A model generated the notes under the pieces. It had not been told where the DNA came from, did not search any database, and was given only the letters and a program-made list of their open reading frames with translations. 64,000 nucleotides of DNA from Leucoraja ocellata (taxonomy: Eukaryota). Positions within the stretch are counted from its first letter, which is position 1. The number at the start of each line of letters is the position of its first letter. Shown here piece by piece: positions 1-64,000 of this stretch. The stretch spans positions 4,030,001-4,094,000 of the forward strand of contig JAWMAR010000204.1 of assembly GCA_036785375.1 (NCBI GenBank), given 5' to 3'. Position numbers and translations under genes: made by a program.

Positions 1-1042
1 TATCTCAGATAACCTGTCCTGGGCCCAGCACGTAGATGGAATCATGAAGTGCCAACAACACTACTTTTTTCAAAGTTTAAAAGAGATCTGGCATGTCACC
101 AAATACTCCAACACAATTCCACAGAAACATTGTAGAAAGTATTGTGACTGGTACATCATGGCCCTGGTATGGCAATTCTATCTGCAAGGAATGAAAGAGT
201 TGCGTCCAGTCACAGGTGACAACCCGCCGCCTCCCCCCCCCCCCCCACCCCCCCCCCACCCACCCCCCACCCCCCCCCCACCCACCCCCACCCCCACCCA
301 CACACCAGGTTCAGGAATAGTTACTCTCTTACATCAGACAGGTTCTTGAACTGACCTGAGCAAATCTACCTCGGCAACAGAAACACACAAGACGACATTC
401 TTGCACTGCCTTGGACTTGTGGAGGGGATAAGATAGAGTAAAGTGTGTAAGAGTAAGCGGTTAGAGCAACGCTGAGAAAAGGTAGTCACGCAGAAGATGT
501 TACAAATGTTTAACACATTTTACCACAGTGGGTGTGTGGATCGGTTTTCACAACATTATAGAAGCTTCCGGATGAGCACTTGTATTGCCAATGCATAGAA
601 GGTTACAGACAAAGTACTAGTAAATGGCATTAATATAGATGAGTGCTGGATGTCATGGGCATGCTGATTTGTCTGTTTCTGTTGAAGATAGACACAAAAT
701 GCTGGAGTTGCAAAATGCATCTGGTCAGGCAGCAATTCTGGAGAAAAGAATAGGTGATGATTTCGGGTCAAGACCCATTTTCAGACATTCAGCCTGTTTT
801 TGTGTTCTATAAATCTAATTGACTTAACACAGCTTTGGTGTTCCGTATCATTCTCCCTGTGTCTCTTTAAAATGATGACCAGGATACGATTATTGGATTC
901 AAAGCAGTTTATTAACAAAACTTGAACGCACACAGTTTTTCATACATATAATATAGCAAGCTCTTGACAGACACATTCTTGCTGTGCCATGCTGCTTACA
1001 GCTTCAAATAATATGAAGTATGTTCTAAACTAAAGGCCATTC

Positions 1043-1708
1043 ATAGAAACATAGAAACATAGAAAATAGGTGCAGGAGTAGCCATATGGCCCTTTGAGCC
1101 TGCACCGGCATTCAATATGATCATGGCTGATCATCCAACTCAGTATCCCATACCTGCCATTCTTTCCATACCCCCTGATCCCTTTAGCCACAAGGGCCAC
1201 ATCTAACTCCCTCTTAAATATAGCCAATCAACTGGCCTCAACTACCTTCTGCGGCAGAGAATTCCAGAGATTCACCACTCTCTGTGTGAAAAAGGTTTTC
1301 CTCATCTCGGTCCTAAAAGATTTCCCCTTATCCTTAAACTGTGACCCCTTGTTCTGGACTTCCCCAACATCGGGAACAATCTTCCTGCATCTAGGCCTGT
1401 CCAACCCCTTAAGAATTTTGTAAGTTTCTATAAGATCCCCCCCTCAATCTTCTAAATTCTAGCGAGTACAAGCCGAGTCTATCCAGTCTTTCTTCATATG
1501 AAAGTCCTGACATCCCAGAAATCAGTCTGGTGAACCTTCTCTGTACTCCCTCTATGGCAAGAATGTCTTTCCTCAGATTAGGAGACCAAACTGTACGCAA
1601 TACTCCAGGTGTGGGTCTCACCAAGGCCCTGTACAACTGCAGTAGAACCTCCCTGCTCCTATGCTCAAATCCTTTTGCTATGAATGCTAACATACCATTC
1701 GCCTTCTT
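1043..1708 (-). mobile_element. CR1 LINE 3' fragment (paralogous to 27322-27988 +)
   Basis: CR1 ORF2 C-terminal motifs LYRALVRP, QRRFTRLI and YEERLDRLGLYSLE, with a (TTTCTATG)n tail. Confidence 0.9.
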
Positions 1709-2407
1709 TCACAATTACTCTACACAAAAAAAGTCGTTGAAAGGAGACCAACTCCTTAAGAATGTTCATCCACATTACCCTAGTTACTCTAATTTAATGT
1801 TCCTCGTGTTACCGACAGAGAAAAGAAGAATGACAAAGTATTAGAGACCCTGAAAGGAATGGAGCAGTGGCTGGAAAGATGTGACTGGAAAAAGCGTAGT
1901 CGGGTGTAGTACCGTGCCCCTGGATTTACAATGTCATCAGATCAGGAAAGCTCAATCACCTCCATCCTGATGTGCCAATGACTGCCATTAAAAAAGGAAA
2001 CAGGGATTCTGTGCTTTGTCCATCTTATCATAGAAATAAAAAATAGAGAGGAATTATTATTTTTTATTTTTTTGTAATCTATTTAGTTTAATGAAACAAT
2101 CATTATCATTGGCTTTATATGTGTGATATACATCTATGGTGCTTGTTGCTGCTTTATGGACAACTAATAAATGCTGGCCCTACTTATATCCTACTTCTCG
2201 CATGGAGAAGAAGAATTTGCATTCACACAACATTGTTCACTTCCTTACCAATTGCAAGTTCTTCACAGCCAGTAACAAGCTTTTGAAACATTACCACTGT
2301 GCACAAAAAGCATCCATTTTCTTCAACAAACCACTAATGGCAATGAGATCAACATAATTGCTCAGTTTCTCAGCACTTCTAGCCATTTTGTATTTTTTTT
2401 TTTTTTT

Positions 2408-2840
2408 GTGTTTTATTTTATTACAATACTCACATGAGGTTTCAAACGAAATTTGGTGTCTGCAGCCTTACAAGAAAAGAACAAGACACACACCAACACA
2501 ATTTACACAAACATCCATCACAGTGAGTCCCTGCTCACTGTGATGGAAGGCAAAGTCTTATCTCTCCCCTGCTCTCCATTCCTCTCCCGAAGTCGCAGTC
2601 AAAGGCCCCGGCGGGCGCTAGCATGTCCGCGGCCACTCAACGCCACGCCGGGCGATGTAAGGCCCTGCCCCGGGACTTGGTGTTGGAGCCCCCGGCGCGC
2701 GCTGGCAAGTCCGCGGCAAATCAAAGCCGCGCCGGGCGTTGTAAGGCCCTGCTCCAGGTCACTCTCAACCCCGCAATTCGGGCGGTAGAAGTCGCCGTTG
2801 CCGGTGCCCCGCAAAGCGGTCTCCCACTGGGGACCCGCGT
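2408..2840 (-). mobile_element. GC-rich non-autonomous retroelement, truncated (paralog 26177-26605 +)
   Basis: GC-rich body plus a 3' module (GCCTTCCATCACAGTG...GATGGATGTTTGTGTAAAT...AATAAA) shared with 9170-10008 and 55050-55285. Confidence 0.65.
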
Positions 2841-2844
2841 ATTA

Positions 2845-3540
2845 GAAGTTAATACAGTACAAAACAGTAGTGGAACCAATTTTAGGTGCCAACTATGTCA
2901 TACCGTAATCCATTCTATGTACAACCTCTAGTTTTTATGTTTTGAGAAGGAAGTAAGCAAGACAAGAACAAGAAAACAATAGAAAGGGGAATAAGAGGAA
3001 AAATAGCTGGTAGAGAATAGAAAACGTGAAGTGTGTATATAAAAAAAAGAAAAAGTGGAAATAGGAGAAAAGGCCCCTGAAAAGAGAAAATTTCAAATCT
3101 TTATTTGGAGATGTAGATCTATGCACGGCATGAACTGAAATCAGCAATCTTTACGGTACCGCTGCATCACATGATTCCAAAAAGTCGATGAAAGGAGACC
3201 AACTCCTTAAGAATTGGTCATATTTATCTATTAGTCGGAGACTCATTTCTTCAAGGCGTGCTATGTCCATCATATTCCTAATCCACATTTTAACAGTTGG
3301 TATGGTTGTATTTTTCCAAAATTTACGTATCAATTTCTTTCCAATTATTAACCCATAATTAAAAAAAAGTTTTGGTCTTTATTTAAATTGATATCGTCTA
3401 CTATTATTCCAAATATAATCCATTCCGTTTTAGGTTCTATTCTTGACTTGAAAAGCTTTGTAAATATATCAAATATATCGCTCCAAAATTTATTCAACTT
3501 TGTACATCCTACAAATGAATGTGTTATATTAGCGTTTTGA
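2845..3540 (-). mobile_element. L1-clade LINE 3' end (paralog 25470-26175 +)
   Basis: Encodes KKLIRKFWKNTTIPTVKMWI...FLRSWSPFIDFL, typical of the fish L1 ORF2 C-terminus. Confidence 0.8.
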
Positions 3541-4292
3541 AAAATAGCGAGGAATTATGATAAACCTTTCATAGGTTTCTAGCTGATGTAATCCTTCCAG
3601 TTCTTGGCACCAAATTACGTCCAAAATCAAAGTCCCACAAAGCTGATCTACAAGAATGAAGCCATGTTTTTGGAATCTCTATTTTATTGAGAAAAGCTTG
3701 GTTTATTTAACAGGGCAGAGGTGGAGTGAAGGTGAGATTTGAAGCATACTGTATATCCAATATCCAGTATATCATGAAATATAAAATGGAGGAAGGACGA
3801 TGAAAGTGTTGCTCGTGGCAAAAGCATCATTGACGGATGTGGAGAAATTTGCAGAAGAAACACAAGGAAAAGAGTTGTTAATCTGGAGTTTCTCTCTGAA
3901 AAGGCAATGGAAGCAGATTTGATGGTAACTTTCAATAAAGAGTTAGTTGGAAGAACTATCAAAGCAGAGAAATTTGCCTGGCTTTGAAAATAGCTGAATA
4001 CTTGAATATCACTTATACATAACCAGCAAAGACATCTGTGCTGAATGACCTGCTGTCAACCTCATTCTATGAGTTAATATTGGAGACTTTCCCTTATAGG
4101 GAAGAGATAGAAGATTTGGCATTATATTTAGGAACAGACAAATACATTTTAGAATGCCATGTATTTAATGCTTAAATCATATCAGAGATACAATCCTTTT
4201 TATTTAGAATTAAAATCAGTTCACCAAAAAAACATTTGTAGGTATAAAACCTATTTCATCACCTCAGGATACCATTGTGGCAATGAACCCCT

Positions 4293-4404
4293 TCAAAATG
4301 TATCCGACTTTTCAGTTTTGGTCAGTAAGCCAATAATAAGCATCTTCACCCAGAGAGCCTTCCCACTCAAACAAACTTCTTTACGTGGGTTAATCTGATG
4401 AGCT
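4293..4404 (-). pseudogene. Orphan CXC chemokine exon 3 (copy D; promoter, exon 1 and exon 2 deleted)
   Basis: The minus strand reads tttcag|A..AHQINPRKEVCLSGKALWVKMLIIGLLTKTEKSDTF* (stop TAG changed to TCG). At ~4580-4590 intron-2 sequence is joined directly to far-upstream sequence, equivalent to deleting ~12690-14077 of copy A. Confidence 0.85.
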
Positions 4405-4960
4405 CTGAAAGAAAAAGGGAGGCATTTTATCTTTCTAGTTATTAGAATTTTTTGAGGGGATGGGGGAAGGGGGGGGGGGGGGGAGGGGTGATAAATTGCA
4501 ACATCATTTAATTGTCAGAGTTCTCTTGTTTGTTCCTTTCACTTGTGGCAGATGATCTGCCGATAAAATGCAATTCATACAATTTTAAGTTACAATGAGC
4601 ACACCCCCACCCGTTTCAACCTTTCTCACACAAGACAATCCATATCCAAGTGAACATTCTGTGAAGTGTCTCTAATAATTATCTATTGTTCCTTAAATAA
4701 CAGGGTCACAAAACTGCTCACGTACTCTAATGTTGTCTCACTAATGTCTTACGCAGTAGCCGTAAGTTTCCCTGCATTTATATTCCATCTCTTTGAAATG
4801 AAAGGCAAGTTTCTGCTGCCTTCCTGATCCGTGCTGCACCTAAGAGAAACTTCTGTATTCATGCTGCATGTTTCTGTTATCTTTTGCCATTTAAATCATA
4901 ATTTGACTACACATCCTCTCTGCCTTTTGAATGGACGCCATCTCTTATTCTTAATAACCG

Positions 4961-5619
4961 CGTCCTTGCAGCCTACCACCTGGATCGGAGCGGCCTTTCC
5001 TGCCGGGGACCGGGAACTGGACCAGAGCTTCAACAGCGGCGGGGCAGCGCTAAATTCACCGCGGAGCGGGCGATGCCTACCTGGAACGCCGTTTGGAGCT
5101 CCGGAGTGTTACGCCGCTGCTCCAACATCGTGGAGCAGCGGTTTGGGAGAGCTCCCAACGCGGGCGGCGCTTACTTCAATATCGCGGAGTCCTGGGGCCC
5201 TTTGCCGAGGGCCGCCAGCGTTGAATCTCCGCCCGGCACGGCCTCCGGACTTTGGGAGCCGTGGACTCCGGTAGGAGGTGGCCGACTATGATGTCCAAGC
5301 CACTGAGGAGGTCCCCCAGCCCCGACGCCGGACTTACATCACCCCGGCAAGCGGGCCTGAACATCGGGCCGCCCGTAGCGGCGACTGCGGAAGGCTCGGG
5401 GAGGCCCCGACCACGGGTGAACATTGGGGAACATTAGAGGAGAGACTGACTTTGGCACCTTCCCTCAAACTGGGAAACTTTGATTCTGCTGTGTGGGGAT
5501 GCTTTATGTTGAACTCTATCGTGTGTTGTGTTCTTTATTTGTATTGTATGGCTGTACGGTGAACACATTTCACTGTGCCAACTGGCACATGTGACAAATT
5601 AATGTATCTTGTATCTTGC
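4961..5619 (+). mobile_element. GC-rich non-autonomous retroelement (paralogs 11647-12308, 20322-20930, 33080-33742 on -)
   Basis: GC-rich body and LINE-like 3' end with a (TATCTTG)n tail; no credible protein. Confidence 0.7.
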
Positions 5620-6484
5620 ATCGCTGATGGGAGAAGAGGGAATGTCTGGAGTGAGACTCGTCCTTAATTATGCCGGTGGCTTTGCCAAGGCTGCATGAAA
5701 TTTAGATAGGGCCAATGGAATAGATATTGGATTGTGTGATGGTCTGGGCTGCGACCACTAATTAAGAACTTATTAAGTGGAGCACTAACTGCACGCTGAT
5801 ATAAACATTGATAGATGAACAGATTAAGACATTGCTCCAGTGAAGTAAACTGTGTGTATCCAGGAGCAACCAACCAGCCTACTGTATGCAAAGTAAATGG
5901 GACCGGAATTACAGCTCATTTCATGCTCTTTCTCCACTTAATTATGTGGAATAATAGAGGATCAACTGACAAATATTTGTTGTGTTTTTCCAGATAGTAG
6001 CGCTGAGTGAACTAAGGAGCCGAGTGCTGATAATTACTGAAAGACTGCAAATTACTGAGAGGACAGTAATATACAATGTACAGTCTGCTTTGATGCAAGA
6101 TTTGACCATGGAGATCAAATAAACATATTAAAGATGGAGATAAACTCATGAGAAGGGATGGGCCATGAATACAGGTTGTGAAATGTTGTGCAACAACCTG
6201 TTCTAATTGTTGTGAAATCAAAAACAGTTTGAGTGCTAACTCATGGGGTCACCACCACAATTTGTACTCTATCACTGGTGATCGAGGGCAGGGGACATTA
6301 TATTGAGCAGAATTCTCACAATTTAAAATCATTCAGTAATACTTAAAGGGAATTGTGATGACAAGAAAACATTTGATCAGGATGGATCTCAGCTTGGTTT
6401 GGGAACAGCTCCATGAAAGACCGCAAGAAATTGCAGCCAATTGTGGACAGAGCCCAGCTCAGACCATCACACAATCCATCCTTA

Positions 6485-7243
6485 CATAGAAACATAGAAA
6501 TTATGTGCAGGATTAGGCCATTTGGCCCTTCAAGCCTTCACCGCCATTCAATATGATCATGGCTGATCATCCAACTCAGTATCCCGTACCTGCCTTCTCT
6601 CCATACCTTCTGATCCCCTTAGCCACAAGGGCCACATCTAACTCCCTCTTAAATATAGCCAATTAGCTGGCCTTGACTACCCTCTGCGGCAGAGAGTTCC
6701 AGAGGCTCACCACTCTCTGTGTGAAAAAAGTTCTTCTCATCTCGGTTTTAAAGGATTTCCTCCTTATCCTTAAGCTGTGACCCCTTGTCCTGGACTTCCC
6801 CAACATCGGGAGCAATCTTCCTGCACCTAGCCTGTCCAACCCCTTAAGAATTTTGTACGTTTCTATAAGATCCCCCCTCAATCTCCTAAATTCTAGAGAG
6901 CATAAACCAAGTCTATCCAGTCTTTCTTCATAAGACAGTCCTGACATCCCAGGAATCAATCTGGTGAACCTTCTCTGCACTCCCTCAATGGCAATAATGT
7001 CCTTCCTCAGATTTGGAGACCAAAACTGTACGCAATACTCCAGGTGTGGTCTCACCAAGACCCTGTACAACTGCAGTAGAACCTCCCTGCTCCTATACTC
7101 AAATCCTCTTGCTATGAAAGCTAACATACCATTTGCTTTCTTCACTGCCCGCTGCACCTGCATGCCTACTTTCAATGACTGGTGTACCATGACACCCAGG
7201 TCTCGCTGCATCTCCCCTTTTCCTAGTCGGCCACCATTTAGAT
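6485..7243 (-). mobile_element. CR1 LINE 3' fragment
   Basis: ORF 6663-7262 with RDLGV, RPHLEYCVQFWSP and TRGHSL motifs. Confidence 0.92.
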
Positions 7244-7504
7244 AATTTACAATACAATACAATACAATACAATTTATTTGTCATTTGGACCCCGTTGAGG
7301 TCCAAACGAAATGTCGTTTCTGCAGCCATACATTATAAAATGAAAAAGACCCGAGACACAACACAATTTACACAAACATCCATCACAGCGCTGTGATGGA
7401 AGGCAAAAAAACGTTTACTTTGAACTTTGAACTTTGAAACATATTTTTCTTTTGCAATAAATTATCTGCTGAAGGAACTCCAGCATCAGTGGGATGGAGG
7501 GGAG

Positions 7505-7950
7505 CAGTGATCGATGATTCTAACCAGGAGCGTCTAGGACCAGGGGTCGTAGCCTCAGAATAAAATGACGTTTCTTTAGGAAGTAGATAAGGAGGAATTT
7601 CTTTAGTCAGAGGGTGGTGAATCTGTGAAATTCATTGCCACAGAAGGCTGCAGAGACCAGGTCAATGGATATTATTAAGGCACTTAGATAGATTCTTGAT
7701 TAGTAAGCATGTCAGGGGTTATGTGGAGAAGGCAGGAGCATGCGGTTGAGGGGGAGAGATAGGTAAATTCTCGTAAACCTCCTCTGGACCCTCTCCAACA
7801 CCAACACATCTTTCTTCAGATATGGGACCCAAAACTGTTCACAATAATCCAAAGGCAGACTGACCAGTGCTTTATGAAGCCTCAGCATTGCATCCCTGTG
7901 TTTGTATTCTAGTCCTCTTGAAATAAATGCAACATTGCATTTGCTTTTCT
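7505..7950. mobile_element. Old CR1 fragments in opposed orientation (repeated at ~15805, 31190, 37240)
   Basis: Degenerate CR1 motifs (LDYCEQFWVPYLKKD, FFSQRVVNL). Confidence 0.7.
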
Positions 7951-8669
7951 TACTAGTGATTATGCAATTTCTCAATATAACTAATGTATAAATCCAAGGA
8001 TGCCATCTACCAGTGTGCACCATTCCAAACTTGCCCTGCCAGAGACTTGTGTGGCCCCTCCTTCAGTCCTGCCTCCTACTGTAACGTCACTACTCCAGTT
8101 ACAGTATGTTGCCCCTCTACATACTCAAATATTTCTCTTCACATTTTGGTCCATGAGATTTCACTCACCATGTGTCTGCTCACTTCACCAGCCTGTCTCT
8201 GATTCTTGTCCCTCCCACAGTTTACACTATTATATGTTTCCATGTAGTCTGACAAACCAACCCTTCACCCAACTCTGGGCCTCGCGTTAAATATACATAC
8301 AAACTAATTGTCCGTGTAGCAAGTGACATAATGCTGTTAATAATGTTGCAGTGTTAGTACACTGAAAAGGCACTTGTTATATTGTGTGTTTGTCAGCTCT
8401 GTGAACGCCCATCTATACATCAATCATACGACCCTCAGCAACTCTTTTTGTTAAATTATCCAAGATCTCAATCAAGCAAAGGCCAGCATTTATTCCCACC
8501 TGTAACTACCCTTGATCCACTGTATGATGGAGATATTCCCAAGATAGTGGAGGGTCGGGGGTTCTAATATTTAGACCCTGTGATGATGAATAAAGAGTAA
8601 TGTGGGGTGTAATATAATTCAGCTGCAACTTCTGAACCCCACAAAGACTTCCCCAAGACGTTCCTCTGT

Positions 8670-9170
8670 TCAGTTTTGTTTAGTGTCACGTGTACCGAGG
8701 TACAGTGAAAAGCTTTTGTTGCCTGCTATCCAGTCAGCAGGAAGACAAAACATGATTGCAATTGAGCCATTTACAGTGTATAGACACATGATAAGGGAAT
8801 CATGTTTAGTGCAAGGTGAAGCCAGCAAAGTCCGATCAAGGATAGTCCAAGGGTCACCAATGAGGTAGATAGTAGTTCAGCACTGCTCTTTGGTTGTGGT
8901 AGGATGATTCAATTGCATGATAACAGTTGGGAAGAAACAGTCCCTGAATCTGGAGGTGTGCGTTTTTACATGCTGCCTTTTGCCTGATCGAAGAGGAGAG
9001 AAGAGGGAGTGGCCAGGGTGCAACACGTCCTTGATTATGCTGCTGGCCTTGCCAAGGCAGCGTGAGGTTGAAATGGAGTCAATAGAAGGAAGGATGGATT
9101 GTGTGATGGTCTGAGCTGGGCTCTGTCCACAATTGGCTGCAATTTCTTGCGGTCTTGGATGGAGCTGTTC
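8670..9170 (-). mobile_element. L2/Rex-type LINE 3' fragment (paralogs ~18285-18790, 39760-40262)
   Basis: LPSIDSI..SRCLGKASSIIKD..HPGHSLFSPL.SGKR...TSRFRDCFFP (DUF1891-adjacent C-terminus). Confidence 0.8.
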
Positions 9171-10008
9171 GGTGGGCGGCACGACTCTCGTCAGCAGCGG
9201 CCTCTTGCAGTCCGTCTGTCTTTTTAATATTTTTGTCTCGTTTCTATGTAGTTTTTATTTTATTTTTTTGTCGGGGTATGTGTGTGTGGGGGGGTTGGGG
9301 TGGGGGGGAGGGAACTTTAAAATCTTTCCCCTGCACGGGAGACCCGACCTTTTCTTTGTCGGGTCTCCGTTGTCGTTGGGGCTGCAACGTGGAGCGGCCT
9401 CCAGCAGGAACGACCTGGGGCTCCAGTTGCGGAGCTGTGGTCCTACTCGCCGTCGCGGAGTCCGGAGCGTCTGGAGCGGTGGTGGAGTGCTGCTGCGACC
9501 CGACCCCCGGGGATTCGGAGGCTGCAGCTGCGGGTCTGGCGGACGGCGGCACTGGGAGCCCGCGGGTCCCTGGAGGGAGACCGCTTTTCGGGGCTTCCGC
9601 AACAGCAACTTCTCCCGCTCGAGTTGCAGGGTTGAAGAGCACCTGGAACGGGGACACTTACCATCGCCCCGCGCGGCTTGGAATGGCCGCGGGACTTTGC
9701 GAGCGCCCGCCGGGGGCTCAAACACCAAGACCCGGTGCGCGACCTTGCATCACCCGGCATGGCATTAATGGCCGCGGGACAATCGCCATCGCCCGCCGGG
9801 GGCTTTGACTTTGACTGACATCGGTGGGGAGTGCAGGGGAGAGATACGTTTTTTGCCTTCCATCACAGCGCTGTAATGGATGTTTGTGTAAATTGTGTTG
9901 TGTCTCGGGTCTTTCTCGTTTTATAATGTATGGCTGCAGAAACGACATTTCGTTTGGACCTCAACGGGGTCCAAATGACAAATAAATTGTATTGTATTGT
10001 ATTGTATT
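9170..10008 (+). mobile_element. GC-rich non-autonomous retroelement with (TTGTA)n tail
   Basis: GC-rich body followed by AAATGACAAATAAA and (TTGTA)5. Confidence 0.7.
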
Positions 10009-10785
10009 GTAAATTATCTAAATGGTGGCCGACTAGGAAAAGGGGAGATGCAGCGAGACCTGGGTGTCATGGTACACCAGTTATTGAAAGTAGGCATGCA
10101 GGTGCAGCGGGCAGTGAAGAAAGCGAATGGTATGTTGGCTTTCATAGCAAGAGGATTTGAGTATAGGAGCAGGGAGGTTCTACTGCAGTTGTGCAGGGTC
10201 TTGGTGAGACCACACCTGGAGTATTGCGCACAGTTTTGGTCTCCAAATCTGAGGAAGGACATTATTGCCATAGAGAGAGTGCAGAGAAGGTTCACCAGAC
10301 TGATTCCTGGGATGTCAGGACTGTCTTATGAAGAAAGACTGGATAGACTTGGTTTATACTCTCTAGAATTTAGGAGATTGAGGGGGGATCTTATAGAAAC
10401 GTACAAAATTCTTAAGGGGTTGGACAGGCTAGATGCAGGAAGATTGCTCCCGATGTTGGGGAAGTCCAGGACAAGGGGTCACAGCTTAAGGATAAGGGGG
10501 AAATCCTTTAAAACCGAGATGAGAAGAACTTTTTTCACACAGAGAGTGGTGAGTCTCTGGAACTCTCTGCCGCAGAGGGTAGTCAAGGCCAGTTAATTGG
10601 CTATATTTAAGAGGGAGTTAGATGTGGCCCTTGTGGCTAAGGGGATCAGAGGGTATGGAGAGAAGGCAGGTACGGGATACTGAGTTGGATGATCAGCCAT
10701 GATCATATTGAATGGTGGTGCAGGCTCGAAGGGTCCCGAATGGCCTACTCCTGCACCTAATTTCTACGTTTCTATGTTTCTATGT
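10009..10785 (+). mobile_element. CR1 LINE 3' fragment
   Basis: ORF 9997-10596 is the CR1 ORF2 C-terminus; (TTTCTATG)n tail. Confidence 0.92.
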
Positions 10786-13134
10786 AAGGATGATTGTGTG
10801 ATGGTCTGAGCTGGGCTCTGTCCCACAATTGGCTGCAATTTCTTGCGGTCTTGGATGGAGCTGTTCCCAAACCAAGCTGAGATCCATCCTGATGAAATAC
10901 TTTCTTGTCATCACAATTCACTTTAAGTATTACTGAATGTTTTTAAATTGTGAGAATTCTGCTCAATATAATGTCCCTGCCTCGTTCACCAATGATAGAG
11001 TACAAATTGTGGTGGTGACCCCATGAGTTAGCACTCAAACTGTTTTTGATTTCACAACACAATTAGAACAGGTTGTTGCACAACATTTCACAACCTGTAT
11101 TCATGGGCCATCCCTTCTCATGAGTTTATCTCCATCTTTAATATGTTTATTTGATCTCCATGGTCAAATCTTGCATCAATGCAGACTGTACATTGAATAT
11201 TACTGTCCTCTCAGTAATTTGCAGTCTTTCAGTAATTATCAGCACTCGGCTCCTTAGTTCACTCAGCGCTACTATCTGGAAAAACACAACAAATATTTGT
11301 GAGTTGATCCTCTATTATTCCACATAATTAAGTGGAGAAAGAGCATGAAATGAGCTGTAATCCCGGCCCCATTTACTTTGCATACAGTAGGCTGGTTGGT
11401 TGCTCCTGGATACACACAGTTTACATCACTGGAGCAATGTCTTAATCTGTTCATCTATCAATGTTTATATCAGCGTGCAATTAGTGCTCCACTTAATAAG
11501 TTCTTAATTAGTGGTCGCAGCCCAGACCATCACACAATCCAACATCTATTCCATTGGCCCTATCTAAATTTCATGCAGCCTTGGCAAAGCCACCGGCATA
11601 ATTAAGGACGAGTCTCACTCCAGACATTCCCTCTTCTCCCATCAGCGATACAAGATACAAGATACATTAATTTGTCACATGTGCCAGTTGGCACAGTGAA
11701 ATGTGTTCACCGTACAGCCATACAATACAAATAAGAACACAACACACGATAGAGTTCAAACATAAAACATCCCCACACAGCAGAATCAAAGTTTCCCAGT
11801 GTGAGGGAAGGTACCAAAGTCAGTCTCTCCTCTAATGTTCCCCAATGTTCACCCGTGGTCGGGGCCTCCCCCGAGCCTTCCGCAGTCGCCGCTACGGGCG
11901 GCCCGATGTTCAGGCTCGCTTGCCGGGGTGATGTAAGTCCGGCGTCGGGGCTGGGGGACCTCCTCAGTGGCTTGGACATCATAGTCGGCCACCTCCTACC
12001 GGAGTCCACGGCTCCCAAAGTCCGGAGGCCGTGCCGGGCGGAGATTCAACGCTGGCGGCCCTCGGCAAAGGGCCCCAGGACTCCGCGATATTGAAGTCAG
12101 CGCCGCCCGCGCTGGGGGCTCTCCCAAACCGCTGCTCCACGATGTTGGAGCAGCGGCGTAACACTCCGGAGCTCCAAACGGCGTTCCAGGTAGGCATCGC
12201 CCGCTCCACGGTGAATTTAGCACTGCCCCGCCGCTATTGAAGCTCTGGTCCAGTTCCCGGTCCCCGGCAGGAAAGGCCGCTCCGATCCAGGTGGTAGGCT
12301 GCAAGGACGCGGTTATTAAGAATAAGAGATGGCGTCCATTTCAAAAGGCAGAGAGGATGTGTAGTCAAATTATGATTTAAATGGCAAAAGATAGCAGAAA
12401 CATGCAGCATAAACACAGAAGTTTCTCTTGGGTGCAGCACGGATCAGGAAGGAAGCAGATACTTGCCTTTCATTTCAAAAGAGATGGAATATAAATGCAG
12501 GGAAACTTACGGCTACTGCGTAAGACATTAGTGAGACAACATTAGAGTACGTGAGCAGTTTTGTGACCCTGTTATTTAAGGAACAATAGATAATTATTAG
12601 AGACATTTCACAGAATGTTCACTTGGATATGGATTGTCTTGTGTGAGAAAGGTTGAAACGGGTGGGGGTGTGCTCATTGTAACTTAAAACAATGAGAGCT
12701 CATCACACTGAAACATAAACATCCTGAGGGGGTGTGGCAGCCGTGTGTTGGAAAGATGATCCTGCTTGTAGTAAAGTCTGGGACCAAAACACACCAACGC
12801 AGAATAAGGTGGAGATGTCATTTATGAATGAGACAAGGAAGAATATCTTCTCTCAAATATCGGTGACTTATCTGAATTCCTTATCCCAGGAAAGGCTGAA
12901 CCTTTGAATATATTCAAAGTGGAGAAAAATGTATGATCTGTAAAAGAATCGAGTGTAATGGGACAGGGTGGGAGAGCAGATTTGGAACGTTGTGTTAGCC
13001 ATGGTTTTATTGAGCATGAGAGAGGCTCAAGTGCTGAATGGCCTGCTCCTGTTCCAACTTCCTACTGTCTCCGTCACACCATTAACTTGTTTTCAGCTTT
13101 TTTTTTAAACAAACTGTCTATTTTGATATAATCT

Positions 13135-13270
13135 ACAAATTGCAACATTTCTGCTTATTATTAATTTGACTATCTTGATGTAATCAGTGTTTTCTGTTGC
13201 ACCAGTGACCAGTGGCCGTTGCAATTTCATTATATTGAGCAACCCCTAGTTATTCAGAATATAAATTACA
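13135..13270 (+). promoter_or_regulatory. Chemokine promoter: TATA box and C/EBP-like sites (repeated upstream of copies B and C)
   Basis: TATAAAT at 13260-13266, ~84 nt before the ATG. Also ATTGAGCAAC (13234-13243), TTGATGTAAT (13175-13184) and GTTGCAAT (13218-13225). Confidence 0.6.
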
Positions 13271-13343
13271 GAGCAAATAGAAGACACCAAGAAAAACCAA
13301 CTGGATCAGAAAGGCAAGGCTCGAGAAGACTGGAACTCCGACA

Positions 13344-14351
13344 ATGAACTACAGAGTTAGTGCTACACTCCTGCTGCTGCTTGGAATTTGTGCAGCTTTG
13401 TCTATGGGTGAGGAAAATACCCTAGATCTTGTCATTTAGAGTCTTTTAGCTTTATAGTTGTAATTAGATTTTTGATTCATTCAGCCAGTTGAAGGAACAG
13501 AAGACAGTTCAACGAATGTTCACTTGGATAATATTAGATATGGATTGTCTTATAATAAATGGATGAAGCGGGTGGGTCTGTACTCATTGTAATTTTAAAA
13601 ATGAGCGGTGATCACACTGAAACATAGAATCCTGAGTGGGTTTGGCAGGTTCTGATTCAAAGACAGTGTGTGTTTTCCAGGTTGTTCTATTTGATGTTCA
13701 GGCTTGCAGGTTACTATGTGTCCAGATGGAACTTGATGTTTCCTTCCTCGGTCTTAGAATAGGCCTTGTTGTAACAGCGCAGAAGGCCAAAGAAGGGGCC
13801 ACATTGTGAACACTGAAAGTAATAAAACTAATTTTAAGGAATATGTCTTTACAACTTGTCATTTGTCTTACAGCGGCTCATAAAGATATCAATTTAGGAT
13901 CACGATGTAGGTGCAGTACGTGTTCAACAAATCGCATGTCCGTGGGTAATATTCATAAAATTGAAATCATCGCAGCGAACAAAGAGTGCAATTACGCGGC
14001 AATCATGTAAGAATTGTTCATGCATTTAAATTTTCATGTTTATATTTCAATGGGTGGGATTCGTGATAATGTGGAGAAATTGTATGAATTGCATTTTATC
14101 GGCAGATCATCTGCCACAAGTGAAAGGAACAAACAAGAGAACTCTGACAATTAAATGATGTTGCAATTTATCCCCCCTCCTCCCCCCCTTCCCCCATCCC
14201 CTCAAAAATTCTAATAACTAGAAAGATAAAATGCCTCCCTTTTCCTTTCAGAGCTCATCAGATTAACCCACGTAAAGAAGTTTGTTTGAGTGGGAAGGCT
14301 GACTGGGTGAAGACGCTTATTATTGGCTTACTGGCCAAAACTGCACAGTAG
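13344..14351 (+). CDS. CXC chemokine copy A (intact, ELR-negative, 98 aa); exons 13344-13407, 13874-14006, 14252-14351
   Basis: Translation: MNYRVSATLLLLLGICAALSM-AAHKDINLGSRCRCSTCSTNRMSVGNIHKIEIIAANKECNYAAII-AHQINPRKEVCLSGKADWVKTLIIGLLAKTAQ*. It has a signal peptide, R-CxC, IxKIEII..C, VCL....WVK and GT-AG introns of phase 1 and 2, as in CXCL genes. A TATA box lies upstream and AATAAA downstream. Confidence 0.92.
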
Positions 14352-14451
14352 GATACATTTTGAAGGGCTTCATTGCCACAATGGTATCCTGAGGTGATGA
14401 AACAGGTTTTATACCTACAAATGTTTTTTTGGTGAAGTGATTTTAATTCTA

Positions 14452-14493
14452 AATAAAAAGGATTGTATCTCTGATAATGATTTAAGCATTAAA
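14452..14493 (+). terminator. Candidate polyadenylation signals of chemokine copy A (AATAAA 14452, ATTAAA 14488)
   Basis: Hexamers 100-140 nt after the stop codon, present in all four copies. Confidence 0.5.
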
Positions 14494-16672
14494 TACATGG
14501 CATTCTAAAATGTATTTGTCTGTTCCTAAATATAATGCCAAATCTTCTATCTCTTCCCTATAAGGGAAAGTCTCCAATATTAACTCATAGAATGAGGTTG
14601 ACAGCAGATCATTCCGCACAGATGTCTTTGCTGGTTATGTATAAGTGATATTCAAGTATTCTCACCTCTAGCTCTTCAAATCCCAACCACCACCAAAACT
14701 CCGCCACCATTTCAGTTATTTTCAAAGCCATGCAAATTTCTCCGCTTTGAAAGTTTTTCCAACTAACTCTTTATTGAAAGTTACCATCAAATCTGCTTCC
14801 ATTGCCTTTTCAGAGAGAAACTCCAGATTAACAACTCTTTTCCTTGTGTTTCTTCTGCAAATGTCTCCACATCCGTGCCCTCTATAGTCACTGATGCTTT
14901 TGCCATGAGCAACACTTTCATCATCCTTCCTCCATTTTATATTTCATGATATACTGGATATTGGATATACAGTATGCTTCAAATCCCACCTTCACTCCAC
15001 CTCTGCCCTGTTAAATAATCCAAGCTTTTCTCAATAAAATAGAGATTCCAAAAACATGGCTTCATTCTTGTAGATCAGCTTTGTGGGACTTTGATTTTGG
15101 ACGTAATTTGGTGCCAAGAACTGGAAGGATTACATCAGCTAGAAACCTATGAAAGGTTTATCTTAGTTCCTCGCTATTTTTTAATTCTATGATGAGATGG
15201 ACAATGCGCAGAATCCCTGTTTCCTTTTTTAATGGCAGTCATTGGCACATCAGGATGGAGGTGATTGAACTTTCCTGATCTGATGACATTGTAAATCCAG
15301 GGGCACGATACTACACCCGACTACGCTTTTTCCAGACACATCTTTCCAGCCACTGCTCCATTCTTTTCAGGGTCTCTATTACTTTGTCATTCACCTTTTC
15401 TCTGTCGGTAACACAAGGAACATTAAATTAAAGTAACCAGAGTAATGTGGATGAATGGCCTTTAGTTTAAGAACATACTTCATATTATTTTCAGCTATAA
15501 GCAGCATGGCACAGCAAGAAATGTGTCTGTCAAGAGCTTGCTATATTATATGTATGAAAAACTGCGTGCGTGCAAGTTTTGTTAATAAACTGCTTTGAAT
15601 CCAATAATCGTATCCTGGTCATCATTTTAAAGAGACACAGGGAGATTGATATGGAACACCAAAGTATCCCCTCCACAAGTCCAAGGAAGTGCAAGAAGTG
15701 GTCTTGTGTGTTCTGTTGCTGAGGTACGATTAGATTTGTTCGGGTCAGTTCAAGAACCTGTCGGTGTAAGAGAGTAACTATTCCTGAACCTGGTGTTGCG
15801 GTGAGTAGTGATCGATGATTCTAACCAGGAGCGTCTAGGACCAGGGGTCGTAGCCTCAGAATAAAATGGTGTTTCTTTAGGAAGTAGATAAGGAGGAATT
15901 TCTTCAGTCAGAGGGTGGTGAATCTGTGAAATTCATTGCCACAGAAGGCTGCGGAGGCCAGGTCAATGGATATTATTAAGGCACTTAGATAGATTCTTGA
16001 TTAGTAAGCATGTCAGGGGTTATGTGGAGAAGGCAGGAGAATGGGGTTGAGGGGGAGAGATAGGTAAATTCTCGTAAACCTCCTCTGGACCCTCTCCAAC
16101 ACCAGCCCATCTTTCTTCAGATATGGGACCCAAAACTGTTCACATTAATCCAAAGGCAGACTGACCAGTGCTTTATGAAGCCTCAGCATTGCATCCCTGT
16201 GTTTGTATTCTAGTCCTCTTGAAATAAATGCTAACATTGTATTTGCTTTTCTTACTAGTGATTATGCAATTTCTCAATATAACTAATGTATAAATCCAAG
16301 GATGCCATCTACCCTTGTGCACCATTCCAAACTTGCCCTGCCAGAGACTTGTGTGGCCCCTCCTTCAGTCCTGCCTCCTACTGTAACGTCACTACTCCAG
16401 TTACAGTATGTTGCCCCTCTACATACTCAAACATTTCTCTTCACATTTTGGTCCATGAGATTTCACTCACCATGTGTCTGCGCACTTCACCAGCCTGTCT
16501 CTGATTCTTGTCCCTCCCACAGTTTACACTATTATATGTTTCCATGTAGTCTGACAAACCAACCTTTCACCCAACTCTGTGCCTTGTCATCGGGTTAAAT
16601 ATACATACAAACTGATTGTCCGTGTCGCAAGAGACACACTGCTGTTAATAATAATAATAATAATAATAATAA

Positions 16673-16820
16673 ATAGGCACGGCCATTATAATTCGGAAAG
16701 GCATACCTTTTAAATTAAAGAAATCCATATCTGATAAAGAGGGAAGATATGTTATAGTCACGGGAGAAATTTACAATACACCATTAACTATGATAAATAT
16801 TTACCCGCCTAATTTTGATA
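16673..16820 (+). mobile_element. Internal L1 endonuclease fragment embedded in an (AAT)n tract (paralog 38161-38308)
   Basis: Translates IGTAIIIRKGIPFKLKKSISDKEGRYVIVTGEIYNTPLTMINIYPPNFDN (APE motifs GxAI, D..GRY, NIYAPN). Confidence 0.8.
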
Positions 16821-16821
16821 A

Positions 16822-18118
16822 TAATAAATAAATGTTATTACGGACTCGAGGTGCAGACAAGGGGCCACATTACATTAAAATGCATTGCATATTAAATATC
16901 ATAAAGTATATATAAATTATATCAAAAAAAAACAACACAATACAGAAGTTAAAAATCCAGATTAAAAGAATGATCAATGTCCTACAACGAGACAAGGATA
17001 CCAGTGTCTCCACAGCTGGGATTCGTAGCGTGTAGTGCTAACCCTTATGTTTGACAAGGCCACAATAATCACATTTTTAGAGTCATTTATCCTACAATGA
17101 ATACATGTGATGTCTTAGGATAGCTTCTAAAGTACTGACTCCTGCAGCCACAAACATATTACTGGCACTACACCATCTAGGTTTCCTTAGCAGTGTTCTC
17201 ATGGCATCGTTATATGCCACCTTTAGTCTCTGCATACTTGTCTTTCCATAGTTCGACCACAGGTGCGCAGTGTAGAGTGGTGTGCAGTATGCTCTAAATA
17301 GCGACATCTTCACCACACCTGCACACGCACCAAATTTACGCAATAGAATATTCGCCTGTACATACAGCATGCGTCGTTGCCTATAAATATCCTCATCATC
17401 TGTCATTTGTTCTGTAATAATATCCCCTAGATATTTTACCTTATTACAGACACTAAGATTATTGTCAGACAATTTAAAATCAGGAAATTGTAGACATTTA
17501 TCCTCTTTGGTTCTACAGATCATAACAGCACTCTTACTAGCATTATATTTAATCTCATGTTCCACACCATACACAGAACATATAGTAAGGAGCTGCTGGA
17601 GGCCAGCGCTAGTTGGACTAAAGACCACAAGATCATCTGCGTACATAATATGGTTCACTAAAATATTACCAATCACGCACCCAGTGTTACAGGCCTTCAG
17701 TTGTTTAGACAGATCATCAATATACAGATTAAAAAGGACTGGGGACAAAATCCCCCCTTGTCTAACACCATTGCTAACCCCAAATGTGGCTGAGACCCTA
17801 TTGCCCCATTTTATTTGCATAGTCTGGTGGGCATACCAGTACGCCAGAATTCTAACAATGTATTTAGGCAACCCTCTTTGACTCATTTTACCAAACAGCT
17901 TTCTGTGATTAACACAGTCAAAGGCTTTGGAAGCATCAATAAAGCACATAAGGATTGAAGAGTTTTTGCCTCTATATTTGTTTACAATCTCCTTTAGGGC
18001 ATACTGTATATGCATAAGTCAGTGCCATGTTTAGCTTTAAAGCCAAACTGGTTATCTGTGGAGTTAACAAACTCATTTATTCTATCCAGCAGAACTCTTT
18101 CTAAAACTTTTGACAAGA
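16822..18118 (-). mobile_element. RTEX-like LINE, 5'-truncated reverse transcriptase
   Basis: ORF 17092-18015 with FIDASKAFD, GVRQGGILSPVLFNLY, YADD, KYLG and LFRAYCTPLY motifs; (TTA)n tail. Confidence 0.85.
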
Positions 18119-18799
18119 ACAATGGAAAAACGTTTAATAATGTTGCACTGAATAAGGCTGCTTGTTCTATTGTGTGTCTGTCAGCTCTGTGAACGCCCAT
18201 CTATACATCAATCATACCACCCTCAGCAACATTTTTTGTTAAATTATCCAAGATCTCAAGGCCAGCATTTATTCCCACCTCGAACTTTTGTTTAGTGTCA
18301 CGTGTACCGAGGTACAGTGAAAAGCTTTTGTTGCCTGCTATCCAGTCAGCAGGAAGACAAAACATGATTGCAATTGAGCCATTTACAGTGTATAGATACA
18401 TGATAAGGGAATAACGTTTAGTGCAAGGTGAAGCCAGCAAAGTCCGATCAAGGATAGTCCAAGGGTCACCAATGAGGTAGATAGTAGTTCAGCATTGCTC
18501 TTTGGTTGTGGTCGGATGATTCAATTGACTGATAACAGCTGGGAAGAAACAGCCCCTGAATCTGGAGGTGTGCGTTTTTACACTTCTATACCTTTTGCCT
18601 GATCGAAGAGGGGAGAAGAGGGAATGGCCAGGGTGCAACTCGTCCTTGATTATGCTGCTGGCCTTGCCAAGGCAGCGTGAGGTATAAATGGAGTCAATAG
18701 AAGGAAGGATGGATTGTGTGATGGTCTGAGCTGGGCTCTGTCCACAATTGGCTGCAATTTCTTGCGGTCTTGGATGGAGCTGTTCCCAACGCAAGCTGA

Positions 18800-19550
18800 T
18801 TAGGAAAAGAAGAGATGTACCGAGACCTGGGTGTCATGGTACACCAGTCATTGAAAGTAGGCATGCAGGTGCAGCAGGCAGTGAAGAAAGCGAATGGTGT
18901 GTTAGCATTCATAGCAAAAGGATTTGAGTATAGGAGCAGGGAGGTTCTGCTGCAGTTGTACAGTGTCTTGGTGAGACCACACCTGGAGTATTGCGTACAG
19001 TTTTGGTCTCCTAATCTGAGGAAAGACATTCTTGCCATAGAGGGAGTACAGAGAAGGTTCACCAAACTGATTCCTGGGATGGCGGGACTTTCAGATGAAG
19101 AAAGACTGGATATACTAGACTTGTTCTCTCTGGAATTTAGAAGATTAAGGGGGATCTTATAGAAACGTACAAAATTCTTAAGGGGTTGGACAGCCTAGAT
19201 TCAGGAAGATTGTTCGCAATGTTGGGGAAGTCCAGAACAAGGGGTCATAGTTTGGGGATAAGGGGGAAGTCTTTTAGGACCGAGATGAGAACATTTTATT
19301 TCACACAGTGAGTGGTGAATCTGTGAAATTCTCTGCCACAGAGGGTGGTTGAGGCCAGTTCATTGGCTATATTTAAGAGGGAGTTAAATGTGGCCCTTGT
19401 GGCTAAAGGGATCAGGGGGTATGGAGAGGAGGCAGGTACAGGATACTGAGTTGGATGATCAGCCATGATCATATTGAATGGCGGTGCAGGCTTGAAGGGC
19501 CGAATGGCCTAATCCTGCACCTTTTTTCTATGTTTTCTACATTTCAATGT
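18800..19550 (+). mobile_element. CR1 LINE 3' fragment (paralog 40275-41020)
   Basis: ORFs 18815-19162 and 40289-40918 carry CR1 motifs. Confidence 0.9.
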
Positions 19551-21881
19551 AAGCTGGGATCCATCCTGATAAAATGTTTTCTTGTCATCACAATTCCCTT
19601 TAAGTATTACTGAATGATTTTAAATTGTGAGAATTCTGCTCAATATAATGTCCCTGCCCTCGTTCACCAATGATAGAGTACAAATTGTGGTGGTGACCCC
19701 ATGAGTTAGCACTCAAACTGTTTTTGATTTCACAACAATTAGAACAGGTTGTTGCACAACATTTCACAACCTGTATTCATGGCCCACCCTTCTCATGAGT
19801 TTATCTCCATCTTTAATATGTTTATTTGATCTCCATGGTCAAATCTTGCATCAAAGCAGACTGTACATTGAATATTACTGTCCTCTCAGTAATTTGCAGT
19901 CTTTCAGTAATTATCAGCACTCGGCTCCTTAGTTCACTCAGCGCTACTATCTGGAAAAAAACAACAAATATTTGTGAGTTGATCCTCTATTATTCTACAT
20001 AATTAAGTGGAGAAAGAGCATGAAATGAGCTGTAATCCCGGCCCCATTTACTTTGCATACAGTAGGCTGGTTGGTTGCTCCTGGATACACACAGTTTACA
20101 TCACTGGAGCAATGTCTTAATCTGTTCATCTATCAATGTTTATATCAGCGTGCAATTAGTGCTCCACTTATTAAGTTCTTAATTAGTGGTCGCAGACCAG
20201 TCCATCACACAATCCAATATCTATTCCATTGGCCCTATCTAAATTTCATGCAGCCTTGGCAAAGCCACCGGCATAATTAAGGACGAGTCTCACTCCAGAC
20301 ATTCCCTCTTCTCCCATCAGCGATACAAGATACAAGATACATTAATTTGTCACATGTGCCAGTTGGCACAGTGAAATGTGTTCACCGTACAGCCATACAA
20401 TACAAATAAAGAACACAACACACGATAGAGTTCAACATAAAACATCCCCACACAGCAGAATCAAAGTTTCCCAGTTTGAGGGAAGGTACCAAAGTCAGTC
20501 TCTCCTCTAATGTTCCCCAATGTTCACCCGTGGTCAGGGCCTCCCCGAGCCTTCCGCAGACGCCGCTACGGGCGGCCCGATGTTCAGGCTCGCTTGCCGG
20601 GGTGATGTAAGTCCGGCGTCGGGGCTGGGGGACCTCCTCAGTGGCTTGGACATCATAGTCGGCCACCTCCTACCGGAGTCCACGGCTCCCAAAGTCCGGA
20701 GGCCGTGCCGGGCGGAGATTCAACGCTGGCGGCCCTCGGCAAAAGGCCCCAGGACTCCGCGATATTGAAGTCAACGCCGCCCGCTCTGGGAGCTCTCCCA
20801 AACCGCTGCTCCACGATGTTGGAGCAGCGGCGTAACACTCCGGAGCTCCAAACGGCGTTCCAGGTAGGCATCGCCCGCTCTGCGGTGAATTTAGCGCTGC
20901 CCCGCCGCTGTTGAAGCTCTGGTCCAGTTCCTGCTTATTGTAACTTTAAAACAATGAGAGCTCATCACACTGAAACATAAACATCCTGAGGGGGTTTGGC
21001 AGCCGTGTGTTGGAAAAATGATCCTGCTTGTAGTAAAGTCTGGGACCAAAACACACCAACGCAGAATAAGGTGGAGATGTCATTTATGAATGAGACAAGG
21101 AAGAATATCTTCCCTCAATTCAGATTCAGATTCAGATTCAATTTTAATTGTCATTGTCAGTGTACAGTACAGAGACAACGAAATGCATTAATACATCAAA
21201 TATCGGTGACTTATCTGAATCCCTTATCCCAGGAAAGGGCTGAATTTTTGAATATATTTCAAAGTGGAGAAAATGTATGTTCTGTAAAAGAATCGAGTGT
21301 AATGGGACAGGGTGGGAGAGCAGATTTGGAACGTTGTATTAGCCATGGTTTTATTGAGCATGAGAGAGGCTCAAGTGCTGAATGGCCTGCTCCTGTTCCA
21401 ATTTCCTACCGTCTCCGTCACACCATTAACTTGTTTTCAGCTTCTTTTTTTAAAAACAAACTGTCTATTTTGATATAATCTACAAATTGCAACATTTCTG
21501 CTTATTATTAATTTGACTATCTTGATGTAATCAGTGTTTTCTGTTGCACCCGTGACCAGTGGCCGTTGCAATTTCATTATACTGAGCAACCCCTAGTTAT
21601 TCAGAATATAAATTACAGAGCAAATAGAAGACACCAAGAAAAACCAACTGGATCAGAAAGGCAAGGCTCGAGAAGACTGGAACTCCGACAATGAACTACA
21701 GAGTTAGTGCTACACTCCTGCTGCTGCTTGGAATTTGTGCAGCTTTGTCTATGGTGAGGAAAATACCCTAGATCTTGTCATTTAGAGTCTTTTAGCTTTA
21801 TAGTTGTAATTAGATTTTTGATTCATTCAGCCAGTTGAAGGAACAGAAGACAGTTCACCGAATGTTGACTTGGATAATATT

Positions 21882-23876
21882 AGATGGCGGACTGCGGGGG
21901 TGATGCGCCGTTGTGTATGGCTGCTCCTCCTGCGGTCCGTCCTTTCTCCCTTTTTTTTTAAATTTATTTTTAGTCCAATTCCTCCCTCTCCCTCCCTACC
22001 TCCTCCTCTTAATCCCCCCCACTCTCTCTCCTCACCTCCCCGGGATCGCGATGTAGGCCACCGCCAGCTCCGTTTTCTCCACAACGTCGGGGATTGAGTT
22101 GTGCTTGAGGTCGGGGGGGGGGGGGGAGGCTGAGCGGCCTGGAGCCGCGGGGGGGGGGGAGGCTGAGCGGCCTGGAGCCGCGGGGGGGGGGGAGGGAGGC
22201 TGAGCGGCCTGGAGCCGCGGGGGGGGGGGAGGGGAGGCTGAGCGGCCTGGAGCCGCGGGGGGGGGGGGGGGGAGGCTGAGCGGCCTGGAGCCGCGGGGGG
22301 GGGAGGCTGAGCGGCCTGGAGCCGCGGGGGGGGGAGGCTGAGCGGCCTGGAGCCGCGGGGGGGGAGGCCTGAGCGGCATGGAGCCGCGGGGGGGGGGGGG
22401 GGGGGGGGAGGCTGAGCGGCATGGAGCCGCGGGGGGGGGGGGGGGGGAGGCTGAGCGGCCTGGAGCCGCTGGGGGGGGGGGGGGGGGAGGCTGAGCGGCC
22501 TGGAGCCGCGGGGGGGGGGGGGGGAGGCTGAGCGGCATGGAGCCCGCGGGGGGGGGAGGGGAGGCTGAGCGGCCTGGAGCCGCTGGGGGGGGGGGGGGGG
22601 GGAGGCTGGAGCGCTGGGCCGCGGGGGGGGGGGGGGGGGAGGCTGAGCGGCCTGGAGCCGGGGAGGCCGAGACTGCGGCCTAGTCCTTGCCCCGGGTCCC
22701 GCTCCTCTCCCTTCCCGTGGGCCAGGTGCGGCAGCGGCCGCCGCCCCCAGACCTCGCCCCAGCCTCATCGCCGTGGTGATTTCGGGTCCACACACGCGGA
22801 TGCCGGGCCCACGCAAGGGGCGACTTTCAGTTGTTTTTGGATCTGCACGCGTGGATACCCTCAGTCACTTCCTCCCACCCTCCATTAACCCCTCTCCCCT
22901 CCCTACCTCCCTCCTCTCCCTCTATCCCCCTTCTCCCCTTATCTCCCTTCTCTAAGATGGCGGACTGCGGGGGTGATGCGCTGTTGTGTATGGCTGCTCC
23001 TCCTGCAGTCCGTCCTTTCTCCCTTTTTTTTTATTTTTGTTTTTAGTCCTGTCTGTGGGAACTTTTAATTGGAAGTCTTCTTTTCTGTGGTGGGTGGGGG
23101 GGGGGGGAAGGGGGAAACTGTTTTGATCCCAGTCCTACCTGGTCGGAGATGCGGTTTTCTTCCGGACCGCTTCTTCGTCCTCTCTGTGCGGCCTACCATC
23201 GAGCTGGAGCAGTGCTGGAGCGACGATTTCCTGCCGGGACTACAGCTTCGCCGGCGGTGCAGATGCTGGGACACCAACACCAACACGGAGCGGGCGATGG
23301 CTTACCGGATCGCCTTCGGGTAAGCTCCGGGGCACTGGGAACGCCGACTGCAACATCGCTGAGCTGCGGCTGCAGAGCGTCCAGCCGCGGGCGGGTGGCC
23401 CAGGATTTTAACACCACGGGGCCTGGTGTCCGAGTTCGCCAATGTCAGCGGTCCAGCCAGCGCGGCCTGAGAACTTTGGACATTGCAGTCTTCAGGGAGG
23501 AAGTGGCCGCTTCAGTCCAGGCCGCTGAAGAATGTTCACCCGACGCCGATGATCCAGCTTCGCGGCAGAGGGCCTGAGAAAATCGAGTTGGCTGAGGAGG
23601 CCACATATAGACCCCGACCTCGGGTGGACTATGAGGGGGAGAGCTGGATATTTTTAGTGCCTTCCTCACAGTGAATTCTGCTGTGGGGGGACGTTTCATG
23701 TTGATTTCTATAGTGTACTGTTCTGTGTCTTTTTCTTTTTCTCTTTTTTGTTTTTGTATATATTGACATTTGGTCTGTTCTATTAATTTAATCAAACTCT
23801 GTAAAGCACTTGGTTCAAATACTGGTTTTGTTGAAAAGTGCTATATAAATAAAGATTATTATTATTATTATTATTA
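21882..23876 (+). mobile_element. ~2 kb GC-rich non-autonomous retroelement in intron 1 of chemokine copy B
   Basis: Absent from copies A and C at the site GATAATATT|AGATATGG. It starts AGATGGCGG, its ~90-nt head is repeated at 22955, and it ends AATAAA plus (TTA)n. Confidence 0.8.
22112..22665 (+). repeat. G-rich minisatellite (Gn-AGGCTGAGCGGCCTGGAGCCGC), roughly 16 units
   Basis: Directly visible tandem repeat with variable poly-G spacers. Confidence 0.95.
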
Positions 23877-25469
23877 GATATGGATTGTCTTATAATAAAT
23901 GGATGAAGCGGGTGGGTCTGTACTCATTGTAATTTTTAAAATGAGCAGTGATCACACTGAAACATAGAATCCTGAGTGGGTTTGGCAGGTTCTGGTTCAA
24001 AGACAGTGTGTGTTTTCCAGGTTGTTCTATTGGATGTTCAGGCTTGCAGGTTACTATGTGTCCAGATGGAACTTGATGTATCCTTCCTCGGTCTTAGAAT
24101 AGGCCTTGTTGTAACAGCGCAGAAGGCCAAAGAAGGGGCCACATTGTGAACACTGAAAGTAATAAAACGAATTTTTAAGAAATATGTCTTTACAACTTGT
24201 CATCTGTTTTACAGCGGCTCATAAAGATATCAATTTAGGATCACGATGTAGGTGCAGTAAGTTTCAACAAATCGCATGTCCGTGGATAATATTCATAAAA
24301 TTGAATCTTCACCGTGAGCAGAAAGTGCAATTACGTGGAAATCATGTAAGAATTGTTCATGCATTTAAATTTTCATGTTTATATTTCAATGGGTGGGATT
24401 CGTGATAATGTGGAGAAATTGTATGAATTGCATTTTATCGGCAGATCATCTGCCACAAGTGAAAGGAACAAACAAGAGAACTCTGACAATTAAATGATGT
24501 TGCAATTTATCCCCCTCCTCCCCCCCCTTCCCCCATCCCCTCAAAAATTCTAATAACTAGAAAGATAAAATGCCTCCCTTTTTCTTTCAGAGCTCATCAG
24601 ATTAACCCACGTAAAGAAGTTTGTTTGAGTGGGAAGGCTCTCTGGGTGAAGACGCTTATTATTGGCTTACTGACCAAAACTGCACAGTAGGATACATTTT
24701 GAAGGGCTTCATTGCCACAATGGTATCCTGAGGTGATGAAACAGGTTTTATACCTACAAATGTTTTTTTGGTGAAGTGATTTTAATTCTAAATAAAAAGG
24801 ATTGTATCTCTGATATGATTTAAGCATTAAATACATGGCATTCTAAAATGTATTTGTCTGTTCCTAAATATAATGCCAAATCTTCTATCTCTTCCCTATA
24901 AGGTAAAGTCTCCAATATTAACTCATAGAATGAGGTTGACAGCAGATCATTCCGCACAAATGTCTTTGCTGGTTATGTATAAGTGATATTCAAGTATTCA
25001 GGTATTTTCAAAGCCAGGCAAATTTCTCTGCTTTGATAGTTCTTCCAACTAACTCTTTATTGAAAGTTACCATCAAATCTGCTTCCATTGCCTTTTCAGA
25101 GAGAAACTCCAGATTAACAGCTCTTTTCCTTGTGTTTCTTCTGCAAATTTCTCCACATCCGTGCCCTCTAGTCACTGATGCTTTAGCCACGAGCAACACT
25201 TTCATCGTCCTTCCTCCATTTTATATTTCATGATATACTGGATATTGGATATACAGTATGCTTCAAATCTCACCTTCACTCCACCTCTGCCCTGTTAAAT
25301 AAACCAAGCTTTTCTCAATAAAATAGAGATTCCAGAAACATGGCTTCATTCTTGTAGATCAGCTTTGTGGGACTTTGATTTTTGGACGTAATTTGGTGCC
25401 AAGAACTGGAAGGATTACATCAGCTAGAAACCTATGAAAGGTTTATCATAATTCCTCGTTATTTTTAAA

Positions 25470-26175
25470 AACGATAATATAATTCATTTGTAGGATGTAC
25501 AAAGTTGAATAAATTTTGGAGCGATATATTTGATATATTTACAAAGCTTTTCAAGTCAAGAATAGAACCTAAAACGGAATGGATTATATTTGGAATAATA
25601 GTAGACGATATCAATTTAAATAAAGACCAAAACGTTTTTTTAAATTATGGGTTAATAATTGGAAAGAAATTGATACGTAAATTTTGGAAAAATACAACCA
25701 TACCAACTGTTAAAATGTGGATTAGGAATATGATGGACATAGCACGCCTTGAAGAAATGAGACTCCGACTAATAGATAAATATGACCAATTCTTAAGGAG
25801 TTGGTCTCCTTTCATCGACTTTTTGGAATCATGTGATGCAGCGGTACCGTAAAGATTGCTGATTTCAGTTCATGATGTGGATAGATCCTACATCTCCGAA
25901 TACAGATTTTGAAATTTTCTCTTTTAAGGGGCCTTCTCTCCTATTTCTACTTTCCACTTTTTCTTTTTTTTTTTATATACACACTTCACGTTTTTCTACT
26001 CTCTACCAGCTATTTTTCCTCTTTTCCCCTTTCTATTGTTTTCTTTTTCTTGTCTTGCTTACTTCTTTCTCAAAACATAAAACTAGAGGTTGTACATAGA
26101 ATGGATTACGGTATAACATAGTTGGCACCTAAAATTAGTTTCCACTGGACTGTTTTGTACTGTATTAACTTCTAA
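25470..26175 (+). mobile_element. L1-clade LINE 3' end
   Basis: ORF 25505-25852 FWSDIF...IIFG...KKLIRKFWK...WSPFIDFL. Confidence 0.8.
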
Positions 26176-27321
26176 TACGCGGGTCCCCAGTGGGAGACCG
26201 CTTTGCCGGCACCGGCAACGGCGACTTCTCCCGCCCGAATTGCGAGGTTGAGAGTGACCTGGAGCAGGGCCTTACAACGCCCGGCGCGGCTTTGATTTGC
26301 CGCGGACTTGCCAGCGCCCGCCGGGGGCTCCAACGCCAAGTTCCGGGGCAGGGCCTTACATCGCCCGGCGTGGCTTTGAGTGGCCGCGGACATGCTAGCG
26401 CCTGCCGGGGCCTTTGACTGCGACTTCGGGAGAGGAATGGAGAGCAGGGGAGAGATAAGACTTTGCCTTCCATCACAGTGAGCAGGAGACTCACTGTGAT
26501 GGATGTTTGTGTAAATAGTCTTGGTGTGTGTCTTGGTTCTTTCCTTGTAAGGCTGCAGACACCAAATTTCGTTTGAACCTCATGTGAGTATTGTAATAAA
26601 ATAAACAACAACAAAAAACACCAACAAAATAAATAAATAACACAAAATGCTAGAAGTGCTGAGAAACTGAGCAATTATGTTGATCTCATTGCCATTAGTG
26701 GTTTGTTGCAGAAAATGGATGCTTTTTGTGCACAGTGGTAATGTTTCAAAAGCATGTTACTGGCTGTGAAGAACTTGCAATTGGTAAGGAAGTGAACAAT
26801 GTTGTGTGAATGCAAATTCTTCTTCTCCATGCGAGAAGTAGGATATAAGTAGGGCCAGCATTTATTAGTTGTCCATAATGCAGCAACATGCACCATAGAT
26901 GTATATCACACATATAAAGCCAATGATAATGATTGTTTCATTAAACTAAATACATTACAAAAAAATAAAAAATAATAATTCCTCTCTATTTTTTAATTCT
27001 ATGATGAGATGGACAAAGCACAGAATCCCTGTTTCCTTTTTTAATGGCAGTCATTGACACATCAGGATGGAGGTGATTGAGCTTTCCTGATCTGATGACA
27101 TTGTAAATCCAGGGGCACGACACTACACCCGACTACGCTTTTTCCAGTCACATCTTTCCAGCCACTGCTCCATTCTTTTCAGGGTCTCTAATACTTTGTC
27201 ATTCTTCTTTTCTCTCTCGGTAACACGAGGAACATTAAATTAGAGTAACTAGGGTAATGTGGATGAACATTCTTAAGGAGTTGGTCTCCTTTCAACAACT
27301 TTTTTTGTGTAGAGTAATTGT

Positions 27322-27988
27322 GAAAGAAGGCGAATGGTATGTTAGCATTCATAGCAAAAGGATTTGAGTATAGGAGCAGGGAGGTTCTACTGCAGTTGTA
27401 CAGGGCCTTGGTGAGACCACACCTGGAGTATTGCGTACAGTTTTGGTCTCCTAATCTGAGGAAATACATTCTTGCCATAGAGGGAGTGCAGAGAAGGTTC
27501 ACCAGACTGATTTCTGGGATGTCAGGACTTTCATATGAAGAAAGACTGGATAGACTCGGTTTGTACTCGCTAGAATTTAGAAGATTGAGGGGGGATCTTA
27601 TAGAAACTTATAAAATTCGTAAGGTTGTTGGACAGGCTAGATGCAGGAAGATTGTTCCCGATGTTGGGGAAGTCCAGAACAAGGGGTCACAGTTTAAGGA
27701 TAAGGGGGAAATCTTTTAGGACCGAGATGAGGAAAACCTTTTTCACACAGACAGTGGTGAATCTCTGGAATTCTCTGCCGCAGAAGGTAGTTGAGGCCAG
27801 TTCATTGGCTATATTTAAGAGGGAGTTAGATGTGGCCCTTGTGGCTAAAGGGATCAGGGGGTATGGAGAGAAGGCAGGTACAGGATACTGAGTTGGATGA
27901 TCAGCCATGATCATATTAAATGGCGGTGCAGGCTCAAAGGGCCGAATGGCCTACTCCTGCACCTATTTTCTATGTTTCTATGTTTCTA
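27322..27988 (+). mobile_element. CR1 LINE 3' fragment, specific to type II units
   Basis: ORFs 27339-27719 and 27625-27891. The empty site ATGTGGATGAATGGCC is seen in type I units (~15444). Confidence 0.9.
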
Positions 27989-28732
27989 TGAATGGCCTTT
28001 AGTTTAAGAACATACTTCATATTATTTTAAGCTATAAGCAGCATGGCACAGCAAGAAATGTGTCTGTCAAGAGCTTGCTATATTATATGTATGAAAAACT
28101 GTGTGCGTTCAAGTTTTGTTAATAAACTGCTTTGAATCCAATAATCGTATCCTGGTCATCATTTTAAAGAGACACAGGGAGAATGATACGGAACACCAAA
28201 GCTGTGTTAAGTCAATTAGATTTATAGAACACAAAAACAGGCTGAATGAGTCTGAAAATGGGTCTTGACCCGAAACATCACCTATTCTTTTCTCCAGAAT
28301 TGATGCCTGACCCGATGCATTTTGCAACTCCAGCATTTTGGGTCTATCTTCGACAGAAACAGACAAATCAGCATGCCCATGACATCCAGTACTCATCTAT
28401 ATTAATGCCATTTACTAGTACTTTGTCTGTAACCTTCTATGCATTGGCAATACAAGTGCTCATCCGGAAGCTTCTATAATGTTGTGAAAAACCGATCCAC
28501 ACCACCCACTGTGGTAAAATGTGTTGAACATTTGTAACATCTTCTGCGTGACTACGCTTTTCCTCAGCGTTGCTCTAACCGCTTATCTCTTACACACTTT
28601 ACTCTATCTTATCCCCTCCACAAGTCCAAGGCAGCGCAAGAAGTGGTCTTGTGTGTTCTGTTGCGAGGTTAGATTTGCTCAGGTCAGTTCAAGAACTTGT
28701 CGATGTAAGAGAGTAACTATTCCAGAACCTGG

Positions 28733-28803
28733 TGTGGGGGGTGGGGGTGGGGGGGGGGGTGGGGGTGGAGGGGGTGGGGGGTGGGGGGGGGGTGGGGCGG
28801 GGG
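28733..28803 (+). repeat. G-run low-complexity tract (paralog 222-305 on -)
   Basis: (GGGGGT)n / poly-G tract. Confidence 0.85.
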
Positions 28804-29375
28804 TTGTACTTGTGATGGACGGCAACTCTTTCATTCCTTGCAGATAGAATTGCAATACCAGGCCATGATGCGACCAGTCACAATACTTTCTACAATGTTT
28901 CTGTGGAATTGTGTTGGAGTATTTGGTGACATGCAGATCTCTTTAAACTTTGAAAAAAGTAGTGTTGTTGGCACTTCATGATTCCATCTACGTGCTGGGC
29001 CCAGGACACATTATCTGAGATATTAACACCCAGGAATTTGTGCAATGTGTCATAACTATCGGGATTAAATTCCATTTGAAATTCAATCTGATTTGCTAGC
29101 ACCAGCTATTCTGCTGCCTTTATATGACAAATCCATTGCCCAGCAGATATAAAACACCTTGATCTGCAAGATCAAGACTAATCTTGTATATTCCCCTGGA
29201 TGAGATGTGTCAGTCTTCCAAGCTATTACAAGTGTTATTTTTAACAGACCTGTTATACTATTAATAGGAACATATAGCGCTGAAGGAAAGTGTAGGACGA
29301 ATGTGCCTCAGACAGTTTGGTGACAGAACTTATAAAGTAAAACATTTGGCTCAGTCTTTCCTTAAAATTCATTCA

Positions 29376-30412
29376 TCTATCTTCTATCTATCTATTATTA
29401 TATAAAAGTCTGTGGCTGCCGCCTGCCGTCCGTCCGTCCGGCTGCCGACTGCCGGCTGCCTTTCTTTCCTTTTGATTCGCTGCTTCTTCCTATCAGCTTC
29501 CAACACACTTCAAAACAAAGTTGCAAGACAGGAACACTCTGAACTTTTCACCTCAATGGGATATCACAGCAAGTGCTTCAACAGGAGGGGGAGGGCCAAT
29601 TGGTATTGTAATTGGAACTGCTGCAGCAGGCAAGGGAGGTGAAATTGGATTTTTTTTTTTAATCCACTGCTGAGGGAGGCAGGGGAGTGCTGGAATCTTA
29701 CATTTGGGAATGGGTTCAGTTCCGTTGGAGGAGACGGGTGCATGGTGGAATATTGGGTTGGGGATCACACCATTGGGGAGCAGACCCAACGGGTCTGCAC
29801 TTGGTCTAGTATATCTATAAAACTCTGGGGCCATCCGACCGACTGCCGTCCAGCGCCCTTCCTGCCTTTCAATTCGTGCCCGATACTTGCAGATGTCCAA
29901 TCGGAATGGCCGATGCTCGCAGATGTCCAATCGGAATGGATCCATTTGCATGTACGGCTGCCGGCTGCATTTCTTCCTTTGATTCATTGCCACGCCCAAT
30001 CCAGATGCTCAATCTCCGAGATCTTTTCCATTTCGGTAGAGATTTCGCTTTTCTTTCTAAGTATCCGCTCCTCATTACATTTTGTCGTGCTGAAGTGCAC
30101 GTTTTTAATCAAATCCTTCTCCCCCCCCTCCACACCCAAGTATTTCAAATTGAACTGGCTTCTCCATTTACATGTCAGCTTCCAACACACTTCGAAACAA
30201 AGTTGCAAGACAGGAACACTCTGAACTTTTCACTGCTGCAGCAGGCAGGGGAGGTGCCATTGGATTTTTTTTTGAAGAGGCAGGGCAGTGCTGGAATCTT
30301 ACTTTTCAGAACGGCTTCAGTTCCATTGGAGGAGACGGGTGCATGGTGGAATATTGGGTTGGGGGATCACACCATTGGGGGAGCAGACCCAACGGGTCTG
30401 CACTTGGTCTAG
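29376..30412 (+). mobile_element. Two head-to-tail non-autonomous Helitrons (29376-29809, ~29814-30412)
   Basis: 5' TC..TATAAAA start. Each ends with the hairpin GCAGACCC-AAC-GGGTCTGC, then ACTTGGT-CTAG followed by T. A|T insertion site with no TSD. Confidence 0.8.
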
Positions 30413-33400
30413 TACCATTTAAAATTCTGTTTCCAGTAACTTTTCAATCAATGAATTGCAGATCACAACCAGTTCATCTTTTAAACAAATGTTTCCACAT
30501 GATGCCTCACATTCTTTTCTCAGTGATCTGATCATGTGTGATCTTGACTCATGGAAGCACAAGGAGGTCTTAAAGCCTCTTCATCCTCCTCCATTGTTCA
30601 ATAAGCCTCCTGCACTCCACGGAACAAAGTCCCAACCTCCTTATATCTCAGGCCCCTCAGTCCCAGCAACATCCTCACTCATCTTCTCTGTACTCTCCCT
30701 CCAGCCCAATGACTCCCTGTGACCAAGACTGAACACAGCGCTCCAAATGTGGCCCCACAACGTCCTGTACAACTGCAACACAACATTATTCCAATCTCCA
30801 CACTAAATACCCTGAATGCCAAGGGCCAATGTAGAACAAGCCCTCCCCATCATCTTCCCCACCTATGACACAACCTCCAGGGAACCATGCACTAGCACCC
30901 CTACAATCCTTACTCCACCATGGCCCCCAAGGTCCCATCTCAACCCAACCTCCCAAAACACCCCTCACCCACCTGCACCAAACTCCATCAGCTATTCCTC
31001 AGCCCATTCGCCCAGCTGATCAAGATCCCACTGTAATCCTTGACAACCATCTTCACTGTCCACAATACCACCCACTTTAGTGTCATCTGCAAACTGCACG
31101 CTAAAACTGTCAATGGTTTATCAAACATATTTTTCTTTTGCAATAAATTATCTGCTGAAGGAACTCCCAGCATCTGTGGGATGGAGGGAGTAGTGATTGA
31201 TGATTCCAACCAGGAGCGTCTAGGACCAAACTCGTAGCCTCAGAATAAAATGAAGTTTCTTTAGGAAGTAGATAAGGAGGAATGTCTTTAGTCAGAGGGT
31301 GGTGAATCTGTGAAATTCATTGCCACAGAAGGCTGCGGAGGCCAGGTCAATGGATATTATTAAGGCACTTAGATAGATTCTTGATTAGTAAGCATGTCAG
31401 GGGTTATGTGGAGAAGGCAGGAGAATGGGGTTGAGGGGGAGAGATAGGTAAATTCTCGTAAACCTCCTCTGGACCCTCACCAACACCAGCACATCTTTCT
31501 TCAGATATGGGACCCAAAACTGTTCACAATAATCCAAAGGCAGTCTGACCAGTGCTTTATGAAGCCTCAGCATTGCATCCCTGTGTTTGTATTCTAGTCC
31601 TCTTGAAATAAATGTTAACATTGCATTTGCTTTTCTTACTACTGATTATGCAATTTCTCAATATAACTAATGTATAAATCCAAGGATGCCATCTACCTGT
31701 GTGCACCATTCCAAACTTGCCCTGCCAGAGACTTGTGTGGCCCCTCCTTCAGGTCCTGCCTCCTACTGTAACGTCACTACTTCAGTTACAGTATGTTGCC
31801 CCTCTACATACTCAAATATTTCTCTTCACATTTTGGTCCATGAGATTTCACTCACCATGTGTCTGCTCACTTCACCAGCCTGTCTCTGATTCTTGTCCCT
31901 CCCACAGTTTACATTATTATATGTTTCCATGTAGTCTGACAAACCAACCCTTCACCCAACTCTGGGCCTCGCGTTAAATATACATACAAACTGATTGTCC
32001 GTGTAGCAAGTGACATAATGCTGTTAATAATGTTGCAGTGTTAGTACACTGAAAAGGCACTTGTTATATTGTGTGTCTGTCAGCTCTGTGAACGCCCATC
32101 TATACATCAATCAGTACGGGATACCGAGTTGGATGATCAGCCATGATCATATTGAATGGTGGTGCAGGCTTGAAGGGCCGAATGGCCTACTCCTGCACAT
32201 AATTTCTATGTTTCTATGTAAGGATGGATTGTGTGATGGTCTGAGCTGGGCTCTGTCCACAATTGGCTGCAATTTCTTGCGGTCTTGGATGGGGCTGTTC
32301 CCAAACCAAGCTGAGATCCATCCTGATAAAATGTTTTCTTGTCATCACAATTCACTTTAAGTATTACTGAATGATTTTAAATTGTGAGAATTCTGCTCAA
32401 TATAATGTCCCTGCCCTCGTTCACCAGTGATAGAGTACAAATTGTGGTGGTGACCCCATGAGTTAGCACTCAAACGGTTTTTGATTTCACAACAATTAGA
32501 ACAGGTTGTTGCACAACATTTCACAACCTGTATTCATGGGCCACCCCTTCTCATGAGTTTATCTCCATCTTTAATATGTTTATTTGATCTCCATGGTCAA
32601 ATCTTGCATCAATGCAGACTGTACATTGAATATTACTGTCCTCTCAGTAATTTACAGTCTTTCAGTAATTATCAGCACTCGGCTCCTTAGTTCACTCAGT
32701 GCTACTATCTGGAAAAACACAACAAATATTTGTGAGTTGATCCTCTATTATTCCACATAATTAAGTGGAGAAAGAGCATGAAATGAGCTGTAATCCCGGC
32801 CCCATTTACTTTGCATACAGTAGGCTGGTTGGTTGCTCCTGGATGCACACAGTTTACTTCACTGGAGCAATGTCTTAATCTGTTCATCTATCAATGTTTA
32901 TATCTGCGTGCAATTAGTGCTCCACTTAATAAGTTCTTAATTAGTGGTCGCAGACCAGACCATCACACAATCCAACATCTATTCCATTGGCCCTATCTAA
33001 ATTTCATGCAGCCTTGGTAAAGCCACCGGCATAATTAAGGACGAGTCTCACTCCAGACATTCCCTCTTCTCCCATCAGCGATACAAGATACAAGATACAT
33101 TAATTTGTCACATGTGCCAGTTGCCACAGTGAAATGTGTTCACCGTACAGCCATGCAATACAAATAAAGAACACAACACACGATAGAGTTCAACATAAAA
33201 CATCCCCACACAGCAGAATCAAAGTTTCCCAGTTTGAGGGAAGGTACCAAAGTCAGTCTCTCCTCCAATGTTCCCCAATGTTCACCCGTGGTCGGGGCCT
33301 CCCCGAGCCTTCCGCAGTCGCCGCTACGGGTGGCCCGATGTTCAGGCCCGCTTGCCGGGGTGATGTAAGTCCGGCGTCGGGGCTGGGGGACCTCCTCAGT

Positions 33401-34777
33401 GGCTTGGTCATCATAGTCGGCCACCTCCTACCAGAGTCCACGGCTCCCAAAGTCCGGAGGCCGTGCCGGGCGGAGATTCAACGCTGGCGGCCCTCGGCAA
33501 AGGGCCCCAGGACTCCGCGATATTGAAGTCAGCGCCGCCCGCGCTGGGAGCTCTCCCAAACCGCTGCTCCACGATGTTGGAGCAGCGGCGTAACACTCCG
33601 GAGCTCCAAACGGCGTTCCAGGTAGGCATCGCCCGCTCCACGGTGAATTTAGCGCTGCCCCGCCGCTGTTGAAGCTCTGGTCCAGTTCCCGGTCCCCGGC
33701 AGGAAAGGCCGCTCCGATCCAGGTGGTAGGCTGCAAGGACGCGATTATTAAGAATAAGAGATGGCGTCCATTCAAAAGGCAGGGAGGATGTGTAGTCAAA
33801 TTATGATTTCAATGGCAAAAGATAGCAGAAACATGCAGCATGAATACAGAAGTTTCTCTTAGGTGCAGCACGGATCAGGAAGGAAGCAGAAACTTGCCTT
33901 TCATTTCAAAAGAGATGGAATATAAATGCAGGGAAACTTACGGCTACTGCGTAAGACATTAGTGAGACAACATTAGAGTACGTGAGCAGTTTTGTGACCC
34001 TGTTATTTAAGGAACAATAGATAATTATTAGAGACACTTCACAGAATGTTCGCTTGGATATGGATTGTCTTGTGTAAGAAAGGTTGAAACGGGTGGGGAT
34101 GTGCTCATTGTAACTTCAAAAAAATGAGAGCTCATCACACTGAAACATAAACATCCTGAGGGGGTGTGGCAGCCGTGTGTTGGAAAGATGATCCTGCTTG
34201 TAGTAAGGTCTGGGACCAAAACACACCAACGCAGAATAAGGTGGAGGTGGCATTTATGAATGAGACAAGGAAGAATATCTTCCCTCAAATATCGGTGACT
34301 TATCTGAATTCCTTATCCCAGGAAAGGCTGAATCGTTGAATATATTCAAAGTGGAGAAAAATGTATGATCTGTAAAAGAATCGAGTGTAATGGGACAGGA
34401 TGGGAGAGCAGATTTGGAACGTTGTATTAGCCATGGTTTTATTGAGCATGAGAGAGGCTCAAGTGCTGAATGGCCTGCTCCTGTTCCAACTTCCTACTGT
34501 CTCCGTCACACCATTAACTTGTTTTCAGCTTATTTTTTTAAAACAAACTGTCTATTTTGATATAATCTACAAATTGCAACATTTCTGCTTATTATTAATT
34601 TGACTATCTTGATGTAATCAGTGTTTTCTGTTGCACCAGTGACCAGTGGCCGTTGCAATTTCATTATATTGAGCAACCCCTAGTTATTCAGAATATAAAT
34701 TACAGAGCAAATAGAAGACACCAAGAAAAACCAACTGGATCAGAAAGGCAAGGCTCGAGAAGACTGGAACTCCGACA

Positions 34778-35790
34778 ATGAACTACAGAGTTAGTGCTAC
34801 ACTCCTGCTGCTGCTTGGAATTTGTGCAGCTTTGTCTATGGGTGAGGAAAATATCCTAGATCTTGTCATTTAGAGTCTTTTAGCTTTATAGTTGTAATTA
34901 GATTTTTGATTCATTCAGCCAGTTGAAGGAACAGAAGACAGTTCAACGAATGTTCACTTGGATAATATTAGATATGGATTGTCTTATAATAAATGGATGA
35001 AGCGGGTGGGTCTGTACTCATTGTAATTTTAAAAATGAGCGGTGATCACACTGAAACATAGAATCCTGAGTGGGTTTGGCAGGTTCTGATTCAAAGACAG
35101 TGTGTGTTTTCCAGGTTGTTCTATTTGATGTTCAGGCTTGCAGGTTACTATGTGTCCAGATGGAACTTGATGTTTCCTTCCTCGGTCTTAGAATAGGCCT
35201 TGTTGTAACAGCGCAGAAGGCCAAAGAAGGGGCCACATTGTGAACACTGAAAGTAATAAAACTAATTTTAAGGAATATGTCTTTACAACTTGTCATTTGT
35301 CTTACAGCGGCTCATAAAAATATCAATTTAGGATCACGATGTAGGTGCAGTACGTGTTCAACAAATCGCATGTCCGTGGGTAATATTCATAAAATTGAAA
35401 TCATCGCAGCGAACAAAGAGTGCAATTACGCGGCAATCATGTAAGAATTGTTCATGCATTTGAATTTTCATGTTTATATTTCAATGGGTGGGATTCGTGA
35501 TAATGTGGAGAAATTGTATGAATTGCATTTTATCGGCAGATCATCTGCCACAAGTGAAAGGAACAAACAAGAGAACTCTGACAATTAAATGATGTTGCAA
35601 TTTATCCCCCCTCCCCCCCCCCCCCCTTCCCCCATCCCCTCAAAAAATTCTAATAACTAGAAAGATAAAATGCCTCCCTTTTTCTTTCAGAGCTCATCAG
35701 ATTAACCCACGTAAAGAAGTTTGTTTGAGTGGGAAGGCTGACTGGGTGAAGACGCTTATTAGTGGCTTACTGGCCAAAACTGCACAGTAG
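34778..35790 (+). CDS. CXC chemokine copy C (intact, 98 aa); exons 34778-34841, 35308-35440, 35691-35790
   Basis: Same structure as copy A. It differs by two codons seen by eye (GAT>AAT D>N in exon 2; ATT>AGT I>S in exon 3). Splice sites are intact. Confidence 0.92.
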
Positions 35791-38077
35791 GATACATTTT
35801 GAAGGGCTTCATTGCCACAATGGTATCCTGAGGTGATGAAACAGGTTTTATACCTACAAATGTTTTTTGGTGAAGTGATTTTAATTCTAAATAAAAAGGA
35901 TTGTATCTCTGATAATGATTTAAGCATTAAATACATGGCATTCTAAAATGTATTTGTCTGTTCCTAAATATAATGCCAAATCTTCTATCTCTTCCCTATA
36001 AGGGAAAGTCTCCAATATTAACTCATAGAATGAGGTTGACAGCAGATCATTCAGCACAGATGTCTTTGCTGGTTATGTATAAGTGATATTCAAGTATTCT
36101 CACCTCTAGCTCTTCAACTCCCAACCACCACCAAAACTCCGCCACCATTTCAGGTATTTTCAAAGCCATGCAAATTTCTCCGCTTTGAAAGTTTTTCCAA
36201 CTAATTCTTTATTGAAAGTTACCATAAAATCTGCTTCCATTGCCTTTTCAGAGAGAAACTCCAGATTAACAGCTCTTTTCCTTGTGTTTCTTCTGCAAAT
36301 TTCTCCACATCCGTGCCCTCTAGTCAATGATGCTTTAGCCACGAGCAACACTTTCATCTTCCTTCCTCCATTTTATATTTCATGATATACTGGATATTGG
36401 ATATACAGTATGCTTCAAATCTCACCTTCACTCCACCTCTGCCCTGTTAAATAATCCAAGCTTTTCTCAATAAAATAGAGATTCCAAAAACATGGCTTCA
36501 TTCTTGTAGATCAGCTTTGTGGGACTTTGATTTTGGACGTAATTTGGTGCCAAGAACTGGAAGGATTACATCAGCTAGAAACCTATGAAAGGTTTATCTT
36601 AGTTCCTCGCTATTTTTTAATTCTATGATGAGATGGACAATGCGCAGAATCCCTGTTTCCTTTTTTAATGGCAGTCATTGGCACATCAGGATGGAGGTGA
36701 TTGAGCTTTCCTGATCTGATGACATTGTAAATCCAGGGGCACGGTACTACACCCGACTCTGTTTTTCCAGACACATCTTTCCAGCCACTGCTCCATTCTT
36801 TTCAGGGTCTCTATTACTTTGTCATTCACCTTTTCTCTGGCGATAACACAAGGAACATTAAATTAGAGTAACCAGAGAAATGTGGATGAATGGCCTTTAG
36901 TTTAAGAACATACTTCATATTATTTTCAGCTATAAGCAGCATGGCACAGCAAGAAATGTGTCTGTCAAGAGCTTGCTATATTATATGTATGAAAAACTGC
37001 GTGCGTGCAAGTTTTGTTAATAAACTGCTTTGAATCCAATAATCGTATCCTGGTCATCATTTTAAAGAGACACAGGGAGAATGATACGGAACACCAAAGT
37101 ATCCCCTCCACAAGTCCAAGGCAGTGGAAGAAGTGGTCTTGTGTGTTCTGTTGCTGAGGTACGATTACATTTGTTCAGGTCAGTTCAAGAACCTGTCGGT
37201 GTAAGAGAGTCACTATTCTTCAACCTGGTGTTGCGGGGAGTAGTGATCAATGATTCTAACCAGGAGCGTCTAGGACCAGGGGTCGTAGCCTCAGAATAAA
37301 ATGGTGTTTCTTTAGGAAGTAGATAAGGAGGAATTTCTTTAGTCAGAGGGTGGTGAATCTGTGAAATTCATTGCCACAGAAGGCTGCGGAGGCCAGGTCA
37401 ATGGATATTATTAAGGCACTTAGATAGATTCTTGATTAGTAAGCATGTCAGGGGTTATGTGGAGAAGGCAGGAGAATGGGGTTGAGGGGGAGAGATAGGT
37501 AAATTCTCGTAAACCTCCTCTGGACCCTCTCCAACACAAGCACATCTTTCTTCAGATATGGGACCCAAAACTGTTCACATTAATCCAAAGGCAGACTGAC
37601 CAGTGCTTTATGAAGCCTCAGCATTGCATCCCTGTGTTTGTATTCTAGTCCTCTTGAAATAAATGCAACATTGCATTTGCCTTTCTTACTAGTGATTATG
37701 CAATTTCTCAATATAACGAATGTATAAATCCACGGATGCCATCTACCCTTGTGCACCATTCCAAACTTGCCCTGCCAGAGACTTGTGTGGCCCCTCCTTC
37801 AGTCCTGCCTCCTACTGTAACGTCACTGCTTCAGTTACAGTATGTTGCCCCTCTACATACTCAAATATTTCTCTTCACATTTTGGTCCATGAGATTTCAC
37901 TCACCATGTGTCTGCTCACTTCACCAGCCTGTCTCTGATTCTTGTCCCTCCCACAGTTTACACTATTATATGTTTCCATGTAGTCTGACAAACCAACCTT
38001 TCACCCAACTCTGTGCCTTGTCATCGGGTTAAATATCCATACAAACTGATTGTCCGTGTCGCAAGAGACACACTGCT

Positions 38078-38079
<2 letters not shown>

Positions 38080-38160
<81 letters not shown>
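38080..38160 (+). repeat. (AAT)n microsatellite, ~27 units (~9 units in paralog 16647-16672)
   Basis: Directly visible. Confidence 0.95.
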
Positions 38161-38163
<3 letters not shown>

Positions 38164-38309
38164 GGCACGACCATTATAATTCGGAAAGGCATACCTTTTA
38201 AATTAAAGAAATCCATATCTGATAAAGAGGGAAGATATGTTATAGTCACGGGAGAAATTTACAATACACCATTAACTATGATAAATATTTACGCGCCTAA
38301 TTTTGATAA

Positions 38310-39595
38310 TAATAATAAATAAATGTTATTACAGACTCGAGGTGCAGACAAGGGGCCACATTACATTAAAAATGCATTGCATATTAAATATCATAAATAC
38401 ATATAAATTATATCAAAAAAAACCAACACAATACATAAGTTAAAAATCCAGATTAAAAGAATGATCAATGTCCTACAACGAGACAACGATAACAGTGTCT
38501 CCACAGCTGGGATTCGTAGCGTGTAGTGCTAACCCTTATGTTTGACAAGGCCGCAATAAGCACATTTTTAGAGTCATTTATCCTGCAAATTAATTTATAC
38601 ATGTGATGTCTTAGGATAGCTTCTAAAGTACTGACTCCTGCAGCCACAAACATATTACTGGCACTACACCATCTAGGTTTCCTTAGCAGTGTTCTCATGG
38701 CATCGTTAAATGCCACCTTTAGTCTCTGCATACTTGTCTTTCCATAGTTCGACCACAGGTGCGCAGTGTAGAGTGGTGTGCAGTATGCTCTAAATAGCGA
38801 CATCTTCACCACACCTGCAATAGAATATTCGCCTGTACATACAGCATGCGTCGTTGCCTATAAATATCCTCATCATCTGTCATTTGTTCTGTAATAATAT
38901 GCCCTAGATATTTTACCTTATTACAGACACTAAGATTATTGTCAGACAATTTAAAATCAGGAAATGTAGACATTGATCCTCTTTGGTTCTACAGATCATA
39001 ACAGCACTCTTACTAGCATTATATTTAATCTCATGTTCCACACCATACACAGAACATATAGTAAGGAGCTGCTGGAGACCAGCGCTAGATGGACTAAAGA
39101 CCACGAGATCATCTGCGTACATAATATGGTTCACTAAAATATTACCAATCACGCACCCAGTGTTACAGGCTTTCAATTGTTTAGACAGATCATCAATATA
39201 CAGATTAAAAAGGACTGGGGACAAAATCCCCCCTTGTCTAACACCATTGCTAACCCCAAATGTGGCTGAGACCCTATTGCCCCATTTTATTTACATAGTC
39301 TGGTGGGCATACCAGTAGGCCAGAATTCTAACAATGTATTTAGGCACCCCTCTTTGACTCATTTACCAAACAGCTTTCTGTGATTAACACAGTCAAAGGC
39401 TTTGGAAGCATCAATAAAGCACATAAGGATTGAAGAGTTTTTGCCTCTATATTTGTTTACAATCTCCTTTAGGGCATACTGTATATGCATAAGTCAGTGC
39501 CATGTTTAGCTTTAAAGCCAAACTGGTTATCTGTGGAGTTAACAAACTCATTTATTCTATCCAGCAGAACTCTTTCTAAAACTTTTGACAAGAAC
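38310..39595 (-). mobile_element. RTEX-like LINE fragment (duplicate of 16822-18118)
   Basis: ORFs 38465-38812 and 38913-39224 with YADD. Confidence 0.85.
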
Positions 39596-41025
39596 AATGG
39601 AAAAACTTTTAATATGTTGCACTGAAAAAGGCTGCTTGTTCTATCGTGTGTCTGTCAGCTCTGTGAACGCCCATCTATACATCAATCATACGACCCTCAG
39701 CAACATTTTTTGTTAAATTATCCAAGATCTCAAGGCCAGCATTTATTCCCACCTCGAACTTTTGTTTAGTGTCACGTGTACCGAAGTACAGTGAAAAGCT
39801 TTTGTTGCCTGCTATCCAGTCAGCAGGAAGACACAACATGATTGCAAATGAGCCATTTGCAGTGTATAGACACATGATAAGGGAATAATGTTTAGTGCAA
39901 GGTGAAGCCAGCAAAGTCCGATCAAGGATAGTCCAAGGGTCACCAATGAGGTGGATAGTAGTTCAGCACTGCTCTTTGGTTGTGGTAGGATGATTCAATT
40001 GCCTGATAACAGCTGGGAAGAAACAGCCCCTGAATCTGGAGGTGTGCGTTTTTACAATTCTATACCTTTTGCCTGATCGAAGAGGGGAGAAGAGGGAGTG
40101 GCCAGGGTGCAACACGTCCTTGATTATGCTGCTGGCTTTGCCAAGGCAGCGTGAGGTATAAATGGAGTCAATAGAAGGAAGGATGGATTGTGTGATGGTC
40201 TGAGCTGGGCTCTGTCCACAATTGGCTGCAATTTCTTGCGGTCTTGGATGGAGCTGTTCCCAACGCAAGCTGATTAGGAAATTAAGAGATGTACCGAGAC
40301 CTGGGTGTCATGGTACACCAGTCATTGAAAGTAGGCATGCAGGTGCAGCAGGCAGTGAAGAAAGCGAATGGTGTGTTAGCATTCATAGCAAAAGGATTTG
40401 AGTATAGGAGCAGGGAGGTACTACTGCAGTTGTACAGTGTCTTGGTGAGACCACACCTGGAGTATTGCGTACAGTTTTGGTCTCCTAATCTGAGGAAAGA
40501 CATTCTTGCCATAGAGGGAGTACAGAGAAGGTTCACCAGACTGATTTCTGGGATGTCAGGACTTTCATGTGAAGAAAGACTGGATAGACTCGGTTTGTAC
40601 TCGCTAGAATTTAGAAGATTAAGGGGGGATCTTATAGAAACTTACAAAATTCTTAAGGGGTTGGACAGCCTAGATTCAGGAAGATTGTTCGCAATGTTGG
40701 GGAAGTCCAGAACAAGGGGTCACAGTTTGGGGATAAGGTCTTTTAGGACCGAGATGAGAAAAACTTTTTTCACACAGAGAGTGGTGAATCTGTGGAATTC
40801 TCTGCCACAGAGAGTGGTTGAGGCCAGTTCATTGGCTATATTTAAGAGGGAGTTAGATGTGGCCCTTGTGGCTAAAGGGATCAGGGGGTATGGAGATGAG
40901 GCAGGTACAGGATACTAAGTTGGATGATCAGCCATGATCATATTGAATGGCGGTGCAGGCTTGAAGGGCCGAATGGCCTAATCCTGCACCTTTTTTCTAT
41001 GTTTCTACATTTCAATGTAAGCTGG

Positions 41026-42105
41026 GATCCATCCTGATAAAATGTTTTCTTGTCATCACAATTCCCTTTAAGTATTACTGAATGATTTTAAATTGTGAGA
41101 ATTCTGCTCAATATAATGTCCCTGCCCTCGATCACCAGTGATAGAGTACAAATTGTGGTGGTGACCCCATGAGTTAGCACTCAAACTGTTTTTGATTTCA
41201 CAACAATTAGAACAGGTTGTTGCACAACATTTCACAACCTGTATTCATGGCCCATCCCTTCTCATGAGTTTATCTCCATCTTTAATATGTTTATTTGATC
41301 TCCATGGTCAAATCTTGCATCAACGCAGACTGTACATTGAATATTACTGTCCTCTCAGTAATTTGCAGTCTTTCAGTAATTATCAGCACTCGGCTCCTTA
41401 GTTCACTCAGCGCTACTATCTGGAAAAACACAAAAATATTTGTGAGTTGATCCTCTATTATTCCACATAATTAAGTGGAGAAAGAGCATGAAATGAGCTG
41501 TAATCCCGGCCCCATTTACTTTGCATACAGTAGGCTAGTTGGTTGCTCCTGGACACACACAGTTTACATCACTGAAGCAATGTCTTAATCTGTTCATCTA
41601 TCAATGTTTATATCAGCGTGCAATTAGTGCTCCACTTAATAAGTTCTTAATTAGTGGTCGCAGCCCGGACCATCACACAATCCAGCATAGAAACATAGAA
41701 ACATGGAAATTAGGTGCAGGAGTAGGCCATTCGGCCCTTCGAGCCTGCACCGCCATTCAATATGATCATGGCTGATCATCCAACTCAGTATCCCATACCT
41801 GCCTTCTCTCCATACCCTTTGATCCCCTTAGCCACAAGGGCCACATCTAACTCCCTCTTAAATATAGCCAATGAACTGGCCTCAACTACCCTCTGTGGCA
41901 GAGAGTTCCAGAGATTCACCACTCTCTGTGTGAAAAAAGTTCTCCTCATCTCGGTTTTAAAGGATTTCCCCCTTATCCTATTCCATCTAACATCTAACAT
42001 CCTAACATCTATTCCATTGGCCCTATCTAAATTTCATGCTGTCTTGGCAAAGCCACCGGCATAATTAAGGATGAGTCTCACCAGACATTCCCTCTTCTCC
42101 CATCA
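41026..42105 (+). repeat. Partial fifth unit (upstream module only, no gene), with a private CR1 3' insertion at ~41686-41978
   Basis: Matches 19556-20320, then diverges into unique sequence after ...CTCTTCTCCCATCAG. Confidence 0.85.
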
Positions 42106-42438
42106 GGGAAAGGGAACAGAAGTGTGAAAATGCACACTTCTAGATTCAGGGACAGTTTCTTCCCAGCTGTTATCAGCCAATTGAACCTTCCAATCACCAA
42201 CTGGAGAGCTGCCCTGACCTACCATCTACCTAATCGAAGAATCACAGACTATCTTTAGTTGGACTTCACCGGACTTTATCTTGCATTAAATGTTATTCCC
42301 TTTATCCTGTATTTGTACACTGTGCACAGCTCGATTGTAATCATGTATTGTTTTTCCCCACACTGGATAGCCTGCAACAAGCAACTTCACTGTACCTCAG
42401 TACACATGACAATAAACTAGACTGAACTAAATATTACT

Positions 42439-44570
42439 GGGCGGCATGGTGGCGCAGCAGTAGAGTTGCTGCCTTACACCTATTGCAGTGTTGGAGAACT
42501 GGGTTTGATCTACGGGTGCTATCTGTATGGAGTTTGTACGTTCTCCCCATGACCACGTGGTCTTTCTCCGAGATAGACATTAGACAATAGACAATAGGTG
42601 CAGGAGTAGGCCATTTGGCCCTTCAATGTGATCACGGCTGATCATCCCCAATCAGTACCCCGTTCCTGCCTTCTCCCCATATTCCCTGACTCCGCTATTT
42701 TTAAGAGCCCTATCTAGCTCTCTCGTGAAAGCATCCAGAGAACCTGCCTCCACCGCCCTCTGAGGCAGAGAATTCCACAAACTCACCACTGAGAAAAGGT
42801 GTTTCCTCATCTCCGCTCTAAATGGCTTACTCCTTATTCTTAAACTGTGGCCCCTGGTTCTGGACTCCCCCAACATCGGGAACATATTTCCTGCCTCTAG
42901 CATGTCCAAGCCCTTAACAATCTTATATGTTTCAATGAGATCTCCTCTCATCCTTCTAAATTCGAGTATACAAGCCCAGCTGCTCCATTCTCTCAGCATA
43001 TGACAGTCCTGCCATCCCGGGAATTAACCTTGTAAACCTACACTGCACTCCCTCAATAGGAAGAATGTCCTTCCTCAAATTAGGGGACCAAAACTGCACA
43101 CAATACTCCAGGTGTGATCTCACTAGGGATCTGTACAACTGCAGAACGACCTCTTTGCTCCCATATTCGATTCCTCTTGTTATAAAGGCCAACATGCCAT
43201 TCGCTTTCTTCACTGCCTGCTGTACCTGCATGCTTACTTTCATAGACTGATGTACAAGGACCCCCAGATCCCGTTATACTTCCCCTTTTCCCAACTTGAC
43301 GCCATTTAGATAGTAATCTGCCTTCCTGTTTTTGGTACCAAAGTGGATAGCCTCACATATATCCACATTAAACTTCATCTGCCATGCATCTGCCCGCTCC
43401 CCCAACCTGTCCAAGTCACCCTGCATTCTCATAACATCCTCCTCACAGTTCACACTGCCACCCAGTTTTGTGTCATCTGCAAATTTGCTAATGTCACTTT
43501 GAATCCCTTCATCCAAATCATCGATGCATATTGTAAATAGCTGCGGTCCCAGCACCGAGCCTTGCGGTACCCCACTAGTCACTGCCTGCCATTCTGAAAG
43601 GGACCCATTAATCCCTGCTCTTTGTTTCCTGTCTGCCAACCACTTCTCTATCCATGTCAGCACTCTACCCCTAATACCATGTGCCCTAATTTTGCCCACT
43701 AATCTCATATGTGGGACCTTATCAAATGCTTTTTGAAAGTCCAGGTACACTACATCCACTGGCTCTCCCTTGTCCATTTTCCTAGTAACATTTTCAAAAA
43801 ATTCCAGAAGATTAGTCAAGCACGATTTCCCCTTCGTAAATCCATGCTGACTCAGGCCGATCCTGTTACTGCTAGCCAAATGTGCGGCTATCTCATCTTT
43901 TATAATTGACTCCAACATCTTCCCCACCACCGATGTCAGGCTAACTGGTCTATAATTCCCTGTTTTCTCTCTCCCGCCTTTCCTATTTAGAATGTATGAT
44001 GGAGAAAATTGGCAAAGATAACATTAGCTACCCTCCAATCCACAGGAACTGATCCTGAATCTATAGAACATTGGAAAATTATCACCAATGCATCCACAAT
44101 TTCTAGAGCCACTGTCTTAAGTACCCTGGGATGCAGACCATCAGGCCCTGGGGATGTATCAACCTTCGGTCCCATCAGTCTATCCAACACCTTTTCCTGC
44201 CTAATGTGGATATTCTTCAGTTCCTCTGTCACCCCAGATCCTCTGGCCACTAGTACATCAGGAAGATTCTTTGTGTCCTCCTTAGTGAAGACAAATCCAA
44301 AGTACCTGTTCAACTCATCTGCCATTTCCTTATTCCCCATAATAAATTCACCTTTTTCGGTCTTCAAGGGTCAAGGGTGAGATCTTCGGTTCCCTCCCAC
44401 ACTCCAAAGACGTACAGGTTTGGAGGTTAATTGGCCTGGTGTAAATGTAAATTGTCCCTAGTGTGTGTAGGATAGCATTAATGTGCGGGGATCACTGGTC
44501 GTTGCAGACTCGATGGGCAGAAGGGCTTGTTTCCGCACTGTATCTCTAAACTAAACTAAACTAAACTAAA
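42439..44570 (+). mobile_element. tRNA-derived V-SINE (HE1-like) split by a CR1 insertion (SINE parts ~42439-42573 and ~44379-44570)
   Basis: GGTGGCGCAGC..TAG A-box head, V-domain GGAGTTTGTACGTTCTCCCC...CCCACACTCCAAAGACG and (CTAAA)n tail. GAGAT is duplicated around the CR1. Confidence 0.8.
42574..44378 (-). mobile_element. CR1 LINE, ~1.8 kb including RT domain
   Basis: ORFs with SQHGF, YLDFQKAFDKVPH, GVPQGSVLGP and FADD motifs; several stops and frameshifts. Confidence 0.93.
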
Positions 44571-44663
44571 GTTAAGAGAAATTAAAGTGGCTTTTGGATA
44601 GGCTCATGGATATACAGGAAGTGGGGGGTTATAGATCATGTACAGGCAGACGAGATTTGGTTT

Positions 44664-45442
44664 AGAAACATAGAAACATAGAAACATAGAAATTAGGTGC
44701 AGGAGTAGGCCACTCGGCCCTTCGAGCCTGCACCGCCATTCAATATGATCATGGCTGATCATCCAACTCAGTATCCCGTACCTGCCTTCTCTCCATACCC
44801 TCTGATCCCCTTAGCCACAAGGGCCACATCTAACTCCCTCTTAAATATAGCCAATGAACTGGCCTCAACTACCCTCTGTGGCAGAGAGTTCCAGAGATTC
44901 ACCACTCTCGGTGTGAAAAAAGTTCTTCTCATCTCGGTTTTAAAGGATTTCCCCCTTATCCTTAAGCTGTGACCCCTTGTCCTGGACTTCCCCAACATCG
45001 GGAACAATCTTAGAGAGTGGTGAATCTCTGGAACTCTCTGCCACAGAGGGTAGTTGAGGCCACTTCATTGGCTATATTTAAGAGGGAGTTAGATGTGGCC
45101 CTTGTGGCTAAGGGGATCAGAGGGTATGGAGAGAAGGCAGGTACGGGATACTGAGTTGGATGATCAGCCATGATCATATTGAATGGCGGTGCAGGCTCGA
45201 AGGGCCGAATGGCCTACTCCTGCACCTAATTTCTATGTTTCTATGTTTCTAAGTCTATCGTCTTTCTTCATAAGACAGTCCTGACATCCCAGGAATCAGT
45301 CTGGTGAACCATCTCTGCACTCCCTCTATGGCAATAATGTCCTTCCTCAGATTTGGAGACCAAAACTGTACGCAATACTCCAGGTGTGGTCTCACCAAGA
45401 CCCTGTACAACTGCAGTAGAACCTCCCTGCTCCTATACTCAA
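44664..45442 (-). mobile_element. CR1 3' fragment with an internal opposite-strand CR1 3' end (45012-45250)
   Basis: TSD ATTTGGTTTA at 44654 and 45443; tails on both strands. Confidence 0.85.
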
Positions 45443-46383
45443 ATTTGGTTTAATTTGGCATCCGGTTTGGCGTGGACATTGCGGGCCTGTTCCAACGTTG
45501 TACTTTTCTATGTTCCCTCATTGTATTTCACAGCAATTGTTATCTTTGCCAATTTTCTCCGCCATACATTCTAAATTTGTCTCTATAACTTCCTCCATCT
45601 CGCCTCCTTTTAATTTTTCCTTAAGGTTCACCTGTTCAGCTAACTTTTCTATGACCCTTCCTAAAGTTTATCTTATCATCGTTGTAATCTGACTGTGATC
45701 TTATGAAATACTTTGGCACATCTTGCTCCTTTACAGGCTCGAGCATTTATTCAAATATTTCTGCCATTTTCCTTAAATTTGGAAACTAATTGTATTGCTT
45801 TTGCGGCAAGAAAAATGATTAAAAAATCTGCTTAAAAGTTTTGTAGCAAGATTCTCACATGGAATGTCTTCATTATATTAGTCAGCAATTAATTCTATCA
45901 GGATATGCAAAATGACAGATGTATAGGTTTAAAGAACGGTTATTTCCTGTTTGTAACCACTGGAAATCTTACTCGAGATTACATTTAGACATCCAGTTAT
46001 TTGTAAAACCTTCACACCTGCCATAAGTCAGAATGAACTTATTTCACACATTTAACTGTACCAATTAGTATGTGACAAATAAATGTATCTTGAATGAAAG
46101 GACATAGGGCGACATCTTACAATGTTTAAAAAATAAATATAGGGAGGAGCAGCATAAAACTACAAAGCAGAAGACACATGTGTGGGGAGTTAACTTCCCT
46201 ACGAGAAATAGCGTAAGTTCTGAGTTATCGAGGCACTAAATAACTCATCAACAAATGACTGAAAACTTTAAGTCTATTCAAAACTAACCTTTTGAATAAA
46301 GGCATTGTCTACTGTAACTTAAAACTATCCCTAACCTTTTCCAAATCCTTCAAGAACTGTGCAAGGTTTGTTGATCTGAGTTA

Positions 46384-46713
46384 AACCCCTGTCCCACGGT
46401 ACGAGTTCATTCCAAGAACTCTCCCGAGTTTGCTCTGATTGGAACTCGGAGATTTACGGTAATGGCCACTCGTCGCTACTCGGGGCTCTCGTGGACATTT
46501 TTCAACATGGTGAAAAATCTTCACGAGTCTTCCCGAGCTTACCTGCCGTTAGCGAGTCTTCCCGAGTACCTGCCGTTAGCGTTACGAGCCGCTCAGAGAC
46601 GTCCCCGAGCTCCGATGTACCCGCTACGTTCATTCTCCGTGCTTACCACGAGTTTGATTTTTTTTAAACTCGGGAGAGCTCTTGGAATGAACTTGTACCG
46701 TGGGACAGGGCTA
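46384..46713. mobile_element. PIF/Harbinger-like MITE
   Basis: TIRs CCCTGTCCCACGGTAC.AGTTCATTCCAAGA..CTCCCGAGTTT (~45 bp); TTA on both flanks. Confidence 0.85.
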
Positions 46714-47871
46714 TTAGATAGTAAAGTTCATCTCAAAACTTTACTCAGAGATATAATTTTATAGCATATTCACAATTATAACGGACAAGATCATCTGAAT
46801 TAACGTTCAGATGCTACACACCATGTTACATGCAATGCCTTATTGATGCGACTGAGGTTCATAGAACCTACCTACACACCATCTGACGATGTGTTCAAGA
46901 AGGAACTGCAGATGCTGGAAAATGCAGCTGCACCCATAGATGCTGCTGCACCCGCTAAGTTTCTCCAGCATTTTTGTGCACCATCTGACCAATCCTTCTT
47001 TGCAGTGGTCTCACCTGCACAAGGAAAGTCACACGACCAGCCCTTACATGGCCATTAATGTTAACATTAAAGTCATCATCTCACTCTCATGTTCTGCACA
47101 CCCCAATGTACAGCAGTTTTCCAAGTCTAGAGTTAGTTGGAAGGTACTTTGTGGTAGAAGTCTTCGTAGAGAAATCTCGCAGAATCAGTTGTATTAACTG
47201 ACTTCCAACACCAGACCACGTACTCTGCAACTTGCAGTTCAGCATGTGGTAAATATCCCACTTTATAATTAAAAACACAAAATACAGGATTAACTCAGTT
47301 GGTCAGGCAGCATCTCGGGAGAACATGGACAGGTGATGTTTCGGATCAGGACCCTTCTTTAACCTGGCAATTATAGTCAGCATTTGCCAACATCTGGGAA
47401 GGTGATTATAGTTATAGTCATACAGTGTGGAAAGATGTTCTTCAGCCCCACTCGCCCACACCCACCAATATGGTCTAAGGTAGAAAGAGGAGGCGCAGGA
47501 ACAGTAGGAGGTGAGGAGAAGGTAGAGAAGGGGGAGGTGGAAGAAGATGATATCGGGAGCCCCGTTTTGTTTGTTGGAATGTCAGACTGATAGCACATCC
47601 CAAGGTGGCTTGACATGGTGGATGTGAAAGGACCTTGCATTTTGGATGAGAATCTCTAATGAGGGGACTGTTTAAAAAGAAGGAGTCATTCATTTAAGTC
47701 AGGGTTGAGGCAGCTTGGGGAACCTTTTTCTCTACCAAGAATAATGAGTTTTGGAATGTCTTCCTGAAAGCGAAGTAGAAACAGCAACCTTGAATATTTT
47801 TAATTCAGAGGTAGAAACAATGTTGATGAGCATGGGGGTGAAAGATTAACTGGGTCGGCAGGAATTCAGAT

Positions 47872-48545
47872 TGAATGAATGAATGAAAACTTTATTGTCA
47901 TTCAGATATACACCTAGACACAGTGCACCTTGAACGAAATTTCGTTGCATTTTACTCTCCAAAATCAGTTAATAGTTAAAAGTTCTAGGTGCGTCCATAA
48001 AAATGCCTCATGTGCATGGTTCTGTAAAATAAATATATATAAAAAGTTTTTTAAAAGTGTCGATATTTAAAAAGTTCTAGCCTCGGTTTTTTTGATTGTT
48101 CAGTAATCTTATGGCCTGGGGGATGAAGCTGTTGCAGAACCTGGTTGTCCCGCTCTTCATGCTGCGGTACCTCCTCCCAGAGTTAAGCAGTATAAACAGT
48201 CCAAATTGTGGGTGTGTGGGGGCTCTGGTAATGCCCTTAGCTCTAATCAGACAGTGCTTGTACCCCATGTCCATGATGGAAGGAAGAGAAGTCCCAATGA
48301 TTTTTTCCGCTGTCCTCACCACTCTCTGAAGGCACTTCCAGTCCGCAGCTGTACAGCTGCCGCACCACGTAGAGATGCAGCTGGTCATGACCGACTCAAT
48401 TGTGCTTCTGTAGAAAGTGGCGAGGATGGGAGGGTGGAGGTGTAAACTTCTCAACCTGCGGAGGAAGTACAACTGCTGCTGTGCCCGTTGCAGGTTGCAA
48501 TATTTTTGAATGGCGGAACAGGCTGAAAGTGCCACTCTTGCTCCG
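47872..48545 (-). mobile_element. Rex1/L2-type LINE 3' fragment
   Basis: ORF 48077-48535 AQQQLYFLRRLR...FYRSTIESV...WCGSC...LQRVVRTAEKIIG (DUF1891-like); (TTCA)n tail. Confidence 0.85.
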
Positions 48546-49639
48546 ACTTGGTTGGTTTGTATATCGGCATGTTCCTATCTTGTTTTAAGTGAGAAAATGC
48601 TTGAATTGAATTGAATTGCAAACATGAAGAAAATGAGGCCTCAAAATACAGACATTATTCAGTACTGGACTAGTGTGACAAGTGACATATGCCCCAACAA
48701 GTTTGAAACAGTGGAGACACAAGAAACTGCAGATACTGGAATCTAGAGCAAAACACAAAATACTGGAGAAGCTCTGACTAAAGAAGGGTCCCGACCCAAA
48801 CATCATCTTTCTATTCCCTCTACAAATGCTGCCTGACCTTCTGAGTTCCTCCTGCACTTTGTGTTTTGCCCATATTTGAGACAGTGCTTTATTTGTAGAC
48901 AAAAAGATGCAGGTACATGTATTGAGTTAGATGTATCTCTTCGGGCTAAAGGATTCAAGGGATTTGGGGGAAAAGCAGGAACGGAGTACTGATTTTAGAT
49001 GAACAGCCATGATCATATTGAATGGCGGTGCTGGCTAGAAGGGCCAAAGGGCCTACTCCTGCACCTATATTTCTGTTTCTATGTTTCTATTGCTCCTTGC
49101 TGTTGTTGTCTATGGCAGATCATCGCACTATAAGCTGCTTGTGGGCAAAATTAATACATTTTACTTTTTCAATTTAGTCATCATTTTGTAATATTAAAAA
49201 TATTGGAAAATCTTATTTTTGACTTTTTTGAGGCACATACATGTGCACACTATCACATCAAGTCCATGTTGGAGACAATACTCGTTTCTTACAAGAAATA
49301 ATGTAACTAACTTTCCTTGACATTCAACAGCATTAACTTTCATGAAGCCACGAAAGTAATATTGTAGGAGTCACCATTGGTCTGAAACTGAAACAAGACA
49401 TCTATATAATTATTGTAATTACAATGGTCAGTCAAAGGCTGTGTATTCTGTGACACTGATTTCAACTAACTTGCCGAGCCTTCCATCATCTACGTTATAT
49501 AAGTCGGGGACGGCATGCGTTATTTCCCATTTGTCAGCACGAGTGCAGCTTCAACGACACAAGAACATTGGCATCACTGACGAAAGCCAGATTAAATGCA
49601 CCCCATTCATCCACCTCACAAGATTAGATGTTGTTCAGA

Positions 49640-50065
49640 GCTGAACGCACTTCTCGGCATCTGCATACAATGGTGTCCGCCTTGTCGCTTCTTGAGCTTC
49701 TTGAGTGTGATGGTGGAAAGATTGGTGGAAGCAGGGCCGCGACGTGAACTCTCTTTCCTGGACGATGGTGTTAGTACCATGTACAGGTGTGCAGCCGTAG
49801 GTGAAGAGGGAGTAGAGGAGGGGGCTCAGCACACAGCCCTGTGGAACGCCGGTGTTCAGGGTGAGGGTTGAAGAGGTGTGCTTGTCTAACCTAACAGACT
49901 GGGTGGGGTCTGGCGGTTAGAAAGTCCAGTATCCAGTTGCAGAGGGAGGAGTCGATGCCCAGGTCGATGAGTTTGGTGATCAGTTTGGAGGGGATAATGG
50001 TGTTCACTGCTGAGCTAAAGTCGATGAACAGCATTCTCACACAGGTGTCTCTGTTGGCGAGGTGG
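49640..50065 (-). mobile_element. Rex1-type RT fragments
   Basis: [22 protein letters not shown] and LSPLLYSLFT motifs. Confidence 0.8.
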
Positions 50066-50567
50066 GATAGATGCTGAAACACCGAGAATCTCACAAGCTA
50101 GTGATGAAACACCGATAATTTATGCAAATACATGAGTAGTTTCACGTTCATCAGCTGAGAAATGAGCAACGAGAAACTATTTGAGAAAAGAGTGGGTATT
50201 CCAACACATTATCCACTCCTGGTTTTGAAGGTCTATTATCAACCTATCACTCAGGATATCCTCACACCAGGAAGTCCACACATACAAGATCGATCTCTGA
50301 AATCGCCAAGAACTACCTCACGCAAGTGTGTCTATTGCCCTTGTTCAAGGTGAAGGTCACCACCTCCCTGAAATGCAGTCTCACAATTCTGCAGCCAGTA
50401 ACTTATAAATCACTGCGGCACAATAAAGGTCAAAATATACAACCTTTATGGTGGGGATTTTTTGACTTTTTGGTTGATGTGACTTTATCATTCAGAGGGG
50501 GATCTGCATTTGCAACATTTCACGAAGCTCAGAGCACGCATTTGTGATCTTACTGAAACCATACCAT

Positions 50568-50850
50568 CTTAGTTTTTAGTTTTTAGTTTTAGAGATGCAG
50601 CGTGGAAACAGGCGTTTCGACCCACTGAGCCCGCGCCGACCAGCGATCCCTGTACACTAGCACCATCCTACACACTAGGGACAATTTACAATTTTTACCG
50701 AAGCCAATTAACCTACAAACCTGTGCATCTTTGGAGTGTGGGAGGAAACTGGAGCACCCGGAGAAAACCCACGCGACCACAGGGAGAACACACAAACTCC
50801 ATACAGGCAGCGCCCGTAGCCAGGATCGAACCAGGGTCTCTGGCGCTGTA
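50568..50850 (-). mobile_element. V-SINE (HE1-like)
   Basis: Reverse-strand V-domain and (CTAAAA)n tail. Confidence 0.8.
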
Positions 50851-51029
50851 ATGTCCTTGGACTAGGAAGATGCCTCCTCCACACACGATTCTACTCCAGA
50901 GAGTGTACGTTTCTCTGCCGCCAGGATATATCAACCCCTTCCCTCCCAACCCAGCACCAGAGAATTCAATCTTCCCTTGTGAACATTCCCTGCTGGCGGG
51001 AAAATTTCTCCACGCATTGTGGCAAGAAT

Positions 51030-51482
51030 GTTGCCTGGGTTTCAGCACCTAAATTACAGAGAAAGGTTGAACAAGATAGGTCTTTATTCTTTGGAGCGCA
51101 GAAGGTTAAGGGGGGACTTGATAGAGGTCTTTAAAATTATGAGAGGGATAGACGTGGATAAGCTTTCCCATTGAGAGTAGGGAAGATTCAAACAAGAGGA
51201 CATGATTTGAGAATTAAGGGACAAAGGTTTAGGGGTAACATGAGGGGGAACTTCTTTACTCAGAGAGTGGTAGCTGTGTGGAATGAGCTTCCAGTGGAAG
51301 TGATGGAGGCAGGTTCGATTTTATCATTTAAAAATAAATTGGATAGGTACATGGACGGGAAAGGAATGGAGGGTTATGGTCTGAGTGCAGGTGGATGGGA
51401 CTAGGGGAGAATAAGTGTTCGGCACAGACTAGAAGGGCAAGATGGCCTGTTTCCGTGCTGTAATTGTTATATGGTTATATGT
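51030..51482 (+). mobile_element. CR1 LINE 3' fragment (second family)
   Basis: TRGHDLRIKG...FFTQRVVAVWNELP motif. Confidence 0.85.
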
Positions 51483-52148
51483 GGCGTGACTGTTTAAAGG
51501 AAGTCAGAGGTGTAAGGATATATGGCAGTAACACGAGGTTTGGGTAATAACGCCTTGTCTGCCTGCATGAAGCACAGCAGCATTTGATAAGAGAAATCAT
51601 CCCATAGTTTTCATGCAGGCACCACTCCTGTCAGAAATGCTCAAAGCCACTTCACAGAGATCGCTAATAGTGATTTAACACTGAAAAATATTGTTGCAAA
51701 ATCAATTCTAAGCTATTATTTTTACCATAACTTTTCTTTTATTTCTTTAAAACCCAGTAAAATGTCTTCAATAGATTTATTTTTAGTTTCCACATATCCC
51801 TATTGTGAGCATTCAAGAAATATTTTTAACTGCTCTGCGGTTTTCTGATTTGCATTTAAAATATCGCTTGCATCTGTCTTTGGAGGGCTCGATATTTCTT
51901 CAGCCACCAGCTCAATATACCTGTTAAACCCTTTAGTTTGTCCTTATTAATACGTAAGTTTTTTTTTTACTTGTTAGTTTTTTCAGCCCATATTACTGTC
52001 ACCATTCTTTGCATCTCACTTCATCTGTGGGTCTCTACTGCTTCTTGCACTGTTTAGAGCCAAAACTGGATTTATTTACTAAGAAAAATCATTGCAAGCT
52101 GTCCAGTTGTGGTTGGATGGATGTCTGAATTAATTTCAGTTGCATTTT

Positions 52149-52236
52149 TTATTTTTAAAACTCCCCAATCAAAGGCAGCGGATCCAGCTTCTGGTTTCTG
52201 TCTAAAGCTATGTCTTAAAATGGAACCGAAAATAGT
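52149..52236 (+). promoter_or_regulatory. JCHAIN proximal promoter: MEF2-consensus site and Ets-IRF composite element
   Basis: TTATTTTTAA (52149-52158) fits YTAWWWWTAR. GGAACCGAAA (52222-52231) fits the EICE consensus GGAANNGAAA. Both lie 140-225 nt upstream of the ATG. Confidence 0.45.
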
Positions 52237-52372
52237 TTGAAGCTAATTAAAGGAACAAATTCAAAAAAACAGGCAAAACACTTTGGTCTTTCGTTTTGTG
52301 TGAGCACTCTGATCAGACTACGTGTAGAGCCACAAGACAAACGGAAGATCAAAGAAGGTGAAGCTCCCAGTT

Positions 52373-55300
52373 ATGAAGAACAAACAAGTACTGAAGCCTT
52401 TTGCAGCAATTCTGCTTTTCACAATTCTTGCAGCAGGTGTGGTGTTTAATTATGACATTTTTCATTGTTCAATGTGATGCGTAAATATTTCCTGTTTTCT
52501 TGGCAATAGAAATCTCAAAAGTATAAAAACTAAAAAATAATGAAGAAGTTTTCTTCCTAAATAATGAGAAGCAACAAGAATGAGTTGACTGTTTGTGGAG
52601 ACAGTGGTACAAGCCTAGATTAGACTAGATGTGAATTGATTTGTGGACTGTACGAGCACTAGAGCGGCACAGTGGTGCAGCTGGTAGAGCTGCTGCCTCA
52701 CAACACCAGGTTCGATCCTGACCTTGGGTGCTGTCTGTGTGGTGTTTGCACGTTCTTTCTGCGATCGCTCGGATTTCCTCGCTGTGTTCTGGTTTTCCCC
52801 CACATTCCAAAGACGTGCGGGTTTGTAGGTTAATTTGCCTCTGTAACTTGTCCCTAATGTGTAGAGAGTGGATGAGAAAGTGGGATAACATAGAACGTGT
52901 GATAGTCGATATATCGATGGTCAGCATGGACTCGAAAGGCTGAAGGGCCTGTTTCCATGGTATATCGTATACTCATGCAGTCTCTTTGCAGATGAATATG
53001 ATCACCTCCGCATGCAGCGGTCCCAGTGAATTATGAATGATAACATTGTTCTTGCTGTGTATCCCGTGGCCATGAATGTGCATCTTTGGCATATCTTGAC
53101 TTTTTTTAAATAGAAGTTACTAATTGTGTAATTCCTCCCAAACCTGAGCACCCACTTAAAATGAGTTTCTGCTACAGAGGTTTTAGTTTCTACTCACCAT
53201 AAATTAACTCCAGATTACCGGTAGTTCCAATGTCAATCTGTAACACATGGACCTGAAGAAAGGGAATATTAATTCCCAACTCATCAATTGAGGAGCTCGG
53301 ATTCTTTATTTCCATTTAGTTATTTAAGCAAAGTGTCATAACAGGTCCTAAAGCATCCCATACTGATATCCATACCCAAGCAGATAGGACACTGCTATAT
53401 TGGGCCTCCTTGACTATTAATTAAGACTTTTAGAAATAAATAAAACAAAAATAAACTAAAAAACTTAATGAAAAGATTTAAAATTCAAGTAAAATGCAAT
53501 TGTTGAATATAAATGTATAAATAAATGGTCAGATTCACAAAAGGTTATTACAATTTTTAAAATCACATATAAAGCAAATTTAAAAACTGTTCTGTTTCCT
53601 AAAACTCTACTACATTTCAAAGACTCCAAAATACATTATTTCATGAATTAATTCAAATGAACTAATAAATGAGTGTTAACTTTGATGATACGTGCAATTT
53701 TTTTCATGTTCTTGCATTTATTACTTGACTACCCTCTACCTCAACCCGATCAATGCGAGTTGAACCTGGTGCCGAACGCATACTCACTGCCAAAAACGAG
53801 ACATTTACGTTTCTAACGCCAGCCATTATAATACTATTTTTGAATAAGATAACCACATCTTTGCTCAGAGCGACGTCAGGAGTGCATGTTAAGTAATAAA
53901 TGGAAGAAATTGAAAAAAGAATCGCAAGCATCACCAAGGTTAAAACCAAAAATCTAATTTTTAATATAAATGCATTTTGAAAAATAACACTACTAGGGAA
54001 GATCTATCTGGTAAAAGATACCAGTGAGATTGTATTGAACACTAAGTGAACGGAGCACTTTTGAAATTAATATCTTATATCCCGAGGGAAATAAAATATC
54101 AACGACACAAAACAAAACGCAAATCAAAGGAAAATTGAATGAATGTAAATGGTAAAAGCTAAAGGAAAAACATAATGGATTTTTGGTAAATAAATCTTCA
54201 AGGCATGATGATTTTCACTGTAGGAATTTTTTTTAAATCTTAAGTATTGTAAAATAATTTATATCATTTTTCAGAGCTCTGCTATCACCACATTATTTTA
54301 GATGAGATAAACCAGATAACCACAAATCCGTCGGCTTAGATATTATTCCGGTCCCCATGTTTGTGATGAATGTTTATGGCATGTTGGTGGGCCAGCACTC
54401 ATCTGCCAGAAGGTACAGAGATCTGTGAAACAGAGTGACTGAGCAACTACAGTTCACATTCTATGTCCATTTAGATATCATGTCAAATCTCCACACTCGT
54501 ACTTGCTACATCGCTGGGTAGCAATGTTGGTTGTGATGAGGGTGCAGAGGCTTCAGGAAAACAGGCAGGAACTGATTGTGGCAACATGTACATTTGTACA
54601 CTTTGGTAGAAAAAATTGAAAGGTAGCGTCTTTTTAAGTAATTAAAGATTGAATGACGTGATAGAGGAATCTGCGTGACCATTTACATGAATTACTAAAA
54701 GATAGCATGCAGGCACAACATGTCTTGAGTTATGTTGGCTTTTATTGCAAGAGGATTCGAGTACAAAAATACAAATGGCTTAAACAATTATCTAGGTTTA
54801 CTGAGGCTGCATTTAAAATATTGTGTACATAGAAACATAGAAAATAGTTGCAGGAGGAGGCCATTCGGCCCTTCAAGCCAGCACAGCCATTCATTGTGAT
54901 CATGGCTGATCGTCCCCTATCAATAACCCGTGCCTGCCTTCTCCCCATATCCCTTGACTCCACTAGCCCCTAGAGCTCTATCTAACTCTCTCTTAAATAC
55001 ATCCAGTGGTTTGGCCTCCACTGCCCTCTGTGGCAGGGAATTCCATAAATACATTCATACATACAAACATCAGGAGAAGTATAAAGAACAGGGGAGAGAC
55101 AAGACTTTGCCTTCCATCACAGTGAGGAGGTGTTTGGAGATTCAATGTGATGGATGTTTGTGTAAATTGTGTTAATTGTGTGTCTTGTTTTTTTTTTCTT
55201 CTTCGTACAACTGCAGAAACGACATTTTGTTTGAACTTAGGTTCAAACGCCAATAAACGGTATTTTATCTTATCTTATCTTACCTTATAGTTTTTTTTCT

Positions 55301-58300
55301 GTACTCGCAAGCCAATTAACAGATACGTTCAATTTGCGCCTGGATTTGCTGGACATTGTAACTTCCACACTTATTATAAATGCTACTGATTCAGAAAGCT
55401 AATAACCATGTCTATTTTCTTACAGCTGATGCTGAAAGCCACCTTCTAGTTAAATCAGAATGTAAATGCATGACTGTCACAGCCAAAACAGTTGTTTCTG
55501 CATTGCCTAATGGCGAACCTGTGGAGCAGCTCATGAGGGATATACACATTGTGTAAGTAAATGCATTTTTACATGTCAACTAGACCAAGTGCAGACCCGT
55601 TGGGTCTGTTTTCCCAAAGCGCATTTGCAAGGGGGGGGGGGGTCAATGTACCCACATGGTTGAAAACAAGAAAAGACTAATTATTGGAGACTGTAGGCAT
55701 TTTTGTGCTGCGGTTCATCCAATCCTTATCACTAAAAGGAGGCAATCAATATACATGTCAGAGTCAGACCATCTTCTTCCTTCGTGTGGCGTGTACAGCC
55801 TAAAGTTGTTGAACAACTTGTTCTATTTGATTTTCCATTTGTGTACGTCGAGTCGATTGCATTAGTCGAAACAGGGCGGACCACGTGAAGGTTGCAATCT
55901 TCCACCCCAGAGTCAGACCATAACACAACCCCTAACAACCATTCTGATTCCTTGCTTGAGTTATTTCCTGCTTGCTCTGTATTCCCCGAAGGCCCTGTCT
56001 GATTTCATCTTCCTGAACCTTACATATGTTTCCTTTTACTTTTTGACCAAATTTAAAACGTCTCTTATCACCCAAGGCTCTCTTCCTTTGCCATCTTTCT
56101 CCCTCCTCCTTGCTGGAACATGCTGATCCTCAACTCTGATTAACTCTGATACTTTTTAGCTAAATACCAAATATCTGATGTGGACTTCTCCATAAATGCT
56201 GCTCCCAATATGCTCTCCGAAGCTCCTGCCGAATAATGTTATACTCTGCTTTATCCAAATTTAGTACTTTTGTCAATTGGTCCAGATTTTTCCCTCTTCA
56301 TAACTATCTTAAAACTTATGGAGTTGTGATCACAGTTCCTAAAATGTTCTTCCACAGAAACACCTGACCAGGTTCATTTCCCAATACAGGTCCAGTATGG
56401 TCCCTCCACTAGTTGAACAATCCACAAATTGGTTCAAGAAACCCTTTTGGATGCACCTTACAAATTCTGCCCTGTCCTAATCTTTTGCACTAAGGAAATC
56501 CCAGTCAATATTGGGGAAGTTAAATTCACTCATTATAACACCACCATTAATATTGACTCTTCCCACAGTCTATCTACATATCTGTCCCTCTATCTCCTGC
56601 TGGCTATTGTGAGGACTATAGTATAATCCCATCAGAGTGATTGCAGGTTTCTTATTTTTGAGCTTTCCTCATATTACCTCAGTGGATGAGCCCTCTGTGC
56701 CTTCTCTGAGTGCCACTGTGACATTCTCCCTGATTAGTAATGCAAATCCTCCGCCTCTTTACCTCCCTCTCTATTACGTCTGAAACATTAAAACTCTGAA
56801 AACATTGTGCTGTCAGTCCTGTCCCTCTCGCAACCAAGTCTCCATAATGGCCACAACATTATAGTTCCATGCCACTACGAGATGAATTACCCTGACATGC
56901 TCCAATTATTCATGTTGGTGCATATTTCTCTAAATAAAGTGAACACTGTCGCTGCACAAAGATAAACATTGAAAATAGTGGTATCCATAGTGAAGATTGC
57001 CACAGAGAACTGACCATGTCTTCACTGAATGAAGAGTTATGCCCTGTCCCACTTAGCAAACCTGAACGGAAACCTCTGGAGACTTTGCGCCCCACCCAAG
57101 GTTTCCGTGTGGTTCCCAGAGGTTTTTGTCAGTCTCCCTACCTGCTTCCACTACCTGCAACCTCCGGCAACCACCTGCAACCTCCGGGAACCGCACGGAA
57201 ACCTTGGGTGGGGCGCAAAGTCTCCAGAGGTTTCCCGTTCAGGTTTCCTAAGTGGGACAGGGGCATAAGCTGTTGTTTTGTTTGCTGGGCGGGCAATTCA
57301 TAGAAAAAGTAGTAGGGGTGGCACAGTAGTAGAGTTGCTGCCTTACAGCGCCAGTGACCTGCATTCCATCCTGATTACGGGTGCTCACTCTGTGGAGTTT
57401 GTACGTTCTCCCTGTGACCACGTGGGTTTTCTCCAGGTGCTCTGGTTTCCCCTCACACTCCAAAGTTGTACAGGTTTGTAAATTTAATTGCCTTCCGTAT
57501 GTTGTACAAAAATTGTCACTAATATGTAGGATATTGTTAATATAGTATATGGGGAGATCGGCGGTTGGCACGGACTCGGTGGGCTGAAGGGCCTGTTTTC
57601 TAAAGTAATGTCTAGTGACTATAAGAAGTACTAGGCTATGGAAAAGAATAGATGTATCTAATCATCTGTGAAAGACCAATCCATCCCTGAATGTCCTAAC
57701 ATAATGCAATACCTTTCCATTTCATTATGTGAAAGACAACTTCCTGGAATAATTTCCAAGAGATAATGAATTTACAAGCTGAATTAAAAAGTTCACTGCA
57801 TATTATTTTCTGGAGCAACCTTATATCATCCAAAACCAACTCAGTTTCAACTTGGTATAGTCTTTATACTGGGTGAGGTTTGCTATTTAACGTGTACAAT
57901 CATTATGCAGGATGCTGTTCTTTTCTATTGCTACAGTAATTACTACTTAGCCATAGGCAATAATCTTCAAATGATTATTTTAATTCTTGACTTTCTTCCT
58001 TCAATTACTGATATTGCCTACTCACATCTACAATGGTTGGACAATCACAGCTGTCCATGCTGTCAGCTGAAAGGTCTCCATGTGCAGAATGACTTCATGG
58101 CATTTGGCTGCCAATTTCTGGCAATGTTAAAATGGGTCTTAATTGTTCTTTTATTGCAGAGTTCCCACGAGGAGCAGAGAGAACCTTTCAGATCCAACCT
58201 CCCCTCTTCGGAGCAAGTTTGTCTACAAAATTTCAGATTTGTATGATTTATATTTTTATCTCTTTTTTTGTGCAATTTATAATTAGAGCAGGTTTCAGAA

Positions 58301-60995
58301 CACAGCCTACACCTGACATCTGGGAAATAGATCTGGTATTCAAATTTTAATACGTGGTGTAATTCGCAACAACAGCTACAATCAGGCCTCCTTGAGCCAT
58401 TTCTGAATATTCAGCAACAACTGAATAACTCAGGCTGAACGGTGGTGTCATTAGTAGAGCGGCTGTCTTCTGCTCCTGTGATCTTAGCCCCAGACCTCGG
58501 CTGCTGTTTCATGGAGTTTGTACTATTTCTCTGTGACTATGTGGGATCCTGAATATTCTGGTTTCCTCCACGTTTATAAATCATGAAGGTTGGCGGGTTA
58601 CCAGGCCATTCTCTATCACCGCTAATGTGTAGATGAGTGGTAGAATCTGAGGAAACGTTAATCGTGAATGTGGGGAGAATAAAACGAATTAGTGTTAAAT
58701 AATTAGGATTCGTGTTAAATCGGATGCATGATGGTTTGCTGCTGACTAGGTGAGCCAACAGACCCATCTCCCTGCTGTTTTTCAATATGACTCCATCATT
58801 GTATGAAAGCTTCAGTTGGACATTTTGGCAAAAAGGAGATCTAAAGGTATATTCAGAATAGTTTTAGTTTTTAATATTGCCAGAAGAACCATCTTCGCAG
58901 ATAAGTGAACGGGTAAAATAGTCAAAACAACTGAGTAAATCAGCAGAAAAAGACACAAAATGCAGGAGTAACGCAGCGGGTCAGGCAGCATCTCTGGAGA
59001 ACGTGGATGTGATGTTTCGGGTCAGGAGCCTTCTGCAGACCTCCTTGTATCTACAAGGAAATGAGCAGAATGTTTACATATCGAGGGTTATTCAGATTTG
59101 TGATACATCATTATACATAATGTGAAAGAGCAACTTCCAATAACAATAGAAACTATATTTAAAGAGGACTCATTTGCAGAGTTTGGGAGAAAAAGCTGGA
59201 AGTGGGTATGAACTTCACATTTATGTTGAGACACCACAAACATGGCAGTCTGAATGATTTCCAATGTTCCAAAGTTGTGCTCAATGGCATATTGACAATG
59301 GTGAAAGGACAACAAAATAAGTGGTGATATGTGGTTTAGATTAAAACCAGAATGTACCTAACAGTTCATGTTCTCATGGCTCAGATATAACTGATGGAAG
59401 TTTCCTTTAAATGCATAAAGGGATCTTTTATTTATTTGATAAATAGTTCCAAGACAATTCTCTGTCATGTTTTCATTCATGTTGCGTTGGTTTGACGGAT
59501 CGACTTCAAGTGAAATGATAGGGAACACCTATATTTACACAGTTAAATATTTTTATGGCTTTCTTCCAATGTAAGTATGAAGGACCCTTGGTTGACGTGG
59601 GATATTGAGGCATTGGAAAGGAAAATGGAGGCATATTTCAGGGATAGGCATCTGGGATCAAGTGAGTCCCTTGAGGAGTATAAGAGATGTAGGGCTATAC
59701 TGAAGAAGGAAATCAGGAGGGCAAGAAGAGGAACTCCTGAATAGTAAGTTTGTGGACTACATCAATATTGGTGATGTAGTGGATAATGAAGACAGTTATC
59801 TAAGATGACAACAGGAGTTGGATGAATTGGGGGAGGAATATAGTAAATATAATGCTATTTGATATAATAAATCAAATAGTACTTTATCTCTGAGGGGACC
59901 GTTCTCCTCTAAATGATATTAATGTGAGAACTCTTTGCATTAAATGTAACAAAAAATGTTTTGAACTACAAAAAATATTAAACTTTAGAATACCTGCAGG
60001 ATACATAGATGGCCAAAGGGAATTGCAGATGGAATTTCTTAAGGAATTGCAGATGGAATTTAACTTTGACAAGTGCCTATTGCAAGTTAAACCTGGGCAT
60101 GATGTACACAGTGAATGGTAGGACCCTGGAGAGTATTGTAGAATGCAGGGGCTTAGAGTTACATGTGCATTGTTCCCTGAAAGTGGCAACACAGATAGAA
60201 AGGGGGGGGGGGTGGGGGGGGGGGGGGGGGGATGAAGAAGGTGCTTGGCACACTTCTCTTCATTGGTTCGGGGCTATTTCCATTGACTATAGCAATGTGG
60301 ACATCATGTCACAGTTGTAAAAGTGGTGGTGAGACCACACTTGGTGTTCTCCGTGCAGTCCTGCTCGCCAAGCTACAGGAAATATGTCATCAATCTGATA
60401 AGGGGATAGAAGAGATTTATGGGGATGTAACAGGAATTGGAGGGCTTGAGTTACAAAGAGAGGCGAAATGGGCTGGGATTTTGACCCCTGGATTGTCGGA
60501 GGTAGAGTGGAGACCTTATAGAGGTGTATGTGATCAGGAGGAGTGTGAAGAAAGTGGATGGTCACAGCATATTCCCAGAGCAGGGATTCTAAAACTAGAG
60601 AGCATAGATTTAAGGTGAGGGGGGGAGGATTTCAAGGTATAATTTTCATCCATGTAGATGGTGATGGGCTTAGAGAACGAGCTACCAGAATGAGTTGTAG
60701 AGGTTGATATAGTTACAATGTTTAAAAACATTTGGACAGATAAGTGGATAGAAAAGATTCAGAGGGATAGAGGAAACTGGGCTAGCTCAGTTTGACATGT
60801 TGGTCAGCATGGGGGAGTTGGCATATTTCTGTGCGGCATAGCTCTATGACTGTGTTAATGAGAAATATATATTTGATTGATTGTATATTTTGTTGCAGCT
60901 GCAAGAATTGCAACCAAAAGCCAACTTTACCTGAAGAGCCCCAATGCAAACCCCCACCTCCCCCTGCAGACACCTGCTACGGCCGTGACATCTAG
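52373..60995 (+). CDS. JCHAIN: Immunoglobulin J chain; coding exons 52373-52436, 55426-55552, 58160-58240, 60899-60995 (64+127+81+97 nt = 122 aa + stop)
   Basis: Spliced translation with GT-AG introns (phases 1,2,2): MKNKQVLKPFAAILLFTILAA-ADAESHLLVKSECKCMTVTAKTVVSALPNGEPVEQLMRDIHIV-VPTRSRENLSDPTSPLRSKFVYKISDF-CKNCNQKPTLPEEPQCKPPPPPADTCYGRDI*. It contains the J-chain hallmarks CKC, RENxSDPTSPLR (N-glycosylation block), FVY, CKxC and TCY, plus a hydrophobic signal peptide. Confidence 0.95.
52662..52962 (+). mobile_element. V-SINE in JCHAIN intron 1
   Basis: tRNA-like head GGCACAGTGGTGCAGCTGGTAG, B-box GGTTCGATCC and V-domain. Confidence 0.8.
54826..55285. mobile_element. CR1 3' end (-, 54826-55050) abutting a retroelement tail (+, 55050-55285, (TTATC)n)
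   Basis: CR1 3'UTR motifs; tail module shared with 9840-10008. Confidence 0.7.
55580..55645 (-). mobile_element. Helitron 3' terminus in JCHAIN intron 2
   Basis: CTAGACCAAGTGCAGACCCGTTGGGTCTG is the reverse complement of the termini at 29809 and 30412. Confidence 0.7.
57040..57265. mobile_element. PIF/Harbinger-like MITE in JCHAIN intron 2
   Basis: Long TIRs TGCCCTGTCCCACTTAG...CCTCTGGAGACTTTGCGCCCCACCCAAGGTTTCCGTG; TTA/TAA flanks. Confidence 0.85.
57315..57600 (+). mobile_element. V-SINE (a more decayed copy lies at ~58435-58785)
   Basis: Head and V-domain as in other copies. Confidence 0.75.
59570..60850 (+). mobile_element. Old degenerate CR1 fragments in JCHAIN intron 3
   Basis: WQMEFNxDKC-like and VRPHL-like remnants; CR1 3'UTR remnant just before exon 4. 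Confidence 0.65.
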
Positions 60996-61764
60996 AGAAC
61001 GCCAATACCGTAAATACACCATGGCAACCAAATTGATGCTGTGTGGAATCCCAAACTCCACTGGAATCCACAGCCTACAGCGCCCTCTACTGAAACAACA
61101 CATGATTCGGCCTCCATGTCAGATGCTGTTCCCATAACTACATTGTGTTTTCTTTAAATGCATTTTTAGCTTTATATAGTTGCTTTGCTTTTTGTCTTAA
61201 TTGAACATATAAAATGCTTCGTTGCTCCAAAACTTGTTTTGTGCAAATCCCGTTCTTTGACTTGTAGCATCATTTCTAATTTGTCATAGTTTGCTTGTAC
61301 TTTGTTTGATGACTGAAGGCCACATGTCAATGCAGCAGACCACCACTCAGTAGGTTTTGTAGATACAGAAATATCTTCACACATGGGCCTGAATCCTGTG
61401 ATCAGCAGCAAAGCAAAAACACCCACTATTCCAGGGAATCGCTGGTAAGTAGGGTCTTCAAACAGACTGATACTCATAAGTCTCAAACAGAATGCAAAAG
61501 GTGCAATTGGTGATAAGTGCTTCAAACAACATATAGAGCACAAATGCATCAGAGAAAAGAGTCAGTGAATTTTATAAATATTTTTAAAATACTGTTTTCA
61601 TTATTCCTACGTATTCATACTTTCAAATACTTTGGAATAAACACAATCCACAAATATAAAAGTAATTCTTAACGGGCAAAAGATTATTTTTGCAAGCGTA
61701 AAGTTTACTATCCCCATTAAAAATGTCATTATAACTTTTAATTTAAAAAACGAAACACGCTTGA

Positions 61765-63860
61765 GATACATTGAAACATAGAAAATAGGTGCAGGAGCAG
61801 GCCATTCGGCCCTTCGAGCCAACACCACCATTCAATATGATCATGGCTGATCATCCAAAATCAGTACCTCGTTCTGGCTTTTTCACCATATCCCTTGATT
61901 CCCCTAGCCCTAAGAGCTAAGTCTAACTTTCTTGAAAACATCCAGTGAAATGGCCTCCACTGCCTTCTGCGGCAGAGAATTCCACAGATTCACAACTCTC
62001 TGGGTGAAAAAGTGTTTCCTCATCTCAGTCCTAAATGGCCTGCTCCTTATTCTTAAAATGTGACCCCTGGTTCTGGACACCCCCAACATCGGGAACATTT
62101 TTCCTACAACTACCCTGTCCAATCCTCTAAGATTTTGGTATGTTTCTATAAGATATCCTCTCATCCTTCTAAATTCCAGTGAATGCATGCCCAATCGACC
62201 CTTTCTTTCATTATATGATAGTCCCGCCATCCCGGGAATTAACCTGGTGAATCTACACTGCACTCCCTCAATAGCAATAATATCCTTCTACATATTAGAA
62301 GACCAGAATTGCACACAATACTGCAGGTGCGGTCTCACCAAGGCCCTGCACAACTGTAGTAGGACCTCTTTGCTCCTAAATTCAAATCCTCTTGCAATGA
62401 AGGCCAACATGTCATTAGCTTTCGGCCAGTTTCATCACTGCCAGCACACCCATGTCTCATTGCATCTCCACTTTTCCTAATCTGGCACCATTCAGATAAT
62501 AATCTGCCTTCCTGTTCTTGTCACCAAAGTGGATAACCTCACATTTATCCATATTATACTGCATCTGCTATGCTTCTACCCACTCACCCAACCTATCTAA
62601 GTCACCCTGCAGCCTCATAGCATCCTCCTCGCAGCTCACACTGCCCCCCAGCTTTGTGTCATCTGCAAACCTAGAGATGTTACATTTAATTTCCTCGTCT
62701 AAATCGTTAATCTATATTGTATACAACTGGTGTCCCAGCAGTGACCCCACTAGTCACTGCCTGCCATTCTGGGAAGGACAAGTCAATTCTTACAATTTGC
62801 TTCCTGTCGGCCAACAAGTTCTCTATCCATGTCAATAACCTACTCCCAATACCATGTGCTCTAATTTTGCACACTAATCTCTTGTGTGGGACCATGCCAA
62901 AGACTTTTTGAAAGTCTAGATCCACCACATCCACTGGCTCTCCCTTATCCATTCTACTTGTTACATCCTCAAAAAATTCCCAAATTAGTCCAGCATGATT
63001 TCCCTTTCATAAATCCATGCTGACTTTGACTGATCTCGCCTACTGAGACTGCATCTAGAATATTGTGTTCAGTTCTGGGCACCGTGTTATAGGAAATATA
63101 TTGTCAAGCTTGAAAGGGTTCAGAAAAGATTTATGAGGATGTTGTCAGGACTAGAGGGTGTCAGCTATTGGGAGAGGTTGAGTAGGCTGGGTCTCTATTC
63201 CATGGAGCGCAGGAGGATGAGGGATGATCTTATAGAGGTGTACAAGATCGTGAGAGGAATAGATCGGGTAGATGCACACAGTCTTTTGCCCAGAGGGGGG
63301 AGCGGCAAGAGAGGGTGTTGCAGAACTCTCGTCATAGAGAGAACTTCTCGTTTATTACATAGAAACATAGAAATTAGGTGCAGGAGTAGGCCATTCGGCC
63401 CTTCGAGCCTGCACCGCCATTCAATATGATCATGGCTGATCATCCAACTCAGTATCCCGTACCTGCCTTCTCTCCATACCCTCTGATCCCCTTGGCCACA
63501 AGGGCCACATCTAACTCCCTCTTAAATATAGACAATGAACTGGCCTCAACTACCCTCTGTGGCAGAGAGTTCCAGAGATTCACCACTCTCTGTGTGAAAA
63601 AAGTTCTCCTCATCTCGGTTTTAAAGGATTTCCCCCTTATCCTTAAGCTGTGACCCCTTGTCCTGGACTTCCCCAACATCGGGAACAATCTTCCTGCATC
63701 TAGCCTGTCCAACCCCTTAAGACTTGTGTAAGTTTCTATAAGATCCCCTCTCAATCTCCTAAATTCTAGAGAGTATAAACCAAGTCTATCCAGTCTTTCT
63801 TCATAAGACAGTCCTGACATCCCAGGAATCAGTCTGGTGAACCGTCTCTGCACTCCCTCT
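61765..63860. mobile_element. Cluster of CR1 fragments (61765-63035 -, 63045-63297 +, 63357-63860 -)
   Basis: ORFs 61910-62263, 62707-62952, 63133-63429 and 63449-63937 carry CR1 motifs; (CATAGAAA)n tails. Confidence 0.88.
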
Positions 63861-64000
63861 TGTTCTGGGACGTTGGCTCTCCGTCTCACCGCCCTGGAAA
63901 ATCCCGGCTTCTCCAGTGGGGCCGATAACGCAAACACCTCGGAGCCACATGAGTGGCAAAGGTGATTTGTTTAGTAAGTAATTAAATTTAAATCAACTCG

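Follow-up and report, generated by a model that had tools for sequence, protein, structure and literature searches.

A five-cysteine CXC chemokine gene from a JCHAIN-linked array in the skate Leucoraja ocellata

A three-exon CXC chemokine gene with an added cysteine

The window analysed here is a stretch of 64,000 nucleotides from Leucoraja ocellata (assembly GCA_036785375.1, contig JAWMAR010000204.1, positions 4,030,001–4,094,000 of the forward strand), and positions below count from its first letter. It holds an array of CXC chemokine genes and JCHAIN. In this array, copies A and C are each an intact CXC chemokine gene of three exons whose mature product contains five cysteines. The spliced open reading frame of copy A (forward strand) comprises 64, 133 and 100 nt with introns in phases 1 and 2: coding exon 1 (13344–13407) encodes the signal peptide and ends in a phase-1 donor, exon 2 (13874–14006) contains CxC, the extra cysteine and the third canonical cysteine, and exon 3 (14252–14351), which runs to the stop codon with no coding exon 4 after it, supplies the fourth cysteine and a helix with Trp-Val. 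The predicted mature protein (cleavage probably after Met21) is basic (pI 9.4) and has cysteines at positions 12, 14, 17, 39 and 56, of which 12, 14, 39 and 56 are the CxC pair and the third and fourth cysteines at canonical CXC chemokine spacing. The additional cysteine, three residues after CxC (CxC+3), is encoded by TGT at 13921–13923 within a CRCSTC motif that begins at 13906; exon-2 copies with this codon are referred to as the Cys class, and those with TTT (Phe) as the Phe class. A TATA-like box (13260–13265, forward strand) and a candidate polyadenylation signal, AATAAA (14452–14457, forward strand), are sequence matches only; X20, a spliced contig described below, starts at 13290.

Exon 2 aligned to CXCL8 without gaps by profile and, taken alone, matched Pfam IL8 (PF00048) at an E value of 0.0034, below the curated cut-off; in a Pfam scan of exons 2 and 3, IL8 was the only match at E values up to 1, and the J-chain family (PF15097) gave none. 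A word-based protein search with exon 2 returned no candidate among proteins of 78–2,000 aa, and the Phe-class exon 2 as a single query sequence had no match in the PDB, although the profile did match CXCL8. Copy A resembles CXCL8 (IL-8; PF00048) in its four canonically spaced cysteines, gap-free exon 2, helical Trp-Val and basic charge, and differs from it in having no ELR, Gly-Pro, Glu38 or CLxP proline and in the added cysteine. With GSR in place of ELR before CxC and Ala at Glu38, it falls outside the ELR+ CXCL8 type; AANKEC, AII and CLSG are likewise found in copy A.

Intact and broken copies

Copy C (34778–35790, forward strand; exons 34778–34841, 35308–35440 and 35691–35790) is a second intact Cys-class gene, with its extra cysteine codon at 35355–35357. 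The earlier note, made from the letters of this stretch, had ascribed five mature cysteines to both copies, with the extra one at CxC+3, together with GSR, AANKEC, AII and CLSG; all are present in both. It had also read phenylalanine at this site in a restored copy B, which agrees with the TTT at the aligned codon there and with the phenylalanine of L006 and L007, two intact Phe-class paralogues outside the window. Copy B itself (21691–24690, forward strand; exons 21691–21753, 24215–24345 and from 24591) is a Phe-class pseudogene in which three single-base deletions (one at the end of exon 1 and two in exon 2) lead to an early stop. Its intron 1 (21754–24214) is enlarged to 2,461 nt, about 2 kb longer than that of copy A, and is GC-rich (63% at 22–24 kb) with internal repeats at 22.1–22.7 kb. 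Copy D (4293–4404, reverse strand) is a remnant with exon 3 alone, and no match to exon 1 or 2 was found for it within the window. The surrounding sequence (1–41700) contains blocks of 1–6 kb duplicated at 93–98% identity in both orientations as well as many copies of dispersed repeats some 0.7 kb long.

A DNA search of the animal's own genome yielded nine exon-2 copies (all nine candidates). Five carry the cysteine (three on contig C204 and two on contig C54) and all five have open frames; four carry phenylalanine, two of them open and two frameshifted. C54 is probably the other haplotype, because on either contig some 23 kb separate JCHAIN from the copy closest to it; the seven exon-2 copies on C204 and two on C54, which are lower bounds, suggest a large copy-number difference between haplotypes. 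The distant Phe-class copy L007 (C204, 3.43 Mb) has an exon 1 identical to that of copy A and an exon 3 that diverges strongly (18 of 94 bases, with two added codons).

Codon support and splicing

X3, a DNA contig of another sample with a depth of 99.6, keeps the extra cysteine codon unchanged. X17, a Cys-class contig from another study's run (depth 2.7), skips both introns at GT..AG with the codon again unchanged and three other letters in exon 2. X20, a Phe-class contig that also comes from another study's run (depth 8.8; 14 other letters), is spliced at both introns at GT..AG as well. The joints in both contigs are 13406/13873 and 14006/14252, and these joints, not the RNA status of the runs, which is a guess, are the basis for transcription. 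Both classes are transcribed, the Cys class on the basis of one contig at the depth given.

The extra cysteine is real and not a read error, because it occurs in five copies on two contigs, in X3 and in the spliced X17 from another study. Single-base indels in two array copies had lent some colour to a sequencing or assembly error, an explanation raised in the earlier note that is now refuted and retains practically no probability. In X17, three altered bases at 13944–13946 match none of the nine genomic copies, in a single contig of low depth. X3 joins a Cys-class half to a Phe-class second half; we rejected a true recombinant, as 43 identical bases separate the blocks and collapsed paralogues can yield such a contig. 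Among the differences listed for contigs of two other organisms, that of organism C appears to read Val at the extra-cysteine codon, and that of organism B has Cys-class letters at 13969–13984.

Two classes of exon 2

Between the classes, exon 2 diverges by 10.0% (20 pairs) versus 0% in exon 1 and 1.6–3.8% in the non-coding flanks, and the excess over the flanks was significant in all four pairs tested (Fisher P = 4 × 10−7 to 4 × 10−4). Within the Cys class, exon 2 differs by 0.9% and the flanks by 1.4–3.4%. A typical between-class pair has 13 nonsynonymous differences and one synonymous difference, and the between-class pN/pS of 3.2 is not significant alone (Fisher P = 0.18). Eleven amino acids define the classes, Phe to Cys being one of them, and by alignment to CXCL8 the differences are located in the N-loop, the end of strand 1, the 30s loop and Glu38. 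Given that four of the seven clade relatives described below have Tyr at CxC+3, an aromatic residue altered by a single base change is the likely source of the cysteine. The divergence of exon 2 from its flanks suggests selection on the exon-2 block as a whole and would fit the maintenance of two ligand types whose flanks undergo conversion; selection on the cysteine itself goes beyond this evidence.

These data also bear on whether the Cys class might consist of recent duplicates under relaxed constraint, transcribed but drifting, with the cysteine and the loss of Glu38 as early decay. Rapid turnover of the array (two of nine exon-2 copies frameshifted, one exon-3 remnant, seven copies on C204 versus two on C54), the non-significant pN/pS excess and the reliance of Cys-class transcription on a single contig of depth 2.7 would all be compatible with such drift. 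The broken copies, however, are both Phe class, while all five Cys-class copies are open and less divergent in exon 2 than in their flanks; drift would not pack 14 changes into one exon and none into exon 1; and the Cys-class letters at 13969–13984 recur in the organism B contig. We consider decay of this kind unlikely.

An elasmobranch CXCL clade beside JCHAIN

Profile searches and accession look-ups identified seven relatives, from Pristis, Leucoraja, Rhinoraja (two), Hypanus, Mobula and Heptranchias, two of which are three-exon genes of Dataset S1 in PMC10801876. In sawfish and little skate, that dataset has cxcl genes of three exons next to jchain, and one of the sawfish genes (XP_051901471.1) bears the remark '3 exons, extra C'. 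The jchain-adjacent batoid genes (Pristis pectinata XP_051900710.1 and XP_051901471.1; Leucoraja erinacea XP_055496674.1; PMC10801876) have the same exon sizes (64/133/~100) and phases (1–2) as copy A and, like it, have no coding exon 4, lie 5' of jchain and carry no ELR, GP or CLxP proline. A C-terminal SDTF is common to the sawfish protein and four of the seven intact copies here; copy A is only 35–43% identical to its four closest jchain-adjacent batoid relatives.

In a tree of 46 rows, the copy A gene grouped with the sawfish and skate three-exon proteins (support 99/91), as it did when the sawfish protein was left out (95/91; 35 rows), and the clade was placed among CXCL8-like proteins; these trees are midpoint-rooted with long branches, leave the order within the clade unresolved and omit CXCL13 and cluster-B rows. 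One paralogue lies 0.03 changes per site from an Amblyraja protein. As judged from sequence, the gene is a member of a fast-evolving, three-exon, JCHAIN-linked elasmobranch CXCL clade. CXCL13 orthology, considered on account of the xSR motif and the 133-nt exon 2, seemed less probable in view of the gene's position, number of exons and exon-1 length. Folding of the sawfish orthologue with a nine-row alignment gave three strands and a helix, with pLDDT of 84–91 over the core, and the best PDB match of this model in Foldseek was IL-8 (E = 5 × 10−6, TM 0.84).

Most of the motif losses belong to the clade at large. None of the seven relatives has ELR, Gly-Pro before the third cysteine (Pro alone in one) or the CLxP proline, and ELR is found in no chondrichthyan row of parts 1–3 of 4 of Dataset S1 (PMC10801876). 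Intact four-cysteine Phe-class paralogues likewise have GSR and CLSG and no GP, and six of the seven relatives retain a second proline, five residues before the third cysteine, that both classes here have lost. All seven relatives and the Phe class retain Glu38, which only the Cys class replaces with Ala (copy A codon at 13999–14001, forward strand), the sole listed motif loss specific to that class; some skate, sawfish and elephant shark genes of Dataset S1 have Asn or Ala in this column (PMC10801876). Because the ELR, GP and CLxP-proline losses are common to the clade and the Phe class, only Glu38 to Ala travels with the cysteine, so the motif losses that the earlier note attached to the intact copies are present there, and it was their link to the extra cysteine that was overstated. 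Neither cysteine at CxC+3 nor Ala at Glu38 occurs in any of the seven database clade members; among 262 retrieved proteins, none has cysteine at CxC+3, 252 keep Glu38 and 239 keep the CLxP proline.

Predicted location of the fifth cysteine

In the gap-free exon 2 alignment, the extra cysteine corresponds to CXCL8 Thr12, a receptor site-I contact that touches E25 and D26 of the receptor in the CXCL8–CXCR1 site-I structure (10.1101/2020.07.28.225664). According to the same source, the receptor is also contacted by Lys11, by Phe21, which lines the groove, by the 40s turn and by Glu38; Lys11 and Arg47 make up an ionic cluster, and Glu38 hydrogen-bonds to the CxC backbone at Gln8. Lys11 is a site-I residue in PMC10336096 as well. 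Since the Thr12 equivalent contacts the receptor in CXCL8, the fifth cysteine is predicted to lie on the receptor-binding face, where a partner could reach it. By count of cysteines, it would be unpaired. The CXC dimer is assembled through strand 1, not the N-loop (PMC5666770), and a symmetric bond within the usual dimer is unlikely for a cysteine outside strand 1. Loss of Glu38, otherwise kept in all seven relatives, may loosen the CxC region of the Cys class.

Candidate receptors

Of the 65 receptor-like matches from a search of the genome, 30 were read. Nine CXCR1/2-like loci (L120, L122–L124 and L126–L130) are located on contig C373 at 0.97–1.21 Mb, and one of these receptors was compared with the PDB, in which CXCR2 and CXCR1 were closest (E = 3 × 10−92). 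Seven of the nine, one of them frameshifted, make up a divergent group, and the other two belong to the usual type. Members of the divergent group have near-identical transmembrane parts and variable extracellular parts, with Lys replacing two TM5 arginines of the usual type and a cysteine within TM5. The N-terminus is readable in eight C373 receptors; each of these has one conserved N-terminal cysteine and one in ECL3, and none of the eight has a spare N-terminal cysteine (small upstream exons excluded); a receptor with a matching unpaired N-terminal cysteine was not found among the 30 of 65 loci. A ligand family that is diversifying could plausibly find its receptors in the C373 expansion, which shows no sign of covalent pairing.

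Recurrence of extra cysteines

An extra core cysteine is present in three of the seven clade relatives: at the Lys11 site in Mobula P0268, which has a further N-terminal cysteine and six in all; at the Phe21 site in Rhinoraja P0269; and in a lengthened 40s turn in Rhinoraja P0248. With Thr12 these make four clade sites, all of which map to the site-I face by alignment. Among other CXC representatives of similar core divergence (42% identity), only 2 of 138 scorable proteins (of 142) have an extra core cysteine (P = 7 × 10−4), a background that rises to 8 of 138 (P = 0.01) when nine upstream residues are counted; closer IL-8-like proteins have none in 119 (of 120). Cysteine accounts for 2.6% of one-step replacements in exon 2, and by mutation alone 17–29% of series of 7–13 replacements there would be expected to include one. 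The excess in the clade implies weaker removal of free thiols, or selection for them. In P0268 (Mobula hypostoma), the extra cysteines, near the mature N-terminus and at CxC+2, could pair together.

A sister CXCL family in this genome shares the Phe21-site cysteine with Rhinoraja P0269 in 4 of the 12 loci inspected, and two of the four are identical across contigs. This family (L067–L074, L078, L086, L094 and L098; C204, 3.46–3.99 Mb and C54, 3.75–4.28 Mb) is a three-exon CXCL with an acidic N-terminus, up to 86% identical to a Leucoraja protein, with mean pN of 0.156 and pS of 0.140 over 36 pairs.

Six-cysteine CC chemokines add an even number of cysteines, read as an extra intrachain bond. 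Lamprey cxcl (two or four extra cysteines; PMC10801876 Dataset S2) and HCMV vCXCL1 GT4 (an even number, with stated extra intrachain bonds; PMC8939814) are read in the same way, whereas one cysteine is added here. Zebrafish CX chemokines lose one canonical cysteine and add three (PMC2416438), in contrast to the complete set plus one of copy A. In the literature searched, from which subscription journals mostly fell outside, we found no account of the odd cysteines of this clade beyond the remark in Dataset S1 of PMC10801876. Extra cysteines on chemokines are already known; what appears to be new here is an odd cysteine at CxC+3 on a complete four-cysteine set.

Such recurrence raises the question of whether the unpaired thiol itself has been selected, as a free cysteine on the rim of the site-I groove that could serve a covalent or redox-sensitive link: a homodimer, attachment to a protein of mucus or serum, or disulfide exchange with a bound partner. 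The four different clade positions, all at site I by alignment, the Phe21-site cysteine common to two skates and the sawfish three-exon gene marked 'extra C' (PMC10801876 Dataset S1) would agree with this, and engineered N-loop cysteines of CXCL12 cross-link efficiently to receptor cysteines (PMC7173943). Yet none of the eight readable C373 receptors offers a partner cysteine (small upstream exons excluded), the same loops vary more than any other part of the fold, a single step from an aromatic residue accounts for two of the four gains, four-cysteine classes persist beside the five-cysteine classes with the Phe class transcribed, and the contrast with other chemokines weakens against the wider background of 8 in 138 (P = 0.01). 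We hold selection for the thiol as a tentative, minority reading.

JCHAIN and the comparison with J chain

JCHAIN exons 2–4 lie at 55426–55552, 58160–58240 and 60899–60995 on the forward strand, exon 3 matching Pfam Ig_J_chain (PF15097; E = 1.4 × 10−9), and a candidate exon 1 at 52373–52436 (forward strand) is unconfirmed. The CXCL family stands directly 5' of JCHAIN in the same orientation on both contigs, with the nearest copy about 23 kb away; JCHAIN of the second contig is at C54:3701140. The window's J chain has cysteines at 13, 15, 71, 74, 86 and 96 and Val at CxC+3; exon 3 contains no cysteine, and exon 2 has none where chemokines carry the third. Its exon 4 is short (97 nt to the stop) and, with six cysteines in the protein, CKC is kept; Dataset S1 notes CKL in the sharks it lists (PMC10801876).

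J chain and chemokines have a common origin (PMC10801876), and J chain bonds immunoglobulin tailpieces through Cys14, the second cysteine of CxC, and Cys68 (PMC6963396). The earlier note had drawn from this relationship a possible parallel between the extra cysteine and the chemokine-to-J-chain transition. Part of its footing holds: the cysteine is real, unpaired by count, transcribed and aligned with a receptor contact of CXCL8, JCHAIN is in the window, and extra cysteines are unusually common in the clade. Linkage, the same first two intron phases and CxC in exon 2 are further likenesses. It is the specific parallel that finds no support, as J chain has Val at CxC+3, has lost the third and fourth chemokine cysteines and has gained a long cysteine-rich exon 4, whereas copy A keeps all four canonical cysteines and ends in exon 3 with no coding exon 4. 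On these comparisons the parallel is weak.

A second transition of this type would require bonding to immunoglobulin tailpieces, for example through a Cys17–Cys56 bond that frees Cys14. Besides the position and shared orientation of the family relative to JCHAIN, it could draw on the use of the second CxC cysteine by J chain (PMC6963396), on the loss, together with the gain of the new cysteine, of Glu38, a hydrogen-bonder of the CxC backbone in CXCL8, and on a strand bridge that the orthologue model places at the residue after the extra cysteine. Disulfide reshuffling of this kind, with Glu38 loss helping, is speculation, and would be the sole mechanistic bridge left. In addition to the differences from J chain just described, an intact JCHAIN is present, bridging two heavy chains needs two free cysteines and this protein has one, and the clade lies among CXCL8-like proteins with a predicted chemokine fold for the orthologue. 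A second transition is thus very improbable, and for the cysteine gains across the clade, fast ligand diversification is more likely than a second route to J chain.

Discussion

The explanation that we favour, with modest confidence, is that copy A encodes a spliced five-cysteine CXC chemokine, a diversified secreted ligand for expanded CXCR1/2-like receptors, in which the fifth cysteine is a retuning replacement. The protein would likely act as a ligand for the expanded receptors of this genome, with its canonical cysteines pairing as usual (12–39 and 14–56). Cys17 would be a one-base replacement of an aromatic residue in the N-loop groove that binds the receptor N-terminus, likely one of several replacements retuning the receptor-binding face, and would be tolerated, partly buried or capped by a small thiol, rather than being the purpose of the protein. 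The splicing of both classes, the 10.0% divergence of exon 2 set against its flanks and the expanded C373 receptors support this ligand-diversification reading. The same divergence pattern would, however, also arise if an old exon-2 block stood between flanks homogenized by gene conversion, and selection explains extra core cysteines in 3 of 7 relatives versus 2 of 138 representatives better than mere tolerance does.

A bolder view is that this JCHAIN-adjacent clade has repeatedly been selected for free cysteines on the groove rim, giving covalently tethering or redox-switched chemokines; in copy A, disulfide reshuffling through the new cysteine and the loss of Glu38 could free the second CxC cysteine. 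We regard this as doubtful, a shade more so than selection for the thiol as such; the narrower claim that the protein binds IgM is highly unlikely.

Secreted chemokines rarely keep an odd core cysteine (2 of 138 representatives here), and a clade that repeatedly does so beside the sole known co-opted chemokine allows a direct test of how covalent partners could be acquired, a matter that PMC10801876 leaves open for chemokines. Matched four- and five-cysteine classes in one genome, both transcribed, mean that one comparison, Cys to Ser or Cys to Phe, would be informative. If the thiol is merely tolerated, there is still a clear expansion of ligands and receptors in this skate, mainly of interest to comparative immunologists. 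If free cysteines have indeed been selected, the family would be a living model of the first step in chemokine co-option.

What the first reader, a model, noticed from the sequence alone, without database searches (positions are those of the whole stretch)
13344..60995. Amplified CXC chemokine array directly upstream of JCHAIN, same strand and matching exon architecture
Seen: three full-length chemokine gene copies and JCHAIN are all on +, and I found no other gene in the ~16.6 kb between copy C and JCHAIN. Both gene types have a 64-nt signal-peptide exon, a phase-1 intron, an exon 2 of similar size (133 vs 127 nt) with a CxC at nearly the same offset (GSR-CRC vs KSE-CKC) ending in hydrophobic residues (AAI|I vs IHI|V), and a phase-2 intron. 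Known: JCHAIN has been proposed to be a co-opted CXCL chemokine gene, and human JCHAIN lies in the same chromosomal band as the CXCL8 cluster. Inference: this locus may preserve, in a cartilaginous fish, the tandem chemokine neighbourhood from which J chain arose. The neighbouring chemokine may be an uncharacterised lineage.
Basis: partly seen in the sequence, partly recalled or inferred. Interest (0 to 1): 0.9.

Follow-up and report, generated by a model that had tools for sequence, protein, structure and literature searches.

The report
Chemokine gene copies upstream of JCHAIN
Recently duplicated copies of a small CXC chemokine gene sit just upstream of the immunoglobulin J-chain gene on the same strand, which fits a 2024 paper that already reported this arrangement in sharks and argued that J chain evolved from such a chemokine.

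Summary
A 98-aa CXC chemokine gene has three coding exons of 64, 133 and 100 nt. It lies on the + strand at 13344-14351 (A), 21691-24690 (B) and 34778-35790 (C). A four-exon JCHAIN (64/127/81/97 nt, intron phases 1-2-2) follows at 52373-60995. The 16,582 nt between C and JCHAIN show only retroelement debris. Spliced contigs from two public runs reproduce both chemokine introns exactly.

Four caveats apply:
- Copy B carries three 1-nt deletions, all in homopolymer runs, so it is broken as assembled.
- A fourth relic, exon 3 only, lies inverted at 4305-4404.
- The chemokine stops in exon 3, so the architectural match with JCHAIN ends after intron 2.
- The repeat units are 96-98% identical, so the amplification is young, not an ancient preserved array.

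Kawasaki et al., PNAS 2024, report jchain downstream of cxcl genes in whale shark, six other elasmobranchs and elephant shark. The chemokine could not be assigned to a CXCL group: exon-level searches found only weak, non-significant matches or nothing. The scan's earlier notes on this same window cover the paralogue divergence, the extra cysteine and the short J chain. Verdict: real, ordinary instance of a published arrangement; low to moderate interest.

The parts
13344..13407 (+). Chemokine copy A, exon 1 (64 nt, signal peptide, phase-1 donor GTGAGG)
   Evidence: A spliced contig covers 13290-13406 with the joint to 13873.
13874..14006 (+). Chemokine copy A, exon 2 (133 nt). Holds the CRC motif, an extra Cys (STC) and the third canonical Cys.
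   Evidence: Pfam IL8 PF00048 positions 1-34 of 60, 18.1 bits, E 0.0032. Joints on both sides.
14252..14351 (+). Chemokine copy A, exon 3 (100 nt including TAG). Holds the fourth Cys and the DWV motif. This is the last coding exon.
   Evidence: Pfam IL8 positions 41-57, 13.5 bits. A contig runs unbroken from 14252 to 14403. AATAAA at 14452-14457.
21691..21753 (+). Chemokine copy B, exon 1. It has 63 nt because one G of a GGG run at the exon end is missing.
21885..23869 (.). About 2 kb insertion in intron 1 of copy B. It is G+C-rich and holds a 37-nt G-rich minisatellite at 22113-22660.
24215..24345 (+). Chemokine copy B, exon 2. It has 131 nt: two 1-nt deletions in A runs, 11 mismatches to A, and the frame is broken as assembled.
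   Evidence: An in-frame transcript of this type exists in run X16.
24591..24690 (+). Chemokine copy B, exon 3 (100 nt, 3 mismatches to A)
34778..34841 (+). Chemokine copy C, exon 1 (identical to A)
35308..35440 (+). Chemokine copy C, exon 2 (1 difference from A, Asp to Asn)
   Evidence: Pfam IL8 E 0.0031.
35691..35790 (+). Chemokine copy C, exon 3 (1 difference from A, Ile to Ser)
   Evidence: Pfam IL8 14.9 bits.
4305..4404 (-). Inverted relic D, exon 3 only. The stop is changed to a sense codon. Exons 1 and 2 are absent.
10670..41684 (+). Tandem segmental duplication that carries the chemokine units. 10670-20216 matches 32114-41684 at 96.5-97.8%. B-unit pieces match at 96-97.7%.
35791..52372 (.). 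Interval of 16,582 nt between copy C and JCHAIN, with retroelement ORFs only
   Evidence: No further chemokine or J-chain exon by tblastn.
52373..52436 (+). JCHAIN exon 1 (64 nt, hydrophobic signal peptide, donor GTGTGG). This is a model only.
55426..55552 (+). JCHAIN exon 2 (127 nt, CKC motif)
   Evidence: Pfam Ig_J_chain positions 2-39, E 0.0033.
58160..58240 (+). JCHAIN exon 3 (81 nt)
   Evidence: Pfam Ig_J_chain 37.8 bits, above the cut-off of 27. PDB J chains, E 1e-7.
60899..60995 (+). JCHAIN exon 4 (97 nt including TAG). It is proline-rich, has 4 Cys, and ends soon after TCY.
   Evidence: No Pfam hit.

Best explanation
The window holds one species' copy of the conserved CXCL-JCHAIN neighbourhood. 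JCHAIN is a four-exon gene with phases 1-2-2 and encodes a short, uncharged J chain with six cysteines. Upstream on the same strand lies a cluster of a small, basic, secreted CXC chemokine gene. That cluster was amplified recently by tandem and inverted segmental duplication. It now consists of two intact copies (A, C), one divergent copy that is broken as assembled (B), and one exon-3 relic (D).

Shown here: the gene structures, the spliced transcripts of the chemokine, the expression of at least two sequence types, and the J-chain identity of exons 2 and 3.

Inferred: the chemokine acts as an ordinary secreted chemoattractant through a CXC receptor. Its paralogues are diverging in exon 2, the part of a chemokine that by general knowledge carries the N-loop contacting the receptor. 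The adjacency to JCHAIN descends from the arrangement in which JCHAIN arose by duplication of a neighbouring CXCL gene, as proposed by Kawasaki et al. 2024.
For: - Gene tables with GT..AG introns and phases.
- Spliced contigs with both chemokine joints in X16 and X20.
- Pfam IL8 matches for exon 2 (profile positions 1-34, 18.1 bits) and exon 3 (positions 41-57, 13.5 bits), collinear.
- An ungapped 31-residue alignment to CXCL10 from CXC to the third Cys, E 0.79.
- Net charge +6 and five Cys in the mature chemokine. Net charge 0 and six Cys in the mature J chain.
- J chain exon 3 scores 37.8 bits against Ig_J_chain and E 1e-7 against PDB J chains.
- Repeat units are 96-98% identical.
- Exon 2 differs 8.4% between A and B, against 2.0-2.9% in the flanking introns.
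- All 9 of the 9 changed codons listed for the X16 transcript change the amino acid.
- Only retroelement families were found among 240 long ORFs scanned.
- The published model and the same gene order in elasmobranchs (PMC10801876, whole text).
Against: - Each chemokine exon alone scores below Pfam's gathering score of 21.3.
- No relative of exon 2 was found in two very large protein searches, so orthology with the cxcl genes that flank jchain in other elasmobranchs is not shown.
- The chemokine lacks the ELR motif and the fourth exon that the paper gives for most CXCL genes.
- The taxon was never verified, because organism names were coded.
- JCHAIN splicing and JCHAIN exon 1 have no read support.
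- The runs with spliced contigs are labelled 'RNA?' only by guess, so a processed DNA copy would give the same joints.
Confidence: 0.85

Rival explanations
1. The adjacency is secondary. A lineage-specific, fast-evolving chemokine family expanded or was moved next to JCHAIN recently, so it says nothing about the origin of J chain.
For: - Units are 96-98% identical, and the array includes inverted and truncated pieces in a retroelement-rich setting.
- No relative of exon 2 was found.
- The best PDB matches are non-significant and go to different chemokine groups: CXCL10 at E 0.79 and CCL20 at E 1.5.
- The gene has three coding exons, not four.
Against: Kawasaki et al. report cxcl genes upstream of jchain in whale shark, six other elasmobranchs and elephant shark. 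A recent amplification of a resident gene explains the high identity equally well.
Confidence: 0.1
2. Some copies are assembly artefacts. Either haplotypes were laid in tandem, or a repeat was badly polished, so the true copy number is lower and copy B's frameshifts are errors.
For: - All three deletions in B lie in homopolymer runs (GGG, AAA, AAA). An in-frame B-type transcript exists.
- A and C differ by only 2 coding bases.
Against: - There are no N gaps.
- The units carry different insertions: about 2 kb in B intron 1, and different downstream segments.
- Contigs from X16 and X20 together show at least three distinct exon-2 or exon-3 sequence types. Several genes or alleles therefore exist independently of this assembly.
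Confidence: 0.08

Closest known systems
CXCL-JCHAIN linkage in cartilaginous fish (Kawasaki, Ohta, Castro, Flajnik, PNAS 2024, PMC10801876)
   Same: - JCHAIN lies downstream of cxcl genes on the same strand.
- JCHAIN has four exons with phases 1-2-2.
- Both genes have the signal-peptide boundary at the exon 1/2 junction and a CXC early in exon 2.
- Exons 1 and 2 have similar sizes.
- The J chain is neutral.
   Different: - Here the flanking chemokine has only three coding exons and no ELR motif.
- It is present as very similar recent copies.
- Whether this species and this gene are in the paper's Dataset S1 could not be seen, because supplements are closed.
CXC chemokines, Pfam IL8 (PF00048), e.g. 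human CXCL10 and CXCL8
   Same: - It has a signal peptide, a CXC motif and four canonical cysteines.
- The spacing between the second and third Cys is 24 residues, as in CXCL10 (ungapped alignment).
- It has a WV motif after the fourth Cys.
- The mature protein is basic.
- Intron phases are 1 and 2.
   Different: - The A/C type has a fifth cysteine three residues after the CXC motif. The expressed B type has Phe there.
- It has GSR in place of ELR.
- The stop lies in exon 3.
- Similarity to any one solved chemokine is not significant.
Tetrapod J chain (PDB 6kxs_J and others)
   Same: - Exon 3 is highly similar (E 1e-7).
- Exon 2 matches the start of the Ig_J_chain profile.
- It has the CXC motif and the same gene structure.
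   Different: - It has six cysteines; that tetrapod J chains have eight comes from recall, not from a call.
- It has 122 aa in all.
- Its last exon is short and proline-rich, with no Pfam match and no C-terminal extension.
- Its net charge is 0, whereas tetrapod J chains are acidic.

Membership tests
CXC chemokine (Pfam IL8, PF00048) | Match to the family profile at or above the gathering score of 21.3 bits | tested here: inconclusive
   Exon 2 scores 18.1 bits (profile positions 1-34). Exon 3 scores 13.5 bits in A and 14.9 bits in C (profile positions 41-57 and 41-59). The two matches are collinear, but each is below the cut-off. The joined protein was not searched, by rule.
CXC chemokine (Pfam IL8, PF00048) | CXC motif plus two further cysteines at canonical spacing | tested here: met
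   CRC and a third Cys are in exon 2, and a fourth Cys is in exon 3. An ungapped alignment to CXCL10 runs from the CXC motif to the third Cys.
CXC chemokine (Pfam IL8, PF00048) | Secreted, with an N-terminal signal peptide on its own exon | tested here: inconclusive
   Exon 1 has 21 codons with a hydrophobic core. No signal-peptide predictor was available.
CXC chemokine (Pfam IL8, PF00048) | Chemotactic activity through a CXC receptor | not testable with these tools
   This needs recombinant protein and cells.
CXCL8-like genes of cluster A (criteria quoted by Kawasaki et al. 2024) | ELR motif before the CXC | tested here: not met
   The residues before the CXC are G-S-R.
CXCL8-like genes of cluster A (criteria quoted by Kawasaki et al. 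2024) | WV motif at the specific position | tested here: met
   D-W-V follows the fourth Cys in exon 3 of A and C. The B type has L-W-V.
CXCL8-like genes of cluster A (criteria quoted by Kawasaki et al. 2024) | Conserved Glu residue at the specific position | not tested
   The position is defined in a cited paper and in supplements that I did not see.
CXCL8-like genes of cluster A (criteria quoted by Kawasaki et al. 2024) | Four exons with phases 1-2-2 | tested here: not met
   The gene has three coding exons with phases 1 and 2, and the stop is in exon 3. A transcript contig runs unbroken across the stop to 14403.
Immunoglobulin J chain (Pfam Ig_J_chain, PF15097) | Match to the family profile above the gathering score of 27 bits | tested here: met
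   Exon 3 alone scores 37.8 bits. Exon 2 scores 17.8 bits at profile positions 2-39, collinear with exon 3. PDB J chains match at E 1e-7.
Immunoglobulin J chain (Pfam Ig_J_chain, PF15097) | Four exons with phases 1-2-2 and CXC in exon 2 | tested here: met
   Exon 1 is a model without read support.
Immunoglobulin J chain (Pfam Ig_J_chain, PF15097) | Eight cysteines and a C-terminal extension, as in tetrapods (number recalled, not from a call) | tested here: not met
   It has six cysteines, and exon 4 encodes only 31 residues. The paper calls the elasmobranch C-terminal region 'unique'.
Immunoglobulin J chain (Pfam Ig_J_chain, PF15097) | Neutral or basic charge, as reported for cartilaginous fish J chains | tested here: met
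   The net charge of exons 2-4 is 0.
Chondrichthyan JCHAIN synteny block | jchain lies downstream of cxcl genes | tested here: met
Chondrichthyan JCHAIN synteny block | anxa5 lies near jchain and cluster A | not testable with these tools
   Only 3 kb of the window lie beyond JCHAIN. No Pfam family other than RVT_1 and one weak chance-level hit was found there. The scan's notes hold no 'annexin'.

The most novel reading that the evidence does not exclude
The chemokine beside JCHAIN is a lineage of its own and not a CXCL8 orthologue. It has an odd number of cysteines: a free Cys three residues after the CXC in the A/C type, replaced by Phe in the expressed B type. It may therefore form covalent dimers or adducts. 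That would make it a living analogue of the step by which a neighbouring chemokine acquired disulfide bonding to immunoglobulin tails and became J chain.
Probability: 0.06. Interest if true: 0.65.

Novelty: already known. Interest (0 to 1): 0.28.

Why it matters
The origin of J chain was an open question for fifty years, until the 2024 synteny and gene-structure argument. This window is a clean, compact illustration of that argument: a same-strand chemokine with the same first two exon sizes and phases, 16.6 kb upstream of JCHAIN. It adds no new principle.

What may be of use to specialists is the chemokine itself. It is expressed and recently amplified. It diverges mainly at amino-acid-changing sites of exon 2. 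It carries a polymorphic fifth cysteine and has no detectable close relative in the protein collections searched. It is a candidate for functional comparison with elasmobranch J chain.

Tried and rejected
Steps that led nowhere or were limited:
- Exhaustive phmmer of the 43-aa exon-2 peptide against 1.84 billion representatives gave 0 hits at E 0.001 or better. The query is too short for distant relatives at that database size, so this blank says little.
- The search for homologous proteins was run with the natural 66-aa stop-to-stop ORF around exon 2, chosen so that 36-115-aa proteins were in range. No candidate shared three words.
- PDB sequence searches of chemokine exons 2 and 3 gave only non-significant best hits, to CXCL10 and CCL20. 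No CXCL group could be assigned.
- I looked for direct chemokine to J-chain similarity. Exon 2 was marginal and driven by the CXC. Exon 3 showed none. tblastn found no cross-hit at E up to 50.
- Rfam gave no match.
- I looked for other genes. Pfam on 90 ORFs in the interval and on 150 of 151 long ORFs elsewhere gave only RVT_1, ALKBH8_N and one weak Glam1 hit (E 0.0064), which I take for chance. The dropped ORF was window:2-346:+, left out to fit the cap. Exons shorter than 60-75 aa would be missed by this scan.
- One search was a crude divergence count with wrong offsets. One search supersedes it.
- Bulk RNA run X24 gave 0 reads from about 5% of the run, which is no test. Single-cell run X22 gave 2 partial reads on a low-complexity stretch, which I ignored.
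- The taxon could not be verified, because organism names were coded.
- The paper PMC4198949 is not held. [quoted passage not shown]
- Literature searches since 2024 for 'J chain' + chemokine + shark listed 5 papers, and only Kawasaki et al. is relevant by title. I did not see Datasets S1-S4 of that paper. They may list this species, this locus and this chemokine.
Whole-protein Pfam scoring, phylogeny and structure prediction were therefore left out.
Full report
1. WHAT IS IN THE SEQUENCE

The window has no N. A six-frame motif search puts the chemokine motif GSRCRC on the + strand at 13897, 24238 and 35331. It puts the J-chain motif KSECKC on + at 55452. I read the DNA and tabulated exons, splice sites and phases.

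Chemokine copy A:
- Exon 1 is 13344-13407 (64 nt, donor GTGAGG).
- Exon 2 is 13874-14006 (133 nt, donor GTAAGA).
- Exon 3 is 14252-14351 (100 nt, ending in TAG).
- The product has 98 aa, and the intron phases are 1 and 2.

Chemokine copy C has the same layout at 34778-34841, 35308-35440 and 35691-35790.

JCHAIN:
- The exons are 52373-52436, 55426-55552, 58160-58240 and 60899-60995 (64/127/81/97 nt).
- The product has 122 aa, the phases are 1-2-2, and all introns are GT..AG.

The CXC motif begins 32 nt into exon 2 of the chemokine and 35 nt into exon 2 of JCHAIN. The distance from the stop of C to the ATG of JCHAIN is 16,582 nt.

2. IDENTITY OF THE TWO GENE TYPES, EXON BY EXON

Chemokine:
- Exon 2 matches Pfam IL8 (PF00048) at profile positions 1-34 of 60, with 18.1 bits.
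- Exon 3 matches positions 41-57, with 13.5 bits in A and 14.9 bits in C.
- The two matches are collinear, but each is below the gathering score of 21.3.
- The best solved-structure match of exon 2 is human CXCL10. It is an ungapped 31-residue alignment from the CXC to the third cysteine, but E is only 0.79.
- The best match of exon 3 is CCL20 at E 1.5.
- The mature chemokine has five cysteines and a net charge of +6.

JCHAIN:
- Exon 3 scores 37.8 bits on Pfam Ig_J_chain, above the cut-off of 27.
- Exon 2 scores 17.8 bits at profile positions 2-39.
- Exon 3 also matches solved J chains at E 1e-7.
- Exon 4 has no Pfam match.
- The mature J chain has six cysteines and a net charge of 0.
- Exon 1 is a model only. 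Among the 11 candidate signal-exon rows listed upstream of exon 2, it is the only 64-nt one and has the most hydrophobic core.

3. TRANSCRIPTS

Of 24 coded runs I laid four on 13200-14600.

Two small 2016 runs of organism A are labelled 'RNA?' by guess (X16, X20). Both hold contigs that skip exactly 13407-13872 and 14007-14251, with GT..AG ends. One 407-nt contig in X16 spans all three exons and runs on unbroken to 14403. So there is no further intron before the AATAAA at 14452.

Reservations:
- The RNA label is a guess.
- The table of the joined form in DNA runs was not given, so a processed DNA copy is not formally excluded.
- The bulk RNA run X24 gave no read from about 5% of the run, which is no test.
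- X22 gave two partial reads on a low-complexity stretch.
- No reads were laid on JCHAIN, because the single call was used on the chemokine.

4. THE ARRAY IS YOUNG AND MESSIER THAN 'THREE FULL-LENGTH COPIES'

Self-comparison shows that 10670-20216 matches 32114-41684 at 96.5-97.8%. B-unit pieces match A at 96-97.7%. Window 1-4585 is an inverted copy of 24416-29022 at 95.8%.

Exon-level comparison shows four things:
- A and C differ by two coding bases, and both change an amino acid.
- Copy B has all three exons. It lacks one G of a GGG run at the end of exon 1 and one A in each of two A runs in exon 2, so the frame is broken as assembled. It also has about 2 kb inserted in intron 1, including a G-rich 37-nt minisatellite.
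- An inverted relic at 4305-4404 keeps exon 3 only, and its stop is changed to a sense codon.
- tblastn with the window's own exon peptides finds no further chemokine or J-chain exon.

A and B differ by 8.4% in exon 2, against 2.0-2.9% in the flanking introns.

The X16 transcript is of the B type but in frame. All 9 of its 9 listed changed codons alter the amino acid. One of them replaces the extra cysteine with phenylalanine.

X20 holds an A-like exon 2 that keeps that cysteine. It also holds an exon 3 of the relic type. Of the 8 changed codons listed for X20, 7 change the residue, counting stop to Ser, and 1 is silent.

So several sequence types exist and are expressed independently of this assembly. 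Copy B's three homopolymer deletions may be real or may be assembly errors. I could not tell which.

5. NOTHING ELSE IN THE WINDOW

- Of 90 ORFs of 60 aa or more between C and JCHAIN, 3 hit reverse transcriptase and 1 hit ALKBH8_N. I take the latter, from recall and from no call, to be part of a retroelement ORF.
- Of 150 of the 151 ORFs of 75 aa or more elsewhere, 2 hit reverse transcriptase and 1 hit Glam1 weakly, at E 0.0064.
- Rfam gave nothing.
- Short exons would escape this scan.

6. COMPARISON WITH WHAT IS KNOWN

I read the whole text of Kawasaki, Ohta, Castro and Flajnik, PNAS 2024 (PMC10801876). It states the following:
- JCHAIN is linked to CXCL clusters in all gnathostomes that have it.
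- Both gene types have four exons with phases 1-2-2, the signal-peptide boundary at the exon 1/2 junction, and a CXC at the same place in exon 2.
- Cartilaginous-fish J chains are neutral or basic, with a 'unique' C-terminal region.

The window fits every one of these statements for JCHAIN.

The window departs from the paper's generalisation in the flanking chemokine. It has GSR in place of ELR, three coding exons, a fifth cysteine in two copies, and no assignable CXCL group. It does have the WV motif.

Nomiyama et al. 2013 (PMC3568907, passages only) count four CXCL8-group genes in elephant shark. I could not compare sequences.

Sequence similarity between this chemokine and the adjacent J chain is marginal. 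BLASTP gives E 0.024 over 17 residues. In a shuffle test, 137 of 5000 shuffles reach the exon-2 score, and there is nothing for exon 3. This agrees with the paper's remark that homology programs see no relationship.

Two large protein searches with exon 2 found no relative. Both were limited by the short query.

7. READING AND SCORES

Most likely (0.85), this is one species' instance of the published CXCL-JCHAIN neighbourhood. The resident chemokine has recently been amplified and is diverging in exon 2.

Rivals:
- The adjacency is secondary (0.10).
- Part of the copy number, or copy B's frameshifts, is an assembly artefact (0.08).

The taxon (cartilaginous fish) was not verified by any search. 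The short, neutral, six-cysteine J chain and the gene order are consistent with it.

The scan's earlier notes on this same window cover the paralogue divergence, the extra cysteine and the short J chain. I partly tested all three. Supplementary tables of the 2024 paper, which I could not open, may already list this locus.

Novelty: already known as a kind. Interest is low to moderate. The boldest reading that remains open concerns the free-cysteine chemokine next to JCHAIN, as a functional analogue of the transitional form. I put it at about 6%.

Noticed in passing
window 22113-22660 (inside the insertion 21885-23869): A G-rich minisatellite of about 15 copies of a 37-nt unit lies in a roughly 2 kb G+C-rich insertion (62.6% GC in 22001-24000). 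The insertion is specific to intron 1 of chemokine copy B.
   Followed up: partly
window 1-4585 versus 24416-29022: An inverted duplication of 4.6 kb at 95.8% identity. At 4583 it switches directly into an inverted copy of the region upstream of copy A (4583-7414 matches 12689-9846). As a result, exons 1 and 2 are missing from the inverted chemokine relic.
   Followed up: partly
window 1042-1712, 6484-7145, 10114-10784, 18881-19549, 27320-27990, 40355-41017, 44669-45011, 61764-62423, 63357-63860: An interspersed repeat of about 670 bp is present in at least nine places, on both strands, at 77-98% identity. It is probably a retroelement tail. It has no Pfam hit in its ORFs.
   Followed up: no
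window 17095-18018 (-), 43277-44023 (-), 48080-48574 (-): Reverse-transcriptase ORF fragments (E 4.7e-27 and 2e-25) and an ORF with an ALKBH8_N match (E 1.3e-11). These are retroelement debris around and between the genes.
   Followed up: partly
window 13323 and 14521 (run X20): Two different X20 contigs carry the same 22-25 loose letters just before they start to fit the window, at 13323 and at 14521. This looks like a library adaptor. It would put one cDNA 5' end 21 nt before the chemokine ATG, and it shows a second transcribed piece at 14521-14600.
   Followed up: no
window 14254-14393 (run X20, record 4) versus relic at 4305-4404: A contig in X20 carries the relic-type exon 3, with stop to Ser and the same four other listed changes. 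So a copy with a slightly longer C-terminus may be transcribed somewhere, although the window's relic lacks exons 1 and 2.
   Followed up: partly
window 38080-38160: A perfect (TAA)27 microsatellite lies at the junction of two duplicated blocks downstream of copy C.
   Followed up: no
window 60899-60995: J chain exon 4 encodes only 31 residues, with a run of five prolines. The protein ends five residues after the last Cys. There is no Pfam match for this exon.
   Followed up: partly

What the first reader, a model, noticed from the sequence alone, without database searches (positions are those of the whole stretch)
13874..24690. Chemokine paralogs differ almost only at amino-acid-changing sites while intron 2 is nearly identical
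Seen (by eye, after restoring copy B's 1-nt gaps): exon 2 of A vs B differs in 11 codons, all non-synonymous (T>K, C>F, G>D, I>F, A>T, A>V, N>S, K>R, E>K, A>V, A>E). Exon 3 differs by D>L and A>T. The 245-nt intron 2 differs only in C-run lengths and about one base, and exon 1 shows no substitutions. A vs C has two differences, both non-synonymous; the orphan exon 3 adds four more non-synonymous changes. Changes cluster in the N-loop and in the segment before the third canonical Cys (IIAANKEC vs IFTVSRKC), which in chemokines is the receptor-specificity N-loop/30s-loop region. Copy B gains positive charge. Inference: strong diversifying selection on young duplicates.
Basis: partly seen in the sequence, partly recalled or inferred. 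Interest (0 to 1): 0.85.

Follow-up and report, generated by a model that had tools for sequence, protein, structure and literature searches.

The report
Broken chemokine copy with dense exon patch
One of three tandem chemokine gene copies carries a compact block of amino-acid-changing differences in a receptor-contact loop, but this copy is broken here and lies in an array reshuffled by gene conversion, so selection is possible but not shown.

Summary
The pattern is real, but it is narrower and messier than described. The window holds three head-to-tail copies (A, B, C) and one inverted, beheaded copy (D) of a three-exon CXC chemokine gene. A and C are intact. B differs from A in exon 2 by 11 substitutions (10 replacement steps, 1 silent step), 7 of them within 16 nt. 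It therefore cannot encode a chemokine.

- **Codon test:** dN/dS is not significant (13 N : 1 S, p=0.155).
- **Against non-coding DNA:** exon 2 is 4x more diverged (8.4% vs 2.1%, p=3e-4). The excess disappears if the 16-nt cluster is counted as one event (p=0.16).
- **Intron 2 is a poor yardstick:** non-coding divergence between A and B ranges from 0.4% to 3.4%, and site patterns conflict, so the array is a mosaic.
- **Controls:** a non-coding repeat holds an even denser patch, and dead copy D also shows only replacement changes.
- **Reads:** independent contigs carry B's block, probably with an intact frame.

Best reading: a conversion-type patch in a mosaic array (0.45). Diversifying selection stays open (0.33). 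Ordinary for chemokine arrays.

The parts
13344..13407 (+). Copy A exon 1 (coding part, 64 nt, signal peptide, intron phase 1)
   Evidence: ATG, 21 codons + G, donor gtgagg
13874..14006 (+). Copy A exon 2 (133 nt): CXC motif, N-loop, first strand, 30s loop, third Cys ('type 1')
   Evidence: Acceptor ...ttacag, donor gtaaga. Translation. Pfam IL8 E=0.003, 18.1 bits, below the 21.3-bit cut-off.
14007..14251 (+). Copy A intron 2 (245 nt). It differs from B only by one base (14244) and a C-run shift.
14252..14351 (+). Copy A exon 3 (100 nt including the stop): fourth Cys and C-terminal helix with a WV motif
   Evidence: Translation. Pfam IL8 E=0.082. AATAAA at 14452.
21691..21753 (+). Copy B exon 1, 63 nt. 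One G of the terminal GGG is missing, so the intron phase becomes 0.
   Evidence: Alignment. In all 3 DNA runs laid, every contig covering the site has the G put in behind 21752. Those contigs are A/C-like, so this does not test B itself.
21886..23870 (+). Insertion of about 2 kb in intron 1 of B: a high-copy dispersed repeat with an (ATT)n tail and short target-site repeat, absent from A and C
   Evidence: Contig depth in the thousands and RNA reads only here. G-rich tandem array at 22113-22660, period 31-37.
24215..24345 (+). Copy B exon 2 (131 nt): two 1-nt deletions (after 24262 and 24303) and 11 substitutions
24260..24339 (+). The 'type 2' block: all 11 substitutions and both exon-2 deletions, with 7 substitutions at 24308-24323
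   Evidence: No stretch of 30 identical bases between A and B lies inside it, so a 31-mer contig cannot switch type within it. A 1204-nt contig of run X1 carries it.
24346..24590 (+). Copy B intron 2
24591..24690 (+). Copy B exon 3: GA>CT (D>L) and G>A (A>T), both shared with D
34778..34841 (+). Copy C exon 1, intact
35308..35440 (+). Copy C exon 2, type 1, one change (D>N)
35691..35790 (+). Copy C exon 3, one change (I>S)
3540..4585 (-). Copy D: an inverted, beheaded copy (3' part of intron 2, exon 3 at 4404-4305, downstream DNA). The equivalent of A 12690-14076 (promoter, exons 1-2) is deleted. The stop codon is lost.
   Evidence: Self-comparison (4583-7414 matches 12689-9846; 3996-4585 matches 14661-14077)..
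19045..19175 (.). Control: a non-coding patch inside a dispersed repeat. The A-unit vs C-unit copies differ at 12-15 of 131 positions here, against 2.2% overall.

Best explanation
The locus is a tandem and inverted array of a three-exon CXCL8-like chemokine gene upstream of JCHAIN. It was built by repeated segmental duplication and has since been reshuffled by gene conversion.

A and C are intact 'type 1' genes. B is a disabled copy in this assembly: three frameshifting 1-nt deletions, an early stop and a repeat insertion in intron 1.

The A/B contrast in exon 2 is one compact 80-nt linked block ('type 2'). I read it as a patch. Either it was imported by interlocus gene conversion from a diverged copy outside the window, or it is an older stretch whose flanks were homogenised with A/C. 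I do not read it as a series of recent, independently selected point changes in B.

The near-identity of intron 2 is a conversion tract, not a clock. The block is rich in replacement changes, so whatever lineage it came from evolved without the usual constraint (omega about 1 or higher). That is where adaptive change of the 30s loop may have come in.

- **Shown:** gene models, the breaks in B, the block, mosaic divergence, and a denser patch in non-coding DNA.
- **Inferred:** conversion as the mechanism, and the existence of a donor or an intact type-2 gene elsewhere.
For: - **B is broken.** One base is missing at the end of exon 1 and two in exon 2. Exon 2 read from B's exon 1 stops after 7 codons.
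- **The differences are clustered.** 7 of 11 substitutions fall in 16 nt (scan p=0.0012 within the exon, 3e-5 over the whole A-B alignment). Both exon-2 deletions lie within 5 nt of a substitution. With the cluster counted as one event, exon 2 is not enriched (5/131 vs 42/1987, p=0.16).
- **The array is a mosaic.** A-B non-coding divergence is 2.6% in intron 1, 0.4% in intron 2, 0.65% in the 3'UTR and 3.4% downstream (with shift artefacts removed as). This heterogeneity has p=9e-4. In the four-way region all three partitions occur: AC|BD 12 events, AB|CD 4 (2 of them homopolymer lengths), AD|BC 2. B groups with A/C in the 3'UTR but with D downstream of the 52-nt indel.
- **Inverted repeats that favour conversion are present.** 4583-7414 vs 9846-12689 (97.2%) and 1-4585 vs 24416-29022 (95.8%).
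- **Control.** In about 20.6 kb of non-coding duplicate alignments, one 131-nt window is denser than exon 2 (19051-19182: 12 vs 10 under the same gap-friendly aligner). It also has no in-window donor.
- **Dead copy D** has 3 substitutions within 7 nt at the end of its reading frame, and only replacement changes.
- **The indel-to-substitution ratio in B's coding DNA** (3/294) is no different from non-coding DNA (12/1987, p=0.30). This is what DNA free of frame constraint would show.
- **The block is real sequence.** A contig of run X1 covers 23887-24632 with only 5 other letters, none listed in exon 2.
Against: - No donor was found. Only A, B, C and D match the exon peptides in the window (the weak hits at 43.9 and 49.9 kb are not chemokine exons).
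- B's 25-nt block core is unique in the window at up to 3 mismatches. An 11-mer scan found only a 13-nt inverted match.
- Nothing outside the window could be searched for eukaryotic DNA.
- The block has 10 replacement steps and 1 silent step. That fits a neutral or adaptive source but not an ordinary constrained old paralog (my estimate).
- Even after allowing tenfold CpG mutability, 11 changes in exon 2 remain unlikely (expected 4.6 of 56, p=0.005).
- The X1 contig has a net length of +1 and 5 gaps over 23887-24632. That is exactly what A-like states at all five A/B indel sites would give. So the type-2 block probably exists with an intact frame, and the two deletions would then not have been imported with it. 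This is arithmetic, not shown directly, because 15 gap rows were hidden.
Confidence: 0.45

Rival explanations
1. Diversifying (positive) selection. Type 2 is, or recently was, a working chemokine whose N-loop and 30s loop were remodelled by selected replacement changes. B's frameshifts are then recent null mutations, an allele, or assembly errors.
For: - dN is 3.6x the non-coding divergence (p=2.5e-4), while dS equals it.
- Six consecutive codons before the third Cys each carry a replacement. The changes map to the N-loop and 30s loop (alignment).
- Net charge is +2.
- The type-2 block in the X1 contig probably has an intact frame, and that contig lacks the intron-1 insertion and has the exon-1 G.
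- Positive selection in tandem CXC chemokine duplicates is documented for CXCL1-3 (PMC5627130, passages read).
Against: - The codon test has p=0.155.
- There are only 14 changes, strongly clustered and next to indels.
- B is broken three times here. Three frameshifts in 294 nt is more than expected if B died only recently (P(>=3)=0.06 even if it was dead for the whole time).
- A denser patch occurs in non-coding DNA, and dead copy D shows the same pattern.
- There were no RNA reads on any exon in the one RNA run laid (about 5 in 100 of that run was read).
Confidence: 0.33
2. Neutral decay of a pseudogene. B has been free of constraint since it arose. The exon-2 excess comes from CpG decay plus one or two complex multi-base mutation events tied to the deletions (indel-associated or template-switch mutagenesis).
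For: - Exon 2 holds 9 CpG in 133 nt, against 20 in 2032 nt of non-coding DNA. By my reading, 3 of the 11 changes are CpG transitions and 1 is a CpG transversion.
- Both deletions abut substitutions.
- The N:S ratio does not differ from neutral (p=0.155).
- D shows a 3-in-7-nt cluster, and B/D share a GA>CT tandem change.
Against: - Seven substitutions in 16 nt is far more than known multi-base events usually give.
- CpG weighting leaves p=0.005-0.02.
- No nearby template was found.
- If the block exists with an intact frame in X1 (inferred), the substitutions and deletions are not one event.
Confidence: 0.12
3. Assembly or consensus artefact. The block and/or the three 1-nt deletions of B are errors of the assembly in a hard-to-resolve duplicated region.
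For: - All contigs of the three DNA runs that cover the end of exon 1 have the extra G.
- The X1 contig arithmetic suggests both exon-2 bases are present there.
- Homopolymer lengths differ between copies in the C-runs.
Against: - The block's substitutions are carried by an independent 31-mer contig.
- The deletions are not in long homopolymers (a G in GTGTT; A3>A2; G3>G2).
- A and C share the same sequence context and have no such errors.
- Contigs covering exon 1 are A/C-like and say nothing about B.

For the deletions alone I put the chance of error at about 0.25. For the block it is under 0.05.
Confidence: 0.08

Closest known systems
CXCL8-like 'cluster A' cxcl genes next to jchain in cartilaginous fish (Kawasaki, Ohta, Castro, Flajnik 2024, PMC10801876; abstract, results and start of discussion read)
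   Same: - CXC genes in an array upstream of, and on the same strand as, a J-chain-like gene. An ORF ending in ...TCY lies at 60792-60995 (first-reader note s1-885585).
- Intron phases 1 and 2, with the signal peptide ending at the exon 1/2 border.
- CXC motif in exon 2 and a WV motif in exon 3.
   Different: - Three exons, with the stop in exon 3, instead of four.
- No ELR before the CXC motif (the residues are G-S-R).
- An extra Cys three residues after the motif.
- The species is not known to me. The paper's datasets S1/S2, which list shark cxcl genes, are supplements I could not open.
Positive selection in tandem CXC duplicates CXCL1-3 (GRO) of mammals (PMC5627130; passages read)
   Same: These are recent tandem CXC duplicates. 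Selected sites include first-strand/dimer-interface residues just before the third Cys.
   Different: That study used many species and site models, and found no gene conversion by GARD/GENECONV. Here there are four sequences, one of them broken, and signs of mosaicism.
[quoted passage not shown]
   Same: Introns are more conserved than protein-coding parts of exons. Short surface segments of an exon are replaced wholesale between isoforms.
   Different: The gene family is different, and the toxin isoforms are expressed and intact. Here the copy carrying the switched segment is broken, and no second carrier was seen directly.
Concerted evolution by patchy interlocus gene conversion in tandem and palindromic arrays (general knowledge, recalled; no paper read for it here)
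   Same: Divergence between the same two copies varies in a mosaic fashion, site partitions conflict, and inverted repeats flank the genes.
   Different: The donor of the exon-2 block was not identified, so conversion is inferred, not shown.

Membership tests
CXC chemokine (Pfam PF00048, IL8-like) | Four conserved cysteines, the first two spaced C-X-C | tested here: met
   A and C: C-R-C, then a third Cys in exon 2, and a fourth Cys in exon 3. In B the pieces lie in three frames.
CXC chemokine (Pfam PF00048, IL8-like) | Profile match above the curated cut-off | tested here: inconclusive
   Searched exon by exon only. Exon 2: 18.1 bits (E=0.003). Exon 3: 13.5 bits (E=0.082). The cut-off is 21.3 bits. 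The two hits cover profile positions 1-34 and 41-57, in order. The joined protein was not searched. PDB best match is CXCL10 at E=0.79. There were 0 hits in 1.84 billion representatives.
CXC chemokine (Pfam PF00048, IL8-like) | Gene structure: signal peptide in exon 1, intron phases 1-2(-2), CXC motif in exon 2 | tested here: met
   Phases 1 and 2 with GT-AG borders in A and C. There are three exons rather than four.
CXCL8-like (cluster A) as defined in PMC10801876 | ELR motif, a Glu, and a WV motif at set positions; linkage to jchain in cartilaginous fish | tested here: inconclusive
   WV is present. ELR is absent. The Glu position was not aligned. A J-chain-like ORF lies about 25 kb downstream of C but was not verified by a family search.
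Gene pair under diversifying selection | dN/dS significantly above 1 | tested here: not met
   Nd=13, Sd=1, N=171.7, S=47.3, one-sided Fisher p=0.155
Gene pair under diversifying selection | Replacement rate above an independent neutral yardstick | tested here: inconclusive
   13/172 vs 42/1987, p=2.5e-4. The test assumes independent sites, and the yardstick itself is heterogeneous (p=9e-4).
Gene pair under diversifying selection | Both members intact and expressed | tested here: not met
   B has three frameshifts. There were 0 RNA reads on the exons of any copy in run X24 (about 5% of the run was read, tissue unknown).
Interlocus gene conversion patch | Phylogenetic incongruence and heterogeneous divergence along the copies | tested here: met
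Interlocus gene conversion patch | An identified donor carrying the tract | tested here: not met
   No donor in the window. The rest of the genome cannot be searched with these tools.
Unprocessed pseudogene | Frame-breaking lesions confirmed in the individual's reads | tested here: inconclusive
   The lesions are present in the assembly. The read contigs either come from other copies or (X1) probably lack the exon-2 deletions.

The most novel reading that the evidence does not exclude
The receptor-contact 30s loop of this chemokine is exchanged between array members as a short cassette, by templated micro-conversion. Broken copies such as B would serve as a reservoir of loop variants. This would be an ASSET-like or pseudogene-donor mode of diversification, not described for chemokines as far as my two chemokine searches show. 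First-reader notes on other immune genes of the same genome report similar multi-base block substitutions (s1-885156; unchecked).
Probability: 0.12. Interest if true: 0.6.

Novelty: new member of a known kind. Interest (0 to 1): 0.3.

Why it matters
If type 1 and type 2 are both working genes, they would be a natural pair of CXCL8-like chemokines differing almost only in the N-loop and 30s loop. They would sit in the ancestral chemokine/J-chain neighbourhood of (by synteny) a cartilaginous fish. That would give a direct handle on which loop residues set receptor choice.

The case is also a methodological caution. In tandem and palindromic arrays, an exon-versus-intron contrast between two copies is confounded by patchy gene conversion. 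Here one non-coding repeat shows a denser patch than the exon, and a beheaded copy shows the same 'replacement only' pattern.

Tried and rejected
- **Other chemokine exons in the window as donors.** tblastn of the three exon peptides found only A, B, C and D. Two weak hits (43860, E=0.099; 49870, E=0.015) lie in repeat-like DNA with no CXC exon between them. Rejected.
- **Nearby template for the block.** The 25-nt core is unique at up to 3 mismatches. The 11-mer scan gave only a 13-nt inverted match at 21134-21146, in B's own upstream insertion. I treated this as likely chance in AT-rich DNA.
- **Relatives elsewhere.**
  - The search for homologous proteins with the 66-residue open frame around exon 2: no candidate.
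  - Exon 2 against 1.84 billion representatives: 0 hits at E<=0.001.
  - Two exact-pattern scans of metagenome contigs: 0 and 0.
- Earlier findings by sequence: blank.
- **An apparent second cluster of A/B differences upstream (12901-12925).** This is an alignment shift between two 1-nt indels, not a real cluster. I moved 7 mismatch columns there and 4 in the intron-2 C-runs from 'substitution' to 'indel' before the counts.
- **Excess of indels in B's exons.** Not significant (3/294 vs 12/1987, p=0.30). Dropped as an argument.
- **AID-type hotspot context of the changed bases.** I looked by eye only and saw nothing notable. No call was made, so no claim.
- Pfam, PDB, the protein libraries and the codon counts were all run exon by exon. 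The two split codons, identical in A, B and C, are left out of the codon counts. No structure was predicted for the spliced protein, and B was never read through its breaks.
- **Not seen.** The supplements of PMC10801876 (datasets S1/S2 with shark cxcl genes) could bear on the gene's name and on other copies.

Full report
**What is there**

A self-comparison of the window and alignments show three head-to-tail copies of a three-exon gene on the + strand.

| Copy | Exon 1 | Exon 2 | Exon 3 |
|---|---|---|---|
| A | 13344-13407 | 13874-14006 | 14252-14351 |
| B | 21691-21753 | 24215-24345 | 24591-24690 |
| C | 34778-34841 | 35308-35440 | 35691-35790 |

- A and C have GT-AG borders, intron phases 1 and 2, and an open frame of 98 codons counted exon by exon.
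- A fourth copy, D, is inverted (4585 down to 3540). It lacks the equivalent of A 12690-14076, that is the promoter, exons 1-2 and the start of intron 2. Its exon 3 (4404-4305) has lost the stop codon.
- The array contains long inverted repeats: 4583-7414 vs 9846-12689 at 97.2%, and 1-4585 vs 24416-29022 at 95.8%.

**What the gene is**

- Searched exon by exon, exon 2 matches the Pfam chemokine profile at E=0.003 (18.1 bits) and exon 3 at E=0.082 (13.5 bits). They cover successive parts of the profile, and each is below the 21.3-bit cut-off.
- The best solved structure is CXCL10 at a non-significant E=0.79. That alignment lines up the CXC motif and the third Cys.
- Neither protein library returned a relative, so the gene is a divergent CXC chemokine.
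PMC10801876 (abstract, results and start of discussion read) reports that in sharks, rays and elephant shark jchain lies downstream of the CXCL8-like cxcl cluster, with intron phases 1-2-2. The window fits that picture. I did not verify the J chain or the species.

**The observation**

Five corrections are needed.

1. 'C>F' is a codon hit by a 1-nt deletion, not a substitution.
2. GCA>ACC includes a silent step, so exon 2 has 10 replacement steps and 1 silent step.
3. Together with the two exon-2 deletions, B's chemokine-like pieces lie in three frames. Reading on from B's exon 1 meets a stop after 7 codons.
4. B carries a roughly 2-kb insertion in intron 1. It is a dispersed repeat with contig depths in the thousands.
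5. Only intron 2 is nearly identical. The 3' part of intron 1 differs by 2.6% and the downstream flank by 3.4%.

**Statistics**

- Codon test, exons 2 and 3 apart, split codons left out: Nd=13, Sd=1, N=171.7, S=47.3, one-sided Fisher p=0.155.
- Against aligned non-coding DNA (42 substitutions in 1987 positions, after moving 11 shift-artefact columns to indels), the results are:

| Comparison | Counts | p |
|---|---|---|
| Exon 2 vs all non-coding | 11/131 vs 42/1987 | 2.7e-4 |
| Exon 2 vs the two most diverged non-coding strata | 11/131 vs 26/814 | 0.008 |
| Replacement changes vs non-coding | 13/172 vs 42/1987 | 2.5e-4 |
| Exon 2 with the 16-nt cluster as one event | 5/131 vs 42/1987 | 0.16 |

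- The single silent change (1/47) equals the non-coding rate.
- The changes are not independent. Seven lie in 16 nt (scan p=0.0012 within the exon, 3e-5 over the alignment), and both exon-2 deletions are within 5 nt of a substitution.
- Exon 2 is CpG-rich: 9 CpG in 133 nt against 20 in 2032 nt. Tenfold CpG mutability raises the expectation from 3.2 to 4.6 of 56 changes, leaving p=0.005.

**The yardstick**

- Intron 2 plus the 3'UTR (3/551) is significantly less diverged than the rest of the non-coding DNA (39/1436; p=9e-4).
- In the region where all four copies align, all three possible two-by-two partitions occur: AC|BD 12 events, AB|CD 4 (two of them homopolymer lengths), AD|BC 2.
- B is closest to A/C in the 3'UTR but closest to D beyond the shared 52-nt indel.
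- The copies are therefore mosaics, and local divergence varies for reasons unrelated to protein selection.

**Controls**

- I realigned about 20.6 kb of non-coding duplicates from the same window with a gap-friendly aligner. Windows of 131 nt with 8 or more substitutions occur five times. One of them (19051-19182, inside a dispersed repeat) has 12, against 10 for exon 2 under the same aligner.
- A multiple alignment of that repeat's copies shows real substitutions and no in-window donor.
- Dead copy D has four unique changes in exon 3, all replacement or stop loss, three of them within 7 nt.

**Reads**

- I laid 4 of the 24 listed runs on 21400-25000.
- The RNA run X24 gave no reads on any exon bin. 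All of its depth lies between 21763 and 23940, that is the insertion and its edges. About 5 in 100 of the run was read, so this says little.
- In run X1, a 1204-nt contig skips the insertion, has the exon-1 G, and covers 23887-24632 with only 5 other letters. Four are listed, all in intron 1. An A-type contig would differ at 21 or more positions. The type-2 block is therefore present in independent 31-mer data.
- No 30-nt stretch inside the block is shared between the types, so the block cannot be a chimera.
- That contig piece is one base longer than the window and has 5 gaps. This equals the sum expected if it is A-like at all five A/B indel sites: -1 at 24172, +1 and +1 at the two exon-2 sites, and +1 and -1 in the C-runs. 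I take this as indirect evidence, about 70%, that the block exists with an intact frame. The gap rows themselves were among the 15 not shown.
- The A/C-like flanks of that contig could be a graph chimera.
- Contigs of X4 and X7 (other coded organisms) are C-like up to the block and then stop aligning.

**Reading**

- Two explanations remain. I favour a patch (0.45). The block would be a linked stretch imported from, or left over from, a more diverged copy, sitting in flanks homogenised by conversion, in a copy that is broken here.
It would gain if the deletions prove to be errors or recent, and if site models on many copies give omega above 1.
- An ordinary constrained old paralog is an unlikely donor. 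Ten replacement changes would then come with roughly ten silent ones in the block, and only one is seen (my estimate).
- Neutral decay with complex mutation events (0.12) and an assembly artefact (0.08) are less likely.

**Comparison and novelty**

- Rapid, loop-focused divergence of tandem CXC duplicates is known (PMC5627130; passages).
- Introns more conserved than coding exons, and wholesale switches of short exon segments, are known from snake toxin genes (PMC7285919; passages).
- This is a new member of a known kind. It has modest interest unless the cassette-like exchange of the 30s loop proves real.

Noticed in passing
window 21886-23870: The insertion in B's intron 1 looks like two tandem units of a dispersed retroposon-like repeat. 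The same 5' end occurs at 21886 and 22957. It has an AATAAA signal, an (ATT)n tail and a short target-site repeat. Inside is a G-rich 31-37-nt tandem array at 22113-22660. Contig depth is in the thousands in three DNA runs, and RNA reads map on it.
   Followed up: partly
window 21117-21197: An 81-nt insertion specific to B, about 500 nt upstream of its start codon, beginning with (CAGATT) repeats. It is absent from A and C.
   Followed up: no
window 3540-7414 and 9846-12689: Copy D and copy A lie head to head. Their upstream regions form a 2.8-kb inverted repeat (97.2%) around a 2.4-kb spacer. D's deletion joins the equivalents of A 12689 and A 14077 at a short GGGTGGG-like similarity.
   Followed up: partly
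window 19045-19175 vs 40514-40645: A non-coding patch inside a dispersed repeat. The copies differ at 12-15 of 131 positions here, although the surrounding 3.5-kb duplicate differs by 2.2%. The A-unit copy has states not seen in any of the 7 other in-window copies aligned.
   Followed up: partly
window 60792-60995: An ORF ending in ...TCY followed by a few residues. This fits the published linkage of jchain and cxcl genes. It was not checked with a family search.
   Followed up: no
window 24296-24308 and 21134-21146: A 13-nt exact inverted match between the 5' edge of B's dense cluster (including the second deletion site) and B's own upstream 81-nt insertion. It may be chance in AT-rich DNA.
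   Followed up: no
window 24226 (= C 35319): The base that gives C its D>N change is the only state seen in the contigs of runs X4 and X7, which are two other coded organisms. Asn may therefore be the older state, and the Asp of A and B the newer one.
   Followed up: no
window 13921-13923 (A), 24261-24262 (B): A and C have an extra Cys three residues after the CXC motif (also noted in s1-885149). B's first exon-2 deletion falls in exactly this codon.
   Followed up: no
runs X15 and X20: Two small 2016 runs, guessed to be RNA, of the best-holding organism hold 17% and 7% of the sampled words of 23869-24999. That is about the share that exons plus 3'UTR make up. It may be a hint of expression.
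   Followed up: no
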